A stretch of 64,000 bases of DNA from an uncultured Christensenella sp. (GCA_949290565.1 CASESH010000002.1:928-64927), one strand, 5' to 3'; positions 1-64,000 are shown, counted from the first letter of the stretch. Notes: generated by a model not told the origin, from the letters alone. Translations and numbers: made by a program.

Positions 1-196
1 AATTGAGTTTAAATCTTATTATTTAACATACAAAAATATAAGTTTATTTTTTTAAATAAATTTCATACTATTGTTATAGTTTAAAAAATTTTAGTCAAAA
101 AAAATAAAAGATTATAACAAACAAACTTTACTAATAAAAAAAAGAAAAAAACTTTACTAAAATGGCTTTTATTCCAACTTAGTAAAGTTTTTATTT

Positions 197-886
197 TTAT
201 TCTTCTTTATCAGGAATATCCTCTATTGGATTAACAGGTTTTCTATTTAAGTATTTTGCAATGTAGCATACAGCAAAACTAGATGCGATAGAGAATAAGG
301 CTCCAATTAATACGATTAAAAGAATATTACCAAAACTATGTAAACCCAAAGTACTTAAAACGACGTATATTACTGCGTGTAGAACACTAACAATTGAAGT
401 GCATACTGCTCTATTTAAATATTTTTTTTCTTGGAGAGCAACAAATTTTCCACTTATTAGACTTAGCACAAACAAAGATATACTGCAAGAAACAATTGTA
501 GAAACATAAGGCCCTAAAAATTCCCAAGACAAGAAAACAAGAGTATTTGTACTTGAATCAGCATATGCTGAAATAAAGAAAACTGAGATTACAAAGACAA
601 GAATTGATGACATTATCCAAATTGAAAGCCTTTTAAAATCATCTCTACCATACTTTTCATCTATAATCACAAGAGAGAAATATACTAATGGCATAAGTAC
701 ATATGTAATTGAAACGGGCAAGTTAAACATTTGTACAAGTGGTAAAAAGAAACCAATCATAATTGCTAAAATACTAAATAAGAAGAAACCACTTTTATTT
801 AAGAAACTATAAGAAACCCAAAGTCCTAAAAGTGCTATAACTAAGAATAGAAATATAGCAGACCAATGAATACCAATAAAAATCAT
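197..886 (-). CDS. multi-pass membrane protein, probably divergent VUT/YhhQ (queuosine-precursor transporter) family
   Basis: About 6 hydrophobic segments; FLNKSG and IIDEKYGRDD resemble the VUT 'FGK.G' and 'DilsE.YG' motifs; AAGGAG RBS. Confidence 0.5.
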   Translation of the reverse strand: MIFIGIHWSAIFLFLVIALLGLWVSYSFLNKSGFFLFSILAIMIGFFLPLVQMFNLPVSITYVLMPLVYFSLVIIDEKYGRDDFKRLSIWIMSSILVFVISVFFISAYADSSTNTLVFLSWEFLGPYVSTIVSCSISLFVLSLISGKFVALQEKKYLNRAVCTSIVSVLHAVIYVVLSTLGLHSFGNILLIVLIGALFSIASSFAVCYIAKYLNRKPVNPIEDIPDKEE

Positions 887-1337
887 TTTGACTCCTTTAT
901 AATGAACTTCACTATATTAGTATGAAAAAAAATGAATTTTGTCAACTAAAATGAAATAAAAATTAGAATATTAGTATAATTTTATAACTAATATAAGTAT
1001 TTTTAGTTTCTTTTAAAATAATTTTAATTAGAACTTTTTGTTTATTATAGTCTTAGACATATATATAATGTAATGCAAATTTAGTAACTCTATTTACTAA
1101 TAGTTATAAATAAATTCTTGTTTTAAAAATGTTTATCTCACCGAAGTTTAATACATAAAAAATTATAAAACGATATAAACAACTTAAAATTAGATACTTT
1201 AAAAAACAAACAGAGTTAAATAAAATTAAAAAAATAAAGTAAAATTGATAATTTAGAGATTACACAGTTAACAAAATATGATAAATAAAAATTTTATAAA
1301 AAAAGTTATACTATTAAGAGTAAGACAAATAAATATG

Positions 1338-2750
1338 TTATTTCACATTACATACTTTTATTGTATTTGTGTGTACGACTTCATCTAGTGGTAAACCCAA
1401 AGTAATGACAATGTCATCATTTTCTTTGCAAACTTTTATGGCTTTAACAATATCATTTGAAAAATCTAAAATCTCTTTAATACTATTTTGTTTTCTTGCA
1501 AGTACGGGAATAACACCCCAAGCGAGGGCTAATTTGTTATAAGTAAAAATGTCGTGAGTTATTGCGACAATAGGGGCTTTTGGTCTAAATTTAGAAATTT
1601 TTTCTGCTGTTTTTCCTTGGTCAGTAAAACAAACTATTGCTTTTGCACCTATTGCCCTAGCCGTAGCACAAGAAGAATATGCTATTACTTCAAGGTTTTT
1701 GTGTAAATTTTTATAACTTACTGCAAAGTCGTTATCATAGTTTACAACTTTTTCTGTTGCTAAGGCAATTTTTGTCATGGTAATTGCTGATTCAAAAGGA
1801 TAACTCCCAGAAGCAGTTTCGCCAGAAAGCATAGTTGCTCCTGCCTTATCATAGATTGCTTGTGAAACATCAGTAGTTTCAGCACGAGTTGGGCGACGTT
1901 TATATGTCATTGATTCTAGCATTTCTGTTGCAACAATTACCTTTTTTGAATATTCAATACACTTTTGAATCATATCTTTTTGAATTTGTGGAATATGTTC
2001 AATTGCAACTTCTGTTCCCATATCGCCTCTGGCAACCATTATACCATCGCTTACATTAATTATGCTATCAAGTTTATTTATTCCCTCCAAACTTTCTATT
2101 TTAGAAATTATTTCTTGTCTTCCTCCATATTTTTTTATACATTCCCTCATTTCTATGACATCTTCTGGCCTATTGACAAAAGAGGCAGAAATATATTCAA
2201 CATCATTTTTTGCAGCAAATTCAATATTTTTTTCATCCTTTTGACTTATAAATGGAAGTGGTAGTCTTACTCTTGGAATAAAAATACTTTTATGATTACT
2301 AATTTCACCACCAACAACAACTTTACATATTATATCTGTGTTTGTAACTTCTTTAATAACGAATTCAAGTAAACCGTTATTAGCAAAAATTTTTTGATTT
2401 TTTGTCAGTATTTTTAATAAAGAAGGATATGGACAATTTACAATATTTTCATCTCCTTCAACTTCTCTTGTTGAAAAAACAAACTCATGGTTCTTTACAA
2501 GGCAAACCTTACTATCTTTAAAAGTTCCGATTCTAAGTTCGGGACCACAGGTGTCAACCATTATTGCACAAGGAACACCTAAATCGTTTCTTGCTCTTTT
2601 TACATTGTCAAGTGTTTGTTGATGCCAATCTAAATCTCCATGACTCATATTAAGTCTTGCAACATTCATACCGGCTTTTAATAATTTTACTATTTCTTCG
2701 TACTTGCTGGTCGCTGGCCCTAGTGTACATACCATTTTTGTTTTTTTCAT
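1338..2750 (-). CDS. pyk: pyruvate kinase
   Basis: KTKMVCTLGPA, RLNMSHG, SKIES, MVARGDMG, PTRAE and MLSGETA motifs. Confidence 0.97.
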   Translation of the reverse strand: MKKTKMVCTLGPATSKYEEIVKLLKAGMNVARLNMSHGDLDWHQQTLDNVKRARNDLGVPCAIMVDTCGPELRIGTFKDSKVCLVKNHEFVFSTREVEGDENIVNCPYPSLLKILTKNQKIFANNGLLEFVIKEVTNTDIICKVVVGGEISNHKSIFIPRVRLPLPFISQKDEKNIEFAAKNDVEYISASFVNRPEDVIEMRECIKKYGGRQEIISKIESLEGINKLDSIINVSDGIMVARGDMGTEVAIEHIPQIQKDMIQKCIEYSKKVIVATEMLESMTYKRRPTRAETTDVSQAIYDKAGATMLSGETASGSYPFESAITMTKIALATEKVVNYDNDFAVSYKNLHKNLEVIAYSSCATARAIGAKAIVCFTDQGKTAEKISKFRPKAPIVAITHDIFTYNKLALAWGVIPVLARKQNSIKEILDFSNDIVKAIKVCKENDDIVITLGLPLDEVVHTNTIKVCNVK

Positions 2751-2923
2751 ACTTTTATTCTCCCACTTATTTTATAACATTTATATTATATATTTTTTAT
2801 TTTTTTTTATCTACTTTTTTTGTAGAAATTTTTAAAAAATACGCTAAAATTCAGTATTTTATTTTACAAATCTTAAAAAAATTTATATAATTATATCAAG
2901 TTAAATCAAAAAGAGGATTCTGT

Positions 2924-3511
2924 ATGAAAAAAGAATTAATTTATGAAGAAGTACTTTCTATGCTTAACGACCGCGTGGACTATAAGTCTATTACTTTGTC
3001 AGAAGTTGCAAAAAGATGTGGTATGGGTAAAAGCACTTTGTATGAATATTTTGAAAGTAAAGATGAAATGGTTTACAACAGTATTATCTTTTATCTTAAC
3101 CGCATGGTTAAGTTTTTCTCTGCTAGTTTTAAAATTTCGACTTTCAGGACTACTTTAAAAACTTTTATTAAGGCTATTATTATTACTATGAAGGCGAATT
3201 ATTGGATGGTTATGCCTTGGACTTTTTTAGATAATTATGCTCCTTTCTTTACCGAGGAAAATGCTGATACTATTACTGAAATGCTTTACAAGTGCAGAGA
3301 AGTTATTATTTCTCTCTTTTCTTCAATTTGCGAAAAGGGAGAGGAGGAAGGTACTCTTTATAAGATTGATGACCAAAATATTAATTTTGCGTTTAATGGT
3401 ATTATTGGTAGTCTTAGTGAGGAAATTGATGCCGACTATGATTTAGAAAGTGAGGACGCAAAATTATTTGTTGAAGATTTGTGTTCTTGTGTAGTTAAAC
3501 AGTTAAATTAA
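2924..3511 (+). CDS. TetR/AcrR family transcriptional regulator
   Basis: N-terminal HTH ITLSEVAKRCGMGKSTLYEYFESKDEM; GAGG RBS. Confidence 0.92.
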   Translation: MKKELIYEEVLSMLNDRVDYKSITLSEVAKRCGMGKSTLYEYFESKDEMVYNSIIFYLNRMVKFFSASFKISTFRTTLKTFIKAIIITMKANYWMVMPWTFLDNYAPFFTEENADTITEMLYKCREVIISLFSSICEKGEEEGTLYKIDDQNINFAFNGIIGSLSEEIDADYDLESEDAKLFVEDLCSCVVKQLN

Positions 3512-3519
3512 ATTTGTGT

Positions 3520-3602
3520 GGCGTACTATTAAAATTTGCTTTTTAAGCAAATTTTAGAAAATATGAAATATTTTCGAGCAACTTGTTGCTCAATAGTACG
3601 CC
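3520..3602. repeat. four-way-junction palindromic element E1
   Basis: Outer stem GGCGTACTATT/AATAGTACGCC; hairpins AAAATTTGCTT/AAGCAAATTTT, GAAAATAT/ATATTTTC, GAGCAAC/GTTGCTC. Confidence 0.9.
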
Positions 3603-3636
3603 GATTAATACAAAAAATATTTTGGGGAAATAGTTA

Positions 3637-6015
3637 ATGGAAAGATATGAAGTAAATAAAAATGTAAATTTAGAATTAGGGTTATCATCTTCACAAGTTA
3701 GTGAGAGGGTAAAAAACAAATTAGAAAACAAAACATACACAAAAACGTCAAAAACATATTTACAAATTTTTGTTTCGAACATTTTTACCTGGTTTAATAT
3801 AATATGTTTTTTAATAGCCGGGGTATTAATTGCTGTTGGCAGTTTTGAAAATATAACTTTCTTACTTATTTTCACTGCAAATTTGCTAATAGGATTAATT
3901 CAAGAGATTAGGGCAAAAAGAATGGTTGACAATATATCTGTTATATATAGCAATCAAGTTGAAGTTTTAAGAGATGGACAAAGGCAAAAAATAAAACTAG
4001 AAAGTGTTGTTGTTGATGATATCTTTTATATAAAAAATGGAGACCAGGTATGTTGCGACTGCGTCATTATTGATGGAAATGTTGAAGTAAATGAGAGTTT
4101 GTTGACAGGTGAAAGTAAGGCAATTAAGAAAACTAATGGAGACACTCTTTTAGGAGGTAGTTTTTTAGTAAGTGGCTCATGTAAAGTTATGGCGGTAAAA
4201 GTTGGCTTAGAAACTTATAGTTCAAAACTCATAAGAAAAGCAAGAGAATTAAAATCTAATCAAAGCGACATATTAAAAACGCTAAATTTTATAATTAAAA
4301 GTATTGGAATAATAATTGTTCCGCTTGGTATTCTTACTTTTTTTGATTTAAAAGCAAATCACGATATTGTCTATGCTATTGAAAAAACTTCTGGTTCTGT
4401 TATAGGAATGATGCCTGTTGGAATGTTTTTACTTACTAGTGTTTCTCTTGTTGTTGGAGTTATAAATCTTGCCAAACACAAGACACTTGTTCAAAATTTA
4501 TACAGTATAGAAATGTTAGCAAGAGCAAATGTATTGTGTCTAGATAAAACAGGAACGCTTACTGATGGAACAATGTCTATAAAAAGTGTTTTACCATTAA
4601 AGTCAAAGACTGATGAGATTTATAAAATTATGCAAAGTTATGTTAGAGCAAACAAGACAGAGAATTCAACTTCAAAAGCATTGGCAAGTTATTTTTGGGC
4701 AGAAGAAAAAGATATTGAAAAACCCCTTAATTTAGTTGAGTTTAGTAGTGAAAGAAAATTTTCTGCTGTTGAATTTAAAAATCTTGGAACATTTATGCTT
4801 GGCGCTCCTGAATTTGTAACAAATAAGTTAGATGATGAGATAAGGGCGACTATTAAAGATTTTACAAAAGAAGGGTATAGAGTTTTACTTCTTTGCAAAA
4901 GTAGAGCAAAAAATATAAGTGAAAAAATCTCAAAAAATAATACTCCTATGGCTTTAATCACTATTGAAGACAATATAAGGCCAGATGCAAAGTCAACTAT
5001 TGAGTGGTTCAATAATAATGATGTTGAGATTAAAATTATTTCTGGCGACAACGTTGACACTGTAAGTAATATTAGTAGAAAAGTAGGAATTAAAAACTAC
5101 GATAAATGTATAAGTCTAGAAAAATTAAGTGATGAAGAAGTGGAGAAAGTTGCTAATGAATATACAGTTTTTGGTAGAGTAACGCCTGAACAAAAGGCCA
5201 TAATCGTTAAGGCTCTTAGAAAAAATGGAAATAAAGTCGCAATGACCGGAGACGGAGTTAATGACATTTTGGCACTTAAAGAATCTGACTGTTCTATTGC
5301 AATGGCAAGTGGAAGCGAAGCAACTAGGAGTTCTAGTAACTTAATTATGCTAGAAAATAACTTTTCTGCAATGCCTTGTATTGTGGCAGAGGGAAGGCGT
5401 GTAATAAACAATATTTCAAAAGCGTCCTCTTTGTTTTTGACTAAAACATTCTTCTCAATTTTCTTGACTATTTTTGTTATTATTTCAACTAAATATGAAT
5501 ATCCTCTACAACCAAATCAAATCTTATTATGGGAAACCTTGTTTATTGGAATACCAGCCTTCTTCTTAGCACTTCAACCAAATAAAGATAGAATAAAAGG
5601 TTCTTTCTTAGCAAGTCTATCTTCTAAGGCTTTACCTGGTGCAATCGTTTTGTTTTTGAGCACAATTGCCTGCTATATTTACTGTAATATAATTAATATG
5701 GAAGAATTAATACCTACTTTGATTTCTTATTCAGTTACTTTTGGGGCTTTCTTTATTTTACTTAATCTTTGCCAACCTTTTGATAAGTACAGAACAATTA
5801 TGTTATTTAGTTTGTTAGGTGTTTGTATTTTAGGTTTTGTAATTATTTCTAATGATTTCTTTAACTATTCAAGTTTAACGCTTGCTAACTATGGTTTCTT
5901 AATTGGCAACTTGGTATTTATTTATCTATCTTACTTGTTATTAAAGTTTGTTTTTGAAAAAATATTTATAACAATAAAGAACAATAAAAAACAAAAGAGC
6001 AAAGAAAATAATTAA
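3637..6015 (+). CDS. cation-transporting P-type ATPase (CtpE-like)
   Basis: TGES, DKTGT, ISGDN and TGDGVND motifs; atypical M4 segment GMMPVG; multiple TM helices. Confidence 0.93.
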   Translation: MERYEVNKNVNLELGLSSSQVSERVKNKLENKTYTKTSKTYLQIFVSNIFTWFNIICFLIAGVLIAVGSFENITFLLIFTANLLIGLIQEIRAKRMVDNISVIYSNQVEVLRDGQRQKIKLESVVVDDIFYIKNGDQVCCDCVIIDGNVEVNESLLTGESKAIKKTNGDTLLGGSFLVSGSCKVMAVKVGLETYSSKLIRKARELKSNQSDILKTLNFIIKSIGIIIVPLGILTFFDLKANHDIVYAIEKTSGSVIGMMPVGMFLLTSVSLVVGVINLAKHKTLVQNLYSIEMLARANVLCLDKTGTLTDGTMSIKSVLPLKSKTDEIYKIMQSYVRANKTENSTSKALASYFWAEEKDIEKPLNLVEFSSERKFSAVEFKNLGTFMLGAPEFVTNKLDDEIRATIKDFTKEGYRVLLLCKSRAKNISEKISKNNTPMALITIEDNIRPDAKSTIEWFNNNDVEIKIISGDNVDTVSNISRKVGIKNYDKCISLEKLSDEEVEKVANEYTVFGRVTPEQKAIIVKALRKNGNKVAMTGDGVNDILALKESDCSIAMASGSEATRSSSNLIMLENNFSAMPCIVAEGRRVINNISKASSLFLTKTFFSIFLTIFVIISTKYEYPLQPNQILLWETLFIGIPAFFLALQPNKDRIKGSFLASLSSKALPGAIVLFLSTIACYIYCNIINMEELIPTLISYSVTFGAFFILLNLCQPFDKYRTIMLFSLLGVCILGFVIISNDFFNYSSLTLANYGFLIGNLVFIYLSYLLLKFVFEKIFITIKNNKKQKSKENN

Positions 6016-6041
6016 CCTCTTTAAATGAAAAAATTTATATT

Positions 6042-6079
6042 GACCTCAGCAATGAAAATTTTTATTGTTGAGGTTTTTT
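6042..6079 (+). terminator. intrinsic terminator after the ATPase
   Basis: ACCTCAGCAATGAAA/TTTTATTGTTGAGGT hairpin plus T-tract. Confidence 0.75.
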
Positions 6080-6184
6080 ATAAAGTTTTAATAAATAAAA
6101 TTTATTTATAATTTTTTTCATTTTATATTTTAGAAAACTAAAAATTGTTTAGTATTTAGTGTAAAAAATTTATTTAAAAATTAC

Positions 6185-6213
6185 TTGAAAAAATAAAAAA
6201 AACGTTGTATAAT
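6185..6213 (+). promoter_or_regulatory. sigma-A promoter of tRNA-Val
   Basis: TTGAAA-N17-TATAAT, 22 nt upstream of the tRNA. Confidence 0.75.
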
Positions 6214-6235
6214 ATCTTATATTAATATTTTAATT

Positions 6236-6311
6236 GGGCAATTAACTCAGTTGGTAGAGTGTCACTTTGACGTAGTGAAAGTCAGGAGTTCGAGTCTCTT
6301 ATTGCCCACCA
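6236..6311 (+). tRNA. tRNA-Val(GAC)
   Basis: 76 nt cloverleaf, GGGCAAT/ATTGCCC acceptor, TCACT-TTGACGT-AGTGA anticodon arm, GTTCGAG T-loop, encoded CCA. Confidence 0.96.
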
Positions 6312-6746
6312 AAAATAGCACCTTTTAGGTGTTTTTTTTAATAATTAATTTTTAATTTTTTAAACATAGTGATTTTAATAATTAATTGTATTAGAGTTTT
6401 TTAATTTATTTATTTTTAACATATAAAAAAAGACTAATTAGTTTTTAATTTAGTTAATATTTTGTTAGGTATATTAGTTATAATATAAAAACTAAAAAAT
6501 TAATTTTTTTAAATTGAAAATTTAATTTAGTTGACATTAAGTCTTTTTTAATAATTTCAAAATATTCTTTAAAAAATTTATCTTTTATTTTTTTATTTTT
6601 TAAAAACTTTTATGTTCTATTATTTTTTAAACTTGCTTTTTAGTTTAATGTTTATGTAATAACTAACTTTTTAAAAAGATAACATAAATTTATTTAACAA
6701 GTTTGACTAAATTTCTTAATTATGACAAAATAGTTAAGGTGATATT

Positions 6747-7247
6747 ATGTATAACGAATTAACTGAAAAAGATATAAAAAAAATGCAAGAAGAAATTGAT
6801 TATAGAATTACAGTCGTTAGGCCAAAGATAAATCAAGAGATTCAAAACGCAAGAGAATATGGTGATTTAAGTGAAAACGCAGAGTATCACGCAGCGAGAA
6901 AAGAAAAAGGTAAAAATGAAGGTAGAATTGACTATCTTAAACAGATGATTAGAACGGCTAAAATAGTTGAGTTAAATGAAAATAAAGATGAAGTTGGCAT
7001 CTTTGATAAAGTAAAGGTTTTGTTTGAAGAAGATAATCAAGTTGAACAAATTCAAATTTCTACTACTATGAGGACAGATACTACAAAAGGGATTATTAGT
7101 AAAGAGTCTCCATTTGGAAAAGCAATCTTAGGCAAAAAAGTAGGAGATAGAATTAAGGTTGTAGTAAACAGTGATTATAGTTATTTTGTAAAAATTATTT
7201 CAATAGAAAAAAGCAAAGATGACATTGATTTGCCCCTAACTAGATAG
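6747..7247 (+). CDS. greA: transcription elongation factor GreA
   Basis: AREYGDLSENAEYHAA and ISKESPFGKAILGKKVGD. Confidence 0.93.
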   Translation: MYNELTEKDIKKMQEEIDYRITVVRPKINQEIQNAREYGDLSENAEYHAARKEKGKNEGRIDYLKQMIRTAKIVELNENKDEVGIFDKVKVLFEEDNQVEQIQISTTMRTDTTKGIISKESPFGKAILGKKVGDRIKVVVNSDYSYFVKIISIEKSKDDIDLPLTR

Positions 7248-7309
7248 TAAATCATTTGACTTTATTCATTAAATAGTAGATAATAAATTTGTTAAAAGGA
7301 GAATTTTTT

Positions 7310-7849
7310 ATGGAAAATAAATATAAAGGAACTAAGACTGAGGAAAATTTAAGGGCTGCTTTTGCTGGGGAAAGTCAAGCAAGAAATAAATATACATATT
7401 TTGCTTCTGTTGCAAAAAAAGAGGGCTTTGAACAAATTGCTAGTATTTTTGAGCAAACTGCAAATAACGAAAAAGAACACGCTAAACTTTGGTTTAAGGA
7501 ACTTGGAGAATTAAATCAAACGGCTAAAAACTTGGAAGAAGCAGCAAGTGGCGAGAATTACGAATGGACCGATATGTATGATGGCTTTGCAAAAACTGCC
7601 GAGGAGGAGGGTTTCCCTGAACTTGCTAAAAAGTTCAGAGGAGTTGCTGAAATCGAGAAAAGACACGAAGAAAGATATAGACAACTTCTAAAAAATGTTG
7701 AAACTAAACAAGTTTTTGAAAGAAGTGAAATAAAAGTTTGGGAGTGTAGAAATTGTGGGCATATTGTTGTTGGCAAGAAAGCCCCTGAGGTTTGCCCTGT
7801 TTGTGCTCATCCACAAAGTTATTTCGAACTTCATTGCGATAATTTTTAA
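7310..7849 (+). CDS. rbr: rubrerythrin
   Basis: [20 protein letters not shown] and C-terminal CRNC/CPVC; start set to the ATG after the AAGGAG RBS. Confidence 0.95.
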
Positions 7850-7859
7850 TATTAATATA

Positions 7860-7891
7860 AAAAAGGTTAGTATCAAATACTAACCTTTTTT
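7860..7891. terminator. intrinsic terminator (symmetric)
   Basis: AAAAAGGTTAGTAT/ATACTAACCTTTTT hairpin. Confidence 0.8.
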
Positions 7892-8178
7892 AGTACTCTA
7901 TATTGATTTTTATAGGAATAGAATTTGTAATTTCTATATTAATTTTATTTGAAAGTAGTTTTTTATATTGCGATTGTATTAAATAGTTTCCAAAAGGCAC
8001 GTTAATTTTTACTATTCCATTTTTTGTTTTTAAAAAAAACATATTATGAGTTTTTAGATTTTTTAAAATTATGATTGCGTCAAGTTGTTTAAATTTTTCT
8101 ATTAAACTTATTTTAGTACATTTTATTTGGCGACAAATTTTATTACAAAAATTAATGCAACAATAATTACAATACTTT

Positions 8179-8718
8179 TTGTTAGAATTCTTTATAAATA
8201 TTTCCTTTTTTGTTACAACTAGAATTAATGTGCCATACCCACTATCAAAACTTAAATTAATTTGTTGTTCTTCATTCCTTAAAATTTTTTTACCTCTTAT
8301 TGCAGGTTTGTTAGGAGAAATAATTGCTTTAATAAATATTTTTATTATTGGAAACCAAGTTGAACAAAATATTTTTCATAATGTTACTAACGGAATAATG
8401 TATGGGTTTTCTGCCGTTGGAACTTTTTCTTTTGCAAAAGAAATAAAATCTTTTTACTATGATAAAAAAAACCAAAAAATGATTGAACAGGAAAAAATAA
8501 TAAGTGAAAAAACAAAGAATATTTTTAATCAGTTAATTAAACAACAAAATAAAGATGATACACAAAACGAGAACTTAATTAGCAAAGAAAATGAAACAGA
8601 AGTTGTTGAGGATTTAAATAAGAAAGAAAATGACAATTTGCTAGATTTACAAAATAAAAAGCAAAATTATATAGATGAAAATTTAATAGAAAAAATAAAG
8701 TATGATTTTATAAAGTAA
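8179..8718 (+). CDS. hypothetical protein (2 TM plus charged tail); start uncertain, possibly a 5'-eroded remnant
   Basis: 179-aa open frame with TTG start and no RBS. Confidence 0.4.
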   Translation: MLEFFINISFFVTTRINVPYPLSKLKLICCSSFLKIFLPLIAGLLGEIIALINIFIIGNQVEQNIFHNVTNGIMYGFSAVGTFSFAKEIKSFYYDKKNQKMIEQEKIISEKTKNIFNQLIKQQNKDDTQNENLISKENETEVVEDLNKKENDNLLDLQNKKQNYIDENLIEKIKYDFIK

Positions 8719-8813
8719 ATTAAGGATGAATTAGATAAAAATTAAATTTTATTTTGTTTTTCGATTTGACATATTTTCTTTAAAAATATAAAATCTTTTA
8801 TAAAGAAAGAAAT

Positions 8814-9923
8814 ATGGTTAAAAAAAATAATTTCTTAAGAATTTTTTTAAAAACAATTGCTTTAATTTTAGCGATTATTATTTTAGTCGTAGGTGGCTAT
8901 ATTGTTTATGTTTGCGTTCAATATTACAGAATTGAAGACAATAAAGTTATTACAATTAATAATAATCAATCTAATCTTGTTTCATTAAATCAAGAAATAT
9001 CTATTTCTACCTATAACATAGGTTTTGGCGCATATTCACAAGACTTCTCTTTCTTTATGGACAGTGGTGAAACGTTAGATGGTAAAATACTCCAAGGAAC
9101 AGGAAGCGTTGCTAAAAATTTACAAACTGTTTTAAACAATACCTCCGGAGCCGTTAATGTGATAAAGGAATTGAATACAGACTTTATGTTCTTTCAAGAA
9201 GTTGATGTAAATGCAACAAGAAGTTATTATTACAATCAATATAAGTACATTCAAGATAGTTTTAAGGATTACTCTAATTCAATTTCTATGAATTTTCATA
9301 GCGCCTTCTTAATGTATCCTATTTTTAATCCTCATGGTAAATCAGACGCTGGTATTGTTACTTTAAGTAAGTATAATATCTCAAATGCTGTACGTAGGAG
9401 TTTACCTATTGATGAGAGTTTTCCAAATAAATTCTTTGACCTCGATAGGTGCTTTCAAATTAACTATTTACCGATAGAAAATTCAGATAAACAACTTGTC
9501 CTTATTAATATTCATATGAGTGCTTATGATGAGGGTGGAAAGATTAGAGCAAAACAACTTGAAATGTTAAATTCAGTCTTGAAAGAAGAAAGTCAAAAAG
9601 ATAATTATGTTATAGTTGGTGGAGACTTTAATCATGATATTGCTAATTCAGTTGGGATTTTTCCAACAAATAGAAAACAGCCTGAGTGGGTCTTTCAGTT
9701 GTCTAATGAAGATTTAACAAGCGGCTACTCTTGGGCTTCAAGTCTAAACGCTCCAACTTGTAGGTCTAGTGATACGGGCTATATTCAAGGCGAGTCCTAT
9801 CTTGTTGTTATTGATGGATTTATTGTTTCTTCTAATATAGAAGTTGTTAATGTACAAAATATTGACACTCAATTTATGTTTTCTGACCATAATCCTGCTA
9901 GAATGACTTTTAAATTAATTTAA
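8814..9923 (+). CDS. membrane-anchored endonuclease/exonuclease/phosphatase (EEP) family protein
   Basis: TYNIGF, FQEVD, GGDFN, IDGF and SDHNP motifs; N-terminal TM. Confidence 0.92.
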   Translation: MVKKNNFLRIFLKTIALILAIIILVVGGYIVYVCVQYYRIEDNKVITINNNQSNLVSLNQEISISTYNIGFGAYSQDFSFFMDSGETLDGKILQGTGSVAKNLQTVLNNTSGAVNVIKELNTDFMFFQEVDVNATRSYYYNQYKYIQDSFKDYSNSISMNFHSAFLMYPIFNPHGKSDAGIVTLSKYNISNAVRRSLPIDESFPNKFFDLDRCFQINYLPIENSDKQLVLINIHMSAYDEGGKIRAKQLEMLNSVLKEESQKDNYVIVGGDFNHDIANSVGIFPTNRKQPEWVFQLSNEDLTSGYSWASSLNAPTCRSSDTGYIQGESYLVVIDGFIVSSNIEVVNVQNIDTQFMFSDHNPARMTFKLI

Positions 9924-9944
9924 AAGTTTGTAGTTTTTAATGAG

Positions 9945-10024
9945 GCACTTTGTGCAAAAGTTTCACTTTTGCGTGAAATTTTAATTTCACGGTAAAAATT
10001 GAAAATTTTTACAGCACAAAGTGC
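9945..10024. repeat. four-way-junction palindromic element E2 (reverse arm order)
   Basis: Outer GCACTTTGTGC/GCACAAAGTGC; hairpins AAAAGT/ACTTTT, CGTGAAATT/AATTTCACG, GTAAAAATT/AATTTTTAC; followed by a T-tract. Confidence 0.9.
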
Positions 10025-10165
10025 TTTTTTTATAAACATTTTTGTATAGAATAAGTTTTTTATTTTAATATTTTACAAAATTGATTTTAAAATTCTTCAT
10101 TTAAATCATTTTAATTTAAATAATAAAAACATAAGAATTGAATATAATAAATTAAGGAGGTTGAA

Positions 10166-10651
10166 ATGGAGAAAAAGAAAACTTTAAACAAATCAATATT
10201 TAGTATTTTACTCGCTATTTTTTTGATTGGTATTATATCCTTAATGTTAGGGTGTAACGATGAAAATAATACGCAAAGATTATTTGTCTATAATACAAAA
10301 AATATGACAGATGAGCAAATTACAACTTACTTTTCACAAAGTGTTTTACAAGATGTTAAAGCAGATAATAGAAATAGAACAATCATTATTTATAAGATTG
10401 ATGAAAGTATTCCAGAACAAGCCGAAATCAAATATAAATTATATCAAGGAGAACAAGTTTATGATAACTTAAATCAGTATGTTGATGAAGATGCTCCTGA
10501 TGTTGAAAGAACATTTAAAATAATGATAGGTTGGGATGAAGTCGATTTAAACAAAACTTGGACAGTTGAAATATATTATATGAATGGCGAGCAGAGGGTA
10601 GAACTTGCAAGCACAAACATTTTTGTAGATGCACAAGAATTTACAAAATAG
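10166..10651 (+). CDS. hypothetical lipoprotein
   Basis: Signal peptide with lipobox MLGC; AAGGAGG RBS. Confidence 0.75.
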   Translation: MEKKKTLNKSIFSILLAIFLIGIISLMLGCNDENNTQRLFVYNTKNMTDEQITTYFSQSVLQDVKADNRNRTIIIYKIDESIPEQAEIKYKLYQGEQVYDNLNQYVDEDAPDVERTFKIMIGWDEVDLNKTWTVEIYYMNGEQRVELASTNIFVDAQEFTK

Positions 10652-10751
10652 TAGAAAAACTCTTACTTATAAAAAAAGTAAGAGATTTTTTTAATATTGA
10701 CTTATATTGGTCTTTCTATTATAAATTAGAAAAATAAGAGAGAGTAGTTGT

Positions 10752-10990
10752 ATGAGTGAATTTGATAAAATTTTTGTTATGAAGCCGAGAAAGGTGAGTT
10801 AATTCAAATTTGCGATGTTTTAAAGAGATTGGACGAATATAAACAGTTGGGAGTTAAATCTCCAAGAGGTATAATTTTGGAAGGTGTTCCTGGTGTTGGA
10901 AAAACGTTAATGGCTTGGTCGTTTATTAAAGAGAGTAAGTTAAAGTATTTTCATTGCAAAAAAGATAATACTATTTTTGTATTATCTTAG
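10752..10990 (+). pseudogene. FtsH-like AAA ATPase fragment, frameshifted and truncated
   Basis: MSEFDKIF, frameshift, then YEAEKGELIQICDVLKRLDEYKQLGVKSPRGIILEGVPGVGKTLMA (Walker A); runs into the duplicated tRNA terminator. Confidence 0.85.
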
Positions 10991-11028
10991 TTTTTGGTGG
11001 AGGGTCTTAGGACTCGAACCCTGGACCC
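10958..11028 (-). repeat. direct duplicate of the tRNA-Lys 3' half plus its terminator (att-like)
   Basis: AAAAAAGATAATACTATTTTTGTATTATCTTAGTTTTTGGTGGA...GGACTCGAACCCTGGACCC is repeated at 11161-11230. Confidence 0.9.
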
Positions 11029-11197
11029 GGGTAAAAACATTCGCTTATGTCTATTTGCTAAACGCAAAATAGGACTTTAACGCTCAGTTTTTACTTTTAT
11101 CTCAAAAATTTCACTTCGTTGCTATTTTTGAGAACTCTATCAGTGGGTCCATATTAATAAAAAAAAGATAATACTATTTTTGTATTATCTTAGTTTT

Positions 11198-11273
11198 TGG
11201 TGGACGACCAGGGACTCGAACCCTGGACCCACTGATTAAGAGTCAGTTGCTCTACCAACTGAGCTAGTCGTCC
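11198..11273 (-). tRNA. tRNA-Lys(CTT)
   Basis: GGACGACTAGCTCAG...CTGAC-TCTTA-ATCAG...GGTTCGAGTCC...GTCGTCCACCA. Confidence 0.96.
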
Positions 11274-11527
11274 AAATATGAATTATACATTTTTCTAATT
11301 TAAGTTTATTGATATTTTAAATTTCATTTTTAAATAAACTTATTTTTTTTATTTAAAATAACAAAATGTCATTAAAAACATTTTTTATTTTAATACGATT
11401 GTTTTAACTTGTCAACAATTATTTATTTTTTGTTAGTAAACTGATTTAAATTATTTCATTTAGTTTTACTTATTTTAATTTTATTGCTATCATATTATTA
11501 TATTAATTTATTGTGATTATGTGAGAA

Positions 11528-12286
11528 ATGGATACCACGAAGGAAAAAAGAAAAAATATTATTATTTTAGTTAGTTTAATTTTGTGCTTGTTTTTTATAA
11601 CAACTTTTTTGTTGTCATATAAGGTTTTTGGAGAGAAACTTGTAAATACAAAAAACGATGAAAATAAAATTGTTATAACACAAGATTTTGATTTATCAAC
11701 CTCTTTTACTGATGATTTTAGCGGAAATTATATTTTGACTATAACAGGTACTATTAAAAATTTAACTGACGATGATTTAGAAAATGTTGAGTTAACTGTC
11801 GATTTAAAAACAACCTTTTTTAATAAAAGACAATCTATTATTATTAAAATTAATAATATTGAAGAAGATGAAGAATATAACATTAATGAAAGTTATATTG
11901 TTGAAGATAATTATAGTAAAATTGAAAATGTTTCTATTAAGTTTAGAAATGGAAGCGAATTTAATTTGCAAAAATACTCAAATGTTTTGTTCAGAAATCC
12001 TATTACGATTCTTTCTTTAATTTTACTTGTAGTTTCATTTATTATCTTTATTTCAATGATTGTTAATAAAGAAACAGATAAGGCAAGAAGTAAATATAAA
12101 AAAGTGGAACAAAGTAAAAAAAATGTAGGAACTTTTTTTGACTTAAAGTTAGAATTAGAAAAAGAAAAAATGGAAAACGAACTTAAAGAGTTGAGAAATG
12201 AAAAATATATAATTTGTGAATACTGTGGAAACAAAAATAATGTTGATGATAAAAAATGTTCTTCTTGTGGAGCAATTCTTAAATAA
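11528..12286 (+). CDS. membrane protein with extracellular domain and C-terminal zinc ribbon
   Basis: Two TM helices; CEYC...CSSC at the C-terminus. Confidence 0.75.
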   Translation: MDTTKEKRKNIIILVSLILCLFFITTFLLSYKVFGEKLVNTKNDENKIVITQDFDLSTSFTDDFSGNYILTITGTIKNLTDDDLENVELTVDLKTTFFNKRQSIIIKINNIEEDEEYNINESYIVEDNYSKIENVSIKFRNGSEFNLQKYSNVLFRNPITILSLILLVVSFIIFISMIVNKETDKARSKYKKVEQSKKNVGTFFDLKLELEKEKMENELKELRNEKYIICEYCGNKNNVDDKKCSSCGAILK

Positions 12287-12339
12287 AATTCTTTTAAAAA
12301 AATATTTACTTATTTTATCATTTAATCTATTATATTAAT

Positions 12340-12876
12340 ATGAGAATTATTTCAGGTAAGTTTCGTGGGTTAGCAATTCCTTCTCCAAAAGAAATAATTG
12401 TTAAACCAACACTAGATAGAATTAAAGAAAATATTTTTAATATTATTCAGTTTCGAGTGAAAAATAGTAAATGTTTAGATTTGTTTTGCGGAAGCGGAGC
12501 CTTAGGAATTGAATGTATTAGTAGAGGCGCTTCTTTTGTTGATTTTGTAGACAACAATAGTCACAACATAAACAACTTAAAAACTTTTTTGCAAAAAATC
12601 AATGTAGAAGATTATGAGTTACATAATTTAGATTATTATGATGCTTTAAAAGGTTTTAATGATAAAAATAAAAAATTTGATATAATTTTTTTAGACCCTC
12701 CTTATGACAGTAACCTTGCCTTTTTATCAATTCAAAAAATTTTTAAGTTTGATTTATTAAGTGAAGATGGAATAATTATTTTTGAACATCAAATAAATTA
12801 TGAAAATAAATATTTAAGTAAAGTTTATGATAGTAGAAAATATGGTAATATTCAAATTGATTTCATAAAAAAATAA
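12340..12876 (+). CDS. rsmD: 16S rRNA m2G966 methyltransferase RsmD
   Basis: MRIISGKFRG, LDLFCGSGALG, FLDPPY and RKYG. Confidence 0.93.
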   Translation: MRIISGKFRGLAIPSPKEIIVKPTLDRIKENIFNIIQFRVKNSKCLDLFCGSGALGIECISRGASFVDFVDNNSHNINNLKTFLQKINVEDYELHNLDYYDALKGFNDKNKKFDIIFLDPPYDSNLAFLSIQKIFKFDLLSEDGIIIFEHQINYENKYLSKVYDSRKYGNIQIDFIKK

Positions 12877-12898
12877 TATCATATTTACATTTTATTAA

Positions 12899-12988
12899 GG
12901 GCTATGTGCGAAAAGTTATCTTTTCTATGAAGTTTAATTTTTAAACTTCATTGTAAAAATTTTAAAAAATTTTTACAGCACATAGCCC
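12899..12988. repeat. four-way-junction palindromic element E3 (reverse arm order)
   Basis: Outer GGGCTATGTGC/GCACATAGCCC; hairpins GAAAAG/CTTTTC, ATGAAGTTTAA/TTAAACTTCAT, TGTAAAAATTTT/AAAATTTTTACA. Confidence 0.9.
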
Positions 12989-13078
12989 ACAAATTGAGAT
13001 ACAATATATTTAATCTAAAAATAATTGAGATAATTATTTAAGTAAAAATGTTAAGATATAAAATAAAGGAAAAGAAAA

Positions 13079-15493
13079 ATGTTAGAAAAGAAATATGATT
13101 TTAAAACAAAAGAAAAGTTTTGGCAAGACTATTGGCAAAAAGAAAATATTTACAAATTTAATGAAAACTCATCAAAGCCAATATTTTCAATTGATACTCC
13201 TCCACCAACGGTTAACGGAAAAATTCATATAGGACATATTTTTAGTTATTCCCAAGCAGAATTTGTAGCAAGATACAAGAGAATGATGGGTTATAATGTT
13301 TTTTATCCATTTGGATTTGATGATAACGGACTTCCAACAGAATTGCTTGTTGAAAAAGAAAAAAACTTAAAAGCATATACTGTTTCACGTGAAGACTTTA
13401 CAAAAATGTGTCTTGATACAGTTGAAAAGTATGAGGAAGAATTTAAAAAACTTTTTATATCGGTTGGCAACAGTGCTGATTGGAGTTTGCTTTATCATAC
13501 TGTAAGTCCAGAAAGTCAAAAGGCAAGTCAAAAATCATTTTTAGAGTTGTATAAAAAAGGACAAGTATATTATTCATTTGCTCCTGCATTATGGTGTACG
13601 AAATGTCAAACTGCAATTGCACAAAGTGAATTAGAGAGTCAAGAAAAAGATAGTAGTTTTAATTATTTAAAGTTTTACATACAAGACAGCGACGAATTTA
13701 TTGAAATTGCAACAACAAGACCAGAATTATTATGTGCTTGTGATTGTATTTTTGTAAATCCAAAAGATGAAAAGAATATTCATTTGATAGGAAAAAAAGT
13801 TTTGGTTCCATTATATAATTTTTATGTTCCTGTATTAAGCGATGACAAAGTAGATTTAGAAAAGGGAACCGGCGTAGTAATGTGCTGTACATTTGGAGAC
13901 CAGACAGACACTCAATGGTTTAAAAAGTATAAGTTAGAATTAAAAGTTGCTATTGACGACTTCGGAAGAATGACCGAAATTGCAGGGAAATACGCTGGTT
14001 TAAAAGTCAAAGAAGCAAGAAATCAAATTATACAAGACTTAAAAGACAGTAATTTATTAATAAAACAAGAACCAATTAAACACCAAGTTTCTGTCCATGA
14101 GAGATGTGGCAATGAGATGGAAATAAAATTAAAAAAACAATGGTTTATAAAAACGGTCGAGAATAAAGAAAAGTGGTTAGAACTTGGTAGTAAAATTAAT
14201 TGGTATCCATCATTTATGAGGTCTAGATATGATGATTGGGTAAAAAATTTAATGATGGATTGGTGTATTTCTAGACAAAAATATTTTGGAGTTCCATTTC
14301 CTGTATGGTACTGTAAAGACTGTGGAGAAATTATTGTTGCTAACGAAGAAGATTTACCAATCAACCCTTTGACAACTAATCCAAAGTCACCTTGTCCAAA
14401 ATGTGGAAGTAAGAATTTTGAACCGGAAAAAGATATTTTGGATACTTGGGCAACAAGTAGTATAACTCCTCAAATAAATACTAGATGGGCTTATAATCAA
14501 AACTTTTATAAAAAAATGATGCCAATGTCTTTAAGACCAAATGCTCACGATATTATTAGAACTTGGGATTTTTATACTATTGTTAAGTCATTTTATCATT
14601 CAAACACAATTCCTTGGGAAAATGTTATGATTAGTGGATTTGTGCTTGCTAGTGCTGGGCAAAAGATGTCAAAGAGTAAGAGCAATGCAAAGACTGACCC
14701 ATTGGAATTAATTAATAACAACTCTGCTGATGTTATTAGATATTGGACTGCAACGGGCTCTCTTGGAAAAGACATCTTGTTTAGTGAGGACAAGTTTAAA
14801 ATTGGTGCAAGGCTTGTAAATAAATTATATAACGCATCTAAATTTGTTTGGTTATTTATTGAAAATTATGAGCCGGATTGTAAAACAAAATTATTGCCAC
14901 TTGATAAGTGGATTTTATCAAAATTTAGTCAAATGTCAAAAAAATTTAGAAATTATTTTGACAAGTATGAAGTTGGACTTGCTATGAACGAATTAGAATC
15001 TTTCTTTTGGAATTTTTGTGATAATTATATTGAACTTGCCAAGGTTAGACTATATAATCCTGAAATTTATGGTCAGGAAGCAAAAAAAAGTGGACAATTT
15101 GCGATTTACAATGTATTGCTTGAAACATTAAAAATGTTTGCCATTTATCTCCCACACATTACTGAGGAGATATATCAAAATACATTTAGAGATAGTTTAA
15201 AAGTAAAAAGTATTCACTTGCTTGAATTTGCTAAGCCTATTATTGATGAAGATATACAATTAATTAAGAATGGCGATGAAGTTTGTAGTATAGTTTCGCA
15301 GGTAAGAGGTTTTAAGACAGACAATAAGATTAGCCTTAAAACAAAACTTGAAAGAGCAGTAATAACGACTAATAATATTGATTTTGTTAAATCTTGCGAA
15401 AGTGATATAAAAGATGCGACAGGAATTATTAATATTAAGTATGAAAAAGGTGATAATTCTCAAATACAAGTTGAAGGTATTTTGGAAGATTAA
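13079..15493 (+). CDS. valS: valyl-tRNA synthetase (short, archaeal-like type)
   Basis: IDTPPPTV, HIGH, GFDDNGLPTE, DWCISRQ and KMSKS; 804 aa without a C-terminal coiled-coil arm. Confidence 0.95.
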   Translation: MLEKKYDFKTKEKFWQDYWQKENIYKFNENSSKPIFSIDTPPPTVNGKIHIGHIFSYSQAEFVARYKRMMGYNVFYPFGFDDNGLPTELLVEKEKNLKAYTVSREDFTKMCLDTVEKYEEEFKKLFISVGNSADWSLLYHTVSPESQKASQKSFLELYKKGQVYYSFAPALWCTKCQTAIAQSELESQEKDSSFNYLKFYIQDSDEFIEIATTRPELLCACDCIFVNPKDEKNIHLIGKKVLVPLYNFYVPVLSDDKVDLEKGTGVVMCCTFGDQTDTQWFKKYKLELKVAIDDFGRMTEIAGKYAGLKVKEARNQIIQDLKDSNLLIKQEPIKHQVSVHERCGNEMEIKLKKQWFIKTVENKEKWLELGSKINWYPSFMRSRYDDWVKNLMMDWCISRQKYFGVPFPVWYCKDCGEIIVANEEDLPINPLTTNPKSPCPKCGSKNFEPEKDILDTWATSSITPQINTRWAYNQNFYKKMMPMSLRPNAHDIIRTWDFYTIVKSFYHSNTIPWENVMISGFVLASAGQKMSKSKSNAKTDPLELINNNSADVIRYWTATGSLGKDILFSEDKFKIGARLVNKLYNASKFVWLFIENYEPDCKTKLLPLDKWILSKFSQMSKKFRNYFDKYEVGLAMNELESFFWNFCDNYIELAKVRLYNPEIYGQEAKKSGQFAIYNVLLETLKMFAIYLPHITEEIYQNTFRDSLKVKSIHLLEFAKPIIDEDIQLIKNGDEVCSIVSQVRGFKTDNKISLKTKLERAVITTNNIDFVKSCESDIKDATGIINIKYEKGDNSQIQVEGILED

Positions 15494-15533
15494 TAAAGTA
15501 ATAAATATTTATATAACAACATAAAATATGATA

Positions 15534-15616
15534 TAGGCAGGTGTTGATAAAATTTTGTAAAAATTTTATCAAAATTATTTTATAATTTTGGCAAGATTCT
15601 TGCAAACACCTGCCTA
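15534..15616. repeat. four-way-junction palindromic element E4
   Basis: Outer TAGGCAGGTGTT/AACACCTGCCTA; hairpins GATAAAATTTT/AAAATTTTATC, AAAATTAT/ATAATTTT, GCAAGA/TCTTGC. Confidence 0.9.
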
Positions 15617-15632
15617 GTCTAAAAATAAATAG

Positions 15633-15660
15633 TTGACATAAGAAAAATAATGACTATAAT
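15633..15660 (+). promoter_or_regulatory. sigma-A promoter of tRNA-fMet
   Basis: TTGACA-N16-TATAAT. Confidence 0.75.
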
Positions 15661-15675
15661 AGAAAATGTTTTTGA

Positions 15676-15751
15676 CGCGGAGTGGAGCAGTTGGAAGCTC
15701 GCCGGGCTCATAACCCGGAGGTCGTAGGTTCGAGTCCTACTTCCGCAACCA
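15676..15751 (+). tRNA. initiator tRNA-fMet(CAT)
   Basis: C1:A72 mismatch, GGG/CCC in the anticodon stem, CAT anticodon, CCA end. Confidence 0.96.
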
Positions 15752-15857
15752 ATTTAAAAGAGATTATTTATAATCTCTTTTTTTATTTAAAAAAATTGAC
15801 ACTACTTTTTGATTTATCATGTTTACTAGTTCTAAAATTAAGTTGTAGGAGGTAAAT

Positions 15858-17813
15858 ATGGATAAATTAGAATACATTCTAGAAAAAATTTCTCAGTTAT
15901 TTAGTGAAATGACAGATGTAAGATATTCTTTGAAGAGTTTTTCAAATCCAACTGAAATAATTACACAAATTGACAACATAGAAAATACACTGACTACCAA
16001 TTTAAGTGAGGTACAACAGTTAAAGAATAGTTTACAACAACTTAATCAAACAGTTAGCAGTATAGATACCGAAGGCATAATAAATGATATAAATAAAAAT
16101 GCTTCGGATATAGTGAATTTAACAAATAATTCAACTACTTTTCAAAATTCAATAACAAATCAAGTTAATAGTTTAGAAACAAGTTTTAACAATAATTTAA
16201 CAAACTTACAAAATGGATTAATTGAAGATATTAATGAAGTAGAAACAAATTTGACCAATACAATAAATTCCACTGAGACCTTGCTAACAGAACAAATTAA
16301 TCAGGTAGAAGATAATACACTGTCAGCAATAACTGAGATTGAAAATGGGGTAGCTGATTCAATAGCGACAATAACACAGCAAATAGATAATAAGGTTTTA
16401 AGTTCACAAAATACTTTAAATGCAAAGATTGAAAGTGTAGAAGATAGTGTAACGTCACAAATAACAACTTTAACACAAAACTTAACAAACTTAGATGAAG
16501 AATTAAGTCAAAGCATCAACAATACAACTACAAGTCTTACTCAGCAGATAGAGAATGTAAACAATAGTTGTACAGCATCAATAACAACTCTCTCACAAGA
16601 CTTAGAAGATAATGTTTCTGCTTTGCAGACAAGCATATCACAAAATACAACAAATTTAAGTACACTAGAACAGTCAACTACGCAATTTAAAAACAGTGCA
16701 AATCAAGCGATAAATACTTTAAACACTAAGGTAGAAAATTTAGATTCTCAAAATCTATCTGATAGAATTACATCAAACGACTTAGATATTACAAATTTAC
16801 TTTTTAGTACCAATCAACTTAATTCTACATTCAACAGTTTTAAACAGGAAGTACAAAATCAAATAAATAAAATAAATTCAAACAAGAATATTTTAATTAA
16901 TCCAAACTTCAAAGTTAACCAAAATGGGAAAACTCTTTATAGAAGAATGGCTAACGATAATGAAATGTTTTATACTGTTGATATGTTTGCTTCGGCAGCG
17001 GGAACTCTTGAAGATAATGAATTTGATTTAACACATTTGTCAACGGGAGGAATAAAAATTAAAGGATATGGTGAATGTGACTTTTTACAAATTATAGAAA
17101 ATGGTAAGAATTTATATTTAAATAAACCATTAAGCCTTTCAATAAGTGTTGACGGAACAATTTATACAAAAGAGAATTTTAGTGTAACAACCAATGGTAT
17201 TCAATCTTTAACTTTTCCAAAGGGTTCAGTTCACGTAATTAACAGTGGAGACATTTTTAAGTGTGTGTTAAAAGCAAATGCTAATACGGAGTTTGTAGTA
17301 AATTGGTGGAAGTTAGAAGAAGGCGAAAAAGTTACTCCATTTGTTGAGCCCAAAGAGGAGGAAGAATTTCTTAAATGTTCAAGATATTATACAGTTTTAA
17401 GAACTGTGCCAAACGATATACAACTAAATGATTATCTCACGACATTTTGCCAAGTTGTAGAATTTTACAAACAAGATGGAATTGCATATCCTTGTTTTTT
17501 TAAAACAAGGTTTTCGTTTGATTTACCAACCGAAATGAGAACTTTTCCAAAACTAAAATACTTTTCAAACTTTAAAATATTTAACACTAGGAGTGGTGAA
17601 TACGAGTATGCCTATAGTTTTATGGAATTTGTTCCAGATTCAAAATATAATAACGATGGAGTTAGAGTTATATCTTATCAAAAGAATAGAATTTTTATTG
17701 AAGGTTATTTCTATGTTTTAGATGAAGCAGGAATAGGAGATATAGGAACATATACGCAATTATTAAGCAGAGAAAATGTTTATCTTCATTTTGATGCAAA
17801 CTTATATGAATAA
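15858..17813 (+). CDS. coiled-coil protein with phage tail-fibre-like C-terminal domain
   Basis: About 330 aa of N/T/Q/S-rich helical repeats, then NILINPNFKVNQNG and KLEEGEKVTPF...FLKCSRYY; AGGAGG RBS. Confidence 0.7.
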   Translation: MDKLEYILEKISQLFSEMTDVRYSLKSFSNPTEIITQIDNIENTLTTNLSEVQQLKNSLQQLNQTVSSIDTEGIINDINKNASDIVNLTNNSTTFQNSITNQVNSLETSFNNNLTNLQNGLIEDINEVETNLTNTINSTETLLTEQINQVEDNTLSAITEIENGVADSIATITQQIDNKVLSSQNTLNAKIESVEDSVTSQITTLTQNLTNLDEELSQSINNTTTSLTQQIENVNNSCTASITTLSQDLEDNVSALQTSISQNTTNLSTLEQSTTQFKNSANQAINTLNTKVENLDSQNLSDRITSNDLDITNLLFSTNQLNSTFNSFKQEVQNQINKINSNKNILINPNFKVNQNGKTLYRRMANDNEMFYTVDMFASAAGTLEDNEFDLTHLSTGGIKIKGYGECDFLQIIENGKNLYLNKPLSLSISVDGTIYTKENFSVTTNGIQSLTFPKGSVHVINSGDIFKCVLKANANTEFVVNWWKLEEGEKVTPFVEPKEEEEFLKCSRYYTVLRTVPNDIQLNDYLTTFCQVVEFYKQDGIAYPCFFKTRFSFDLPTEMRTFPKLKYFSNFKIFNTRSGEYEYAYSFMEFVPDSKYNNDGVRVISYQKNRIFIEGYFYVLDEAGIGDIGTYTQLLSRENVYLHFDANLYE

Positions 17814-17840
17814 AAAAAGTCTGGTTTAGCAGACTTTTTT
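17813..17840. terminator. bidirectional terminator between convergent genes
   Basis: AAAAAAGTCTG/CAGACTTTTTT. Confidence 0.8.
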
Positions 17841-18412
17841 TATTTGTTACCAAGCACTAATGGTTGAATTTGTTCTTTTTTTTGTGCTTTTAAAATTGTT
17901 TCATAAAGCATACTAAAATCAGCAATCATAGATTTTGGTTTACTTTCTGGATTGTCTTGTCTAAATGGTACAAAGAAAACATTTTTAGCATTTAATAGTT
18001 TCGCTATATTTTGTAAATTTAGTCCTAAGGCGTCATTTGTGGAAATTCCAATTACAAGTGGCTTGTAATTACGCATATGAGCCTTGGCAGACATTGTAAC
18101 AGCATCATCACTTAACCCGTTTGCAAGTTTTGCAAGAGTATTTCCTGTACAAGGTGCAATCGCTAGAACGTCTATACTATTAGAAGGCCCGAGAGGCTCT
18201 GCTTCTACTATATTTGAAACTACTTTATGTTCTGTAAGTTCTTCAATTTCCTTTATAAAATCACTTGCTTTACCAAATCTTGTATTTGTTGAAAGTACTT
18301 CTTTTGATACAATAGGAATTATATTGTTTCCTTTCTCCTTTATTTCTTTAATTATTTTAATTATTTGACTATAAGTACAGAATGAACCTGTTATAGCAAT
18401 ACCAATATTCAT
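17840..18412 (-). CDS. dpaB: dipicolinate synthase subunit B (SpoVFB)
   Basis: GIAITGSFCT, AEPLGP, APCTGNTLAKLA, STNDALG and FVPFRQD. Confidence 0.95.
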   Translation of the reverse strand: MNIGIAITGSFCTYSQIIKIIKEIKEKGNNIIPIVSKEVLSTNTRFGKASDFIKEIEELTEHKVVSNIVEAEPLGPSNSIDVLAIAPCTGNTLAKLANGLSDDAVTMSAKAHMRNYKPLVIGISTNDALGLNLQNIAKLLNAKNVFFVPFRQDNPESKPKSMIADFSMLYETILKAQKKEQIQPLVLGNK

Positions 18413-19167
18413 AAACTAACCCCTTCTAAATATTGTTTTATTTTTTCAAAAACCAAATTTCCAGCCGACTCCGGCATAAACTTTGCAGGAAGTGCAGGAC
18501 ATTGAATATACTTAAACAATTTACTTTCAAAATCTATACATTTTTTTGATGCTAATTCAAATACAACGCCATCTTCTTTAAAGAAATTGTTATCATCAAT
18601 TGTAAACAAAGTTTCAGGTATTGTGTTGATTATAACATCATAATTTTTCAAAAATTCTTTACAATGAACAATATTAAAAACATTTTGACTAATAAGTTTA
18701 GCATAGTTACATTCTTTTTCATTTCTCATAGACATATCAAAATCAATGCCCATTTTGTAAAGTAAATAAGCAACTGCTTTTGCAACTCTACCTGAACCTA
18801 AAATAAGTATTTTTTGTTCAAAAATTGACTTTGAAGTATTCATAATTAAATCTGGCAAAAATCCTTCTGCTGTATATAAAGCATTTTTTAATACAAAGTC
18901 CTCATTGTTCATTAAATTTATATATTTTATATTTTTTTTATCTAATAAATTTTTATCTATATTTCCACCAAAGATTATAATGTTATCCGGAAGGTTAAGA
19001 AAATTTTCTTGATTCCATTTGTGAGCCGGAGAGACAACTAGTATATCATTAACTGAAATAAGATTAACATTTTTTTCATCGTAGTCAATGACTTTATAGT
19101 TTAACTTTGCTATTTTAAATGATAAATAATTTATTCTTTTGTCTTTCATTTCTAAAAAAAATTTCAT
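18409..19167 (-). CDS. dpaA: dipicolinate synthase subunit A (SpoVFA), divergent
   Basis: NALYTAEG, ILGSGRV, IINTIP and ELAS; ATGA overlap with dpaB. Confidence 0.85.
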   Translation of the reverse strand: MKFFLEMKDKRINYLSFKIAKLNYKVIDYDEKNVNLISVNDILVVSPAHKWNQENFLNLPDNIIIFGGNIDKNLLDKKNIKYINLMNNEDFVLKNALYTAEGFLPDLIMNTSKSIFEQKILILGSGRVAKAVAYLLYKMGIDFDMSMRNEKECNYAKLISQNVFNIVHCKEFLKNYDVIINTIPETLFTIDDNNFFKEDGVVFELASKKCIDFESKLFKYIQCPALPAKFMPESAGNLVFEKIKQYLEGVSL

Positions 19168-19189
19168 TTTATTTCATCCTTTTTCAAAT

Positions 19190-19218
19190 CACATTATGAT
19201 AATAAAAAAGTATGTGTT
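19190..19218 (-). promoter_or_regulatory. sigma-K-like promoter of dpaAB
   Basis: AACA-N16-CATAATGTG on the minus strand, matching mACm-N16-CATAnnnTA. Confidence 0.6.
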
Positions 19219-19261
19219 ACATTTTGTAACAAAAAAAATATAAAAAAAATAGAATATCTAT

Positions 19262-20230
19262 ATGAAAAGATATTTTTTAGGAGCAGGCAACACCTGTAAG
19301 TTGTTTAAAAACTATTTTGATAATATTTTGTACGGGGATGATGGTTTTGAATATATTCTAAAAGGTGGCCCAGGAACAGGTAAAAGTTCTTTTATGAAGA
19401 AAGTTGGAGAATATTTTGAAAACCGGGGTTTTCAAGTTGAGTATTTTTTTTGTTCATCAGACATAGATAGCCTAGATGGAATTAGAATTGTAGAAAAAAA
19501 TATTTGTATTGTTGATGGAACTGCCCCTCATGTAACTGAGGCTTCTATTCCAGGTGTAAAAGAAAAAATTATCAATTTAGGAATGTTTATAAATGATAAT
19601 ATTGTAAAAAATAAAAATGAAATTACTTCAAAATTAATTAGTAAGAATAAATGCTTTAAATTAGGTTATTCTTATTTAACGGCAATAGATGAGTTAATTC
19701 AAGTTGAGAGATTAATTCAAGAAGTTGATATTAAAACTGTAATAAAAAAATCAAATAAAATTTTAGCAAAAATAAACTTAAATAGTTTAGAAAAAGGAGT
19801 GGAAAGAAAACTTTTTATTTCTTATTTAGCAATCAATGGAATACAATCTCTTTATGAAAAAAATTCTTTTAAAAAGATAATTCAGTTAAACTGTAAAAAT
19901 ATGTTTGAGGGAGAACAAATTCTTGAAGAAATAAGAAAAACATTAATTCAAAATAATATTTATTTTGTTTCTTTTTTATCTCTTTTGGACCCTACAAAAG
20001 TTGAAAGTATTTTGATTCCATCTATAAATTTAGTTGTTGAAAATAATAATAAAAATTTTATCTTTGAGAATCAACAAATGTTAGATGAGTTAATTTTAAA
20101 AGCAGGTGAAAGCATAAATAACGCTAAATATTATCATAAGCAAATAGAAGAATTTTACATTACAAATATGGACTTTGATGGCATAAATAAACTAAGAACT
20201 AATATTATAAAAGAAATAGAAAACAGATAA
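19262..20230 (+). CDS. P-loop ATPase, PRK06851-like family
   Basis: LKGGPGTGKS, CSSDIDSLDG and VDGTAPH. Confidence 0.8.
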   Translation: MKRYFLGAGNTCKLFKNYFDNILYGDDGFEYILKGGPGTGKSSFMKKVGEYFENRGFQVEYFFCSSDIDSLDGIRIVEKNICIVDGTAPHVTEASIPGVKEKIINLGMFINDNIVKNKNEITSKLISKNKCFKLGYSYLTAIDELIQVERLIQEVDIKTVIKKSNKILAKINLNSLEKGVERKLFISYLAINGIQSLYEKNSFKKIIQLNCKNMFEGEQILEEIRKTLIQNNIYFVSFLSLLDPTKVESILIPSINLVVENNNKNFIFENQQMLDELILKAGESINNAKYYHKQIEEFYITNMDFDGINKLRTNIIKEIENR

Positions 20231-20263
20231 AAATTTTTTTTGCTTTAAAAGTGAAAAAGAGAG

Positions 20264-20360
20264 AAACACGTGTGTTAGAATTTTGCAAAAACAAAATTCT
20301 AACAAGTAAAATTTATAAATAAATTTTACTTTCAAAAATAATAATTTTTGACACGTGTTT
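20264..20360. repeat. four-way-junction palindromic element E5
   Basis: Outer AAACACGTGT/ACACGTGTTT; hairpins GTTAGAATTTTG/CAAAATTCTAAC, AAGTAAAATTTA/TAAATTTTACTT, CAAAAAT/ATTTTTG. Confidence 0.9.
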
Positions 20361-20742
20361 TTTTATACAATACAACTTATACAATACAACATAACGATAT
20401 AACCTAACAACACAAATATATAAAAAAATTTTGATAAAAATAAAAATTTATTTAGTTTGAAATTTATAATTTTAGTTTATTATTTTAAATTTTTTATTAA
20501 AATGCAACAAGAAATTAGACTTTTATATTTACATTTTTAAACTAAACTAAAAAAGGGAATATACAAAAAGTATAAGTCCCTTTTACAAATAAAATATTTA
20601 ACTTTTCTTTAATTTGTTCTTAATAAGATTGAAAATATTTATAAACAACTAACAAAATTTGGCCAAATATAAATTTAAGAAAAAGTAAGTGAAAACTAAC
20701 GAATTAGAAAAATTAAACAAAATAAAACAAGTAAGTTTTGTT

Positions 20743-21606
20743 TTATTTTGTTTTGCCATCATTTATATACAAGACTCCAAGACAATCTGGTCCACAGTGA
20801 CTAGAAATAGTGCCACCAGCAACTGTTTCGTATATATTTTTAAAACCTAAATTTTTTAATTGATTTTTTAAATAAATGACATCATCTTTTAAAGCAGTTG
20901 TATATGTAATAAAAACATTTTCTAAATCTGGATTGTTGAATTTTTTTGTAATATCTAAAAAATAACTTTTTATTACTGTTGAATAATTGCCAAAAAATTT
21001 TTTTGCAGATTTCATTTTTCCATTTTCAACTATTATTTCAGGTTTAATTTTTAAGAGGTTTGCGCTAAAATATTGTAAAGAATTACATCTTCCGCCTTTA
21101 TATAAATATTCTAACTTATTAATTACAAAACTTGCTTGAACAAAAGGAATTCTTAATTTTATTTTTTCTTCGATTTCATTTAGTCCTAAACCTTCATTAA
21201 TCAACTTTCTAGCATATAACACTAAGAGGGCAATCCCTGTTGAAAGAGACATACTATCAATTACTCTTATTTTTTGGTTTCCTAATTGTTTAGAAACGGC
21301 GACGGCGTTTTCATAGGCACTACTCATACTAGAACTTAATGAAATATGAATTATACAATCATATTTTTCTAGCATGTCAGTAAAGTGTTTTTTATACTGT
21401 TCTTGATTTACGGCAGATGTTTTAGGGAGTTCTTTTGTTTTCTCTACATAATTAAAAATTTTATTTGCAACAAACTCATCATCTTTTAAAACTTCTTCAC
21501 CTAAGGTTATAGTAAATGGAACAGTGTAAATTTCGTTATCTTTTATAATTTTATTTGTTAAATCAACTGTCGTTTCACATGATAATCCAATTTTCATAAA
21601 ATTCAC
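20743..21606 (-). CDS. DegV/FakB fatty-acid-binding protein
   Basis: PKTSA, SLSSSMS, VIDS, LYKGGR and SHCGP. Confidence 0.92.
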   Translation of the reverse strand: MNFMKIGLSCETTVDLTNKIIKDNEIYTVPFTITLGEEVLKDDEFVANKIFNYVEKTKELPKTSAVNQEQYKKHFTDMLEKYDCIIHISLSSSMSSAYENAVAVSKQLGNQKIRVIDSMSLSTGIALLVLYARKLINEGLGLNEIEEKIKLRIPFVQASFVINKLEYLYKGGRCNSLQYFSANLLKIKPEIIVENGKMKSAKKFFGNYSTVIKSYFLDITKKFNNPDLENVFITYTTALKDDVIYLKNQLKNLGFKNIYETVAGGTISSHCGPDCLGVLYINDGKTK

Positions 21607-21790
21607 CTCTTTGTTGTTTTTCTATATTTTAATACATAAACCTAAAAATTTTATTCTACTTTATTATTTTTCATCTCTCAATTTAAAAAATAAATAGTAG
21701 AGTAAAAAATTGAAATTCTACTATTAGTAGAGAATGTATTTTTAATATAAAATAGTTGATAACTTTATTTTATTTTTGTAAAATATTGTT

Positions 21791-22375
21791 ATGGAAAATA
21801 TAAGTTCAACAATTGCAAAAAATTTAATAAGACTTAGAAAACAAAATGGTTTAACTCAATTGGAATTTGCAAAAAAGTTTAATTATTCTGATAAAGCCGT
21901 TTCTAAATGGGAGAATTCGACAAGTATACCAAGTATTTCAATCCTTATGCAAATTGCAAAGTTCTACAATGTTAATTTAGAAGAAATTCTATATGAGGAA
22001 AGAGAAAACTTTGCAAAAAATAAGAGTGGAAAGATTAAAACTTCAATCTCTCTAATATCTACTGCTACTGTTTTTTTGATTGCAACTATTGTCTTTGTAA
22101 CGCTTTTTTATAGTAATTATAAAAGTCAAAGTTGGCTGTCTTTTGTTGTCGCTTTGCCCATTGTATTTTTATTGCTAACCATTCTATTTAGTATTTGGAG
22201 AGAACTTATTTTGTGCGGATTGTTTTCTTCGTTTTTTGTTTGGACAACAATATTATCAATTAGTTTAGTCTTTAAATCATATAATATTTGGCTTGTTTAT
22301 ATTATTGGTTTTCCATTACAACTTATAATTATTTTTTCTCTTTTGCTGATACATTTAAAAAAAAGTAAGTCTTAG
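21791..22375 (+). CDS. XRE-family HTH regulator with four C-terminal TM helices
   Basis: LRKQNGLTQLEFAKKFNYSDKAVSKWE plus hydrophobic C-half. Confidence 0.88.
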   Translation: MENISSTIAKNLIRLRKQNGLTQLEFAKKFNYSDKAVSKWENSTSIPSISILMQIAKFYNVNLEEILYEERENFAKNKSGKIKTSISLISTATVFLIATIVFVTLFYSNYKSQSWLSFVVALPIVFLLLTILFSIWRELILCGLFSSFFVWTTILSISLVFKSYNIWLVYIIGFPLQLIIIFSLLLIHLKKSKS

Positions 22376-22439
22376 TTTTTTGTGTTAAAAGTGGATTGAC
22401 TTTTTAATTAAATTATCTAATAATAATGTGAGGTAGAAA

Positions 22440-24191
22440 ATGGAATTACTAATTAAACAAATTGAGGAAATTCTAAATAATGCAAGTAAAGAAAGTGGGT
22501 TTATAGAGAATTTAAATGTTTCGCCTTGTACTATTGAAAGTATGGGAGATTATCAATGTAATAATTGTTTGATGTTAGCAAAGAAATACAAAAAATCTCC
22601 ACTTTTAATTGCTAGTGAAATAGTCAAAAATATTAAACAAAACAATTTAATACAATCTGTAAACGTCGCTCCTCCGGGATATATCAATATTTTTATAAAA
22701 GATGAATTTTTGTTTAATTATTTAGAAAGTTACACAAAAGAGATAGATGAAAAAATTAAGGAATTAGTTAAACCTAGTAAAATCATTATTGATTATGGCG
22801 GAGCAAATGTTGCAAAACCATTGCATGTCGGACATTTACGAAGCGCTAATATAGGGGAAAGCATAAAAAGAATTTGTACTTATGTTGGCAACACTACAAT
22901 AGGAGATGTTCATTTAGGTGATTGGGGTCTTCAAATGGGAATGATTATTGCTGAGATAAAAAGACTTCAACCAAACTTGCCTTATTTTGATGAGAATTTT
23001 TTAGGAGAATATCCATCTGTTTCTCCAATAACAATTCAAGATTTAGTTACGCTTTATCCAAATGCTAGTCAAAGAGCAAAAAATGACAAACTATTTTTGG
23101 AACAAGCACAAAAAGCAACTTTTGAGTTGCAAAAAGGCAAGAGGGGTTATGTTGCTTTATGGAGACATATTATAAATATTTCCAAAGCAGATTTGAAGAA
23201 AAATTATGATAAATTAAATGTAAATTTTGATTTGTGGTTGGGTGAAAGTGATTGCAAGGACTATTATGATAAGGTTGTAGATTATGCTATAACAAATAAA
23301 TTTGCATATCAAAGCCAAGGGGCCTATGTTATTGACGTTGCAAAAGAGGAAGATAAAATTGAAATTCCTCCATTTATTTTGCTTAAATCAGATGGCGCTG
23401 CGCTTTATAGCACAACTGATTTGGCGACTATTGTTATGCGTGATAAAGAACTAAATCCTGATAGAATTATTTATGTAGTTGACTTGCGTCAAGATTTACA
23501 TTTTACCCAAGTATTTAGGGCTGTAAAAAAATTGAACATTTTAAGCAAAGATATTCAATTACAGTTTGTAGGATTTGGAACTATGAACGGAAAAGATGGC
23601 AAACCTTATAAAACAAGAGAGGGAAAGGCTGTTCAACTTGCTGACTTGCTTAGAGAGGTAAAATCAAAAGCAATAGAAAAAGTAAAAGACAATCAAAATG
23701 TAGAATTTGACAATAAAGATGAAATTGCCGAAGTTGTTTCTCTTTCAGCGTTAAAGTTTGCAGATTTATCAATATTTAGGACAAGAGATTATGTTTTTGA
23801 TGTTGACAAATTTTGTTCGTTTGAAGGTAAAACAGGGCCTTATATTTTATACACAGTCGCAAGAATAAATTCTATTTTTTCAAAAAATGTTTCTTCTATT
23901 AGTAAAAATTTTAAAATAAGTTTAGACCAAGAAGGTAGAAGATTAATTTTAGGGTTAATTCAATTTGACAGCACTATTTTAACTGCTTACAGTGAATTGG
24001 CTCCAAGTTATCTATGTGATTTCGCTTATAAAATTTCAAATTTGTTTAGTTCTTTTTATGCAAAATCAAACATTATTTATGAAAAGGATATGAATATAAA
24101 ATCATCAAAACTTAGCCTTTGCAACTCTACAAAAATTTTACTTGAAAAAACTTTAAATCTTTTAGCAATAAAAACTTTAAATAGAATGTAA
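22440..24191 (+). CDS. argS: arginyl-tRNA synthetase
   Basis: ANVAKPLHVGHLRS, GDWGLQMG, KSDG and FEGKTGPYILY. Confidence 0.96.
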   Translation: MELLIKQIEEILNNASKESGFIENLNVSPCTIESMGDYQCNNCLMLAKKYKKSPLLIASEIVKNIKQNNLIQSVNVAPPGYINIFIKDEFLFNYLESYTKEIDEKIKELVKPSKIIIDYGGANVAKPLHVGHLRSANIGESIKRICTYVGNTTIGDVHLGDWGLQMGMIIAEIKRLQPNLPYFDENFLGEYPSVSPITIQDLVTLYPNASQRAKNDKLFLEQAQKATFELQKGKRGYVALWRHIINISKADLKKNYDKLNVNFDLWLGESDCKDYYDKVVDYAITNKFAYQSQGAYVIDVAKEEDKIEIPPFILLKSDGAALYSTTDLATIVMRDKELNPDRIIYVVDLRQDLHFTQVFRAVKKLNILSKDIQLQFVGFGTMNGKDGKPYKTREGKAVQLADLLREVKSKAIEKVKDNQNVEFDNKDEIAEVVSLSALKFADLSIFRTRDYVFDVDKFCSFEGKTGPYILYTVARINSIFSKNVSSISKNFKISLDQEGRRLILGLIQFDSTILTAYSELAPSYLCDFAYKISNLFSSFYAKSNIIYEKDMNIKSSKLSLCNSTKILLEKTLNLLAIKTLNRM

Positions 24192-24444
24192 ATGTAAAAG
24201 AAATTTGATAAATTTTTTATACTTTATAAGAATATATTATTTAAAAAATTTTTTTGTACATTTCAAAAAAAAGAACTTAGTACTTTGCTTTTTTGTAAAA
24301 GATTTTTGTTAGACAAATTGATATTTAACATTATAATTACAGTGTAAAATTACAGAATAAAGAATTTTTTATATTTATACTTAATTTGTAATTTTAATTA
24401 AAAAATTGCACATTAATTTAATGCAAAAATGTTAGAGGTTTAAA

Positions 24445-24910
24445 ATGGACTTAGGTAAATCTATTTCTTTGGCAAGAAAACAATCAGGGTTAACGCAAGA
24501 AGATGTTGCAGAAAAACTTGCTATTTCAAGACAAACTATTTCAAATTGGGAAAGTAATATTGGTTCTTATAAACTTAGAACAGACTAAAAAACTTGCAAT
24601 TTTATTTAATGTATCTATTGACCAAAGATACATTTTAGTTAATTTTGATTTTCAAATAAATAAAATTAAAGAAGCTATTGATAGTACAGATGAAAAAACG
24701 CAGGAAAGAATTGATTGGACTAAAATGTGGGGAAGCAAATATCCAATATTAAACGTTTATCAACAATTTGTTGATACATCTTTTTATGGAAACATCTTAG
24801 ACAAACTTTTAACTCAATTAAAACATGATTATAATCTAAATGATGTTGATGCTTTACTTGTCTTAAAAGATATTATGGCTAATGTTTATAAAAGAAAAAA
24901 GAGAGGTTAA
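24445..24910 (+). pseudogene. frameshifted XRE-family regulator
   Basis: GAGG RBS, MDLGKSISLARKQSGLTQEDVAEKLAISRQTISNWE in one frame; HTH continues (LEQTKKLAILFNVSID...DWTKMWGSKYPIL) in the next frame. Confidence 0.85.
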
Positions 24911-24998
24911 TTTATTTTACATCTTTTGACTTATAATAAAAATTATGATAAACTGACCATAGTTGTTATTCGTAAAAAGTTTATAAAGGAAAATTTTC

Positions 24999-25679
24999 GT
25001 GAAAAAAAAGAAAGTATGGTTTAATTGCTTAAAAGCATTCCTTAAAATTTTTATTCGCAAACCAAAATTTGTCTATTTACAAGATAAACCTGATAAGTCT
25101 TCAATCATTTTAGGAAATCATGTTGGAGCAAAGGCACCCTTATCCTATGAATTATATTTTGATTGCTCTTTTAGAATTTGGGGAACGCATGAAATGAATG
25201 ATGGACTCAAATCAGTTTATAAATATTTATCAGAAGTTTACTTTTATCAAAAAAAGCATATTAATAAATTTTTTTCTAAATTAATAAGTATTATTGCCGC
25301 GCCTCTTGCTAATTTGTTTTACAAAGGTCTTCAACTTATTCCAACTTATCGTGATTATAGGTTGCGCAAAAGCATAAAAGAAAGTGTGGAAGTTTTGAAA
25401 GAGGGACAAAATGTAATTATATTTCCAGAAGATTCTAGTGATGGTTATCACGACAATTTAAAGAGTTTTTTTAGCGGATATATGTTACTTGCTAGACAAT
25501 GTTACAAAAACGGTTTAGATGTAAAAATTTACTTATCATACTTTGTTAAAGAGAAAAGAACTTTTGTTATGGATAAACCTATTAGATATAGCGAAATACT
25601 TAAAATGAATAAAAGTGATAAGGAAATTTCAAAAATGTTTTGTGATAGGACAAATCAATTGAGAAATTACATTAAATAA
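24999..25679 (+). CDS. PlsC-like acyltransferase family protein
   Basis: GNH block and IIFPE motif. Confidence 0.7.
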   Translation: MKKKKVWFNCLKAFLKIFIRKPKFVYLQDKPDKSSIILGNHVGAKAPLSYELYFDCSFRIWGTHEMNDGLKSVYKYLSEVYFYQKKHINKFFSKLISIIAAPLANLFYKGLQLIPTYRDYRLRKSIKESVEVLKEGQNVIIFPEDSSDGYHDNLKSFFSGYMLLARQCYKNGLDVKIYLSYFVKEKRTFVMDKPIRYSEILKMNKSDKEISKMFCDRTNQLRNYIK

Positions 25680-25718
25680 AAAAATGTTTTTATAGTTTAA
25701 TAAAAACATTTTTTTTAC

Positions 25719-26177
25719 CTATTCATTATTACTGTTAAACACAAAAAAATCAATTCCAATCCCTTTTTTATCAATATTAATTACTGCATATTTATTTTCT
25801 TTAAACGCACCGGGATTTAAAAAGACTATACCATTTACTGTTTGCATATTTTGTTTGTGGGTATGTCCATATAAAACTAAATTTACGTTATTCTTTTTTG
25901 CGTAATCAATAAGTAGTTCGTTATTAATTTTTACTTTAAAAGTGTGGCCGTGGGTTAAAAGAATTTTTTTATTTTCTAAAAAGAAGGTTTGGGTAATAGG
26001 TTCGTTTGAGAATAAATCGCAATTACCACAAACTTTTTTTATTTGTAAATTATCTAAGTTTCTTAAATCGCTTAAACCATCTCCAAGAAAAAAAACATAA
26101 TCAAAATAATTTTCTTTTAATAATATTTCTAAATTTTTTCTATTTCCATGACTATCACTTATGACACATACTTTCAT
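25719..26177 (-). CDS. YfcE-family metallophosphoesterase
   Basis: SDSHG, LGD, GNCD, THGH, GHTH and NPG. Confidence 0.92.
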   Translation of the reverse strand: MKVCVISDSHGNRKNLEILLKENYFDYVFFLGDGLSDLRNLDNLQIKKVCGNCDLFSNEPITQTFFLENKKILLTHGHTFKVKINNELLIDYAKKNNVNLVLYGHTHKQNMQTVNGIVFLNPGAFKENKYAVINIDKKGIGIDFFVFNSNNE

Positions 26178-26218
26178 ATTAATTATAATAGTTTCTTTTT
26201 ATTAAAATGTAAATTGAA

Positions 26219-27034
26219 TTAGTTAAGTTTTATTGTTTTAAAATATATTGATGATGGCAAATAATTTTCTTGTGTATCTGCTCTAAAAAGGACTGTTATT
26301 TTAGAACTAGCAAATAATGCAACGCCTGATTCTAATATTTTATCATCTGTAATTGTATAAGTATGCAACTTGTAACTATTAACACTATTCCACGCTAAAT
26401 CTATATTAAATGTATTTACAATATTAATGTATTCCTCTGGTTCTTCTACGTATTCTTTTGATACTATGTAATATTCTATATTACATTCATTTTGGTTATT
26501 AACTGTTAAAATTTTTTGTTCCTTGTCTGTTTGAAATATTTCAGCATTAATTTGACTAATGTTAGAACTATTTTTATTTTCTGGTAAATATTTTTCTATA
26601 ATTTCTCCATTATAAGAAAAATAAATCTTTGAATTATCTAAATTATTAGAAAATAAATGTTTTTGGTTAGTTAATTCAACACCCTCAAAACCACCTTCTA
26701 CTTTGTCTAAAATTAAATAATATGAGTTATAATTTTGATTAGCATAAAACCAAACGTTATTATCAAAAGAATAAGTTAAATCGGTACAATTATATTCATT
26801 TAATTCTTCATTATCTAAAATCAAATTAGCAACATAGTCGCCATAGCAATTTTGAGAAATTGATATGTCAAAACTTGCTTGTTCAACAGGGCCATTTTCA
26901 GTCGATGAGTCTGTTTGTGAATTATTAGAACTTCCTTGTATTTTTTTATTATTTTGATTGTTACAAGCCACAAGACTAAAAGTTAAGATTAACATTAAAA
27001 CTAGACTAGACAATACAGTTAAAAATTTCTTCAT
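26219..27034 (-). CDS. hypothetical lipoprotein
   Basis: MKK signal peptide with lipobox LVAC; AGGAG RBS. Confidence 0.78.
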   Translation of the reverse strand: MKKFLTVLSSLVLMLILTFSLVACNNQNNKKIQGSSNNSQTDSSTENGPVEQASFDISISQNCYGDYVANLILDNEELNEYNCTDLTYSFDNNVWFYANQNYNSYYLILDKVEGGFEGVELTNQKHLFSNNLDNSKIYFSYNGEIIEKYLPENKNSSNISQINAEIFQTDKEQKILTVNNQNECNIEYYIVSKEYVEEPEEYINIVNTFNIDLAWNSVNSYKLHTYTITDDKILESGVALFASSKITVLFRADTQENYLPSSIYFKTIKLN

Positions 27035-27203
27035 ATAAATATCTCCTAAACATATTTAGCACAAAATTGTGACATTTGTAAATAAATAATTACAAAAATT
27101 TACAAAATTTTCCATTTTTATATTTTTACTTTTTGTTTTTTGACAAACTTATTTTGCTTTGCGTTTTTTATTTTTTATTGTAAAATGTGTTTGAGGATAA
27201 AAA

Positions 27204-27764
27204 ATGAATTTAGTTGTTTGTATTGATAATGAAAATAGAATTTTACCACACAATGTTCTTTTAGAATATATTGATGCTCTTTGGGACATTAAAAATTTGG
27301 TAAAGAATAAAACTGTTATTTTTAATTTAGATTATGCAAATTTAAAAAATCAGTTTTCACAGTCAAAAAAATTTTTTTTAAATAAAAAAGATTCTATTCA
27401 GTTAATTCCAGACTATCTTTCTAATGACCTTCAAAAAAGAAATAAACTATCAAGTTTTAAACAACTTTTTGAATTAAAGAATGAGATAGAAGAAGATAAT
27501 TTATTTCTATTAACCAATGATTATATTGATGAGTTAATCAATTATTTTGATTTCATTTATGTTTATAAATTCAACGTTATAACTAAGTATTCAAACTTTC
27601 TTCTAAACTTAATTGAAAATAAGTCTTTTGATTTAGTTAGTAGTCAAAATTCTTATTTTGAAGTTGATAATACTTTTGCTAAGTTTATTTATAAAAATTT
27701 AGATGTTATTGATTTTAATTCTTTAAATGATAGTCTAGATAAAAATAATTTTAATTTGCTTTAA
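27204..27764 (+). CDS. degenerate dihydrofolate-reductase-like protein
   Basis: MNLVVCIDNENRI start, KNKTVIF, and C-terminal FDFIYVYKF...FDLVSS...AKFIYK follow the DHFR strand pattern; catalytic motifs are absent. Confidence 0.5.
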   Translation: MNLVVCIDNENRILPHNVLLEYIDALWDIKNLVKNKTVIFNLDYANLKNQFSQSKKFFLNKKDSIQLIPDYLSNDLQKRNKLSSFKQLFELKNEIEEDNLFLLTNDYIDELINYFDFIYVYKFNVITKYSNFLLNLIENKSFDLVSSQNSYFEVDNTFAKFIYKNLDVIDFNSLNDSLDKNNFNLL

Positions 27765-27877
27765 ACTTGCTTTATGTTAACTATTTTTTATTTTGTTAAG
27801 AGATTATAAACAAATTTAAAAAATTTACTATTGACATGTTGACCTTTAACTTATAATTAAATTAACGGAGTAATAAA

Positions 27878-28507
27878 ATGGAAAGAACAAAATTTTATTT
27901 CGCAAAGAAGAAATTAAAAAGTCAAGATTTTAATGAAGTAGATGAATTTATTTTTGCAAAAAAATATGATTCTAGTGGTAATTCAAATTTATATATATAT
28001 TCAGAAAAACTTAACATTGATGGAAATAATGAGTATGAATGGAATTTATTGGGTGATAGTCCTCAAATAAAAGATGTGAAAAAAGATTACAATTGTATTA
28101 GTTTTGAAAAACTTATGGAAACTAGTATGACAACAGGGGAAAGCGATAAAGTATTTTTTAGAATTGCGCCTATTTATTATGACAAATTTATAGATAATAC
28201 CTTTTTTGAGGTAAATTTAAATATTAAAGATAAAAGTTTTAATAAATGTTTGACATCTATACTTTTACAGTTGCCAGGAGGTTCATTATTGGGTTATAAC
28301 CATAAATTTGGACAAATACAAATTATTAATAAAGACAAATATATGGGCGACAAGAGTTTCATTATTCTTGATAAAAAATCTAAAAAAACAATTGATGTTA
28401 TTAAGGAATTAAGAGAAGGTTTGAAAAAAGACTTAGATTTTAAGAAGGATAAAGAAAGAAGAGATGAATTTTTAATTAAAAACCTTTTTAATTTGTTTGA
28501 GAATTAA
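27878..28507 (+). CDS. hypothetical protein
   Basis: 209-aa ORF with GGAG RBS and TTGACA/TATAAT promoter. Confidence 0.7.
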   Translation: MERTKFYFAKKKLKSQDFNEVDEFIFAKKYDSSGNSNLYIYSEKLNIDGNNEYEWNLLGDSPQIKDVKKDYNCISFEKLMETSMTTGESDKVFFRIAPIYYDKFIDNTFFEVNLNIKDKSFNKCLTSILLQLPGGSLLGYNHKFGQIQIINKDKYMGDKSFIILDKKSKKTIDVIKELREGLKKDLDFKKDKERRDEFLIKNLFNLFEN

Positions 28508-28742
28508 ACAAAAAAATGTCTATATCAAAAATAATGAGTTATAAAAAATTTTATGATTAATTAAAAAATGTATTGATAAGTTATTACTTAAATTTAATGA
28601 CAGTTAAATTTTATATCTATTTTTTTACTAGGTAAGAAAATATTATAATTTAGAAGAGTTAAACATAAAAAGTTAATTTTATGTAGTGTATTAGTTTTAA
28701 AATATAAAAGCATAAGTCTATTTTTTGGCCTATGCTTTTTTT

Positions 28743-28831
28743 TGGCAGAGGGGACAGGATTCGAACCTGCGTGAGATTGCTCTCAAACTGATTTCGAGTC
28801 AGCCTCGTTATGACCACTTCGATACCCCTCC
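28743..28831 (-). tRNA. tRNA-Ser(CGA)
   Basis: 89 nt, long variable arm, GCTGA-CTCGAAA-TCAGT anticodon arm, G73 and CCA. Confidence 0.95.
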
Positions 28832-29060
28832 ATTAGCCTATATTTTAAAACAAATTTGTTAAAAAATCAAGAAAATTTATTTTTATCCAAACTTAAATTT
28901 CATGAATAAAAAATTTAGTTTTTTATAAAATTATGTTTATTTTAGCATAACTTATAAAATTTTTTATTTCAGTTTTCTTTTTTTTAATTTTGTGTTAGTT
29001 AGTTTAATTGACATGGACTTTTTTCGTTGTTATAATTTTATTACTTTTTTAGGAATAATT

Positions 29061-29486
29061 ATGGAAAATTTAAATTTTTTTTATGAACTTTTTACTATTA
29101 ACAACAGACTTTCTAAACTTTTAATGAGCGAAGACAAAAAACTTGCAAAACAATTTTATTCGTTGCAAAACAAAATTTTATTTACTATTTATCAAAACAA
29201 AGTAATATCTCCTTCGAGTTTAGTAAGGGAATTAAAAATAGCAAAATCTAACATTGCTAAGTTTTGTAGAGTTTTGGTTGATAAAAATCTCATAACTGAC
29301 AAAGTTGACAAAAATGATCATAGAATAATATATTACAATATTACCTCAAAGGGTGAGAAATACATATTGAATTTTACTGAAAAAATTAATAAAATTTTTA
29401 GTAAATTTTTTGATGATAATCAACTAGATGAAATAAGTAAATTAACGAACAAAATTTTAAATATTTTAATGATAGATGGAGAATAA
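29061..29486 (+). CDS. MarR-family regulator
   Basis: wHTH with DHRIIYYNITSKG; start set to the ATG after AGGA. Confidence 0.85.
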   Translation: MENLNFFYELFTINNRLSKLLMSEDKKLAKQFYSLQNKILFTIYQNKVISPSSLVRELKIAKSNIAKFCRVLVDKNLITDKVDKNDHRIIYYNITSKGEKYILNFTEKINKIFSKFFDDNQLDEISKLTNKILNILMIDGE

Positions 29487-29489
29487 TAA

Positions 29490-30872
29490 ATGCTAAAATT
29501 ATATAATTCATTAACAAATAGAAAAGAAAAATTTGAGTCCTTAAATGAGGGGCTTGTTAAAATGTATACGTGTGGCCCTACTGTTTATTATTACCAACAT
29601 ATTGGAAATATGAGGGCATATATATTTATGGATTCTTTAAGGAGAGTTTTAAAATATAATGGTTACAAGATTAAAGGTGTTATGAATGTAACCGATGTTG
29701 GACATTTAACAAGTGATGCTGACAGTGGCGAAGATAAAATGGAAATGGCTGCTAAAAGAGAAAATAAAAATCCATATGAAATTGCTAAGTTTTACGCTAA
29801 TATCTTTTTCGAAGATTTAAAGAAACTAAATGTTGATGTTCCTGAAAACATAACATATGCGACAAAATTTATTCCTCAAATGATTGAATTTGTAAGGGGA
29901 TTAGAAGAAAAAGGTTATACTTATAAAATAGACGATGGAATTTATTTTGATGTTCAAAAATTTTCTGGTTATGGTCAATTAAGTCAAAAAGATTTGTCTA
30001 AAAAAGGAAATACTAGAATTGAGGAGAATATTAATAAACACCACCCTTTTGACTTTGCTCTATGGAAGTTTGTGCCAGAAAATCACATAATGAAATGGGA
30101 TAGTCCTTGGGGAGTAGGATGTCCGGGCTGGCATATAGAATGTTCTGCTATGGGCAGAGATATTTTAGGAGATAAGTTTGATATTCATACGGGAGGAATT
30201 GACCATAAGACTGTTCATCATGAAGACGAAATTGCTCAAAATGACGCCCTTGCAGGTCATAGAGTAGTTCAAAGATGGATGCACAACGAATTTTTATTGG
30301 TTGATGGTGGGAAAATGAGCAAGAGTTTAGGGAATGTATATACATTATCTCAACTCAGTCAAAAAGGTTTTACTCCAATGGACTTCAAGTTCTTTTGTCT
30401 AAATACTCATTATAGTAAAAAAATTAATTTTACTTTCGAAGGATTAAAGGCTAGTAGTTTAGGTTATAAAAATCTTAAAAATCTTGTTAAAGAACATTTT
30501 TTAGGGAATAGCGTTGTTAAAGATGAGGTCATTGAGAAATATTCAAATGAATTTTTGCAAGCGATAAATGATGATTTAAATATTCCTCTTGCTATTGGGG
30601 TTGTTTGGACAATGTTAAAAAATGAGAGTAAATCTAAACAGATTTATGAATTAGTTTGTAAATTTGATAAAGCGCTTGGACTAGAATTAGACAATATAGA
30701 AATTGAGAAAAAAGAAGAAGTTCCACAAAAAGTTGTTGATTTAGCACAAAAAAGATTGGTTGCAAGACAAAATAAAGATTATGCCCTAAGTGATAGGTTA
30801 AGAGATGAAATTAACGATTTAGGTTACTCTATTAAAGACAAAAAAGATGGCTTTGAGTTGGAAAAATTATAA
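29490..30872 (+). CDS. cysS: cysteinyl-tRNA synthetase
   Basis: YTCGPTVY, HIGN, DFALWK, PGWHIECSAM and KMSKS. Confidence 0.97.
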   Translation: MLKLYNSLTNRKEKFESLNEGLVKMYTCGPTVYYYQHIGNMRAYIFMDSLRRVLKYNGYKIKGVMNVTDVGHLTSDADSGEDKMEMAAKRENKNPYEIAKFYANIFFEDLKKLNVDVPENITYATKFIPQMIEFVRGLEEKGYTYKIDDGIYFDVQKFSGYGQLSQKDLSKKGNTRIEENINKHHPFDFALWKFVPENHIMKWDSPWGVGCPGWHIECSAMGRDILGDKFDIHTGGIDHKTVHHEDEIAQNDALAGHRVVQRWMHNEFLLVDGGKMSKSLGNVYTLSQLSQKGFTPMDFKFFCLNTHYSKKINFTFEGLKASSLGYKNLKNLVKEHFLGNSVVKDEVIEKYSNEFLQAINDDLNIPLAIGVVWTMLKNESKSKQIYELVCKFDKALGLELDNIEIEKKEEVPQKVVDLAQKRLVARQNKDYALSDRLRDEINDLGYSIKDKKDGFELEKL

Positions 30873-31103
30873 AAATTTATTTTAAGAATTTATAAACGAA
30901 TAATAAATATGTTTTTAGAAATTTTATTTATCTGTAAAAAATTTATAACTATATTTATCTTACTAATTAAAAGAACTCTACTTTTGTAAAGTTCTTTTTT
31001 TCTAAAAGATTTAGTTTGTAATAAAATTTTTAAATAATTTAATCTAGTTGTTTGTAAATATTTTTTGATATGATATAATTTTAACTATAAAAGGGAAAAA
31101 CAT

Positions 31104-32459
31104 ATGTTAGAAATTATTGAAAAACAAAGAAAATATTTTAATACTCATGAAACAATAGATGTAAATTTTAGAATACTACAACTTAAAAGACTTAAATTGC
31201 AAATTAGCGCATATTACAATCAATTATTATCTGCTTTTGAAAAAGATTTGAACAAAAAAGAATTTGATGTTATAACAACTGAACTAGGACTTGTCTTTAA
31301 TGAAATAAATTATATGGTTAAACATTTAAAGAAACTAGCAAAGCCTAAAAAAGTAAGAACTTCTATTATAAACTTTCCTTCAAAAGGTTATAAAATTTAC
31401 GAGCCTTATGGGGTTTGTTTAATTGCCTCTCCTTGGAATTATCCACTGCAATTAACTATGATTCCTTTAATTGGAGCCATTGCCGGGGGAAACACTGCAA
31501 TAGTTAAACCTTCTAGAAGTACTCCTAATGTAACAAATGTAATAAAAAAGATTTTAAGCGTTTATGATGACAACTATATTTATGTTGTTACAAAAGAGGA
31601 GGAGATTAATCAAATATTTGAGTCAAAATTTGATTTCATTTTTTATACCGGGTCCAAGGTAAAAGCAAGCGAACTTATGCAAAGTCAATCTAAGTTCTTG
31701 ACACCTATGATTTTGGAACTTGGTGGCAAAAGTCCTTGCATTGTAGATAGTGATGCAAAAGTTGATTTAAGTGCAAAAAGAATTGTTTGGGGTAAATTCC
31801 TAAATGCCGGTCAAACTTGCGTTGCACCTGATTATGTTTTAGTTCACTCATCTATTAAAGATTTGTTTTTGGAAAGTGTTCAAAAGTATATTAAAAAGTT
31901 CTATTACAGCAATGAGGAGTTAAACGATGATTTTGTTAAAATTATAAACAAAAGTTCTCTTGAAAGATTACAAAATTTAATTATTCCTGAAAAACTTTTC
32001 TTTGGTGGCAAGGTAGAAAAGCAAGTTTTAGAACCAACTGTTCTAATTAATGTTACTAGGGAAGATGAAGTTATGAAACAAGAAGTTTTTGGACCTATTT
32101 TGCCTATTATAGAGTTTGAAGATTTAGACAAAGAACTCGAAATTATAAATAATCTTGAAAGTCCACTTGCCCTATATTATTTTGGCTCAAATAAGGAAAA
32201 TTTTGAAAAGATTAAGTCTTTTTGTAAATATGGTGGCGGTTGTATTAATGAAGTCGTTATGCACTTTACTGAAAAGAACTTGCCTTTTGGAGGTGTAGGA
32301 GAAAGTGGATTAGGTTCTTATCACGGTGCAAAATCTTTTTATTCTTTCACACACGAAAAGAGCGTACTAAAAAAATCTACCAAGTTAGATATTGGACTAA
32401 AATATCCTCCTGCTTCTAAAAGGAAAAAATCTCTTGCTAAAAAAATTTTTAAAATATAA
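31104..32459 (+). CDS. aldehyde dehydrogenase (ALDH3-like)
   Basis: PWNYP, FYTGS, LELGGKSP, NAGQTCVAPDY, EVFGP and PFGGVG. Confidence 0.95.
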   Translation: MLEIIEKQRKYFNTHETIDVNFRILQLKRLKLQISAYYNQLLSAFEKDLNKKEFDVITTELGLVFNEINYMVKHLKKLAKPKKVRTSIINFPSKGYKIYEPYGVCLIASPWNYPLQLTMIPLIGAIAGGNTAIVKPSRSTPNVTNVIKKILSVYDDNYIYVVTKEEEINQIFESKFDFIFYTGSKVKASELMQSQSKFLTPMILELGGKSPCIVDSDAKVDLSAKRIVWGKFLNAGQTCVAPDYVLVHSSIKDLFLESVQKYIKKFYYSNEELNDDFVKIINKSSLERLQNLIIPEKLFFGGKVEKQVLEPTVLINVTREDEVMKQEVFGPILPIIEFEDLDKELEIINNLESPLALYYFGSNKENFEKIKSFCKYGGGCINEVVMHFTEKNLPFGGVGESGLGSYHGAKSFYSFTHEKSVLKKSTKLDIGLKYPPASKRKKSLAKKIFKI

Positions 32460-32473
32460 GGAAAATTAATATT

Positions 32474-33160
32474 TTGGATGAAGAATTCTTTGATAGAACA
32501 AAGACTGTATTTAATAAAGACTTTGATAAAATAAAAAACTGTAATATTGCTCTTATTGGAGTAGGTGGAGTTGGTGGTTATATCTTTGAAATGCTGGTTA
32601 GACTTGGAGTTGAGAATATAACAGTTGTTGATTGCGATGTTTTTGAAAAGTCAAATCTTAATAGACAAATATTGTCAACGCTTGATGTTATCAAAAAGCC
32701 TAAGGTAGAGGTCGCAAAAAACAGGGCAAGTTTAATAAACTTAAATTGTAATGTTAAACCAATTTGTGCAAAGATTAATAAATTAAATGTTCAGGAAATT
32801 TTAAATGAGAAATATGATTATGTTATAGACGCTATTGACGATGTTTCTGGTAAGATTGCTATAATTAAATTTTGTTCTAGTAGAAATATCCCAATAGTCT
32901 GTTGTATGGGAACAGGTAACAGAAGTGGAATTCCTAATTTTGTTGTGGAAGACTTGTTTAAAACTTCATATGATGGACTTTGTAGAAAAATGAGAAATGA
33001 ACTAAAAAAAGATAACTTTTCTAAAAAAATAGATGTAGTTTATACAAAAGAGCAAGCAGTAAATACAGATAAGTTAGGTAGTGTTGTCTATTATCCTTTA
33101 ATGTGTGCAGGTACGGTTACAAGTTATGTAGTTAACAAAATAATATCAAGTAGTAAATAA
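32474..33160 (+). CDS. tcdA: tRNA threonylcarbamoyladenosine dehydratase (ThiF family)
   Basis: GVGGVG, SNLNRQ, VIDAID and CMGTG. Confidence 0.8.
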   Translation: MDEEFFDRTKTVFNKDFDKIKNCNIALIGVGGVGGYIFEMLVRLGVENITVVDCDVFEKSNLNRQILSTLDVIKKPKVEVAKNRASLINLNCNVKPICAKINKLNVQEILNEKYDYVIDAIDDVSGKIAIIKFCSSRNIPIVCCMGTGNRSGIPNFVVEDLFKTSYDGLCRKMRNELKKDNFSKKIDVVYTKEQAVNTDKLGSVVYYPLMCAGTVTSYVVNKIISSSK

Positions 33161-33418
33161 AAAATTATTATAATTATTTATAATAAAATATCTTATTTTG
33201 ATTGTAATTATTAGAAATTTTTAATGTAAACAATTTTTAAAAGTTTACCATTTGATAAATTACTTTAATAGCAATATAAACAAAAAAACTTTACAAACTA
33301 GTAAAGTTTTTTTAATTACTAACGACTAAGATAAAAATTATTTAGAATTTACATTGTTTACATAATAATTTTAAAATAAAAAAAATTAATAATTAGAAAT
33401 TTAGAATACTTTAAATTT

Positions 33419-34015
33419 TTACTTCTTTGGAGTAGATAAGAAATCAAGATTTATATAGTCCGAAGTTGCATCGCATAGAGGACAAACCTTAAAGGCCTCT
33501 TTTGAATAGTGGGTGTAGCCACATTTACTGCATTTCCATTCATATGGAGTTGAACTCTTAAATAAAGCATTTGCTTTTAACTTATTATATAATTCATCTA
33601 AAATCATAAAGTGGTCGTTTTCTACAAGAGCAATAAGTTTAAACTTTTCTGCGACATCTTTAAATCCTTCATCTTCTGCTATTTTTGCAAAACTAGGATA
33701 GATTGTAGTATTTTCTGATTTTTCATTGTTTGAGGCATACTTAATCATATCAATAAGTTCTCCATTTTGGAACGGAAAACCTGCATTTATTTCAATATTT
33801 TTTTCCACATTTGGAGAATGTTTTGTTAACAACTTCCAAAAAGTTTTTGCGTGGACAACTTCATTCTTTGCCAAAGTCTTAAATAACATTTGAATATTAT
33901 TTTTGTCTTCTGTCATCGCCTTTTCAGCAATTATTTGATACCTAAGCCCTGCTTGACTTTCTCCGGCGAAGGCACGAGCAAGATTTATCTTTGTTTGTGA
34001 TTTTTCAAAATTCAT
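33419..34015 (-). CDS. rubrerythrin family protein (second copy)
   Basis: [16 protein letters not shown] and CSKC/CPLC. Confidence 0.92.
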   Translation of the reverse strand: MNFEKSQTKINLARAFAGESQAGLRYQIIAEKAMTEDKNNIQMLFKTLAKNEVVHAKTFWKLLTKHSPNVEKNIEINAGFPFQNGELIDMIKYASNNEKSENTTIYPSFAKIAEDEGFKDVAEKFKLIALVENDHFMILDELYNKLKANALFKSSTPYEWKCSKCGYTHYSKEAFKVCPLCDATSDYINLDFLSTPKK

Positions 34016-34158
34016 AATTTATCTCCTTTTGTTATATATCTTTTACTTTTTTTGTAATTATTATTCACTATTTTTTTTGTGTTTTTATGCAAACTAATTA
34101 TGTATAAAATCGTTTGTCATTTTATCAAAATTTTAATAAAATATATGTGGAGTTGTTT

Positions 34159-34935
34159 ATGTTAGATATTTTTGAAATTGAAAGAAGATACACCGTTTTT
34201 GATAAGAAAACGTTTTCGAGATTGATTACTCTTTTAAAAACTATGACCACGTATACTATGGATAAACCTTATAAGAGAAAAGTGGTCGATTATTACTTTG
34301 ATAATGAGGAAATGCTTTTAGAAAAAAATGAATTGCTTTTAAGAAAGAGGGTTTTAAAAAATAAAGCACAACTTAAAATAAAACGTTTTCATTACGACCC
34401 TTCTTACTATTATAGAGATAGTTTAAGGGCAAATGAGAGAGAAAAAGATATTGGTGTTTTTGACTCTCTTGCAAGACACTATTTTTTCTTAAACAATGCT
34501 CTTAATTCAATGTTTACTCACAACTTGCAATTTGACCCTGATAAGTTATTCGACCAAATGAGAGTTATTATGGTAATTAAATCTAAACAAGAAATTAGAA
34601 AACTATTTGGTTATGGAGGGCTAAAAGTTGAGATAACAAATGAGAAACTTAGTCTTGAAAATAAAATAACTAATAGAAAAAATAACTTTGAAATTGTTCA
34701 ATTCAAACTTGTTTCGCCAGAAGATACTTTGCCTGTTTTTAAAGATTTTATTACAAGAATCGAAAGACATTGTAAGGAAATATTTTATACCCGAGATAGC
34801 AAGTATGAGATTGCTTATCGTATGACAAGACCTTTACCTACAAAAGAGGAAGCAAAGAAAAGACAGGAAGAATTATTAAGACAAAAAATGTTGCAAGAGT
34901 CCGAAGAGGCAATGGCTAAAAAAGAAAAAAAGTAG
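34159..34935 (+). CDS. CYTH-domain-like protein
   Basis: EIERRY, DYYFDN, LLRKR and SKYE; start set to the ATG after GGAG. Confidence 0.6.
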   Translation: MLDIFEIERRYTVFDKKTFSRLITLLKTMTTYTMDKPYKRKVVDYYFDNEEMLLEKNELLLRKRVLKNKAQLKIKRFHYDPSYYYRDSLRANEREKDIGVFDSLARHYFFLNNALNSMFTHNLQFDPDKLFDQMRVIMVIKSKQEIRKLFGYGGLKVEITNEKLSLENKITNRKNNFEIVQFKLVSPEDTLPVFKDFITRIERHCKEIFYTRDSKYEIAYRMTRPLPTKEEAKKRQEELLRQKMLQESEEAMAKKEKK

Positions 34936-34944
34936 GATTAAAAA

Positions 34945-35868
34945 ATGAAAGATTATTATGTTATTATTGATTGTGACCCAGGTATAGATGACGCTATGGC
35001 AATTATGAACGCTGTCAATAGTGAAAATATTGAGGTTAAATTAATTTCGACTGTTTCAGGGAACTTAACCATTGAAGAAACTGTAAGAAATGCTTTAAAA
35101 CTTACTGAGATTTTTAATGTTGATATTCCTGTTGCCGAGGGGGCAAGAGAACCAATTAAAAGACAACCTATTTATGCTGGTCTTGCACAAGGGACTAAGG
35201 GGATGGGAGGTTATCAGTTTAAAACTGTTAAAAGAGAACCTTTTATTTTAAAAAGCCCAGATGCCATTCACTATGCACTTTGTCAAAATATGGCAAGAAA
35301 CACTACTATTTTATGTATGGGACCTATGACTAATATTGCTAATCTCTTATTAAAGTATCCCGAAAGTAGAGAAATGATTTCTAAAATTGTTTTTATGGGT
35401 GGAAGTAAAGATGAAAATGGTTCAACTGTTCCTTATAGAGAATTTAATGTCGCTTATGACCCTGAGGCTATGCAAATTGTTTTTGATTCTAATATTCCAC
35501 TCATTATGGTTCCTATGGAGTTGGGGCACATTGCTTATTTTACCCCTGAGGAACAACTTAAAATAAAGAGAGCAAATAAAGTGGGTGAAATTTTCTATAA
35601 GATGTTTACAAAGTATAATGACTTTCACGTTGGAAAGTTAGGTGCAGCAGTTCACGATAGTTGTTCGGCTTTGTTTTTAACAAATCCAGAAATTTTTACG
35701 CTAGAACCTGCTTTCTTGAAAATAGAATATCATAAAAATAATGATAATGAGTATGGATATATTAAGTGCGATTTTAATGCTAACAAAACTAACGCTATGG
35801 TATGTGTTGATGTTGAGATAGAAAAATTTAAGAAAATTATTTATGGTAATTTATTTAATTACAACTAA
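34945..35868 (+). CDS. inosine-uridine nucleoside hydrolase family (RihC-like)
   Basis: DCDPGIDDA, GPMTNIA, MGG, EFNVAYDPEA and VHD. Confidence 0.93.
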   Translation: MKDYYVIIDCDPGIDDAMAIMNAVNSENIEVKLISTVSGNLTIEETVRNALKLTEIFNVDIPVAEGAREPIKRQPIYAGLAQGTKGMGGYQFKTVKREPFILKSPDAIHYALCQNMARNTTILCMGPMTNIANLLLKYPESREMISKIVFMGGSKDENGSTVPYREFNVAYDPEAMQIVFDSNIPLIMVPMELGHIAYFTPEEQLKIKRANKVGEIFYKMFTKYNDFHVGKLGAAVHDSCSALFLTNPEIFTLEPAFLKIEYHKNNDNEYGYIKCDFNANKTNAMVCVDVEIEKFKKIIYGNLFNYN

Positions 35869-35882
35869 GTATCTTGTAGGTG

Positions 35883-35959
35883 GCGAACAAATAAATTTAA
35901 CTTGTTAAATTTAAAATACTAGCGTATTTTTGCTAAGTGAAACTTAGCAATTTGTTCGC
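35883..35959. repeat. four-way-junction palindromic element E6
   Basis: Outer GCGAACAAAT/ATTTGTTCGC; hairpins AAATTTAAC/GTTAAATTT, AAAATAC/GTATTTT, TGCTAAGT/ACTTAGCA. Confidence 0.9.
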
Positions 35960-35993
35960 ATTTATAATAACTGTTAAAAGGAGTAAAAAAATA

Positions 35994-37019
35994 GTGCAAA
36001 TAAGAAAGAAAAGAAATAAATTGTTTACAACTTTGTTGTGTTGTCTTGTTGTTTGTTCATTTTTTTTAAATCCTTTTAAAAGCGTAAAAGCACAAGATAC
36101 AAATAATAAAACTAGTATATATTTACAAACATATCAGTCAAATACAGGAATAATAAATTCAATTTTCTCAATTGATGTTTCACAACTTAGTAGCGATGAT
36201 AAACTACAAGCGTATAGTTTGATTAACGCATATAGAGTACAATTAATGGAAAAACATAAAGAAAAATTTTATGAAATTTTCAGTTCGAATATAAATTCTC
36301 AGGAACAAAATATACAGGTTGTTTATGATTCTGTTCCAATAAGTGCAATTGAATTTTTAACTTGGGATTTTAATATAAACAATTTTGATGTAAATATGAC
36401 AAACATAATTGTCAACATAAATTTTATGTCAATTTATGCGTATATGATGTTTTATTACCCAGATATTTTTGTATACGATGAGCAATCAAAAACTGTTAAG
36501 ATAGACAATGCGAATTATTCAACATTAATAGATGTACCGATACCTTCGGTAGATTATCAAGTTAAAGAAAAATTTTTTGTTTCTTTGTATGAACAAGTTT
36601 GTTCTCCATTTTTTTATAATGGGAAAGAATATTATCTATTAAAAGATTATAAAAATTTTGTGAGTGGAGAAAGTTTATTTGATGTCTTATGTGAGGTTGC
36701 AAATATTGATTATACAAGTTTGCAATTTGAATATACTTTTATAACAAATTTTAGTAGGTTACATTCAAATTCTACAAATGTATATTCAACAGAATTAGGC
36801 AAGGCACATACTTGGAATTTAGGAAATAATGCTAGTGGACAAATAGTAGTTTGGAGAAACTATGCAAACTACTCTGCTTGGTATCTCATTTGTTTACTAA
36901 TTGCAATTTTGTTTATAGGAATAAGTTTGTTAATCCATTTTATAAAGATTAAAACTAATAAAACAAAAAATTTAGAATTATTAAAAAAGATTGATGATTT
37001 TGTTAATAAAAACAATTAA
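35994..37019 (+). CDS. hypothetical exported protein with C-terminal TM anchor
   Basis: Signal peptide (VKA|Q) and C-terminal TM; start moved to the GTG after AAGGAG because the ORF-track start lies inside E6. Confidence 0.72.
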   Translation: MQIRKKRNKLFTTLLCCLVVCSFFLNPFKSVKAQDTNNKTSIYLQTYQSNTGIINSIFSIDVSQLSSDDKLQAYSLINAYRVQLMEKHKEKFYEIFSSNINSQEQNIQVVYDSVPISAIEFLTWDFNINNFDVNMTNIIVNINFMSIYAYMMFYYPDIFVYDEQSKTVKIDNANYSTLIDVPIPSVDYQVKEKFFVSLYEQVCSPFFYNGKEYYLLKDYKNFVSGESLFDVLCEVANIDYTSLQFEYTFITNFSRLHSNSTNVYSTELGKAHTWNLGNNASGQIVVWRNYANYSAWYLICLLIAILFIGISLLIHFIKIKTNKTKNLELLKKIDDFVNKNN

Positions 37020-37031
37020 GGAAAATTTTTA

Positions 37032-37331
37032 ATGAGTAAAAAGAAAGATAAATTAAGAGAGAAAAAAATAAAATATTCAATAAGAGATAATATTTATTCA
37101 TATTTAAAGAAATACGCTATGATAATGCTTATTTCAATTCCTATAATTTTTATTGTAAATTATTTACTTGCTATTTATGTAAGCGGTTTTAATGGCGCAG
37201 TTGTTGTTTTTGTTACGCTTTGTGAATTAATTCTCGCCTGCTTTATTGGACTTATAATATTTAACAAAATAGAAGAAAAAAGAATGGCAAATTCGACAAA
37301 AGAAAAGGAAAGGGACCCATTTGCTGATTAA
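37032..37331 (+). CDS. small 2-TM membrane protein
   Basis: 99 aa, two hydrophobic helices, AAGGA RBS. Confidence 0.7.
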   Translation: MSKKKDKLREKKIKYSIRDNIYSYLKKYAMIMLISIPIIFIVNYLLAIYVSGFNGAVVVFVTLCELILACFIGLIIFNKIEEKRMANSTKEKERDPFAD

Positions 37332-37396
37332 TTGTAAAAACTGCCTTGACTAACTAGTGTTTTTGTTAGATAATTAAAGAACAAGGATAAAATTTT

Positions 37397-38836
37397 ATGA
37401 AAAACGAAAAAAATAAAAATGTAGCGAGAACCATTCCTCATAGTATTGAGGCTGAACAGTCTGTGTTAGGTTGTTGTTTGATTGATGACAATGCCGTATT
37501 AAATATAATGACATTAGTAAAAGTTGATGACTTTTATACAAATGTTCATAAAACAATTTTTGAATGTATGTTAGACATATATTCTTTAAATAAGCCAATT
37601 GACTATGTAACTCTTACTGATGATTTGGAGAGAAAAGGATTACTTGAAAGTATTGGTGGGATTGATTATATCACAACTTTAACCAATATTGTTCCAAGTG
37701 CCGTAAATTACAAACATTATGTTGATATAGTTAAGAGAGATTCAGTTTTAAGAAAATTAATAAAGAGTAGTCAAGAAATAATAGAAAAAGCGTATGATGC
37801 TGAGGAAGAAAATATTCTTGCTTATGCTGAAAAAAGTATTTTTGATATTGCTGAAAAAGAAGATGTTTCAAATTTAGTTCAAATTGGAGATACTCTATCA
37901 ACGGTTCTTAACAAATTTGAGGAAATAGACAAAAATGCTGGTGCGATTAGAGGAATATCAACCGGATTTAGAGAACTTGATAAGGTAACAAATGGACTTC
38001 AAAAAAGCGACCTTATTTTAATTGCCGCAAGACCTGGATTTGGTAAGACAAGTCTTGCCATGAACATTGTAAACAACGCCGCTTTAAAAGGGAAGTGTAG
38101 TTGTGCCGTCTTTTCTCTTGAAATGCCTAAGGAACAAATTACGCAAAGAACACTTTGTTCAGTTAGTGGCGTAAGTATGGAGAGGGCTTTAAGTGGTAAA
38201 CTTCAACAAAGCGATTGGAAAGCACTATGGGAAGGAAATAAGAAACTTGCTCAGGCAAAAATATTTATAGATGATTCTTCTTTAACTAACCCTACAAATA
38301 TTTTAAGCAAATGTAGGAGATTAAAAAGGGAGCACGGACTTGACCTTATTATGATAGACTATTTGCAACTTATGAGTCCTGCAAAGACAAATAAAGAGGG
38401 AAATAGACAGCAGGAAATAAGTTCTTTAACTAGAACTCTAAAAATTGCAGCAAGAGAATTGCAAGTTCCTATAATTGTGCTTTCGCAGTTATCTCGTGAT
38501 GTAGAAAAGAGAAAGGAAGACCATAAACCTGTTTTAAGTGATTTAAGAGAAAGTGGTTCTATTGAGCAAGATGCAGATATTGTTATGTTTATTTATAACG
38601 CATCTAAGTACAGTGATGCGGAAATGGAAGATGGCCCTAATGTTTGTGAACTAATTATTGCTAAACATAGAAATGGTCCTCTTGCAAATATAAAACTAAA
38701 ATGGATTCCTGAAATTACGACTTTTGTTGATATTGGTTCAAATTCGGAGAAAAAGAGTTTGGAAGATTTAGCACCTCCTCCACCTCCTCCACCAAGTCAA
38801 GATGAAGACGTTGATATGGAAGAAATAGATTTTTAA
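37397..38836 (+). CDS. dnaB: replicative DNA helicase
   Basis: PHSIEAEQSVLG, AARPGFGKT, IDYLQLM, LSQLSR, DLRESGSIEQDAD and KHRNGP. Confidence 0.97.
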   Translation: MKNEKNKNVARTIPHSIEAEQSVLGCCLIDDNAVLNIMTLVKVDDFYTNVHKTIFECMLDIYSLNKPIDYVTLTDDLERKGLLESIGGIDYITTLTNIVPSAVNYKHYVDIVKRDSVLRKLIKSSQEIIEKAYDAEEENILAYAEKSIFDIAEKEDVSNLVQIGDTLSTVLNKFEEIDKNAGAIRGISTGFRELDKVTNGLQKSDLILIAARPGFGKTSLAMNIVNNAALKGKCSCAVFSLEMPKEQITQRTLCSVSGVSMERALSGKLQQSDWKALWEGNKKLAQAKIFIDDSSLTNPTNILSKCRRLKREHGLDLIMIDYLQLMSPAKTNKEGNRQQEISSLTRTLKIAARELQVPIIVLSQLSRDVEKRKEDHKPVLSDLRESGSIEQDADIVMFIYNASKYSDAEMEDGPNVCELIIAKHRNGPLANIKLKWIPEITTFVDIGSNSEKKSLEDLAPPPPPPPSQDEDVDMEEIDF

Positions 38837-38850
38837 TTGGGGAAATAAAA

Positions 38851-40641
38851 ATGAAAAAGTTAACAGCAAAACAACTAAGAGAAATGTGGATTAATTTTTA
38901 TAAAGAAAAAGGACATGTTTTAATTGATGGGGCTTCGCTTGTTCCAGAAAACGACCCTTCCGTTTTATTTACAACGGCAGGCATGCATCCGCTAGTTCCT
39001 TATTTGTTGGGAGAAAAACATCCTTGTGGGAGACGTCTTGTTGACATACAAAAGTGTATTAGAACGGGAGATATTGAAGATGTCGGTGATGACTACCATT
39101 GTACATTTTTTGAAATGATGGGTAATTGGAGTTTGGGTGACTATTTTAAAAAGGAAAAAATTGCTTGGAGTTATGAGTTCTTAACTAGTCCAAAATATTT
39201 AGATATTCCAAAAGAGGACTTAGTTGTAACAGTTTTTGCAGGAGATGAGACTGCTCCAAGAGATGAAGAATCTTATAATGCTTGGAGAAGTTGTGGACTT
39301 CCAGAATCAAAGATTTTTTTCTTGCCAAAAAAGAATAATTGGTGGATTTTAGCAAGCGGAGTTGGACCTTGTGGACCTGATAGCGAAATGTTTATCGACA
39401 CTAAAAAACCAAAATGTTGTCCAGAATGTAGCCCTGCTTGTGATTGCGGAAAATATATTGAGATAGGTAATGATGTCTTTATGGAATATATAAAGACTTC
39501 AAAAGATGGACCAATAAAACAAAATCCTCAAAAAAATGTTGATACAGGGTTTGGGTTTGATAGACTTCTTTATATTTCAAATAATTTAGAAAGTGTCTAT
39601 GACAGTGAACTATTTATGCCAATAATAAAGAAAATAGAAGAAATTAGTAATAGATATTATTTGCTAAATGATGAAACAAAGAGGTGTATGAGAATTATTG
39701 CTGACCATATAAAAGCCTCTGTCTTTATGATTAGTGATGGAGTAGTACCTCTAAATGTTGAGCAAGGTTATGTTTTAAGAAGACTGTTAAGGAGAGCAAT
39801 AAACTGTGCCAACAGATTAAATTTTAGTGGAGATAGGCTTGTTGAACTTGTACCTGTTGTAGTTGATATTTATAAAGATTTTTATCCTGTTCTTGTAAAG
39901 AATATGGAAATGATTGAGCAAGTGATTTTGCAAGAAAGTGAAAAGTTTTCAAAAACTTTAAATCAAGGGATTAAGGAATTTGAAAAAGTTGCAATGTACT
40001 GCAAAGATGGTGTGTTAAATGGTAAAACGGCTTTTAGATTGTATGATACTTTTGGTTTTCCACTTGAACTAACGAGAGAACTTGCAAAAGAAAAAAATCT
40101 TACTGTTGATGAACAAGGTTATCAAGAGGCGTACAAAAAACACCAAGAAACTAGTAAAGCAAATAATGATAAGGTTTTTAAAGGTGGATTGGCAGACACA
40201 GGAGAAAGAACTGTTAGACTTCATACTGCGGCTCATATTTTACAAGCAGGACTCAGGAAAATTGTAAGTCCGGATATTTATCAAAAAGGATGCAATATAA
40301 CTTCTGAAAGACTTAGATTTGATTTTAATTGTGACCATAAATTATCCGATGATGAAAAACAAAGATTAGAAGATTATGTTAATGATGTTATAAATCAAGA
40401 TTTACCTGTTGTATGCCAAGAAATGGATATAGATGAAGCAAGAGAAGAAGGTGCTCTTGGAATATTTGACAATAAGTACGGTAATAAAGTTAAAGTTTAT
40501 ACAATTGGCAATGTTAGTAAAGAAATTTGTGGGGGTCCACACGCTAAGCATACGGGCGAGTTAAAAAAGTTTAAAATTTTAAAAGAAGAATCAAGTAGTG
40601 CAGGGATTAGAAGAATTAAGGCTACAATTATAACCGAATAG
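38851..40641 (+). CDS. alaS: alanyl-tRNA synthetase, short form lacking C-Ala
   Basis: LFTTAGM, TFFEMMGN, LYDTFGFP, HTAAH and CGGPH; ends just after GIRRIKA. Confidence 0.95.
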   Translation: MKKLTAKQLREMWINFYKEKGHVLIDGASLVPENDPSVLFTTAGMHPLVPYLLGEKHPCGRRLVDIQKCIRTGDIEDVGDDYHCTFFEMMGNWSLGDYFKKEKIAWSYEFLTSPKYLDIPKEDLVVTVFAGDETAPRDEESYNAWRSCGLPESKIFFLPKKNNWWILASGVGPCGPDSEMFIDTKKPKCCPECSPACDCGKYIEIGNDVFMEYIKTSKDGPIKQNPQKNVDTGFGFDRLLYISNNLESVYDSELFMPIIKKIEEISNRYYLLNDETKRCMRIIADHIKASVFMISDGVVPLNVEQGYVLRRLLRRAINCANRLNFSGDRLVELVPVVVDIYKDFYPVLVKNMEMIEQVILQESEKFSKTLNQGIKEFEKVAMYCKDGVLNGKTAFRLYDTFGFPLELTRELAKEKNLTVDEQGYQEAYKKHQETSKANNDKVFKGGLADTGERTVRLHTAAHILQAGLRKIVSPDIYQKGCNITSERLRFDFNCDHKLSDDEKQRLEDYVNDVINQDLPVVCQEMDIDEAREEGALGIFDNKYGNKVKVYTIGNVSKEICGGPHAKHTGELKKFKILKEESSSAGIRRIKATIITE

Positions 40642-40649
40642 GAGAATTT

Positions 40650-42320
40650 ATGAAAAAAGGATATAAGTTATTTCTCACTTATTTTTTTACACTTATATTA
40701 ATTCTTGTTGCAATAGTTATAATTTCACTTTGCATACTTTATTTTTTTCCCGGAACAAATATATTAGGTTATAAATATATTGTTTATTCAGACACTTTAA
40801 GTGAAGAAATAGGAGTCAATCAATTAAATTTCAACAATGCAAAATCTTTTAAAGTAGAGGCAGATAATGGTAATGTAGTTGTCCGACCAAACAGTCAGTC
40901 GTCATCTACGATTGAAATTAACTATAAAAGAAGTCTTTCCGGAGTTTGCAAAGAAGTCGACTCAAAGGTCGAATTTTCATATGATTTTTACTATATTGAA
41001 TATCAAAAAGGTGATTTATCAGATACTTTGATATTGAATGTACAAGAACCAACCGGTCCTTTTATTAATTCAAGTTCTATTATAGAAGTTTTATTGCCAC
41101 CTTCATTTTATTTTAACAACATACATATTGAATGTAACAATGGAAAAATCACATTTTACGAAAAAACAAATGTGGAAGAAGTAGATTATTTTTTAACCTG
41201 TAAAAATCTTATTTTAAATTCTGGAAATAATGGTCAAATATTTTTAGAAAACTTTCAATCTACTGAGGAAAATTTTCATATTACGAACTACTTAATTCAA
41301 ACTGAAAATGGAACGGCAACTATTTCTAATTCAACTTCATTGTACGCTTATAATTTTGTTTTTAATAGCAAAAGGGGAAGTTTAAATTTTACAAATTCTT
41401 CAAAGGATGCGACTTTATATGTAAATAATTTTTCAGTTGATGAATCTTTATCAAATTCGCCAACAATTAATATTAATAAATTGATTGGCAATCTAGATAT
41501 TTCAGCATACGGAGGGAGTTATAACTTTTCTTCTCTTGGAAGTGAGGGTAGTGATAACACATTTACTTTTAATGTAAAAAATGCAAATGTTAATGTAGGA
41601 ACTTCTTTCGGTAGTTTTTCTTTGCTTGGAAGTGGCAATGATATTTCAAATAAAATTTATATCGACTCTCTTTCTACAATAGCGATAGATAACAACAATT
41701 TTAAGATTGGTTCTGGTGTTTTAAACATTAATGATATTGATGCAAATGTTTATGCTTCTTCAACTTCTGGCAGTATTTCATTAAAGCAAATTGACCCTGA
41801 CCATAATGTTTATGTTGCTTCTGACTCAGGTAGTATAAATGTCGATTATAAATCTTCGGTTGTTGCTTACAACACAACTGAAATTATAGTTATTACTAAC
41901 ACGGGGAATGTAAATTTAAGTAATTTAAGTGGAAAATTGAAATTAGATATTTTAAAGAATAATTCAAATGCTTTACTTAATATATCTTTCAATGCAATTA
42001 CTAATTATAACACAGATAATTCTATAATAAATGCAAAAAATAGAAAAGTTAGTATAACATTAAAGGGAATTAATAGAGACCTTGCTTTTAGATTGCTAAC
42101 AACCTGCCTTGTTTCTTCTAGTGCAGGCGTTACGGAATTGGCTGAAAAGAATGATAGCGATTATTTACTTAGTGATGGTTCGTATGTAGATTATATTTAT
42201 CAATATAGAGTTAGATATTCTAAAAATGATAATGGTTATATTGACCCTACATTATATGGCTCTCGTTTGCTACTTATTAATTGTTCAAATGCGATAGATG
42301 TGCAATCTCTATATGAGTAA
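40650..42320 (+). CDS. membrane-anchored beta-repeat (DUF4097-like) protein
   Basis: N-terminal TM; repeated S/T-x-S/N-G-x-I motifs. Confidence 0.6.
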   Translation: MKKGYKLFLTYFFTLILILVAIVIISLCILYFFPGTNILGYKYIVYSDTLSEEIGVNQLNFNNAKSFKVEADNGNVVVRPNSQSSSTIEINYKRSLSGVCKEVDSKVEFSYDFYYIEYQKGDLSDTLILNVQEPTGPFINSSSIIEVLLPPSFYFNNIHIECNNGKITFYEKTNVEEVDYFLTCKNLILNSGNNGQIFLENFQSTEENFHITNYLIQTENGTATISNSTSLYAYNFVFNSKRGSLNFTNSSKDATLYVNNFSVDESLSNSPTININKLIGNLDISAYGGSYNFSSLGSEGSDNTFTFNVKNANVNVGTSFGSFSLLGSGNDISNKIYIDSLSTIAIDNNNFKIGSGVLNINDIDANVYASSTSGSISLKQIDPDHNVYVASDSGSINVDYKSSVVAYNTTEIIVITNTGNVNLSNLSGKLKLDILKNNSNALLNISFNAITNYNTDNSIINAKNRKVSITLKGINRDLAFRLLTTCLVSSSAGVTELAEKNDSDYLLSDGSYVDYIYQYRVRYSKNDNGYIDPTLYGSRLLLINCSNAIDVQSLYE

Positions 42321-42368
42321 AAAATAAGAAAACTTTACTTGCTTTGTAAAGTTTTTTTAATTTTTCTT

Positions 42369-42434
42369 ATAAAAAATAGATAAAAAAATAGATAAAAAAA
42401 TAGATAAAAAAATAGATAAAAAAATAAATAAAAA
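42369..42434. repeat. 12-bp tandem repeat (TAGATAAAAAAA) x4 plus degenerate copies
   Basis: Directly visible in the sequence. Confidence 0.85.
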
Positions 42435-42865
42435 GTATATAAATAATAAGAAAAAAATAAAATGATACAATAATAGAGAATAGTATAAAACGTTAAGATT
42501 AATAAAAAAAATTAAATAAATTATAGATAAAATAATTAAATAAAATCCTTACATTTTTTTGTTTAACTTATACTTTAACAGTTATAATATAATTCTTTTT
42601 AAATTTCAAATGGTTATTATAAAAATACTTTTTTTTTGAAAATAACAAGTAAAAAGATTATAAAATAAGAATGTTTTAAAAATCATTTTATATTTACTAT
42701 TTTAACTTTTCTTATAATTTATTTTTAAAATCTAAGGTAATAAAAAATTTTAATTTTATTAACTAAAATTTATTATTTCTAAACAAATTTATAAATTAAA
42801 ATCATATTTTATTTAATAATCAAATTTATTGTGATATAATATTTGTTATTCTAAGGTGGTATTAA

Positions 42866-45496
42866 ATGTTAAAGTTAGTTAATATTAGTAAAACTTATGT
42901 TAGTGGTGAAGTTAAAACGCAGGCTTTAAAAGAAATTAATTTACAATTTAGAAAGAATGAATTTGTTTCTATTTTGGGACCTTCCGGCTGTGGAAAAACT
43001 ACAATGCTTAATATTATTGGAGGGTTAGATAAATATACTTTTGGAGATTTAATAATTAATGGCGTTTCAACTAAGGAATATAAGGATAAAGATTGGGATA
43101 AGTATAGAAATCATTCCATAGGATTTGTTTTTCAAAGTTACAACTTAATTCCACATCAAACGGTACTTGAAAATGTTCAACTCGCTCTTACACTTTCTGG
43201 GATTTCAAAAGAGGAAAGTAAAAAAAGAGCGATAAAGGTCTTAACTCGTGTTGGGTTAAAAGATAAATTAAATAATAAACCTAGTCAATTATCTGGTGGC
43301 CAAATGCAAAGAGTGGCCATAGCACGTGCGCTTGTTAATGACCCTGAAATTATTTTAGCAGATGAACCTACCGGTGCTCTTGATAGTAAAAGTAGTGTCC
43401 AAATAATGAACTTGTTAAAAGAGATTTCAAAAGACAAATTAATTATTATGGTTACTCATAACGCTGATATTGCAAATGAGTATTCTTCAAGAATAGTTAA
43501 TCTTTTAGACGGTGAGGTCATTAGCGACACAAATCCTTATATTCAAGAAGAAGATATAAAGGAAGATAAGTTGCTGAGTGTTAGTAATGATGAAGATTTA
43601 ACAAAATCTCAACTGCGAAAGAAAAACAAAAAGAAAAGAATGTCTTTTTTTACTGCCTTATCACTTAGTTTTAAAAATCTTCTTACAAAAAAGGGAAGAA
43701 CAATTCTAGTAACTTTTGCAGGATCAATTGGAATAATAGGAATTGCTTTAATTCTTGCCATTTCAAGTGGATTCTCAACTTATGTAGATAGAACCCAACA
43801 GGATACGCTTTCAACTTATCCTATTACAATTCAAACTGATTCTTATAACCTTGCGGGTTTAATGCAAATTTTTATGTCTGACAATGATGATGGTGGAATT
43901 GTTTTAGAAGATGGAAAAGTTCATACAAAGAATGAACTCACAGAAATGCTTTCAAAATTCAATTCTTCAACAAGTCAAAACAACTTAAACACATTAAAAT
44001 CTTATTTAGATACGCCACAAGTAAATGAAAGATTATTAAAATACGCCTCGGCAATTCAGTATGATTATAATCTTGATATTAACGCATATTTAAAAAATGA
44101 AAAAAACGGTTTAGTGCCTGTAAATAGTACAGAGATTTTTAATGATGTTATAAAAAACTATGCTATGGAAAATCCGGGAATAGAACAAAACAAAAAATTT
44201 AAATTACTTGCGGGTATGTTTAGCGAGAATGCAACTTTTTCAGTTTTTTCAAGTACTTTTTGGTCTGAAATGCTAGATAATCAAAAAATGCTTGAAGAAC
44301 AATACGAGTTGGTTGGAGAAGGTAGTCATTTTGCTACTGAATATAATGAAATTATGATTGTTGTTGATGAAAACTACAAAATTTCAGATTATACGCTCTT
44401 TGCACTAGGGTTGCTCGAACAATCTAAACTTGAAAGTTTACTTGATAATTATATTAAAGGTGAAGATTCTAATGCTGAGGAAACAACTTTTAGTTATGAA
44501 GAATTATTAAATACTGAATATAAAATTATTACTAAATCTTCTTACTTTGTTAAAAATGAAAGTACAAACTTGTATGAAAATATTAACGATTTTAAACAAA
44601 CTAATCCAGAAAGATATGAAAGTGAATTAAATAAAATTTATGAAGATGATTCAAAAACTATAACTTTAAAAGTTGCCGGTATTTTAAGAGAAAAACCTAA
44701 CACTAGTGCTCATAGTATAACTACAAATATAAGTTATACTTCTAAGTTAACTGAATATATTATAGACTTTTGTTTACAAAGTGAAGTTATTAAGGCTCAG
44801 ATGGCAAGTCCAGAAACTAGTGTAATTACAGGACAAAATTTTGCAGATAGTAGTCAAACTTCACAAGAAAAAGTTACTTACAATAGTACACTTTCTCAAC
44901 TTGGTTATATTGATATAGATACACCATATTCTATTAAAATTTACCCAAAAGACTTTCAGTCAAAAACTGAAATTAACATTATAATTGAAGAATACAACAA
45001 TAAAATGATAAGCGAAAACAAGCAGGAAAATATTATTACTTACTCTGACACAATTGGAACTATGATGAGTACTATATCTACCATAATTTCAGCAATAACA
45101 TATGTTTTAATTGCCTTTGTTGGGGTTTCACTTGTAGTTAGTTCAATTATGATAGGAATTATTACTTACATATCAGTTCTTGAAAGAACAAAAGAAATTG
45201 GTATTTTAAGAAGTGTTGGTGCTTCTAAAAGAGATGTTAGCAGAGTCTTTACAGCCGAGAGTTTTATAATTGGCTTGTCTAGTGGACTGTTTGGTATTCT
45301 TGTTTCAGTAATTTTTATCATTCCTATAAATATTATTTTAAAATCTTTTACTGACATTGCTGGGCTTGCAAGTTTGCCTATTATTGGTGGAATAGTGCTT
45401 GTTTTAATTTCAATTATTCTAACTTTAATTGCCGGATTTATTCCATCTAAGTTAGCAGCGAAAAAAGACCCTGTTGTAGCACTTAGGGAAATGTAA
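42866..45496 (+). CDS. MacB-like ABC transporter, fused ATPase and FtsX permease
   Basis: [21 protein letters not shown] and [14 protein letters not shown]. Confidence 0.94.
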
Positions 45497-45506
45497 ATTC
45501 TAAGGC

Positions 45507-47009
45507 TTATGTAATGCTTAAATTTTCACTTTTTGTCTTTTTTGTAAATTTATTTTCTAATGTGATTAGTCTATCATAGTTTTGTTTTATATTTTCCAAA
45601 CAAAGATTACTACTTTGTTTAAAATCTAAATATTGCTTTTTTTCGCCATTTGAAATAAAAAATAAAGAATTATTTTTGTCAAATCCGACAACTAAAATTT
45701 CTTTATTTTTTTTATTATCAAGCACTGTTATTTGCCATAAATCATTTTTAATTTTAGTTGTTGATATTAAACATTCATTAGAGAGTCTTTGTTGCATTTG
45801 TTGAACATAATTTGATAAACTAAGTTCCAAATTGATTGGCCTATTATCTTTATAACTAAACATAATTTGACCATTTTGTTTTTGTTTAAATGTGAAATTA
45901 TTACTAAAAGATTGAGATAAAAAAGCATTTGATTTATAAAGTAAAATTCCTGAAATAACATTTTTTATTAATTTAGTAAATTCTATGGAGTCTTCGCTAT
46001 CATTTTCAAAATGATTGTTAGAATATGAAGAAATCATTTGGTTTACTAAATTAGAATAATCATAATAATTTGTATCTAATTTATTTCTTCTTTCGTTTTG
46101 TGAAAACTGTAAAAACGCAGAAGATATTTTTATTATTTGCTCCAAAGAAAAATATTCAGGATTTTGACAAACTTTTTGACATGTAATATTACATATAAAA
46201 TCTATTATTTTTTTATAATTAAGATTTTGTAAGTAATCAATTCTATAATTTAAATCAAACTCTTTTTGAAAATTACTACAAAGTTTATAAAGATTTTTTA
46301 AGTTATCTTCTCCAAAAAAATTACAATGATTTGTTAATTCTCCTTGTAAAAACTCAACATTATTTATATTTCCGCCATTGATTTCATTTAAAAAATTAAT
46401 TATTGTTGTTTGAGGTTTATATACATTAAAATCCTCATTATTGTCTTTGACTTTTTGTGCAATAAGTTCGGTGTAACCTTCATCAAAAAAGGAACTGTCT
46501 ATTAAATAGTAAGTCTTTGCATCTTCAATTTCACCTGTAACTAAATTTATTTTTTTACATTCCTTTTTTCTTTCTTGTCCCTGCTGTTTTTTTATTTCTA
46601 ATTTTTGTCCATTTTGTAATATTTGTAAATAATCCATGCTTCTTTTTAAACAATGCAACATTTCGTGAGTAATTACTTTTTCTAAAAGTTTGCTATCTTT
46701 TAGTAAGAAACTTTTTATTAAAATAAAATTAATATCATTAACATTTGTGTAACAAGCGTTATAGTGTTCATTCATTTTCTTTAATGTATTGTCATTTATT
46801 AGCAATACAAATTTATTATCTAATAAGTTTTTAATAACCTTATAATAATTTATTTGTTGGTAAACCTCCATTTTACAAAAAAGGTCATCTAAGTTATTAA
46901 TTACATTTTTCAAAGCGTTTTGTAATATTTCTTTTTGTTCGTCATCGCAAATGAAGTGTACTAAATTTAATTTTGAGTTTAAAATTTGTAGAGGTGATTC
47001 CATAATCAT
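45507..47009 (-). CDS. hypothetical protein with HExxH zincin-like motif
   Basis: ITHEMLH followed by FFDEGYTE; AGGAG RBS. Confidence 0.65.
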   Translation of the reverse strand: MIMESPLQILNSKLNLVHFICDDEQKEILQNALKNVINNLDDLFCKMEVYQQINYYKVIKNLLDNKFVLLINDNTLKKMNEHYNACYTNVNDINFILIKSFLLKDSKLLEKVITHEMLHCLKRSMDYLQILQNGQKLEIKKQQGQERKKECKKINLVTGEIEDAKTYYLIDSSFFDEGYTELIAQKVKDNNEDFNVYKPQTTIINFLNEINGGNINNVEFLQGELTNHCNFFGEDNLKNLYKLCSNFQKEFDLNYRIDYLQNLNYKKIIDFICNITCQKVCQNPEYFSLEQIIKISSAFLQFSQNERRNKLDTNYYDYSNLVNQMISSYSNNHFENDSEDSIEFTKLIKNVISGILLYKSNAFLSQSFSNNFTFKQKQNGQIMFSYKDNRPINLELSLSNYVQQMQQRLSNECLISTTKIKNDLWQITVLDNKKNKEILVVGFDKNNSLFFISNGEKKQYLDFKQSSNLCLENIKQNYDRLITLENKFTKKTKSENLSIT

Positions 47010-47182
47010 TCTCCTAAATTAAGTTCTATTAAACATAGTTTGATTATAGTTGCAAAAATTAATAGAAAGTTTTTTGTTTAATATAATATAAAATAATATC
47101 TTGTTTAAGTCAATCCCTTAAAAATTTATTTTTAGTTGACTTTTAATTTGTATGCAAATAAAATATTTTTGAGGGAAATGAT

Positions 47183-48358
47183 ATGAAAGTGACTATTTTA
47201 GCAAAAACAAGAACTATTCAACCAAAAGAAAATTTAAAAGATGAATTTGATAATTTTAGTGGTAAAGCCGCAGGTATTTGTTATATGCCAAACGACATCT
47301 CAACTCTTTTTAGTGAGGAACAAAATAAAACTGACGCTCGTATTAGACAAACTAAAAGTGGACGACATTTAAGCGTTTATGACCACGCAGTAGTAAGTCT
47401 TTATTTTGAAGATATTCCAAAAATTCTTGCCATGATTATTAACAATGAAAAAATGTATAATACTAGCGAAAAGTCTGCTAGATATACTAAAATGAATTTA
47501 AATGAAAAAGAGCAGGCTATTTATAATAAATGGATTGAAATCTTTAAGCAAAAAATCAGTCAAAAATATCAAAATCTTTATCCTGATTTCTTTACTAAGT
47601 CTAAAATTCAAAAACTTGCTCAGGAAAATGCAAGATATTTAATTTCAGTTTTTACGCCTACTTGTATGTTATACACAGTGCCTTATGGGCAACTTAACAA
47701 AATTTATCATTTTTTAGTTCACGAGTTCGAATATAAAACAGACAGTAAACTAAGAAATGCTTTAAAACCTTACATAAAGGAATTTTGTCAAAAAGTAAAA
47801 GATGCAACCGGTTTAATTGATGATGAACTTAACGCTGATGAAAAAAATAGGGTTTTAAGTTTGTTTGATTTTAAAGAAGTTCAAAAAGAGTATGGAAGTT
47901 GTTACGCTACAACTTATAAGGCAAGTTTTGCACAACTTGCTCAGGCACAAAGACATAGAACTTTGTGGTATTCAATGAAGACTTTGGATAACAATGAATT
48001 TTATGTTCCTAAAATCATAAGAGATGACAATGCTTTAAAGGAAGAATGGTTGTTAGATTGCAAAAAACAGGAAAGTATTTTTCCTCAGGGAATGTTGGTT
48101 CAGGTAAATGAACTTGGTACATTAGATAATTTTATTTTAAAAATGAAGGAAAGAAAGTGTACTTTTGCTCAACTTGAAATAAATAATACTACTGATGACA
48201 TTTTGACTGAGTATGTGCAAGAATTAGGTAGAAAAAATCACCCTCAGGCTGAAATTTTAAAAAAATACACACTAGGTTCTAGATGCACTTTTGAGGACTA
48301 TAAATGTATTTCTTCTTGTGGTTTTAAAGAGGGTGTAATTGGAAATAGAGAAATTTAA
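47183..48358 (+). CDS. thyX: divergent FAD-dependent thymidylate synthase (double-domain ThyX-like)
   Basis: GRHLSVYDH, SEKSARY, QENARY and AQAQRHRT. Confidence 0.72.
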   Translation: MKVTILAKTRTIQPKENLKDEFDNFSGKAAGICYMPNDISTLFSEEQNKTDARIRQTKSGRHLSVYDHAVVSLYFEDIPKILAMIINNEKMYNTSEKSARYTKMNLNEKEQAIYNKWIEIFKQKISQKYQNLYPDFFTKSKIQKLAQENARYLISVFTPTCMLYTVPYGQLNKIYHFLVHEFEYKTDSKLRNALKPYIKEFCQKVKDATGLIDDELNADEKNRVLSLFDFKEVQKEYGSCYATTYKASFAQLAQAQRHRTLWYSMKTLDNNEFYVPKIIRDDNALKEEWLLDCKKQESIFPQGMLVQVNELGTLDNFILKMKERKCTFAQLEINNTTDDILTEYVQELGRKNHPQAEILKKYTLGSRCTFEDYKCISSCGFKEGVIGNREI

Positions 48359-48450
48359 TTTTTTATAGAAAATGTTTAAAGCACAAAATTTGATTGTGCT
48401 TTTTTCTTGAAAAAATATTTTAATTTTGTTATCTTTATTATGAGGTAGTT

Positions 48451-49053
48451 ATGAAGAAAATTACACAAATTGTTGCAGAAAATTTAGTTAGTTTGAGAAA
48501 AATTAATAATATGACACAAGGAGAATTGGCAAGTAAACTACAATATTCTGACAATACTATTTCAAGATGGGAAATTGGAGAGGCTTCTCCATCAATAGAA
48601 GTATTGGAGAAGATTGCTCAAATTTATAATGTACCAATAGATTTTTTATTTAAGGAACATATTAAAAAAGACATTGAAAAAGATGAAAGACTTCAAAAAA
48701 TTAATAAGTTGAGTTCTATGTTGCTTATGGTTTCTGTTGTTTGGTTTGTTGCTACTATCGTTTACACATATATTCAAACTTTTTTCAATAAAAACTATTG
48801 GACTATCTTTTTGTGGGCAGTACCTATATCTTGTTTAGTATTTTTACTGTTTAATGAATTTTGGGGAAAGTACATGTATAAGTTTATTATTTTGTCAGTT
48901 TTTACTTGGAGTTTACTTTTGTGTTTATTCTTTCAATTTTTTGAATATCGTTTATGGCTAATTTTTTTAGCAGGAATTCCAACTCAGTTTGGCATTATTG
49001 TTTGGTCTTTTGTAAAACCTAAGGAATATAAAAATAAAGATTCTTTTAAATAA
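48451..49053 (+). CDS. XRE-family HTH regulator with four TM helices (paralog of 21791..22375)
   Basis: LRKINNMTQGELASKLQYSDNTISRWE plus TM segments. Confidence 0.88.
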   Translation: MKKITQIVAENLVSLRKINNMTQGELASKLQYSDNTISRWEIGEASPSIEVLEKIAQIYNVPIDFLFKEHIKKDIEKDERLQKINKLSSMLLMVSVVWFVATIVYTYIQTFFNKNYWTIFLWAVPISCLVFLLFNEFWGKYMYKFIILSVFTWSLLLCLFFQFFEYRLWLIFLAGIPTQFGIIVWSFVKPKEYKNKDSFK

Positions 49054-49365
49054 CTTACTTAAAAATTTTTTAAATTTATTAATTATTTTTTATCTAATGT
49101 AAAAAAGTGTTTTTTAAAAAAATAATAGTAAAATTAAATAGTTTTCAGGACTTGTATAGTTTTTAGTTATATAAAAGTTTTTTAGATAGTTAAGTATTTA
49201 TTTTTTTAGTGATTATATGAAATAAATTTTACTTTTTCAATTTTGTAATTTAATTATCTATTTTTTTAATAATAAGTTAGTATAATATTCTATTCTTCTT
49301 ATTAGTTTAATAATTTTTATATTAAAAATATTAGTAATAAAAAAACATTTTTTAACTAAAAAGAG

Positions 49366-49393
49366 TTGACAAAGAAAATCAAAATAGTAAAAT
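49366..49393 (+). promoter_or_regulatory. sigma-A promoter driving the riboswitch leader
   Basis: TTGACA-N16-TAAAAT. Confidence 0.65.
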
Positions 49394-49400
49394 TAAAGCA

Positions 49401-49522
49401 CCATAGAGAGTATGCGAGGGACAAGCCCGTTGACCATACACCAACCTACAAATTTTGCAAGGTGGTAATACTTGTTTGATGGGATTATAGTTCATTAAAG
49501 CCCATCTATGATGGGCTTTTTT
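49401..49522 (+). promoter_or_regulatory. SAM-I (S-box)-like riboswitch variant with terminator
   Basis: CCAUA-GAGA-GUAUG-CGA-GGG-ACAAG-CCC-GUUGAC-CAUAC-A-CCAACC...AGGUGG-UAAUA-CUUG-UUU-GAUGG, then terminator AAAGCCCAUC/GAUGGGCUUU-UUU. Confidence 0.85.
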
Positions 49523-49559
49523 CTTACTTCTTATGGTAAAACATAAAAGGAGAATAAAT

Positions 49560-49811
49560 ATGAAAATTAAAAAAATAATTGAACAAGAAAAAGAGGCTAT
49601 CATTTGTTTAAATACAAACAATAGACAAGCATTTTTAAACTCGGCTATTAAAAATAATTTAAAGTGGCTAAATGGAGAGAAAGTAAAAAAAGATGATAAT
49701 TGTGCTTTTCATATCTATTTTGATGGTAGAGATAACATTTCAAATTTATCTACAATGTGTTTAAATTATTCAATTTATTTTAAAAATCTATTGCGTTTAA
49801 ATTATAGATAG
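49560..49811 (+). CDS. 83-aa hypothetical protein downstream of the riboswitch
   Basis: AAGGAG RBS, ATG at 49560, own terminator at about 49815-49837. Confidence 0.72.
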   Translation: MKIKKIIEQEKEAIICLNTNNRQAFLNSAIKNNLKWLNGEKVKKDDNCAFHIYFDGRDNISNLSTMCLNYSIYFKNLLRLNYR

Positions 49812-50104
49812 GAAGAAACTTATTAAATAAGTTTCTTCTATTTTATCTAAATATTTACTTAAAAAAAGAATTATATTATATCAATATATATTGAAAATTC
49901 TTTTTATCAAAATAATAATATTAAAGAAAAAATTATTAAAAATAGAATAAAAAATATAAAAAAAGAATTTAATTGTTTAAAACATTTATACTTGAAAAAT
50001 ATAATTTATAAGAATATTTTTGTTAAAGAAAAATAATATATAAGTGTATAATTGTAAAAAAAAATTAATACTTACTAAAAAATGAGTACAGTACAAGTTA
50101 TGCT

Positions 50105-50345
50105 CGTTCGTCAAACTTTGCCAGATTGATTTATAAGTATATGTTTGATAGATTTATAATCATTAGATGTTGCTGTATAATTTATTAGTATATTAGGAAA
50201 TATATTATTATCAAAAAGTTGCATTGAAATAGCATAAACGCAAGCATCTGTTTGCAAACCATAACATCAATCTCTTTGTTTTTTAATAATATGTATTTTA
50301 ATTTTTTTATATATTTATTTTCTAAACCATAACCAAAATTTTAAA
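50105..50345 (-). pseudogene. isochorismatase/cysteine-hydrolase family remnant
   Basis: Minus strand encodes ...NFGYGLEK* and CYGLQTDACVYAISMQLFDNNIFPNILINYTATS, broken by stops and frameshifts. Confidence 0.7.
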
Positions 50346-50634
50346 AGATGAAACTATTATTGAGAAATTGTTTCACAAAATTTTTTCGTCATCATTTGTC
50401 AAATTATTCCATTTTAATTTGTTAATATAAAAACTATTTTTTTTATTTATAAATTTAGTAAAAATATAGTAATCATAATTATTAGTTTTGATTAATTGAT
50501 TTATTTTGTCTGCTAAATCGAAATATTTCTTATTAATAAATCATTTTTACATATCAATAATTAATAAAAATTTACTCATTACCCCCAAAAATAATAAACT
50601 GATAAAAACAGTAATTGTTTTTATCAGTTATACT

Positions 50635-50722
50635 TGGCAGAGAGGACAGGATTCGAACCTGCGGTTGGTTGCCCAACACGCGCTTTCCAAGCGCGCACTT
50701 TAGACCACTCGGACACCTCTCT
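50635..50722 (-). tRNA. tRNA-Ser(GGA)
   Basis: 88 nt, CGCGC-TTGGAAA-GCGCG anticodon arm, long variable arm, G73 and CCA. Confidence 0.95.
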
Positions 50723-50927
50723 AAGTTTTTTTATTTTACTATATAGAATAAATTTTTGCAACACTTATTTTTAAATTTTTTACAAGAATAAAATTATAAT
50801 TCACTGATTTTATTTAGAAACAGTTTTCTAATTTTTTAGTTACAAATTCTTTATAAAAAAATTAAATAAAAAAATTATTAAAATTAAATTTACTAGTTGG
50901 TAAATTTTTTTATTTAAAATGAAATAT

Positions 50928-51437
50928 TTATATATAAAACTTTACAACTGAACCAAAATTTGTATTTACGTAATTAATCTTTTGAGTTTTAGGAATTTTA
51001 TTGATATATGTATTCAAGGCATAAAAAGTAGAGTTGTGTCCTACAATAATGACAGTGTTTAATTCTTTGCTTTTTTCAAAAATTTTTTCAAAACCTGAAA
51101 AACATCTATCAATAAAATTTCTACACGTTGTGAAGTTTGTGTTTTTATATGCGTAATTAAAATAATTTTCTTTAAAATCTTCTGCGTATAGTTTTTCTTG
51201 ATCTAATGTAAGTTGTTCTCTTTCATCAAATTCTTTCCAAATTAAAAGTGGAGCCTTAAATTTCTTATTTAAAATATTTGCCGTTTGTAGTGTGCTAGTT
51301 TGCGGGGAACAAAATATGCAATCGACTTTTTCTTGTTTAATATAACTAAGTGAATTTTTGATTTGTAGATAGCCAAGCATATTAAGTTTATTAGTTTTTA
51401 AGTTTGTTTTTCCGTGTCTAATAAAAATAATTTTCAT
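50928..51437 (-). CDS. histidine phosphatase family protein
   Basis: FIRHGKT, FCSP, FDER and IVGHN. Confidence 0.85.
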   Translation of the reverse strand: MKIIFIRHGKTNLKTNKLNMLGYLQIKNSLSYIKQEKVDCIFCSPQTSTLQTANILNKKFKAPLLIWKEFDEREQLTLDQEKLYAEDFKENYFNYAYKNTNFTTCRNFIDRCFSGFEKIFEKSKELNTVIIVGHNSTFYALNTYINKIPKTQKINYVNTNFGSVVKFYI

Positions 51438-51461
51438 AACAATGATTTTCCTCCTCCTTTA

Positions 51462-52190
51462 TTAGATAAAGAAGATAAAAGAAGAAATTATAATTTGCGC
51501 TAGATAATAAAAGGCGTGATTTATTATAATTAAAGTTTTATCTTTTTCTTTATCTCCAAAGTATTGCAAAGAGAGAATTAAGTCAGAAATTAAAAACATA
51601 ACAAATCCAATTGCTAAAATATAGGTTGGAATCGTTGTTATTATAAATGATGAGTAAATCGCAAGAATGGTTGTAAATATTAAAATAAAAGAATAAATAT
51701 TAACTAAAATAGTAAAATTTTCATAGTTTAGTTTAAGAAGTTTTTTAGAAACAAAATAAATAATTATGGCTAGTATAATTGACGAAATAAAAATAATAAA
51801 AACAGGAATCAAATGATATTTTAGTAAACTTTCATAAGGAGAGGCAATCAAGAATATACCTGCAATATAGAATAAATGACCTATTAAAAAAGAAGTTATT
51901 CCAGCATAGAGATATTGATTTTTATGAAAGTGGTACATAACCTTTAAATCAAGAATTATATCTCCAATAAGTCCACACAATAAGCCAAATATAATCATTG
52001 TAATTGATAGAGATGTAAATTGATTTGAATCAGACTTATTTAAATAGAGTACAAGAGCAAGGGCTACAAAACAAAAAGAGGCAACTATTTTAGATATTAA
52101 ACCATAAGTTTCACCTTTTTTTACTCTCAAACATATAAAAACACAGGATGTAATTAAACACAAAATTATACCACTTATTAAATAAATCAT
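51462..52190 (-). CDS. YhhN/lysoplasmalogenase family membrane protein
   Basis: SKIVAS, GLIGDIIL, FLIGH, FLISD and YYLAQ. Confidence 0.85.
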   Translation of the reverse strand: MIYLISGIILCLITSCVFICLRVKKGETYGLISKIVASFCFVALALVLYLNKSDSNQFTSLSITMIIFGLLCGLIGDIILDLKVMYHFHKNQYLYAGITSFLIGHLFYIAGIFLIASPYESLLKYHLIPVFIIFISSIILAIIIYFVSKKLLKLNYENFTILVNIYSFILIFTTILAIYSSFIITTIPTYILAIGFVMFLISDLILSLQYFGDKEKDKTLIIINHAFYYLAQIIISSFIFFI

Positions 52191-52277
52191 CTTTTACCCC
52201 TTTTTTATAAATATACTAATTATAAAGTTTTTAGTAAAAAAATCAAAACATTATTAACAATTTTAAAAGGAAAAGTT

Positions 52278-53255
52278 ATGAAAAAAATTAAAGTTGCTAT
52301 TTTAGGTTATGGAAATTTAGGAAAGAGTCTAGAAGAATTAATTTTGAAAAACGAACTTTTTGAATTAATTGGAATTTTTTCAAAAAGAAGAAATTTAAAA
52401 AGTAAATTTAATACTTCAATTTTTAATCTTAACAATTTACAAATCTATTCAAATAAAATTGACATTGTTTTTGTTTGTCAAGGTAGTTATAATGGTGTAG
52501 AAAATTTAAGTTATAAACTAATTGAAAACTTTAATTTTGTTGATAGTTTTGATACTCATAAAAAACTAAAAAATTATATAAAAAGGTTAGATAAAAAGTC
52601 AAAAGTTTATGGAAAAGTTTGTCTCTGTGCCTTTGGTTGGGACCCGGGTTTATTAAGTTTATTTAGATTGTTATTTTATGCTATTTCTGGTGAAAAAATC
52701 TTTTCAAACTGTTTTTGGGGAGAGGGAGTTAGTCAAGGACATAGTAACGCAATTAGACAAATTAAAGGCGTTAAAAATGCGATACAATATACCGTTCCAA
52801 TTACCAAACAAATCGAAAAGTGTAGAAAAGAATTTAATTTTTTTCCATCCGAATTTGAAAAACATTTAAGAATTTGTTATGTTTCTACTTTTGATTTTGC
52901 AAATAAAATACAAATTGAAAATGAAATAAAAAATATGAAAAATTATTTTCAAGGATATGAAACTGTCGTTCATTTTGTAAATGATGAAGAGGTTGTCAAA
53001 AGACAAAAATCACTATCTCATAGAGGGCTAGTGATTTCAAATTATAAAATTTTAGATAAATACAATACTAAATTGGAATTTAGTTTAGATATACAAAGCA
53101 ATCCCTATTTTACGGCACAAGTTATGATTATGGGAGCAATGGCTGTTAGTTATTTAGTTAAAGAAAAAAAATTTGGTGCATATTCCATTTTTGATTTGCC
53201 AACAAAATACTTTGTTAATTTTACAAAAAAAGATTTGAATGGTTTTTTATTGTAA
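52278..53255 (+). CDS. ddh: meso-diaminopimelate D-dehydrogenase
   Basis: GYGNLG, VDSFDTH, GWDPG, FWGEGVSQGHS and SNPYFT. Confidence 0.93.
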   Translation: MKKIKVAILGYGNLGKSLEELILKNELFELIGIFSKRRNLKSKFNTSIFNLNNLQIYSNKIDIVFVCQGSYNGVENLSYKLIENFNFVDSFDTHKKLKNYIKRLDKKSKVYGKVCLCAFGWDPGLLSLFRLLFYAISGEKIFSNCFWGEGVSQGHSNAIRQIKGVKNAIQYTVPITKQIEKCRKEFNFFPSEFEKHLRICYVSTFDFANKIQIENEIKNMKNYFQGYETVVHFVNDEEVVKRQKSLSHRGLVISNYKILDKYNTKLEFSLDIQSNPYFTAQVMIMGAMAVSYLVKEKKFGAYSIFDLPTKYFVNFTKKDLNGFLL

Positions 53256-53265
53256 TTTTAGTAGA

Positions 53266-53343
53266 GGGAATTTGTCGCAAAATTTTAGAAAAATTTTGAA
53301 AAATCTTTGATTTTTAGCAAGTTACACTTGCCGACAAATTCCC
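53266..53343. repeat. four-way-junction palindromic element E7
   Basis: Outer GGGAATTTGTCG/CGACAAATTCCC; hairpins CAAAATTTT/AAAATTTTG, AAAAATC/GATTTTT, GCAAGT/ACTTGC. Confidence 0.9.
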
Positions 53344-53378
53344 CGTATAAAAACAGTTAAAAAATTTAATTATTTTAT

Positions 53379-56021
53379 TTAGTTTTTATTTTGAGAAACT
53401 TTAAAAATTTCACAAATTGGTATTATTAAGAAAGATAGGGTAAAAACGGTAATCCACTGCAATATTGAAAGAGGAGCCATTCCAAGAATTTGTGAAAGAG
53501 GTGGAATGAAAGATATAAGAACAAACAAACCGATTTCAATTAAAAAGGCAATATTAATAAATTTATTTTTAAAAGGACTATCTTCAAAAATACTCTTGTT
53601 AGAATGAACATTATACATATGAAATAATTGTATAAAATTTAATGTTAAGAAAGCCATAGTAGATGCAATTTCTTTTGAATTAAAAACAAATATACCAATC
53701 AAGAAAGTGATAATTACAATTAAAGCCTGGGCAATTCCTTGATAAACAATATCAAAACCAACCCTACCTCCAACAATGCTTTCTTTTGGGTTTCTAGGAG
53801 GAACATTCATAATATCTTTTTCGCCTTTATCAATTCCAAGAGCGATTGAAGGGAAGGTATCGGTAATTAAATTAATAAAGAGTATTTGGACGGCACTTAA
53901 AAAAGCAAATTGAGGGAAGAATAAAGTAATTAAAAAAATTGCAAGAACTTCGGCAATATTACAACTAAGCAAGAATTGTATAGTTTTTTTAATATTAGCA
54001 AAGACTTTTCTGCCTTCTTCAACAGCGACAACAATAGTTGCAAAGTTGTCATCACTTAGAATCATATTAGAGACTCTTTTTGTAACATCTGTTCCAGAAT
54101 TTCCCATACCGATACCGATGTCGGCACATTTAATACTAGGAGCATCATTAACTCCATCGCCGGTCATAGCGACAATTTTTCCGTTTGCTTGAAGTGCCTT
54201 TATTATTCTTACTTTATGTTCAGGACTGACGCGAGTAAAAACATTATATTTATTTATTTCTTTTGCAAGTTCTTTATCGCTAAATTTATCTAAAAAACTA
54301 CCATTAACGACTTGTTCAGGAGAAGTAACCATATTGAGTTGCTTTGCGATAGCATAAGCGGTGTCCTTGTGGTCTCCCGTAATCATCACAGTTCTAATAC
54401 CAGCAGTTTTACATTTTTTTAGTGCAGAATATACCTCTATTCTAGGTGGGTCAATCATTCCACAAAGTCCAATAAAAACAAGTTTGTCTTCGGTAATCTT
54501 TTCTTTATATTCATAAGAATTTGTAACTTTTTCTAGTCTTTTAGTGGCAAATCCCAAAACTCTTAAAGCTTTATTACACATTATATTGTTTTGTTTTTTT
54601 ATTCGCTGTTTATCAAATTGAGTTAAAAGTTTAATTTGGTTATTTTCTAAACAAAATTCACACTTTTCTAACAACTCATCAATCGCACCTTTTGTATACT
54701 GAATATAATAACCATCAATTAAATTTACAGTTGTCATAAGTTTTCTGCAAGAGTCAAATGGAATTTCTCCAACTCGTTTATACTCTTTTTCCATTTTATC
54801 TTTATCAAAGCCATTTAAAGTGGAATACCTAATTAAAGCACTCTCTGTTGGATCGCCAATAAAATCATCATTTTGTCTTTTTGCATCATTGCACAAGTTC
54901 ATACATCTAAATAGTTCTAAATTTTCTTGATTTGGGGTGTTAACTTTGTTAGAAAAAGATTTATTATTTACAAAAATTTCTTGGACTGTCATTTTATTTT
55001 GAGTAATGGTTCCTGTTTTGTCTGAACATATAACCTGACAACAACCAAGCGTTTCAACGGCGTGAAGTTTTTTAATAATAGCATTCTTTTTTGCAAGTTT
55101 AGTAACTCCAATTGACAATATAATTGTTACGACTGCTGGTAAACTTTCGGGAATTGCAGCAACGGCGATTGCCACTGCCGTTAGGAATGAGTCTATGTAA
55201 CCTTGATGGGCAAAAATAACATCAACTAAGAAAATAATTATTGCGATTGCAAGAACAATAAATGTAATTATTTCACCAAGTTTATTAAGGTTTTTTTGAA
55301 GTGGAGTGCTTTCATCTTTGTCTTGGTTAAGCATAGTGGCAATTTTTCCGATTTCTGCATTGTGTCCGGTTGCTACAACTACGGCTTTTGCCCTGCCATA
55401 AACAACTATGGTAGAAGAAAAGCACATATTTTTTCTATCCCCTAAATTTGTTTTTGAAGGTAAAACAATATTGGAAAATTTTTCAACTGCAAGACTCTCT
55501 CCTGTTAAAGAAGATTCATCACATTTTAGACTAGAACTTTCAATAAGCAAAACGTCTGCGGGTACTACATCTCCTGCTTCTAATAAAATAATATCTCCAA
55601 CAACTAAGTCGCTAGTTTTTATATTTTTTTGTTGGTTATCTCTAATTACTTTTGAATAAGGTTGAGAAAGTTTTTTAAGGCTTTCTAGGGCGTTTTCTGC
55701 TTTTATTTCTTGAATAAAACTTAAAGTTGCATTTATAAGAACGATTATAAAAATAATAATAGCGTCGATTAATTCAGTTGAACTATTTTGTACTATGGCA
55801 AATATGAGTGAAATAATAGAGGCGCAAATCAAAATAATTACCATAATATCTTTAAATTGCGAGAAAAACTTTACAAAATAATTAGTTTTTTTATTTTCCT
55901 GCAACTGATTATAACCATTTTGCTTTAATCTTTTTAGTGCTTCTTGTTCAGTTAAACCATTTAAAGATGATTGTGTTTCTTTTAATGTTTCTAAAATTGT
56001 TTTTGAATGAAAGTTACTCAT
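53379..56021 (-). CDS. P2A-type (Ca2+-translocating) P-type ATPase
   Basis: TGES, AIPESLP, CSDKTGT, KGA, MIDPPR, TGDGVND and INLITD. Confidence 0.95.
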   Translation of the reverse strand: MSNFHSKTILETLKETQSSLNGLTEQEALKRLKQNGYNQLQENKKTNYFVKFFSQFKDIMVIILICASIISLIFAIVQNSSTELIDAIIIFIIVLINATLSFIQEIKAENALESLKKLSQPYSKVIRDNQQKNIKTSDLVVGDIILLEAGDVVPADVLLIESSSLKCDESSLTGESLAVEKFSNIVLPSKTNLGDRKNMCFSSTIVVYGRAKAVVVATGHNAEIGKIATMLNQDKDESTPLQKNLNKLGEIITFIVLAIAIIIFLVDVIFAHQGYIDSFLTAVAIAVAAIPESLPAVVTIILSIGVTKLAKKNAIIKKLHAVETLGCCQVICSDKTGTITQNKMTVQEIFVNNKSFSNKVNTPNQENLELFRCMNLCNDAKRQNDDFIGDPTESALIRYSTLNGFDKDKMEKEYKRVGEIPFDSCRKLMTTVNLIDGYYIQYTKGAIDELLEKCEFCLENNQIKLLTQFDKQRIKKQNNIMCNKALRVLGFATKRLEKVTNSYEYKEKITEDKLVFIGLCGMIDPPRIEVYSALKKCKTAGIRTVMITGDHKDTAYAIAKQLNMVTSPEQVVNGSFLDKFSDKELAKEINKYNVFTRVSPEHKVRIIKALQANGKIVAMTGDGVNDAPSIKCADIGIGMGNSGTDVTKRVSNMILSDDNFATIVVAVEEGRKVFANIKKTIQFLLSCNIAEVLAIFLITLFFPQFAFLSAVQILFINLITDTFPSIALGIDKGEKDIMNVPPRNPKESIVGGRVGFDIVYQGIAQALIVIITFLIGIFVFNSKEIASTMAFLTLNFIQLFHMYNVHSNKSIFEDSPFKNKFINIAFLIEIGLFVLISFIPPLSQILGMAPLSILQWITVFTLSFLIIPICEIFKVSQNKN

Positions 56022-56211
56022 AAAAGCCCCTTAACAAATTTAATTGGAATAGTGTCCTATTTATTAATTAATATTTATGAGTTTTTCTTGTTATGCTAAA
56101 ATATTTTTATTAAAACATTACTAAAATTAATATAAAGTTGACAATATTTTATTAATATTCAATAATATAATGTACTAATTTAGTTTAATAGTTTTTTTAA
56201 AAGGTCTAGTT

Positions 56212-57687
56212 ATGAAAAAAGAGTTTAATCTTCCAAAAAATACTTTTTTAATTATTCTCTTTGTGCTTTTTAGCGCCCTGTTATCCTCTTTATTTTTTGA
56301 TTATTATAAGGCAGGAGCAAGTAGTAATTTAATTAATTCTTATTCTCAGTCGGCAAGTGAAGGTTTAAATTTATTGTCTAGTTTGCCAACCGAGATAACT
56401 AGATACCGAGCAGGAAACGGAAGTATAACTTTTTATCCTTCTATTGAAGTCAAAGATTATGATGAAAATTTAAATTATGTTCCACCAGAAGTTAACAACT
56501 ATGAACCAACGGCTGTACTGTTATTGGAAAATGCTCAAATTAATGCCAATACTCAAATTACACATAATTATATAAATTATTTTGTAGGCATTGCCATTAG
56601 TGAAAAAGTACAAATTGTTTTAAAGGGTAATAACTATATTAACTTAAATGAAAATCAAGATACAGTTGGTATTTTTGCACTTAATTCAAACACTTCAATC
56701 TCAAACTATTATAATATTTTAAATGCAAAAGAACCTCACCCTGTTTTATTTGGTTTAGATTTAGAAAACATACAAACTAAAAATCAAGATGAAATTGAAG
56801 ATAGTTATTTAAATATTAAAATAAGTTCAGGGGCAGACATTAATTTAGTAAATGGGATGACTGTACTTGGAGACATTAGTTTAAAGCAACTTGAAGATGA
56901 GTTTGGAGAAAGCGACGAAAATCAAGATGGCCCTAAATTTAAAGATAGAGGAAACTTAAATATTAATAGCGGAACTATTTATATAGATTTAAATGATAGA
57001 ATCAATTCAACAGGTATTTTTGTACACAATGTAATTAATATTGGAAATTGCAAAGTAAATGTTAATGGTGGTAGAGATTGTATTTTTTCTATGTATGAAA
57101 GAATTAATATAAATGATGGAGATCATTCTTTAAAAAATTTTTTAGAAAATGGTTTACTAACTTATAATGGTAACATTTATATCAATAACGGAGTTATAAA
57201 TATAGAAAATCTTGCTAGTAATAGTATTAATTTTGTTAAAGGCGTATGTGTTGATTATAATGAGCTAGATGAAGATAGAAAAACTTATTCTTTTGTTTTA
57301 AATGGTGGAAAAATTGATATAAAAATCAATTCTTACAATGAAGGAAATGCCATTTACAGTGAACAAATAATACTTAAAACAGGAGATATTAATTGTAGCG
57401 TTAATGCTCCGGGTGAAGTAAACTATGTTTTTTCTAATCAACCAGACATTGTAACTATTGGGGCTGAAATTTTTGGTTGTTTAGAAAGCGATGGGAATGA
57501 ACTTATTAATTATAATTCAAATGATTATCAAGAGTATAAGTTTTTTAGTTTTATTAGAATAGAAACGCCAGCCGATGAAATGGATAATGTTACATTAATT
57601 GTAATGATTGTTTCTTTTGTAATTTTTACGGCATTTTTATTAACGATTTATTTTGTTCAAAAAAATATAAAAAGTAAAAATAAATAA
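56212..57687 (+). CDS. surface protein with beta-helix-like repeats and C-terminal TM anchor
   Basis: Signal peptide, repeated I-x-I-N-x-G motifs, TM plus basic tail. Confidence 0.7.
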   Translation: MKKEFNLPKNTFLIILFVLFSALLSSLFFDYYKAGASSNLINSYSQSASEGLNLLSSLPTEITRYRAGNGSITFYPSIEVKDYDENLNYVPPEVNNYEPTAVLLLENAQINANTQITHNYINYFVGIAISEKVQIVLKGNNYINLNENQDTVGIFALNSNTSISNYYNILNAKEPHPVLFGLDLENIQTKNQDEIEDSYLNIKISSGADINLVNGMTVLGDISLKQLEDEFGESDENQDGPKFKDRGNLNINSGTIYIDLNDRINSTGIFVHNVINIGNCKVNVNGGRDCIFSMYERININDGDHSLKNFLENGLLTYNGNIYINNGVINIENLASNSINFVKGVCVDYNELDEDRKTYSFVLNGGKIDIKINSYNEGNAIYSEQIILKTGDINCSVNAPGEVNYVFSNQPDIVTIGAEIFGCLESDGNELINYNSNDYQEYKFFSFIRIETPADEMDNVTLIVMIVSFVIFTAFLLTIYFVQKNIKSKNK

Positions 57688-57895
57688 TTTTAAAGGTAAA
57701 AAATAACGCTTTTATATATAGCGTTATTTTTTGTATATTTTATTTATTAAAATGAAAATAAATTATAATAAAAAAATTTAATATTTACAAAATTGAAATT
57801 TTTTTAGTGATTACTAATTTAGTCAACTAAAACAATTAAATTGTTTAACTTTTATTTTTCAGTATTTTTAAATATTAAAAATAATAATAAATTTT

Positions 57896-58942
57896 TTATC
57901 TTTGGTCAGAAACATTTGCGTTTGAATTGTTTTGCTGTAATTCAGCGACAGATGAATATGGTACTCCGGAAGTTGTTCCATTTAAAAGAGCAATATCGAT
58001 TGCGTTCTCCGGGTCGCCCCAAGAATTCCCAGAAAATTCAAATAGGGCATTATCCACCACCCAACCGCGAGTGTTGTAAACAACATTATGAGTAATGTAT
58101 CCGGTAGAATTTGGATTTAAATATCCGCTTTGTCTAAGAGAATATAAAATATTACCATCAATCCAACTATTTTGAACTCCATTTTGAGTTACAATTCCTC
58201 TATTTGTTACCCAAGTGTCTGAACTACCTGCTTGTGTTGGTCCATAAAAAATATTATTTCTAACCACATTATTAGCCCCTCCAATTTGAAGTAATTCAGT
58301 AGGGTAGGCAGTATTACTTGTAAAAGTTAAACCCTCAATTTTATTTCCCGTACCGGTTATTAGCAAGGGAACAGTATTTGCTGTTTGTAAAATTACTGCA
58401 TTAGGTTTTCCTGTAATTGTAAGATTGTTTTTTGATATATTTACTGTTGAGTCAATTGGATAAGTTCCATCATATAAAGTTATAGTTCCATTATTTGCTA
58501 CAACATTTAAGGCGTCTTCAAGGGTTGGCAAAGGATTTGATTGTGTTCCAATACCACCAATGGTATTACTTCTTACATATACAGAATAGGGATTCAAAAC
58601 ATTATTTGGATTTGGCCCGGTTGGCCCGGTAGCCCCAGCCAATCCTGTTGCACCTGTTGGCCCTGTTGGCCCTGTTGAACCTGCTAAACCTTGAATCCCC
58701 TGTATCCCTTGTGGACCGGTAGGGCCTGTTGACCCCGTAGGCCCTGTTGGCCCGGTAGGACCTGTTGAACCTGCGCCTGTTCCAGCAGGTCCGGTAGGTC
58801 CTGTTGGTCCTGTTGGTCCACTTAAACCATTACTTCCTCTTTCTCCACTAGGACCGGTAGGTCCCGTTGGACCGGTTGGACCATTCACTAATTTTTCTAT
58901 GAAGATTTTCTTTTTATTAAAACATTTATTATTACAGTTCAT
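57896..58942 (-). CDS. collagen-like (BclA-type) exosporium protein with C-terminal beta-helix domain
   Basis: About 30 GXY triplets (mostly GPT) at about 58612-58882; Cys-containing N-terminus; [10 protein letters not shown]...GTY parallel beta-helix start. Confidence 0.85.
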
Positions 58943-58965
58943 TATTTCTCCAAAACTTTATAAAA

Positions 58966-58994
58966 TATTTTATGCGGATAAAAGATAACTTGTT
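58966..58994 (-). promoter_or_regulatory. sigma-K promoter of the collagen-like gene
   Basis: AACA-N16-CATAAAATA, a full match to mACm-N16-CATAnnnTA. Confidence 0.7.
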
Positions 58995-59076
58995 ATTTTA
59001 TAAATTATAAATAAAAAAAAAGACTGTTATAGATTATTCTTTCAGTTAATTAACAGTCTTTTTTGTTTATTATTTT

Positions 59077-59538
59077 TTAGTTTTTATATACTAAAACAGT
59101 TCCATCTTCTTTGACTTCAATTTTATCTCCACTCTCTACCTGTTTTAAAAATTTGCTACCTAGTTTATCAATTGCAATTATATTGCTATTTTCCCAATTT
59201 CGAGCAAGAATAATTCCAGAACAAGCAAGAGAATCTATTTCTTGTGAAAAAAGCATTGCAGATGGGTTAATTCCCATTGAACAAATTGTTTGAATTACAA
59301 GTCCACCTGTTGTTGAACCAATAGTTTGAGGTAGGCATAAAATTTTACCGGTTAAGTTTTTCTTATATAAATCTGGATTATTTTGGTCAGAACTATAAAC
59401 TTGTTTTGCATTCTTTAAAGCACTTTTTTGAAATGTTGCAAGTGTATTTACTCCTTGTTTTGAAACAATAGCCTCACCGACAAGATTTCCTTTTGCTATA
59501 ACTCTACCTTTAAATTTTAAGATTTTTTTATCTTCCAT
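59077..59538 (-). CDS. aconitase X small (swivel, DUF126) subunit
   Basis: FKGRVIAKGNLVGEAIVS and GKILCLPQTIGST; start after AGGAGG. Confidence 0.85.
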   Translation of the reverse strand: MEDKKILKFKGRVIAKGNLVGEAIVSKQGVNTLATFQKSALKNAKQVYSSDQNNPDLYKKNLTGKILCLPQTIGSTTGGLVIQTICSMGINPSAMLFSQEIDSLACSGIILARNWENSNIIAIDKLGSKFLKQVESGDKIEVKEDGTVLVYKN

Positions 59539-59539
59539 T

Positions 59540-60817
59540 TTATCTAACCTCCTTACCACAAACGATTTTTAATAAGTCCTCATCTTTATAGTACCTAGAT
59601 GAAGAATAAGTTCTTAGTTTATTTGAACAAGTAATTATAGGTTTTTTCCCGGCAATTGGGTTATTTGTGTACATCAAAGGACAAATGCAAGAAACCTTAG
59701 CACCCGTTTTCATAAAATCTTTATATTCCTGGGTTTGTGTAAACTTTTCTTTAATTTGAGGGCTTGTGGTTAGGATTGTTCTAACTGCTACTCTTTTTCT
59801 ATTGTTTTCTTTTAAACCGTTAACAATATTTTTTGACCATTCAACAAGTTGAGAATAACTTAGATGAGGACAACCTATAAAGCATAATTGTGGTTTAGAG
59901 TCCTTGTCTTTCCAAAGGATAGGATAACTTTTATAAATTCTTTCAAGTTCTTTATCGTCAATTACATATTTTTTTGCGTTTTCTTTTATTAGTTTTTTAC
60001 CAAGTTTTTTAGCCTCAGGAGTTAACTTGTCAATGTGATATAAACCTACGGCACCATTTGATGCGCACGCTGCTCCAAAATCTTTTAAATAACTTTTTGT
60101 TTCATCATTAAGTTCCTTTCCTAAGAATTTGTCTAAACCTATTACGTAAGGAACATCTTCCATAACTTTTAGTCCAATAGCACTTCCTAATATTTGAGGT
60201 AGTGGTTTTTTTGTTGTCTTTACTTCTATAATCCAATCTGCTTTTCTACCTTCGTTAGTGAGCAATCCAAAATATGGGACTTTACCTATTATACAACCAA
60301 ACAAATCTAACATTCCACTATTTCTATTGCATCTTGCTCCTAGGACAGAATTTGCATAGACGACTGCTGAACTTTCAGCCCAAGATAGAATATCTCCATA
60401 TTTAGGTTGATTTCCAACTTCATCTTGATAGCAAGTGCAAGTAAAAGAATTTTCATCTCTTAGACCTATTTTCTTTAATTGTTCTTCATATCTTTTTTGT
60501 TGACTATACATAATTTTACTAAAAACCAATTTGTTTAGTAAATTGCACTTTACATTGCTATAATCAATAGGTCTAGGGTCAACTGTAAATTTAACACTTG
60601 ATTTAATTCCTGCATTAATAATTTCATCCATAATTCTAAATAATGGTTTAATAAGCCCTATTCCAAAAGATGTAACAAGATGTCCATCGTGAGTAATTTT
60701 TACTAACTTTTCAGCCCCAAATACGTCTCCAAATTCAACTAAGGTTTTTAGAATTTTTGCTTTAACAGGTCCTTGCTTTCCTTCTAAAATTTTCTTTTCT
60801 TCTAGTGTAAGTTTCAT
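59540..60817 (-). CDS. aconitase X catalytic (DUF521) subunit
   Basis: MKLTLEEKKILEG, TCTCY, WAESSAVVYANSVLGARCNR, GAVGLYH and IGCPH. Confidence 0.9.
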   Translation of the reverse strand: MKLTLEEKKILEGKQGPVKAKILKTLVEFGDVFGAEKLVKITHDGHLVTSFGIGLIKPLFRIMDEIINAGIKSSVKFTVDPRPIDYSNVKCNLLNKLVFSKIMYSQQKRYEEQLKKIGLRDENSFTCTCYQDEVGNQPKYGDILSWAESSAVVYANSVLGARCNRNSGMLDLFGCIIGKVPYFGLLTNEGRKADWIIEVKTTKKPLPQILGSAIGLKVMEDVPYVIGLDKFLGKELNDETKSYLKDFGAACASNGAVGLYHIDKLTPEAKKLGKKLIKENAKKYVIDDKELERIYKSYPILWKDKDSKPQLCFIGCPHLSYSQLVEWSKNIVNGLKENNRKRVAVRTILTTSPQIKEKFTQTQEYKDFMKTGAKVSCICPLMYTNNPIAGKKPIITCSNKLRTYSSSRYYKDEDLLKIVCGKEVR

Positions 60818-60970
60818 TTGTATCTCCTTTTTTAAACTAAAAAAATTCTATCACTTTTAACTAATTTTAACAAATTTTTTAACTTATTTTTTTAAATTTT
60901 TTTTTATTTTTAAAAAGTTTTACAAAAACTAATTTTATATGATAACATTATTTAAAGAGAGCGAGGAATT

Positions 60971-63595
60971 ATGAAAAAATTTTACCAATTATCAGGTCAA
61001 GAAACATTGACTAAATTAAATAGTTCAGTAAACGGCTTAACTAATGTTGAGGCAAATATTAGACTTGAAAGAGACGGAAAAAATATTTTAGAAGAAAAAC
61101 ATAGAAGAAGTGCTATTAAAATATTTTTTAATCAATTTGCAAATATGATGATTTTACTTTTGATATTAGTAGGTTTTGTATCTCTTTTTTATTCAATTTA
61201 CAACGGAGAAAGTCTAATTGAAGCCATTGTTATTTTAGGTTGCGTTTTAGTTAACGCCTTGATGGGGTTTAGTCAAGAATTAAAAAGCGAAAATGCTATT
61301 GAAGCCTTAAAAGATTTAACAGAGTCTAAAATAAAAGTCAAAAGAGACGGCGTCTTTATTGAAATTGACACCGAGCAAATTGTAGTTGGAGATGTATTAC
61401 TATTAAACGCAGGAGATAAAGTTCCGGCTGATTGTAGAATTTTAACTTGTGTTAATGCCAAAGTTGATGAATCTATCTTAACAGGAGAAAGCCTTGCAGT
61501 TGAAAAACAAGTTGATTCAATTAAAAAGGAAGTTTTATTGCAAGATAGAATAAATATGCTTTTTAGTGGTACAAGTCTTGTAAATGGTAAGATAGAGGCA
61601 GTAGTTGTTTCTACCGGAATGAATACTGAAATTGGAGCAATAGCAAACAGTTTAACAAAGAAAGATGAAACTTTAACTCCATTGCAGGTAAAGGTAAAAA
61701 AGGTTAGTTCATTTATAACTTTTATTGCTTGTATTTTGATTGCACTTACTCTTGTTTATGGTATAGTTCAAAAATTGGAAGCGCTTTCAATAATAATGTT
61801 ATGTATATCTATGATTTTAGCGGCCGTTCCTGAGGTTTTACCTGTTTCGATTACAGCAACGCTTACTATTGGTGTTCAGCAAATGTCAAAAAGGCGCACT
61901 ATTGTTAAACAACTTTCTGCCATTGAAACCTTAGGATGTTGTCAAATTGTTTGTTCTGATAAAACCGGGACTATTACCACTAACGAAATGACTGTTGTGG
62001 AATTATTTACAAATGGTAAAATTTATAGAGATGTAAAGAGTTTTAACAATGAAAATAAAATGTTTTATAATGTTTTTGCCCTATGTAACGACAGTCAAAA
62101 AGATATAAAAAATAAAGGTAATTTTATTGGAGACCCCGTAGAAATTGCTCTTAGTAAATACTTGTATAATCTCAGCATAAACGTTGATGAGCAAAGAGAA
62201 AAATATAAGAGGGTTGGAGAAATACCTTTTGATTCAACTCGAAAAATGATGAGTACAATCAATAAAGTTGACAATGAGTTGTATATGTTTACCAAAGGAA
62301 GCCTTGGAGATTTACTTACAAAATGTTCAAGAGTTTATAAAAATGGTTTAGAATATAATTTAACTCAAAGCATTAAGAACAAGTTTTTACATAAAGAAAA
62401 ATTAATGAGTAAAAAGTCTTATAAAGTATTAGCATTTGCGTATAAGAAAATTGATTCTAAGAAAAAATACGGGAATGAAGATGAAGATGATTTAGTTCTC
62501 CTTGGAATAGCAGGAATGATTGACCCTCCAAAAGACGGAGTAAAAGAGGCTGTTAAAAAGTGTATAGAAGCAAAAATGAAACCAATTATGATTACAGGGG
62601 ACAGTTTGCAAACGGCGTTTTCCATAGCAAAAGAAGTAGGAATTTTAACCTCTAAAAGTCAAGGTGTAGAGGGTAAGGAAATAAATAATTTAACTGATGA
62701 TGAACTTGTAAGTTTTGTAAAAAAATATACTGTTTTTGCAAGAGTTACTCCTGAACATAAAGTGAGAATAGTAAGGGCTTTTCAACAAAGTGGAAAGGTT
62801 GTTGCTATGACGGGAGATGGAGTAAATGATGCTCCGGCGTTAAAACTTGCTCATGTCGGTATTGGTATGGGTAAAGCAGGGACTGATGTTACTAAAAATG
62901 TTGCAGACATAATTTTGATGGACGATAGTTTTTCAACGATAATTACAGCAGTTGAAGAAGGTAGAAGAATTTATAATAATGTATTAAGAACAATTCTTTA
63001 TAATTTGTCTAGTAATTTTGCAGAAATCTTTTTAATATTATTTGGAATGATTATAACAAAAAATATTATTTTACCTTTACATATTTTGTATATTGATATT
63101 GTAGCAGATACATTGCCTTCCATAGCACTTGCGTTTGAAAAAGACAATAAAGATAGTATGAAACAAAAACCGTTTGGTTTAAATAGACAAATTTTTACTC
63201 CGTTTATGATTTGTTCTATAATTGTTACAGCGCTCATTGAAGCATTAATTTCTCTTGGGATTTTCTTTATTGCAGAAGATATGTTTAATTTACAAGTGGC
63301 ACAAACGCTTGCTTTACTTTCGGTTGTTTTTGGAGAATTTACATTCACTTATAATTGTAAGGAATTAAAAACATTTACCTTCAAAAAAGGCTTGTTTGGA
63401 AACAAATTTATCAATTTATCTATTTTAGGGCTTATGGTTGTTCAAGTCGTTGTTTTCTTTACTCCTGTGGGAACTATTTTTGGACTTGCACCTATTAGTT
63501 TTGTACAATTCTTAGTTGTGTTTTTAGCAAATGTATTAGGCTTTTTATTAATAGAATTAGCAAAACCTATTATGGCAAAAACTTGTAAAGATTAG
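60971..63595 (+). CDS. P2A-type cation-transporting P-type ATPase
   Basis: TGES, AVPEVLP, CSDKTGT, MIDPP and TGDGVND. Confidence 0.94.
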   Translation: MKKFYQLSGQETLTKLNSSVNGLTNVEANIRLERDGKNILEEKHRRSAIKIFFNQFANMMILLLILVGFVSLFYSIYNGESLIEAIVILGCVLVNALMGFSQELKSENAIEALKDLTESKIKVKRDGVFIEIDTEQIVVGDVLLLNAGDKVPADCRILTCVNAKVDESILTGESLAVEKQVDSIKKEVLLQDRINMLFSGTSLVNGKIEAVVVSTGMNTEIGAIANSLTKKDETLTPLQVKVKKVSSFITFIACILIALTLVYGIVQKLEALSIIMLCISMILAAVPEVLPVSITATLTIGVQQMSKRRTIVKQLSAIETLGCCQIVCSDKTGTITTNEMTVVELFTNGKIYRDVKSFNNENKMFYNVFALCNDSQKDIKNKGNFIGDPVEIALSKYLYNLSINVDEQREKYKRVGEIPFDSTRKMMSTINKVDNELYMFTKGSLGDLLTKCSRVYKNGLEYNLTQSIKNKFLHKEKLMSKKSYKVLAFAYKKIDSKKKYGNEDEDDLVLLGIAGMIDPPKDGVKEAVKKCIEAKMKPIMITGDSLQTAFSIAKEVGILTSKSQGVEGKEINNLTDDELVSFVKKYTVFARVTPEHKVRIVRAFQQSGKVVAMTGDGVNDAPALKLAHVGIGMGKAGTDVTKNVADIILMDDSFSTIITAVEEGRRIYNNVLRTILYNLSSNFAEIFLILFGMIITKNIILPLHILYIDIVADTLPSIALAFEKDNKDSMKQKPFGLNRQIFTPFMICSIIVTALIEALISLGIFFIAEDMFNLQVAQTLALLSVVFGEFTFTYNCKELKTFTFKKGLFGNKFINLSILGLMVVQVVVFFTPVGTIFGLAPISFVQFLVVFLANVLGFLLIELAKPIMAKTCKD

Positions 63596-63670
63596 TATAA
63601 ATTTGTATAAGTTTCTACTAATTTGACTAAATATGTAACTTTTATTATAATACTTTTGTTAGAGGATAAA

Positions 63671-64000
63671 ATGTCTAAAAACAAGAGTATTATAATAATT
63701 TTTTTTATTTTTATCTTAACTCTTTTGTTAATAAGTTTACAAGATAGGGAGAAATCATTAACTGTTCATTTTGATTCAAATGGTGGCAGTTCTTGTAGTT
63801 CTGTTGTTTTTGTTGAAGGGCAAGAATTTATTTTTCCAGAAGAACCTACACGAAAAAATTTTGTTTTTGAAGGCTGGTACTTAGACAACAATACTTTTAA
63901 TCAAAAGTTTGATACAAATTATTTAATAAGTTTAGATTTAAATAAATCTATGAAAATAAAAGTATATGCAAAATGGAGTTTTTGTGCAGAGATAAATTTT
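63671..64000 (+). CDS. partial: InlB B-repeat (Listeria-Bacteroides repeat) surface protein, runs off the window
   Basis: Signal/TM then VHFDSNGGS...PEEPTRKNFVFEGWY...VYAKW. Confidence 0.8.
   Translation, partial: MSKNKSIIIIFFIFILTLLLISLQDREKSLTVHFDSNGGSSCSSVVFVEGQEFIFPEEPTRKNFVFEGWYLDNNTFNQKFDTNYLISLDLNKSMKIKVYAKWSFCAEINF

Follow-up and report, generated by a model that had tools for sequence, protein, structure and literature searches.

REPs and MITEs influence genome structure and gene expression in bacteria, and the known families are either simple hairpins or sequence-defined units with a recognisable transposase. A REP is a single short imperfect palindrome, while a REPIN consists of two inverted REPs that make one long hairpin; the REP/RAYT systems come from Proteobacteria. 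These short palindromes are intergenic and non-autonomous, make no target-site duplication, often lie just past genes, and are inherited vertically over long periods at copy numbers that depend on the lineage. Elements of the IS200/IS605 group and their miniatures also lack target-site duplications and the terminal inverted repeats of DDE-type elements, and need folded hairpins. The orientation of IS608-type elements is tied to the direction of replication. BOX, RUP, ERIC and Correia elements, about 100 bp in length, are scattered between genes, are predicted to be strongly structured, and have effects that vary with where they sit relative to genes. In the AAV ITR two small palindromes sit inside one stem; it occurs in flip and flop forms, and an HUH protein recognises it in its folded DNA state. 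The attC site of integrons, found behind cassettes beside an integrase gene, is one imperfect hairpin that has extrahelical bases and carries conserved core sites. Two reviews bear on MITE-like structured repeats (PMC2229807, PMC3184786).

The window analysed here is a stretch of 64,000 nucleotides from an uncultured Christensenella sp. An initial annotation had proposed seven elements in it, each a stem enclosing three hairpins. All of the coordinates proved exact, and RNAfold on both strands gave one closing stem and three abutting hairpins for every element, with an MFE of -24.6 to -40.7 kcal/mol on either strand. The seven elements are as follows.

E1, 3520 to 3602, no strand assigned: closing stem of 10 bp; arms of 12, 8 and 7 bp; z = -10.1.
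E2, 9945 to 10024, + strand: sub-family A; closing stem of 10 bp; arms of 7, 9 and 9 bp; z = -8.1.
E3, 12899 to 12988, + strand: sub-family A; closing stem of 11 bp; arms of 6, 11 and 12 bp; z = -11.9.
E4, 15534 to 15616, no strand assigned: closing stem of 12 bp; arms of 11, 8 and 6 bp; z = -9.9.
E5, 20264 to 20360, no strand assigned: closing stem of 9 bp; arms of 13, 12 and 8 bp; z = -11.4.
E6, 35883 to 35959, no strand assigned: closing stem of 9 bp; arms of 10, 6 and 9 bp; z = -7.2.
E7, 53266 to 53343, no strand assigned: closing stem of 12 bp; arms of 9, 7 and 6 bp; z = -9.6.

Folding of E1 to E7 as single-stranded DNA gave the same structures with z-scores of -7.2 to -11.9, and none of 200 shuffles per element matched the stability of the native fold. 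The inner arms are perfect hairpins, the base of the closing stem is a G+C clamp, and junction gaps of 0-2 nt give a strict four-helix geometry. Closing stems are 9-12 bp long. A purpose-built scanner that accepted only perfect Watson-Crick stems (no fewer than 7 bp in the closing stem and 5 bp in each arm, with junction gaps no wider than 2 nt) recovered exactly E1 to E7 from the window, with 34-42 pairs apiece. One extra weak match of 22 pairs lay within an ORF (45654-45716). When the scanner was set for two arms it gave one weak match in the window, and when set for four arms it gave none. In the whole genome (G000; 951,692 bp, 27% G+C) 16 elements with 30-42 perfect pairs were found, compared to a mean of 0.08 elements with at least 28 pairs in 25 dinucleotide-preserving shuffles of the genome in 300-nt blocks (best shuffle 30 pairs; Poisson p ~1e-31). 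Comparison with shuffled sequence was the check that the initial annotation had suggested, and the outcome supports its view of a dispersed, shape-defined intergenic family. At gathering score, E1 to E7 had no tRNA or Rfam match in the window scan, and permissive Rfam scans of E3, E4 and a composite from a congener (G016) returned only sub-threshold microRNA and snoRNA noise. These results confirm that E1 to E7 are real members of a family of intergenic palindromes of about 90 bases (70-106 bp) that can form a perfect four-armed junction. The density of about one element per 9 kb is true of this contig, which holds 7 of the 16 elements (p = 7e-5), but is closer to one per 60 kb genome-wide. 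The number of arms was constant in the sister species G014 as well, where 769,907 bp contained 74 perfect three-arm junctions versus one independent two-arm structure, and no independent four- or five-arm structure.

As had been noted, all seven elements begin 8-40 bp after a + strand stop codon (8, 21, 22, 40, 33, 14 and 10 nt for E1 to E7). E1 follows a TetR-family gene and ends 34 nt ahead of the start of a P-type ATPase gene (Pfam assignments), E2 lies beyond an Exo_endo_phos-family gene, and E3 is flanked by an rsmD-like gene and leuS. E4 is found between the leuS stop and tRNA-Met, 59 nt upstream of the latter, E5 is located between convergent genes, and E6 is downstream of a nucleoside hydrolase gene. 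E7 takes up most of a 123-nt spacer whose convergent neighbours are a DAP dehydrogenase gene and a gene of 880 aa. A T-tail is limited to E2 (T7 after the element) and E5 (T4 at one side), in agreement with the earlier description.

The seven elements are more closely related than their closing stems had suggested. The sub-family that includes E2 and E3 has six copies in G000, and model R1 matched these two elements best on the + strand (74.1 and 95.1 bits, respectively). E1, E4, E5 and E7 were matched best on the - strand (36.8, 42.8, 41.2 and 40.8 bits), which bears out the two orientations inferred earlier. E6 gave no R1 match at E<=0.001, and can be aligned with E1, E4 and E7; these four elements have arm cores in common among themselves and with copies in G014, so that the statement that only E2 and E3 are visibly related was too narrow. 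In G014 the same sub-family accounted for 130 R1 matches at no fewer than 94 distinct loci, and the initial picture of unrelated sequences held together by near-complete covariation was therefore overstated. Among the 27 other genomes of the genus, G016 had two R1 matches and G013 had one at E<=1e-4, while the other 24 had zero. Direct scanning for perfect junctions found one in 400 kb of G008, one in 394 kb of G003 plus one on another contig, and a single one in the distant relative L074; those of G008 and G003 look unrelated in sequence. Copy density among congeners ranges from about one per 400 kb to one per 10 kb. The family is shown to be confined to one genus of reduced-genome gut Clostridia, and by sequence its members look like one repeat lineage with copies of various ages.

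Comparison of orthologous loci revealed many sites where an element is present in G014 and absent from G000, and some orthologous copies retained in both. The G014 spacers that correspond to those of E1 and E7, and the interval mapped for E4, are without an element, and those for E2 and E5 contain junctions of another sub-type. The ortholog of E3 (G014 C21:51061-51152) is present in L001 too; it is conserved above the level of the flanking spacer, and its differences are compensated changes. Conservation of sites does not extend past the sister species, and neither the leuS loci of 79 further genomes nor 80 metagenome loci contained a junction. The contig that carries 7 of the 16 elements shares synteny with the part of G014 C21 near the origin. 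No target-site duplication was found in any of 41 oriented flank pairs. The flanks have an A-rich/T-rich bias only, with no conserved tetra- or pentanucleotide for cleavage. Because the spacers of G000 and G014 are too diverged, their comparison yielded no base-exact pair of filled and empty sites, and the search for strains turned up none closer. The same elements recur in independently assembled genomes, and in five DNA runs from three studies, 81% or more of the words sampled from window positions 9500-17500 were present.

Both strands of the elements fold, and pairing is 98-99% Watson-Crick, as the initial annotation had indicated for the core pairs. G-U pairs made up 21 of 2025. In A1 there were no one-sided changes, and 16 of 38 pairs carried double changes. 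The modelled alignment was paired in 98.4% of its 3012 cells, with double changes in 37 of 37 pairs; double-changed cells numbered 607 versus about 8 one-sided, a value that none of 500 shuffles reached. Loops were short (1-4 nt in 250 of 270, 1-2 nt in 71 of 270) and those of arm 1 were found in both orientations (TTC 20, GAA 5, AAA 4 and TTT 2). Arm tips vary in length yet are palindromic throughout.

All of the elements are intergenic by the gene calls used here, which came from a simple longest-ORF caller. For 12 of the 16 in G000, a gene that reads into the element has its stop codon no more than 40 nt away, where random placement predicts 16.5% (p = 4e-7), and divergent spacers are under-represented (4 of 50 versus 19%, p = 0.03). 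A sense-strand T-tract (TTTT within 9 nt) followed 4 of 21 tails in G000, equal to the intergenic background of 18% and consistent with the earlier view that these copies are not ordinary terminators; simple hairpins had one in 50 of 147 cases, and the G014 copies, which have A-rich and T-rich flanks, in 15 of 39. Orientation of the G014 copies followed GC skew at 64:15 over 79 loci (p = 2e-8), a bias confounded by gene direction (44:12), with the six discordant loci split 4:2 and three of the four in one tandem cluster. The ratio was 32:9 on G014 contigs added later, and the flip in orientation coincides with dnaA (C21:78752).

With about even confidence, we regard the elements as REP/MITE-like mobile palindromes, whose copying would pass through folded single-stranded DNA at the replication fork and whose pairing would be kept perfect by template switching. 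The unit would be a non-autonomous DNA repeat with three small palindromes, neither more nor fewer, inside a closing stem clamped by G+C; a perfect four-way junction can form from either strand. New copies would arise from the folded intermediate at the fork through an enzyme other than the resident IS200-type transposase, and would survive chiefly just past stop codons, where a hairpin-like insert is probably tolerated. Switching of the polymerase between templates within each palindrome, to which the paired changes and flipped loops point, would homogenise the stem halves and invert the loops; old copies would therefore drift in sequence yet stay perfectly paired, giving the appearance of elements that diverge in sequence and are conserved in structure. 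Template switching between short imperfect inverted repeats is described, in three reports, as homogenising the arms, inverting the spacer and in some cases expanding the repeat (PMC8604942, PMC13100816, PMC7202029). A secondary effect on mRNA 3' ends may exist, although the data could be explained without it. There are features that look like functional constraint, as opposed to a purely selfish repeat: the number of arms is exactly three, G+C clamps the closing stem, stop codons are close by, and the E3 ortholog is conserved above its flanks. A bolder form of this idea, which we put forward only tentatively and consider doubtful, is that a mobile or domesticated element is defined by its Holliday-junction-like single-stranded fold rather than by sequence, in a transaction new to bacteria that would involve a host-encoded or unrecognised structure-specific enzyme at the fork, with template switching maintaining the perfection of the palindromes.

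Three things set this family apart: its constant feature is a perfect four-way junction whose arms are fixed in number; in one species of a gut lineage with reduced genomes it has grown about 100-fold, with an orientation that depends on the replichore; and it lacks an identifiable partner enzyme. If the preferred reading is true, the family would be a natural system for template switching that keeps palindromes perfect over evolutionary time, and could lead to an enzyme or binding protein of uncultured Clostridia that acts on DNA in a structure-specific manner. In AT-rich genomes assembled from metagenomes, elements of this type disrupt both assembly and the prediction of terminators, and they are sharp strain markers.

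The crowding behind stop codons, the depletion in divergent spacers, the clamped stem, the flanks and T-tracts of the G014 copies and the conservation of the E3 ortholog would also suit a stable RNA structure at 3' ends or between cistrons, which might stop exonucleases that enter from the 3' end, define where processing takes place or dampen read-through, and whose fold would be maintained by selection on the RNA. RNA stems normally accept G-U pairs, however, and these are nearly missing here; loops of 1-2 nt are too short for an RNA hairpin; loops and whole elements occur in both orientations; and T-tracts in G000 are at background. E1 sits within what is presumably a single transcript, ahead of the next start codon, and is therefore no full terminator. 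A burst to 94 loci in one species with near absence from its congeners is unusual for a housekeeping RNA signal, and an RNA module seems unlikely to us. We judge it decidedly unlikely that the palindromes are instead sites for a host function, forming Holliday-junction-like structures for a protein such as an HU-type nucleoid protein, a topoisomerase or a factor of replication restart or recombination, with the shape under selection. The strict four-helix junction and the strand-symmetric pairing, a requirement of cruciform extrusion, are in its favour, as are the presence of the same architecture at low copy and with unrelated sequences across genus members, the replichore-dependent orientation and the concentration of elements on the contig syntenic to the origin-proximal region. 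Yet no candidate protein was identified, the leuS loci of other genomes were without junctions, the range in copy density is odd for an essential site, and the approximately 60 nt between the halves of the closing stem would speak against simple extrusion.

It is very unlikely that the junctions are substrates of the genome's own HUH Y1 transposase in a REP/RAYT-type system, the candidate that the initial annotation had named. A PF01797 (Y1) gene is present in both G000, with several copies at contig ends, and G014, and the absence of target-site duplications together with replication-linked orientation fits HUH single-strand transposition. The gene nevertheless belongs to an IS200-type element with GC-rich imperfect terminal hairpins of its own, which bear no similarity to the junction arms, and in G014, the genome of the burst, it has an in-frame TAA. 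No junctions flank it, in contrast to the arrangement that had been looked for, and it does not co-occur with the elements: Y1 is found in 7 of 28 genomes of the genus, five of those seven are without a sub-family match, and two genomes with matches are without Y1 (Fisher p = 0.25). The resident IS200-type transposase was rejected as the partner on these grounds. IS110-type genes were found in none of five genomes, TnpB gave no match at the family cut-off, and tyrosine recombinases were present in all five tested irrespective of element load. Least credible is the reading that there is no element at all, with nested palindromes that template-switch mutation creates anew in AT-rich spacers, or that are assembly artefacts. 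Template switching can make and lengthen palindromes, and the genome is only 27% G+C. Against this, 16 elements were observed where a shuffled genome gives 0.08, the number of arms is strictly three, sub-families are common to several genomes, independent assemblies contain the same elements, and sequencing runs hold most of the words sampled from part of the window.

The preferred reading of a mobile palindrome puts the family among the REP-like and MITE-like repeats. Like REPs, the elements are short intergenic palindromes, non-autonomous on this reading, without a target-site duplication, often located just past genes, lineage-specific (16 copies in G000, at least 94 loci in G014) and retained in part at orthologous sites. 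They differ in having a four-helix junction with three inner hairpins, in a Y1 gene that is multi-copy in G000 instead of a flanked single-copy RAYT, and in a host that is a Firmicute of 27% G+C rather than a proteobacterium. They resemble IS200/IS605 elements in the missing target-site duplication, in having no DDE-type terminal inverted repeats, in their dependence on folded hairpins and in an orientation linked to replication (64:15, confounded with gene direction), but the junction arms are perfect palindromes and the subterminal hairpins of the resident IS200 are imperfect and unrelated; a miniature derived from it was rejected on account of these ends. A classical DDE MITE was rejected as well, since the closing stem could pass for inverted repeats but no target duplication accompanies it, and for a MITE parent in the families searched there was no IS110-type gene and TnpB-type matches were below cut-off. 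The elements are dispersed, intergenic, about 100 bp long and strongly structured, as are BOX, RUP, ERIC and Correia. The latter, however, have conserved sequence, terminal inverted repeats, mismatched stems and usually a target duplication, whereas here the constant is the perfect four-way junction and sequence is conserved within sub-families only.

Intrinsic terminators have in common with the elements a G+C-rich stem base and a location just past stops, and G014 copies have T-tracts in 15 of 39 cases. They were rejected as an identity on the U-tract criterion in G000 (4 of 21 against 18% background), and they differ further in that the "loop" here consists of about 60 nt of three hairpins and that E1 lies within an operon-like spacer. 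Integron attC sites were rejected also; the stems here are perfect, branched and free of extrahelical bases, core-site motifs were checked for by eye, and the neighbours are housekeeping genes (leuS, rsmD). The AAV ITR lies at the termini of a linear viral genome and forms a three-way junction, unlike the four-way junctions scattered in a bacterial chromosome, and no Rep gene was identified here. It has in common with the present elements a nested palindrome in two reverse-complement arrangements, seen here as two orientations and as flips of the loops.

Each of the seven elements of the window, which has a G+C content of 22-34%, was folded by RNAfold into one closing stem with three abutting hairpins inside it, on either strand.

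Four-way-junction elements of the window (both strands fold)
E1, 3520-3602
E2, 9945-10024
E3, 12899-12988
E4, 15534-15616
E5, 20264-20360
E6, 35883-35959
E7, 53266-53343

Folds computed with DNA parameters gave z scores of -7.2 to -11.9, and none of 200 shuffles folded equally well. Our own descriptor accepted only perfect Watson-Crick pairing in the stems, with 7 bp or more in the closing stem, 5 bp or more in each of N abutting hairpins, and gaps of at most 2 nt. With N = 3 it recovered exactly the seven elements from the window (34-42 pairs each) and one 22-pair match within an ORF, while N = 2 gave one weak match and N = 4 gave none. The additional match (45654-45716, every arm 5 bp, in the minus-strand ORF 45507-47009) is not counted as a member since shuffled sequence reaches the same range.

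In the whole assembly of the window's genome (951,692 bp in 44 contigs, 27.3% G+C), the three-hairpin descriptor found 16 elements of 30-42 pairs. The same assembly held no N = 2 match with 28 or more pairs and no N = 5 match, and its single N = 4 match was one of the 16 parsed differently. When the genome was shuffled 25 times in 300-nt blocks with dinucleotides preserved, the mean was 0.08 elements per genome, the best with 30 pairs, a result that rules out a chance origin in AT-rich DNA. Descriptor recovery and the shuffle control thus confirm, far above chance, the seven structure-conserved four-way junctions described in the initial annotation. A relaxed census of this genome (any interior fold allowed inside a perfect closing stem of 8 bp or more; 3854 seeds) added no convincing decayed or two-arm relative, the two-arm matches being AT-rich noise. 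Every candidate four-arm variant was another parse of a three-arm element.

The pairing pattern was examined in several sets of copies. An alignment of eight sequences contained compensated double changes in 16 of 38 pairs and one-sided changes in none. Among 52 distinct copies, G-U made up 21 of 2025 pairs, chiefly at junction edges. In an alignment of 85 model matches, which was fitted to the structure and includes both strands of many loci, 98.4% of 3012 cells held standard pairs, so that the Watson-Crick, strand-symmetric fold claimed from the window holds in the larger set. All 37 pairs of this alignment showed double changes, with 607 double-changed cells against about 8 one-sided ones; none of 500 shuffles and no slid-partner control came near the observed pairing values. 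Loops of 1-4 nt accounted for 250 of the 270 hairpin loops in 90 perfect elements, with junction gaps of 0-2 nt. The loop of arm 1 was TTC in 20 cases, the reverse complement GAA in 5, AAA in 4 and TTT in 2, and the tips of arms 2 and 3 varied in length and sequence among copies with palindromy kept. Three features together point to a DNA-level process: pairing that is Watson-Crick and strand-symmetric, loops of minimal size, and loops that can invert. In the excerpts available from three papers, polymerase template switching at short imperfect inverted repeats homogenises arms, inverts the spacer and expands arms (PMC8604942, PMC13100816, PMC7202029), outcomes that, as given in those excerpts, are exactly the features of the elements.

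Two groups could be recognised by sequence. E2, E3 and four further elements, located on other contigs of the genome, all have GGnTTTGTGY as closing stem and share two arms, CAAAAGT/ACTTTTG and GTAAAAATTT/AAATTTTTAC; aligned with two copies from the closest relative, these six gave a mean column identity of 76%. Linked by three arm cores (TAAAATTT, AAAATA and GCAAG), E1, E4, E6 and E7 can be aligned with one another and with two copies from the sister species (genome G014). These four have unlike closing stems, and the mean column identity of 58% is only suggestive of kinship. The initial annotation had rightly paired E2 with E3 and understated the kinship in calling them the only visibly related copies. 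Closing stems mostly start with G/C and carry a TGTG-like core, and from such sequence likeness we read the family as what may be a single lineage whose repeats differ in age.

A covariance model of the E2/E3 sub-family (R1) was searched against the 27 other genomes of the genus at E<=1e-4. Only 150 candidates per genome were scored, which makes the count for the sister species (about 1.1 Mb) a lower bound: at least 130 matches at no fewer than 94 distinct loci. Two matches were found in G016, one in G013 and none in the other 24 genomes, with a similar outcome in an earlier draw. From 769,907 bp of the sister species the descriptor recovered 74 perfect junctions with three arms; that sequence also held a single independent structure with two arms and none with four or five. 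Elsewhere in the genus the descriptor found 1 junction in 400 kb of G008 and 1 in 394 kb of G003, where the model added one further on another contig. Three matches occurred in 593,822 bp of genome-derived leuS sequence (80 loci), two of them in a locus that shares the elements of the sister species (L001) and one in locus L074; 80 metagenome leuS loci (859,779 bp; best LeuRS identity 76%) contained no junctions. From the model search and the descriptor scans, the architecture is genus-wide at low copy with unrelated-looking sequences, is enriched in the window's genome and has undergone a burst in the sister species. The junction in L074 (1762-1846), perfect with 37 pairs and unrelated in sequence, lies in a distant relative (LeuRS 53% identical, locus 38% G+C) and hints that the architecture extends beyond the genus. 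A phage origin was rejected, the single viral-contig pattern match being a chance match in a GC-rich contig of 1.6 kb, and blastn gave no match that would link the elements to plasmids.

Some copies are grouped or compound. In the sister species, three junctions stand in tandem within 400 bp (C21:22760-23163, equivalent to L130:2760-3163), and five within 4.2 kb. One junction sub-type has a conserved module upstream, about 70 nt long and bearing an imperfect hairpin; junction and module form a 177-bp composite repeat in two species, and Rfam gave no match to the module.

Loci of the junction sub-type with the upstream module
L092:1431-1607, G016
L098:1431-1607, G016
L130:2914-3014, G014
L127:19560-19661, G014
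L127:5584-5682, G014

Orientation of the sub-family copies in the sister species followed local GC skew (64:15 over 79 loci, p=2e-8), as did an independent set on four later contigs (32:9, p=4e-4). On contig C21 of this species the skew changes sign at 71000-85000, with dnaA at 78752-79246, so this region is likely the replication origin; element orientation flips there. Synteny of the window's contig with C21:20-65 kb makes it probable that the window is origin-proximal; the dnaA of the window's own genome is on another contig (C34). Orientation was also biased relative to co-directional flanking genes in the sister species (44:12). Gene and replication direction were opposed at only 6 loci, split 4:2 with three of the four from one tandem cluster, so the two biases are inseparable here. 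The few copies in the window's genome showed no orientation bias.

Orthologous sites were compared in both directions. Both flanks of 24 of 45 elements of the sister species lay on one contig of the window's genome, where the spacers were much shorter and lacked the element by alignment, the diverged spacers leaving boundaries unplaceable. In the opposite direction, both flanks of nine elements of the window's genome could be mapped on the contigs covered from the sister species, and five of the nine faced a junction in the corresponding spacer (p=0.04, given that 23% of spacers are occupied). E3 and the element at C44:29130 were homologous end to end with their counterparts and differed by compensated changes; the E3 ortholog was clearly more conserved than the surrounding spacer. 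The element at C30:41532 had only the closing-stem core in common with the junction of its spacer, and at the E2 and E5 sites the junction belonged to a different sub-type. The mapped spacers for E1, E4, E7 and the C22 element contained no junction, and the E1 and E7 sites held no remnant.

By simple ORF-based gene calls all elements are intergenic. For 12 of 16 in the window's genome, a gene reading towards the element has its stop codon no more than 40 nt away, compared to 16.5% for random placement in the same spacers (p=4e-7); the corresponding values for the sister species were 10 of 36 and 12% (p=0.01). Divergent spacers were under-used (4 of 50 elements vs 19%, p=0.03). Such placement bears on a role at RNA 3' ends, a reading that we consider unlikely and that is compatible with a mobile palindrome. 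Sense-strand T-tracts followed 4 of 21 possible tails in the window's genome, equal to the 18% background, with simple hairpins at 50 of 147; in the sister species the count was 15 of 39. E1 is almost certainly transcribed through, to judge from its position 8 nt past a TetR-family gene and 34 nt ahead of the start of a P-type ATPase gene. No target-site duplication was found at element borders, and sub-family copies have one A-rich and one T-rich flank. Words of the motif (T)ACTACAACTA were enriched about 6-fold within 45 nt of elements on three contigs of the sister species (C10, C21, C32), where CAACTA occurred in 14 of 90 flank segments vs 2.4 expected; the flanks in the window's genome showed no enrichment of (T)ACTACAACTA. 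Several elements are followed directly by short C/A-rich tandem repeats (CTAACTA, CTAACAA and ATACAAC types).

C/A-rich tandem repeats in the window's genome
C22:55524-55553
C4:3621-3650
C13:7818-7847
Window 20361-20400

The family is genuine, its form is unusual, and among kinds of repeat it comes nearest to the REP/MITE-like ones. The mechanism best supported, to which we give an even chance, is that the element would be a mobile nested palindrome whose copying at the replication fork passes through folded single-stranded DNA, with template switching keeping the nested palindrome perfect. A site for a host junction-binding protein is also compatible with this mechanism and strikes us as slightly less probable than the RNA 3'-end role. 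The proposal of a REP/REPIN-like substrate for an HUH nuclease is weak and now quite improbable. The window's genome has one full copy of the Y1 HUH transposase (PF01797) and fragments at four contig ends; because it sits at several contig ends, the IS200-type insertion sequence is multi-copy and breaks the assembly.

IS200-type unit (Y1) in the window's genome
C4:37-393, full copy (L136)
C9:25808-25951, fragment
C6:5300-5362, fragment
C36:14366-14428, fragment
C41:5-88, fragment

The single copy in the sister species (C28:586-942) contains an in-frame TAA. Y1 loci form a classic IS200-type unit: upstream lie a GC-rich hairpin and another stem that covers the ribosome-binding site, downstream lie further GC-rich hairpins, and none of these structures resembles the junction arms. 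Y1 was present in 7 of 28 genus genomes, 5 of these without a sub-family match (Fisher p=0.25), and G016 and G013 have sub-family matches and no Y1. With unrelated end hairpins and no co-occurrence across the 28 genomes, the RAYT/IS200 link was rejected. IS110-type transposases were found in none of 5 genomes, all TnpB-type matches fell under the family cut-off, and tyrosine recombinases were uninformative since all 5 genomes have them. A gene with an element on either side in the sister species encodes ordinary membrane proteins.

The sources partly available to our literature search held no description of a dispersed bacterial four-way-junction or cloverleaf repeat, which is not proof of absence. 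ARAGORN placed five tRNAs in the window, all outside the elements, and at the gathering score Rfam gave six matches, these five and a SAM riboswitch. A tRNA or known RNA family is thereby excluded as the identity of the seven elements, as the initial annotation had held for tRNA. Just 90 nt (12989-13078) separate E3 from leuS, and Rfam found no T-box leader there, which is unusual for a Firmicute leuS. The SAM riboswitch (S-box, RF00162; 49398-49493, plus strand, 50.3 bits) lies 5' of a short plus-strand ORF.
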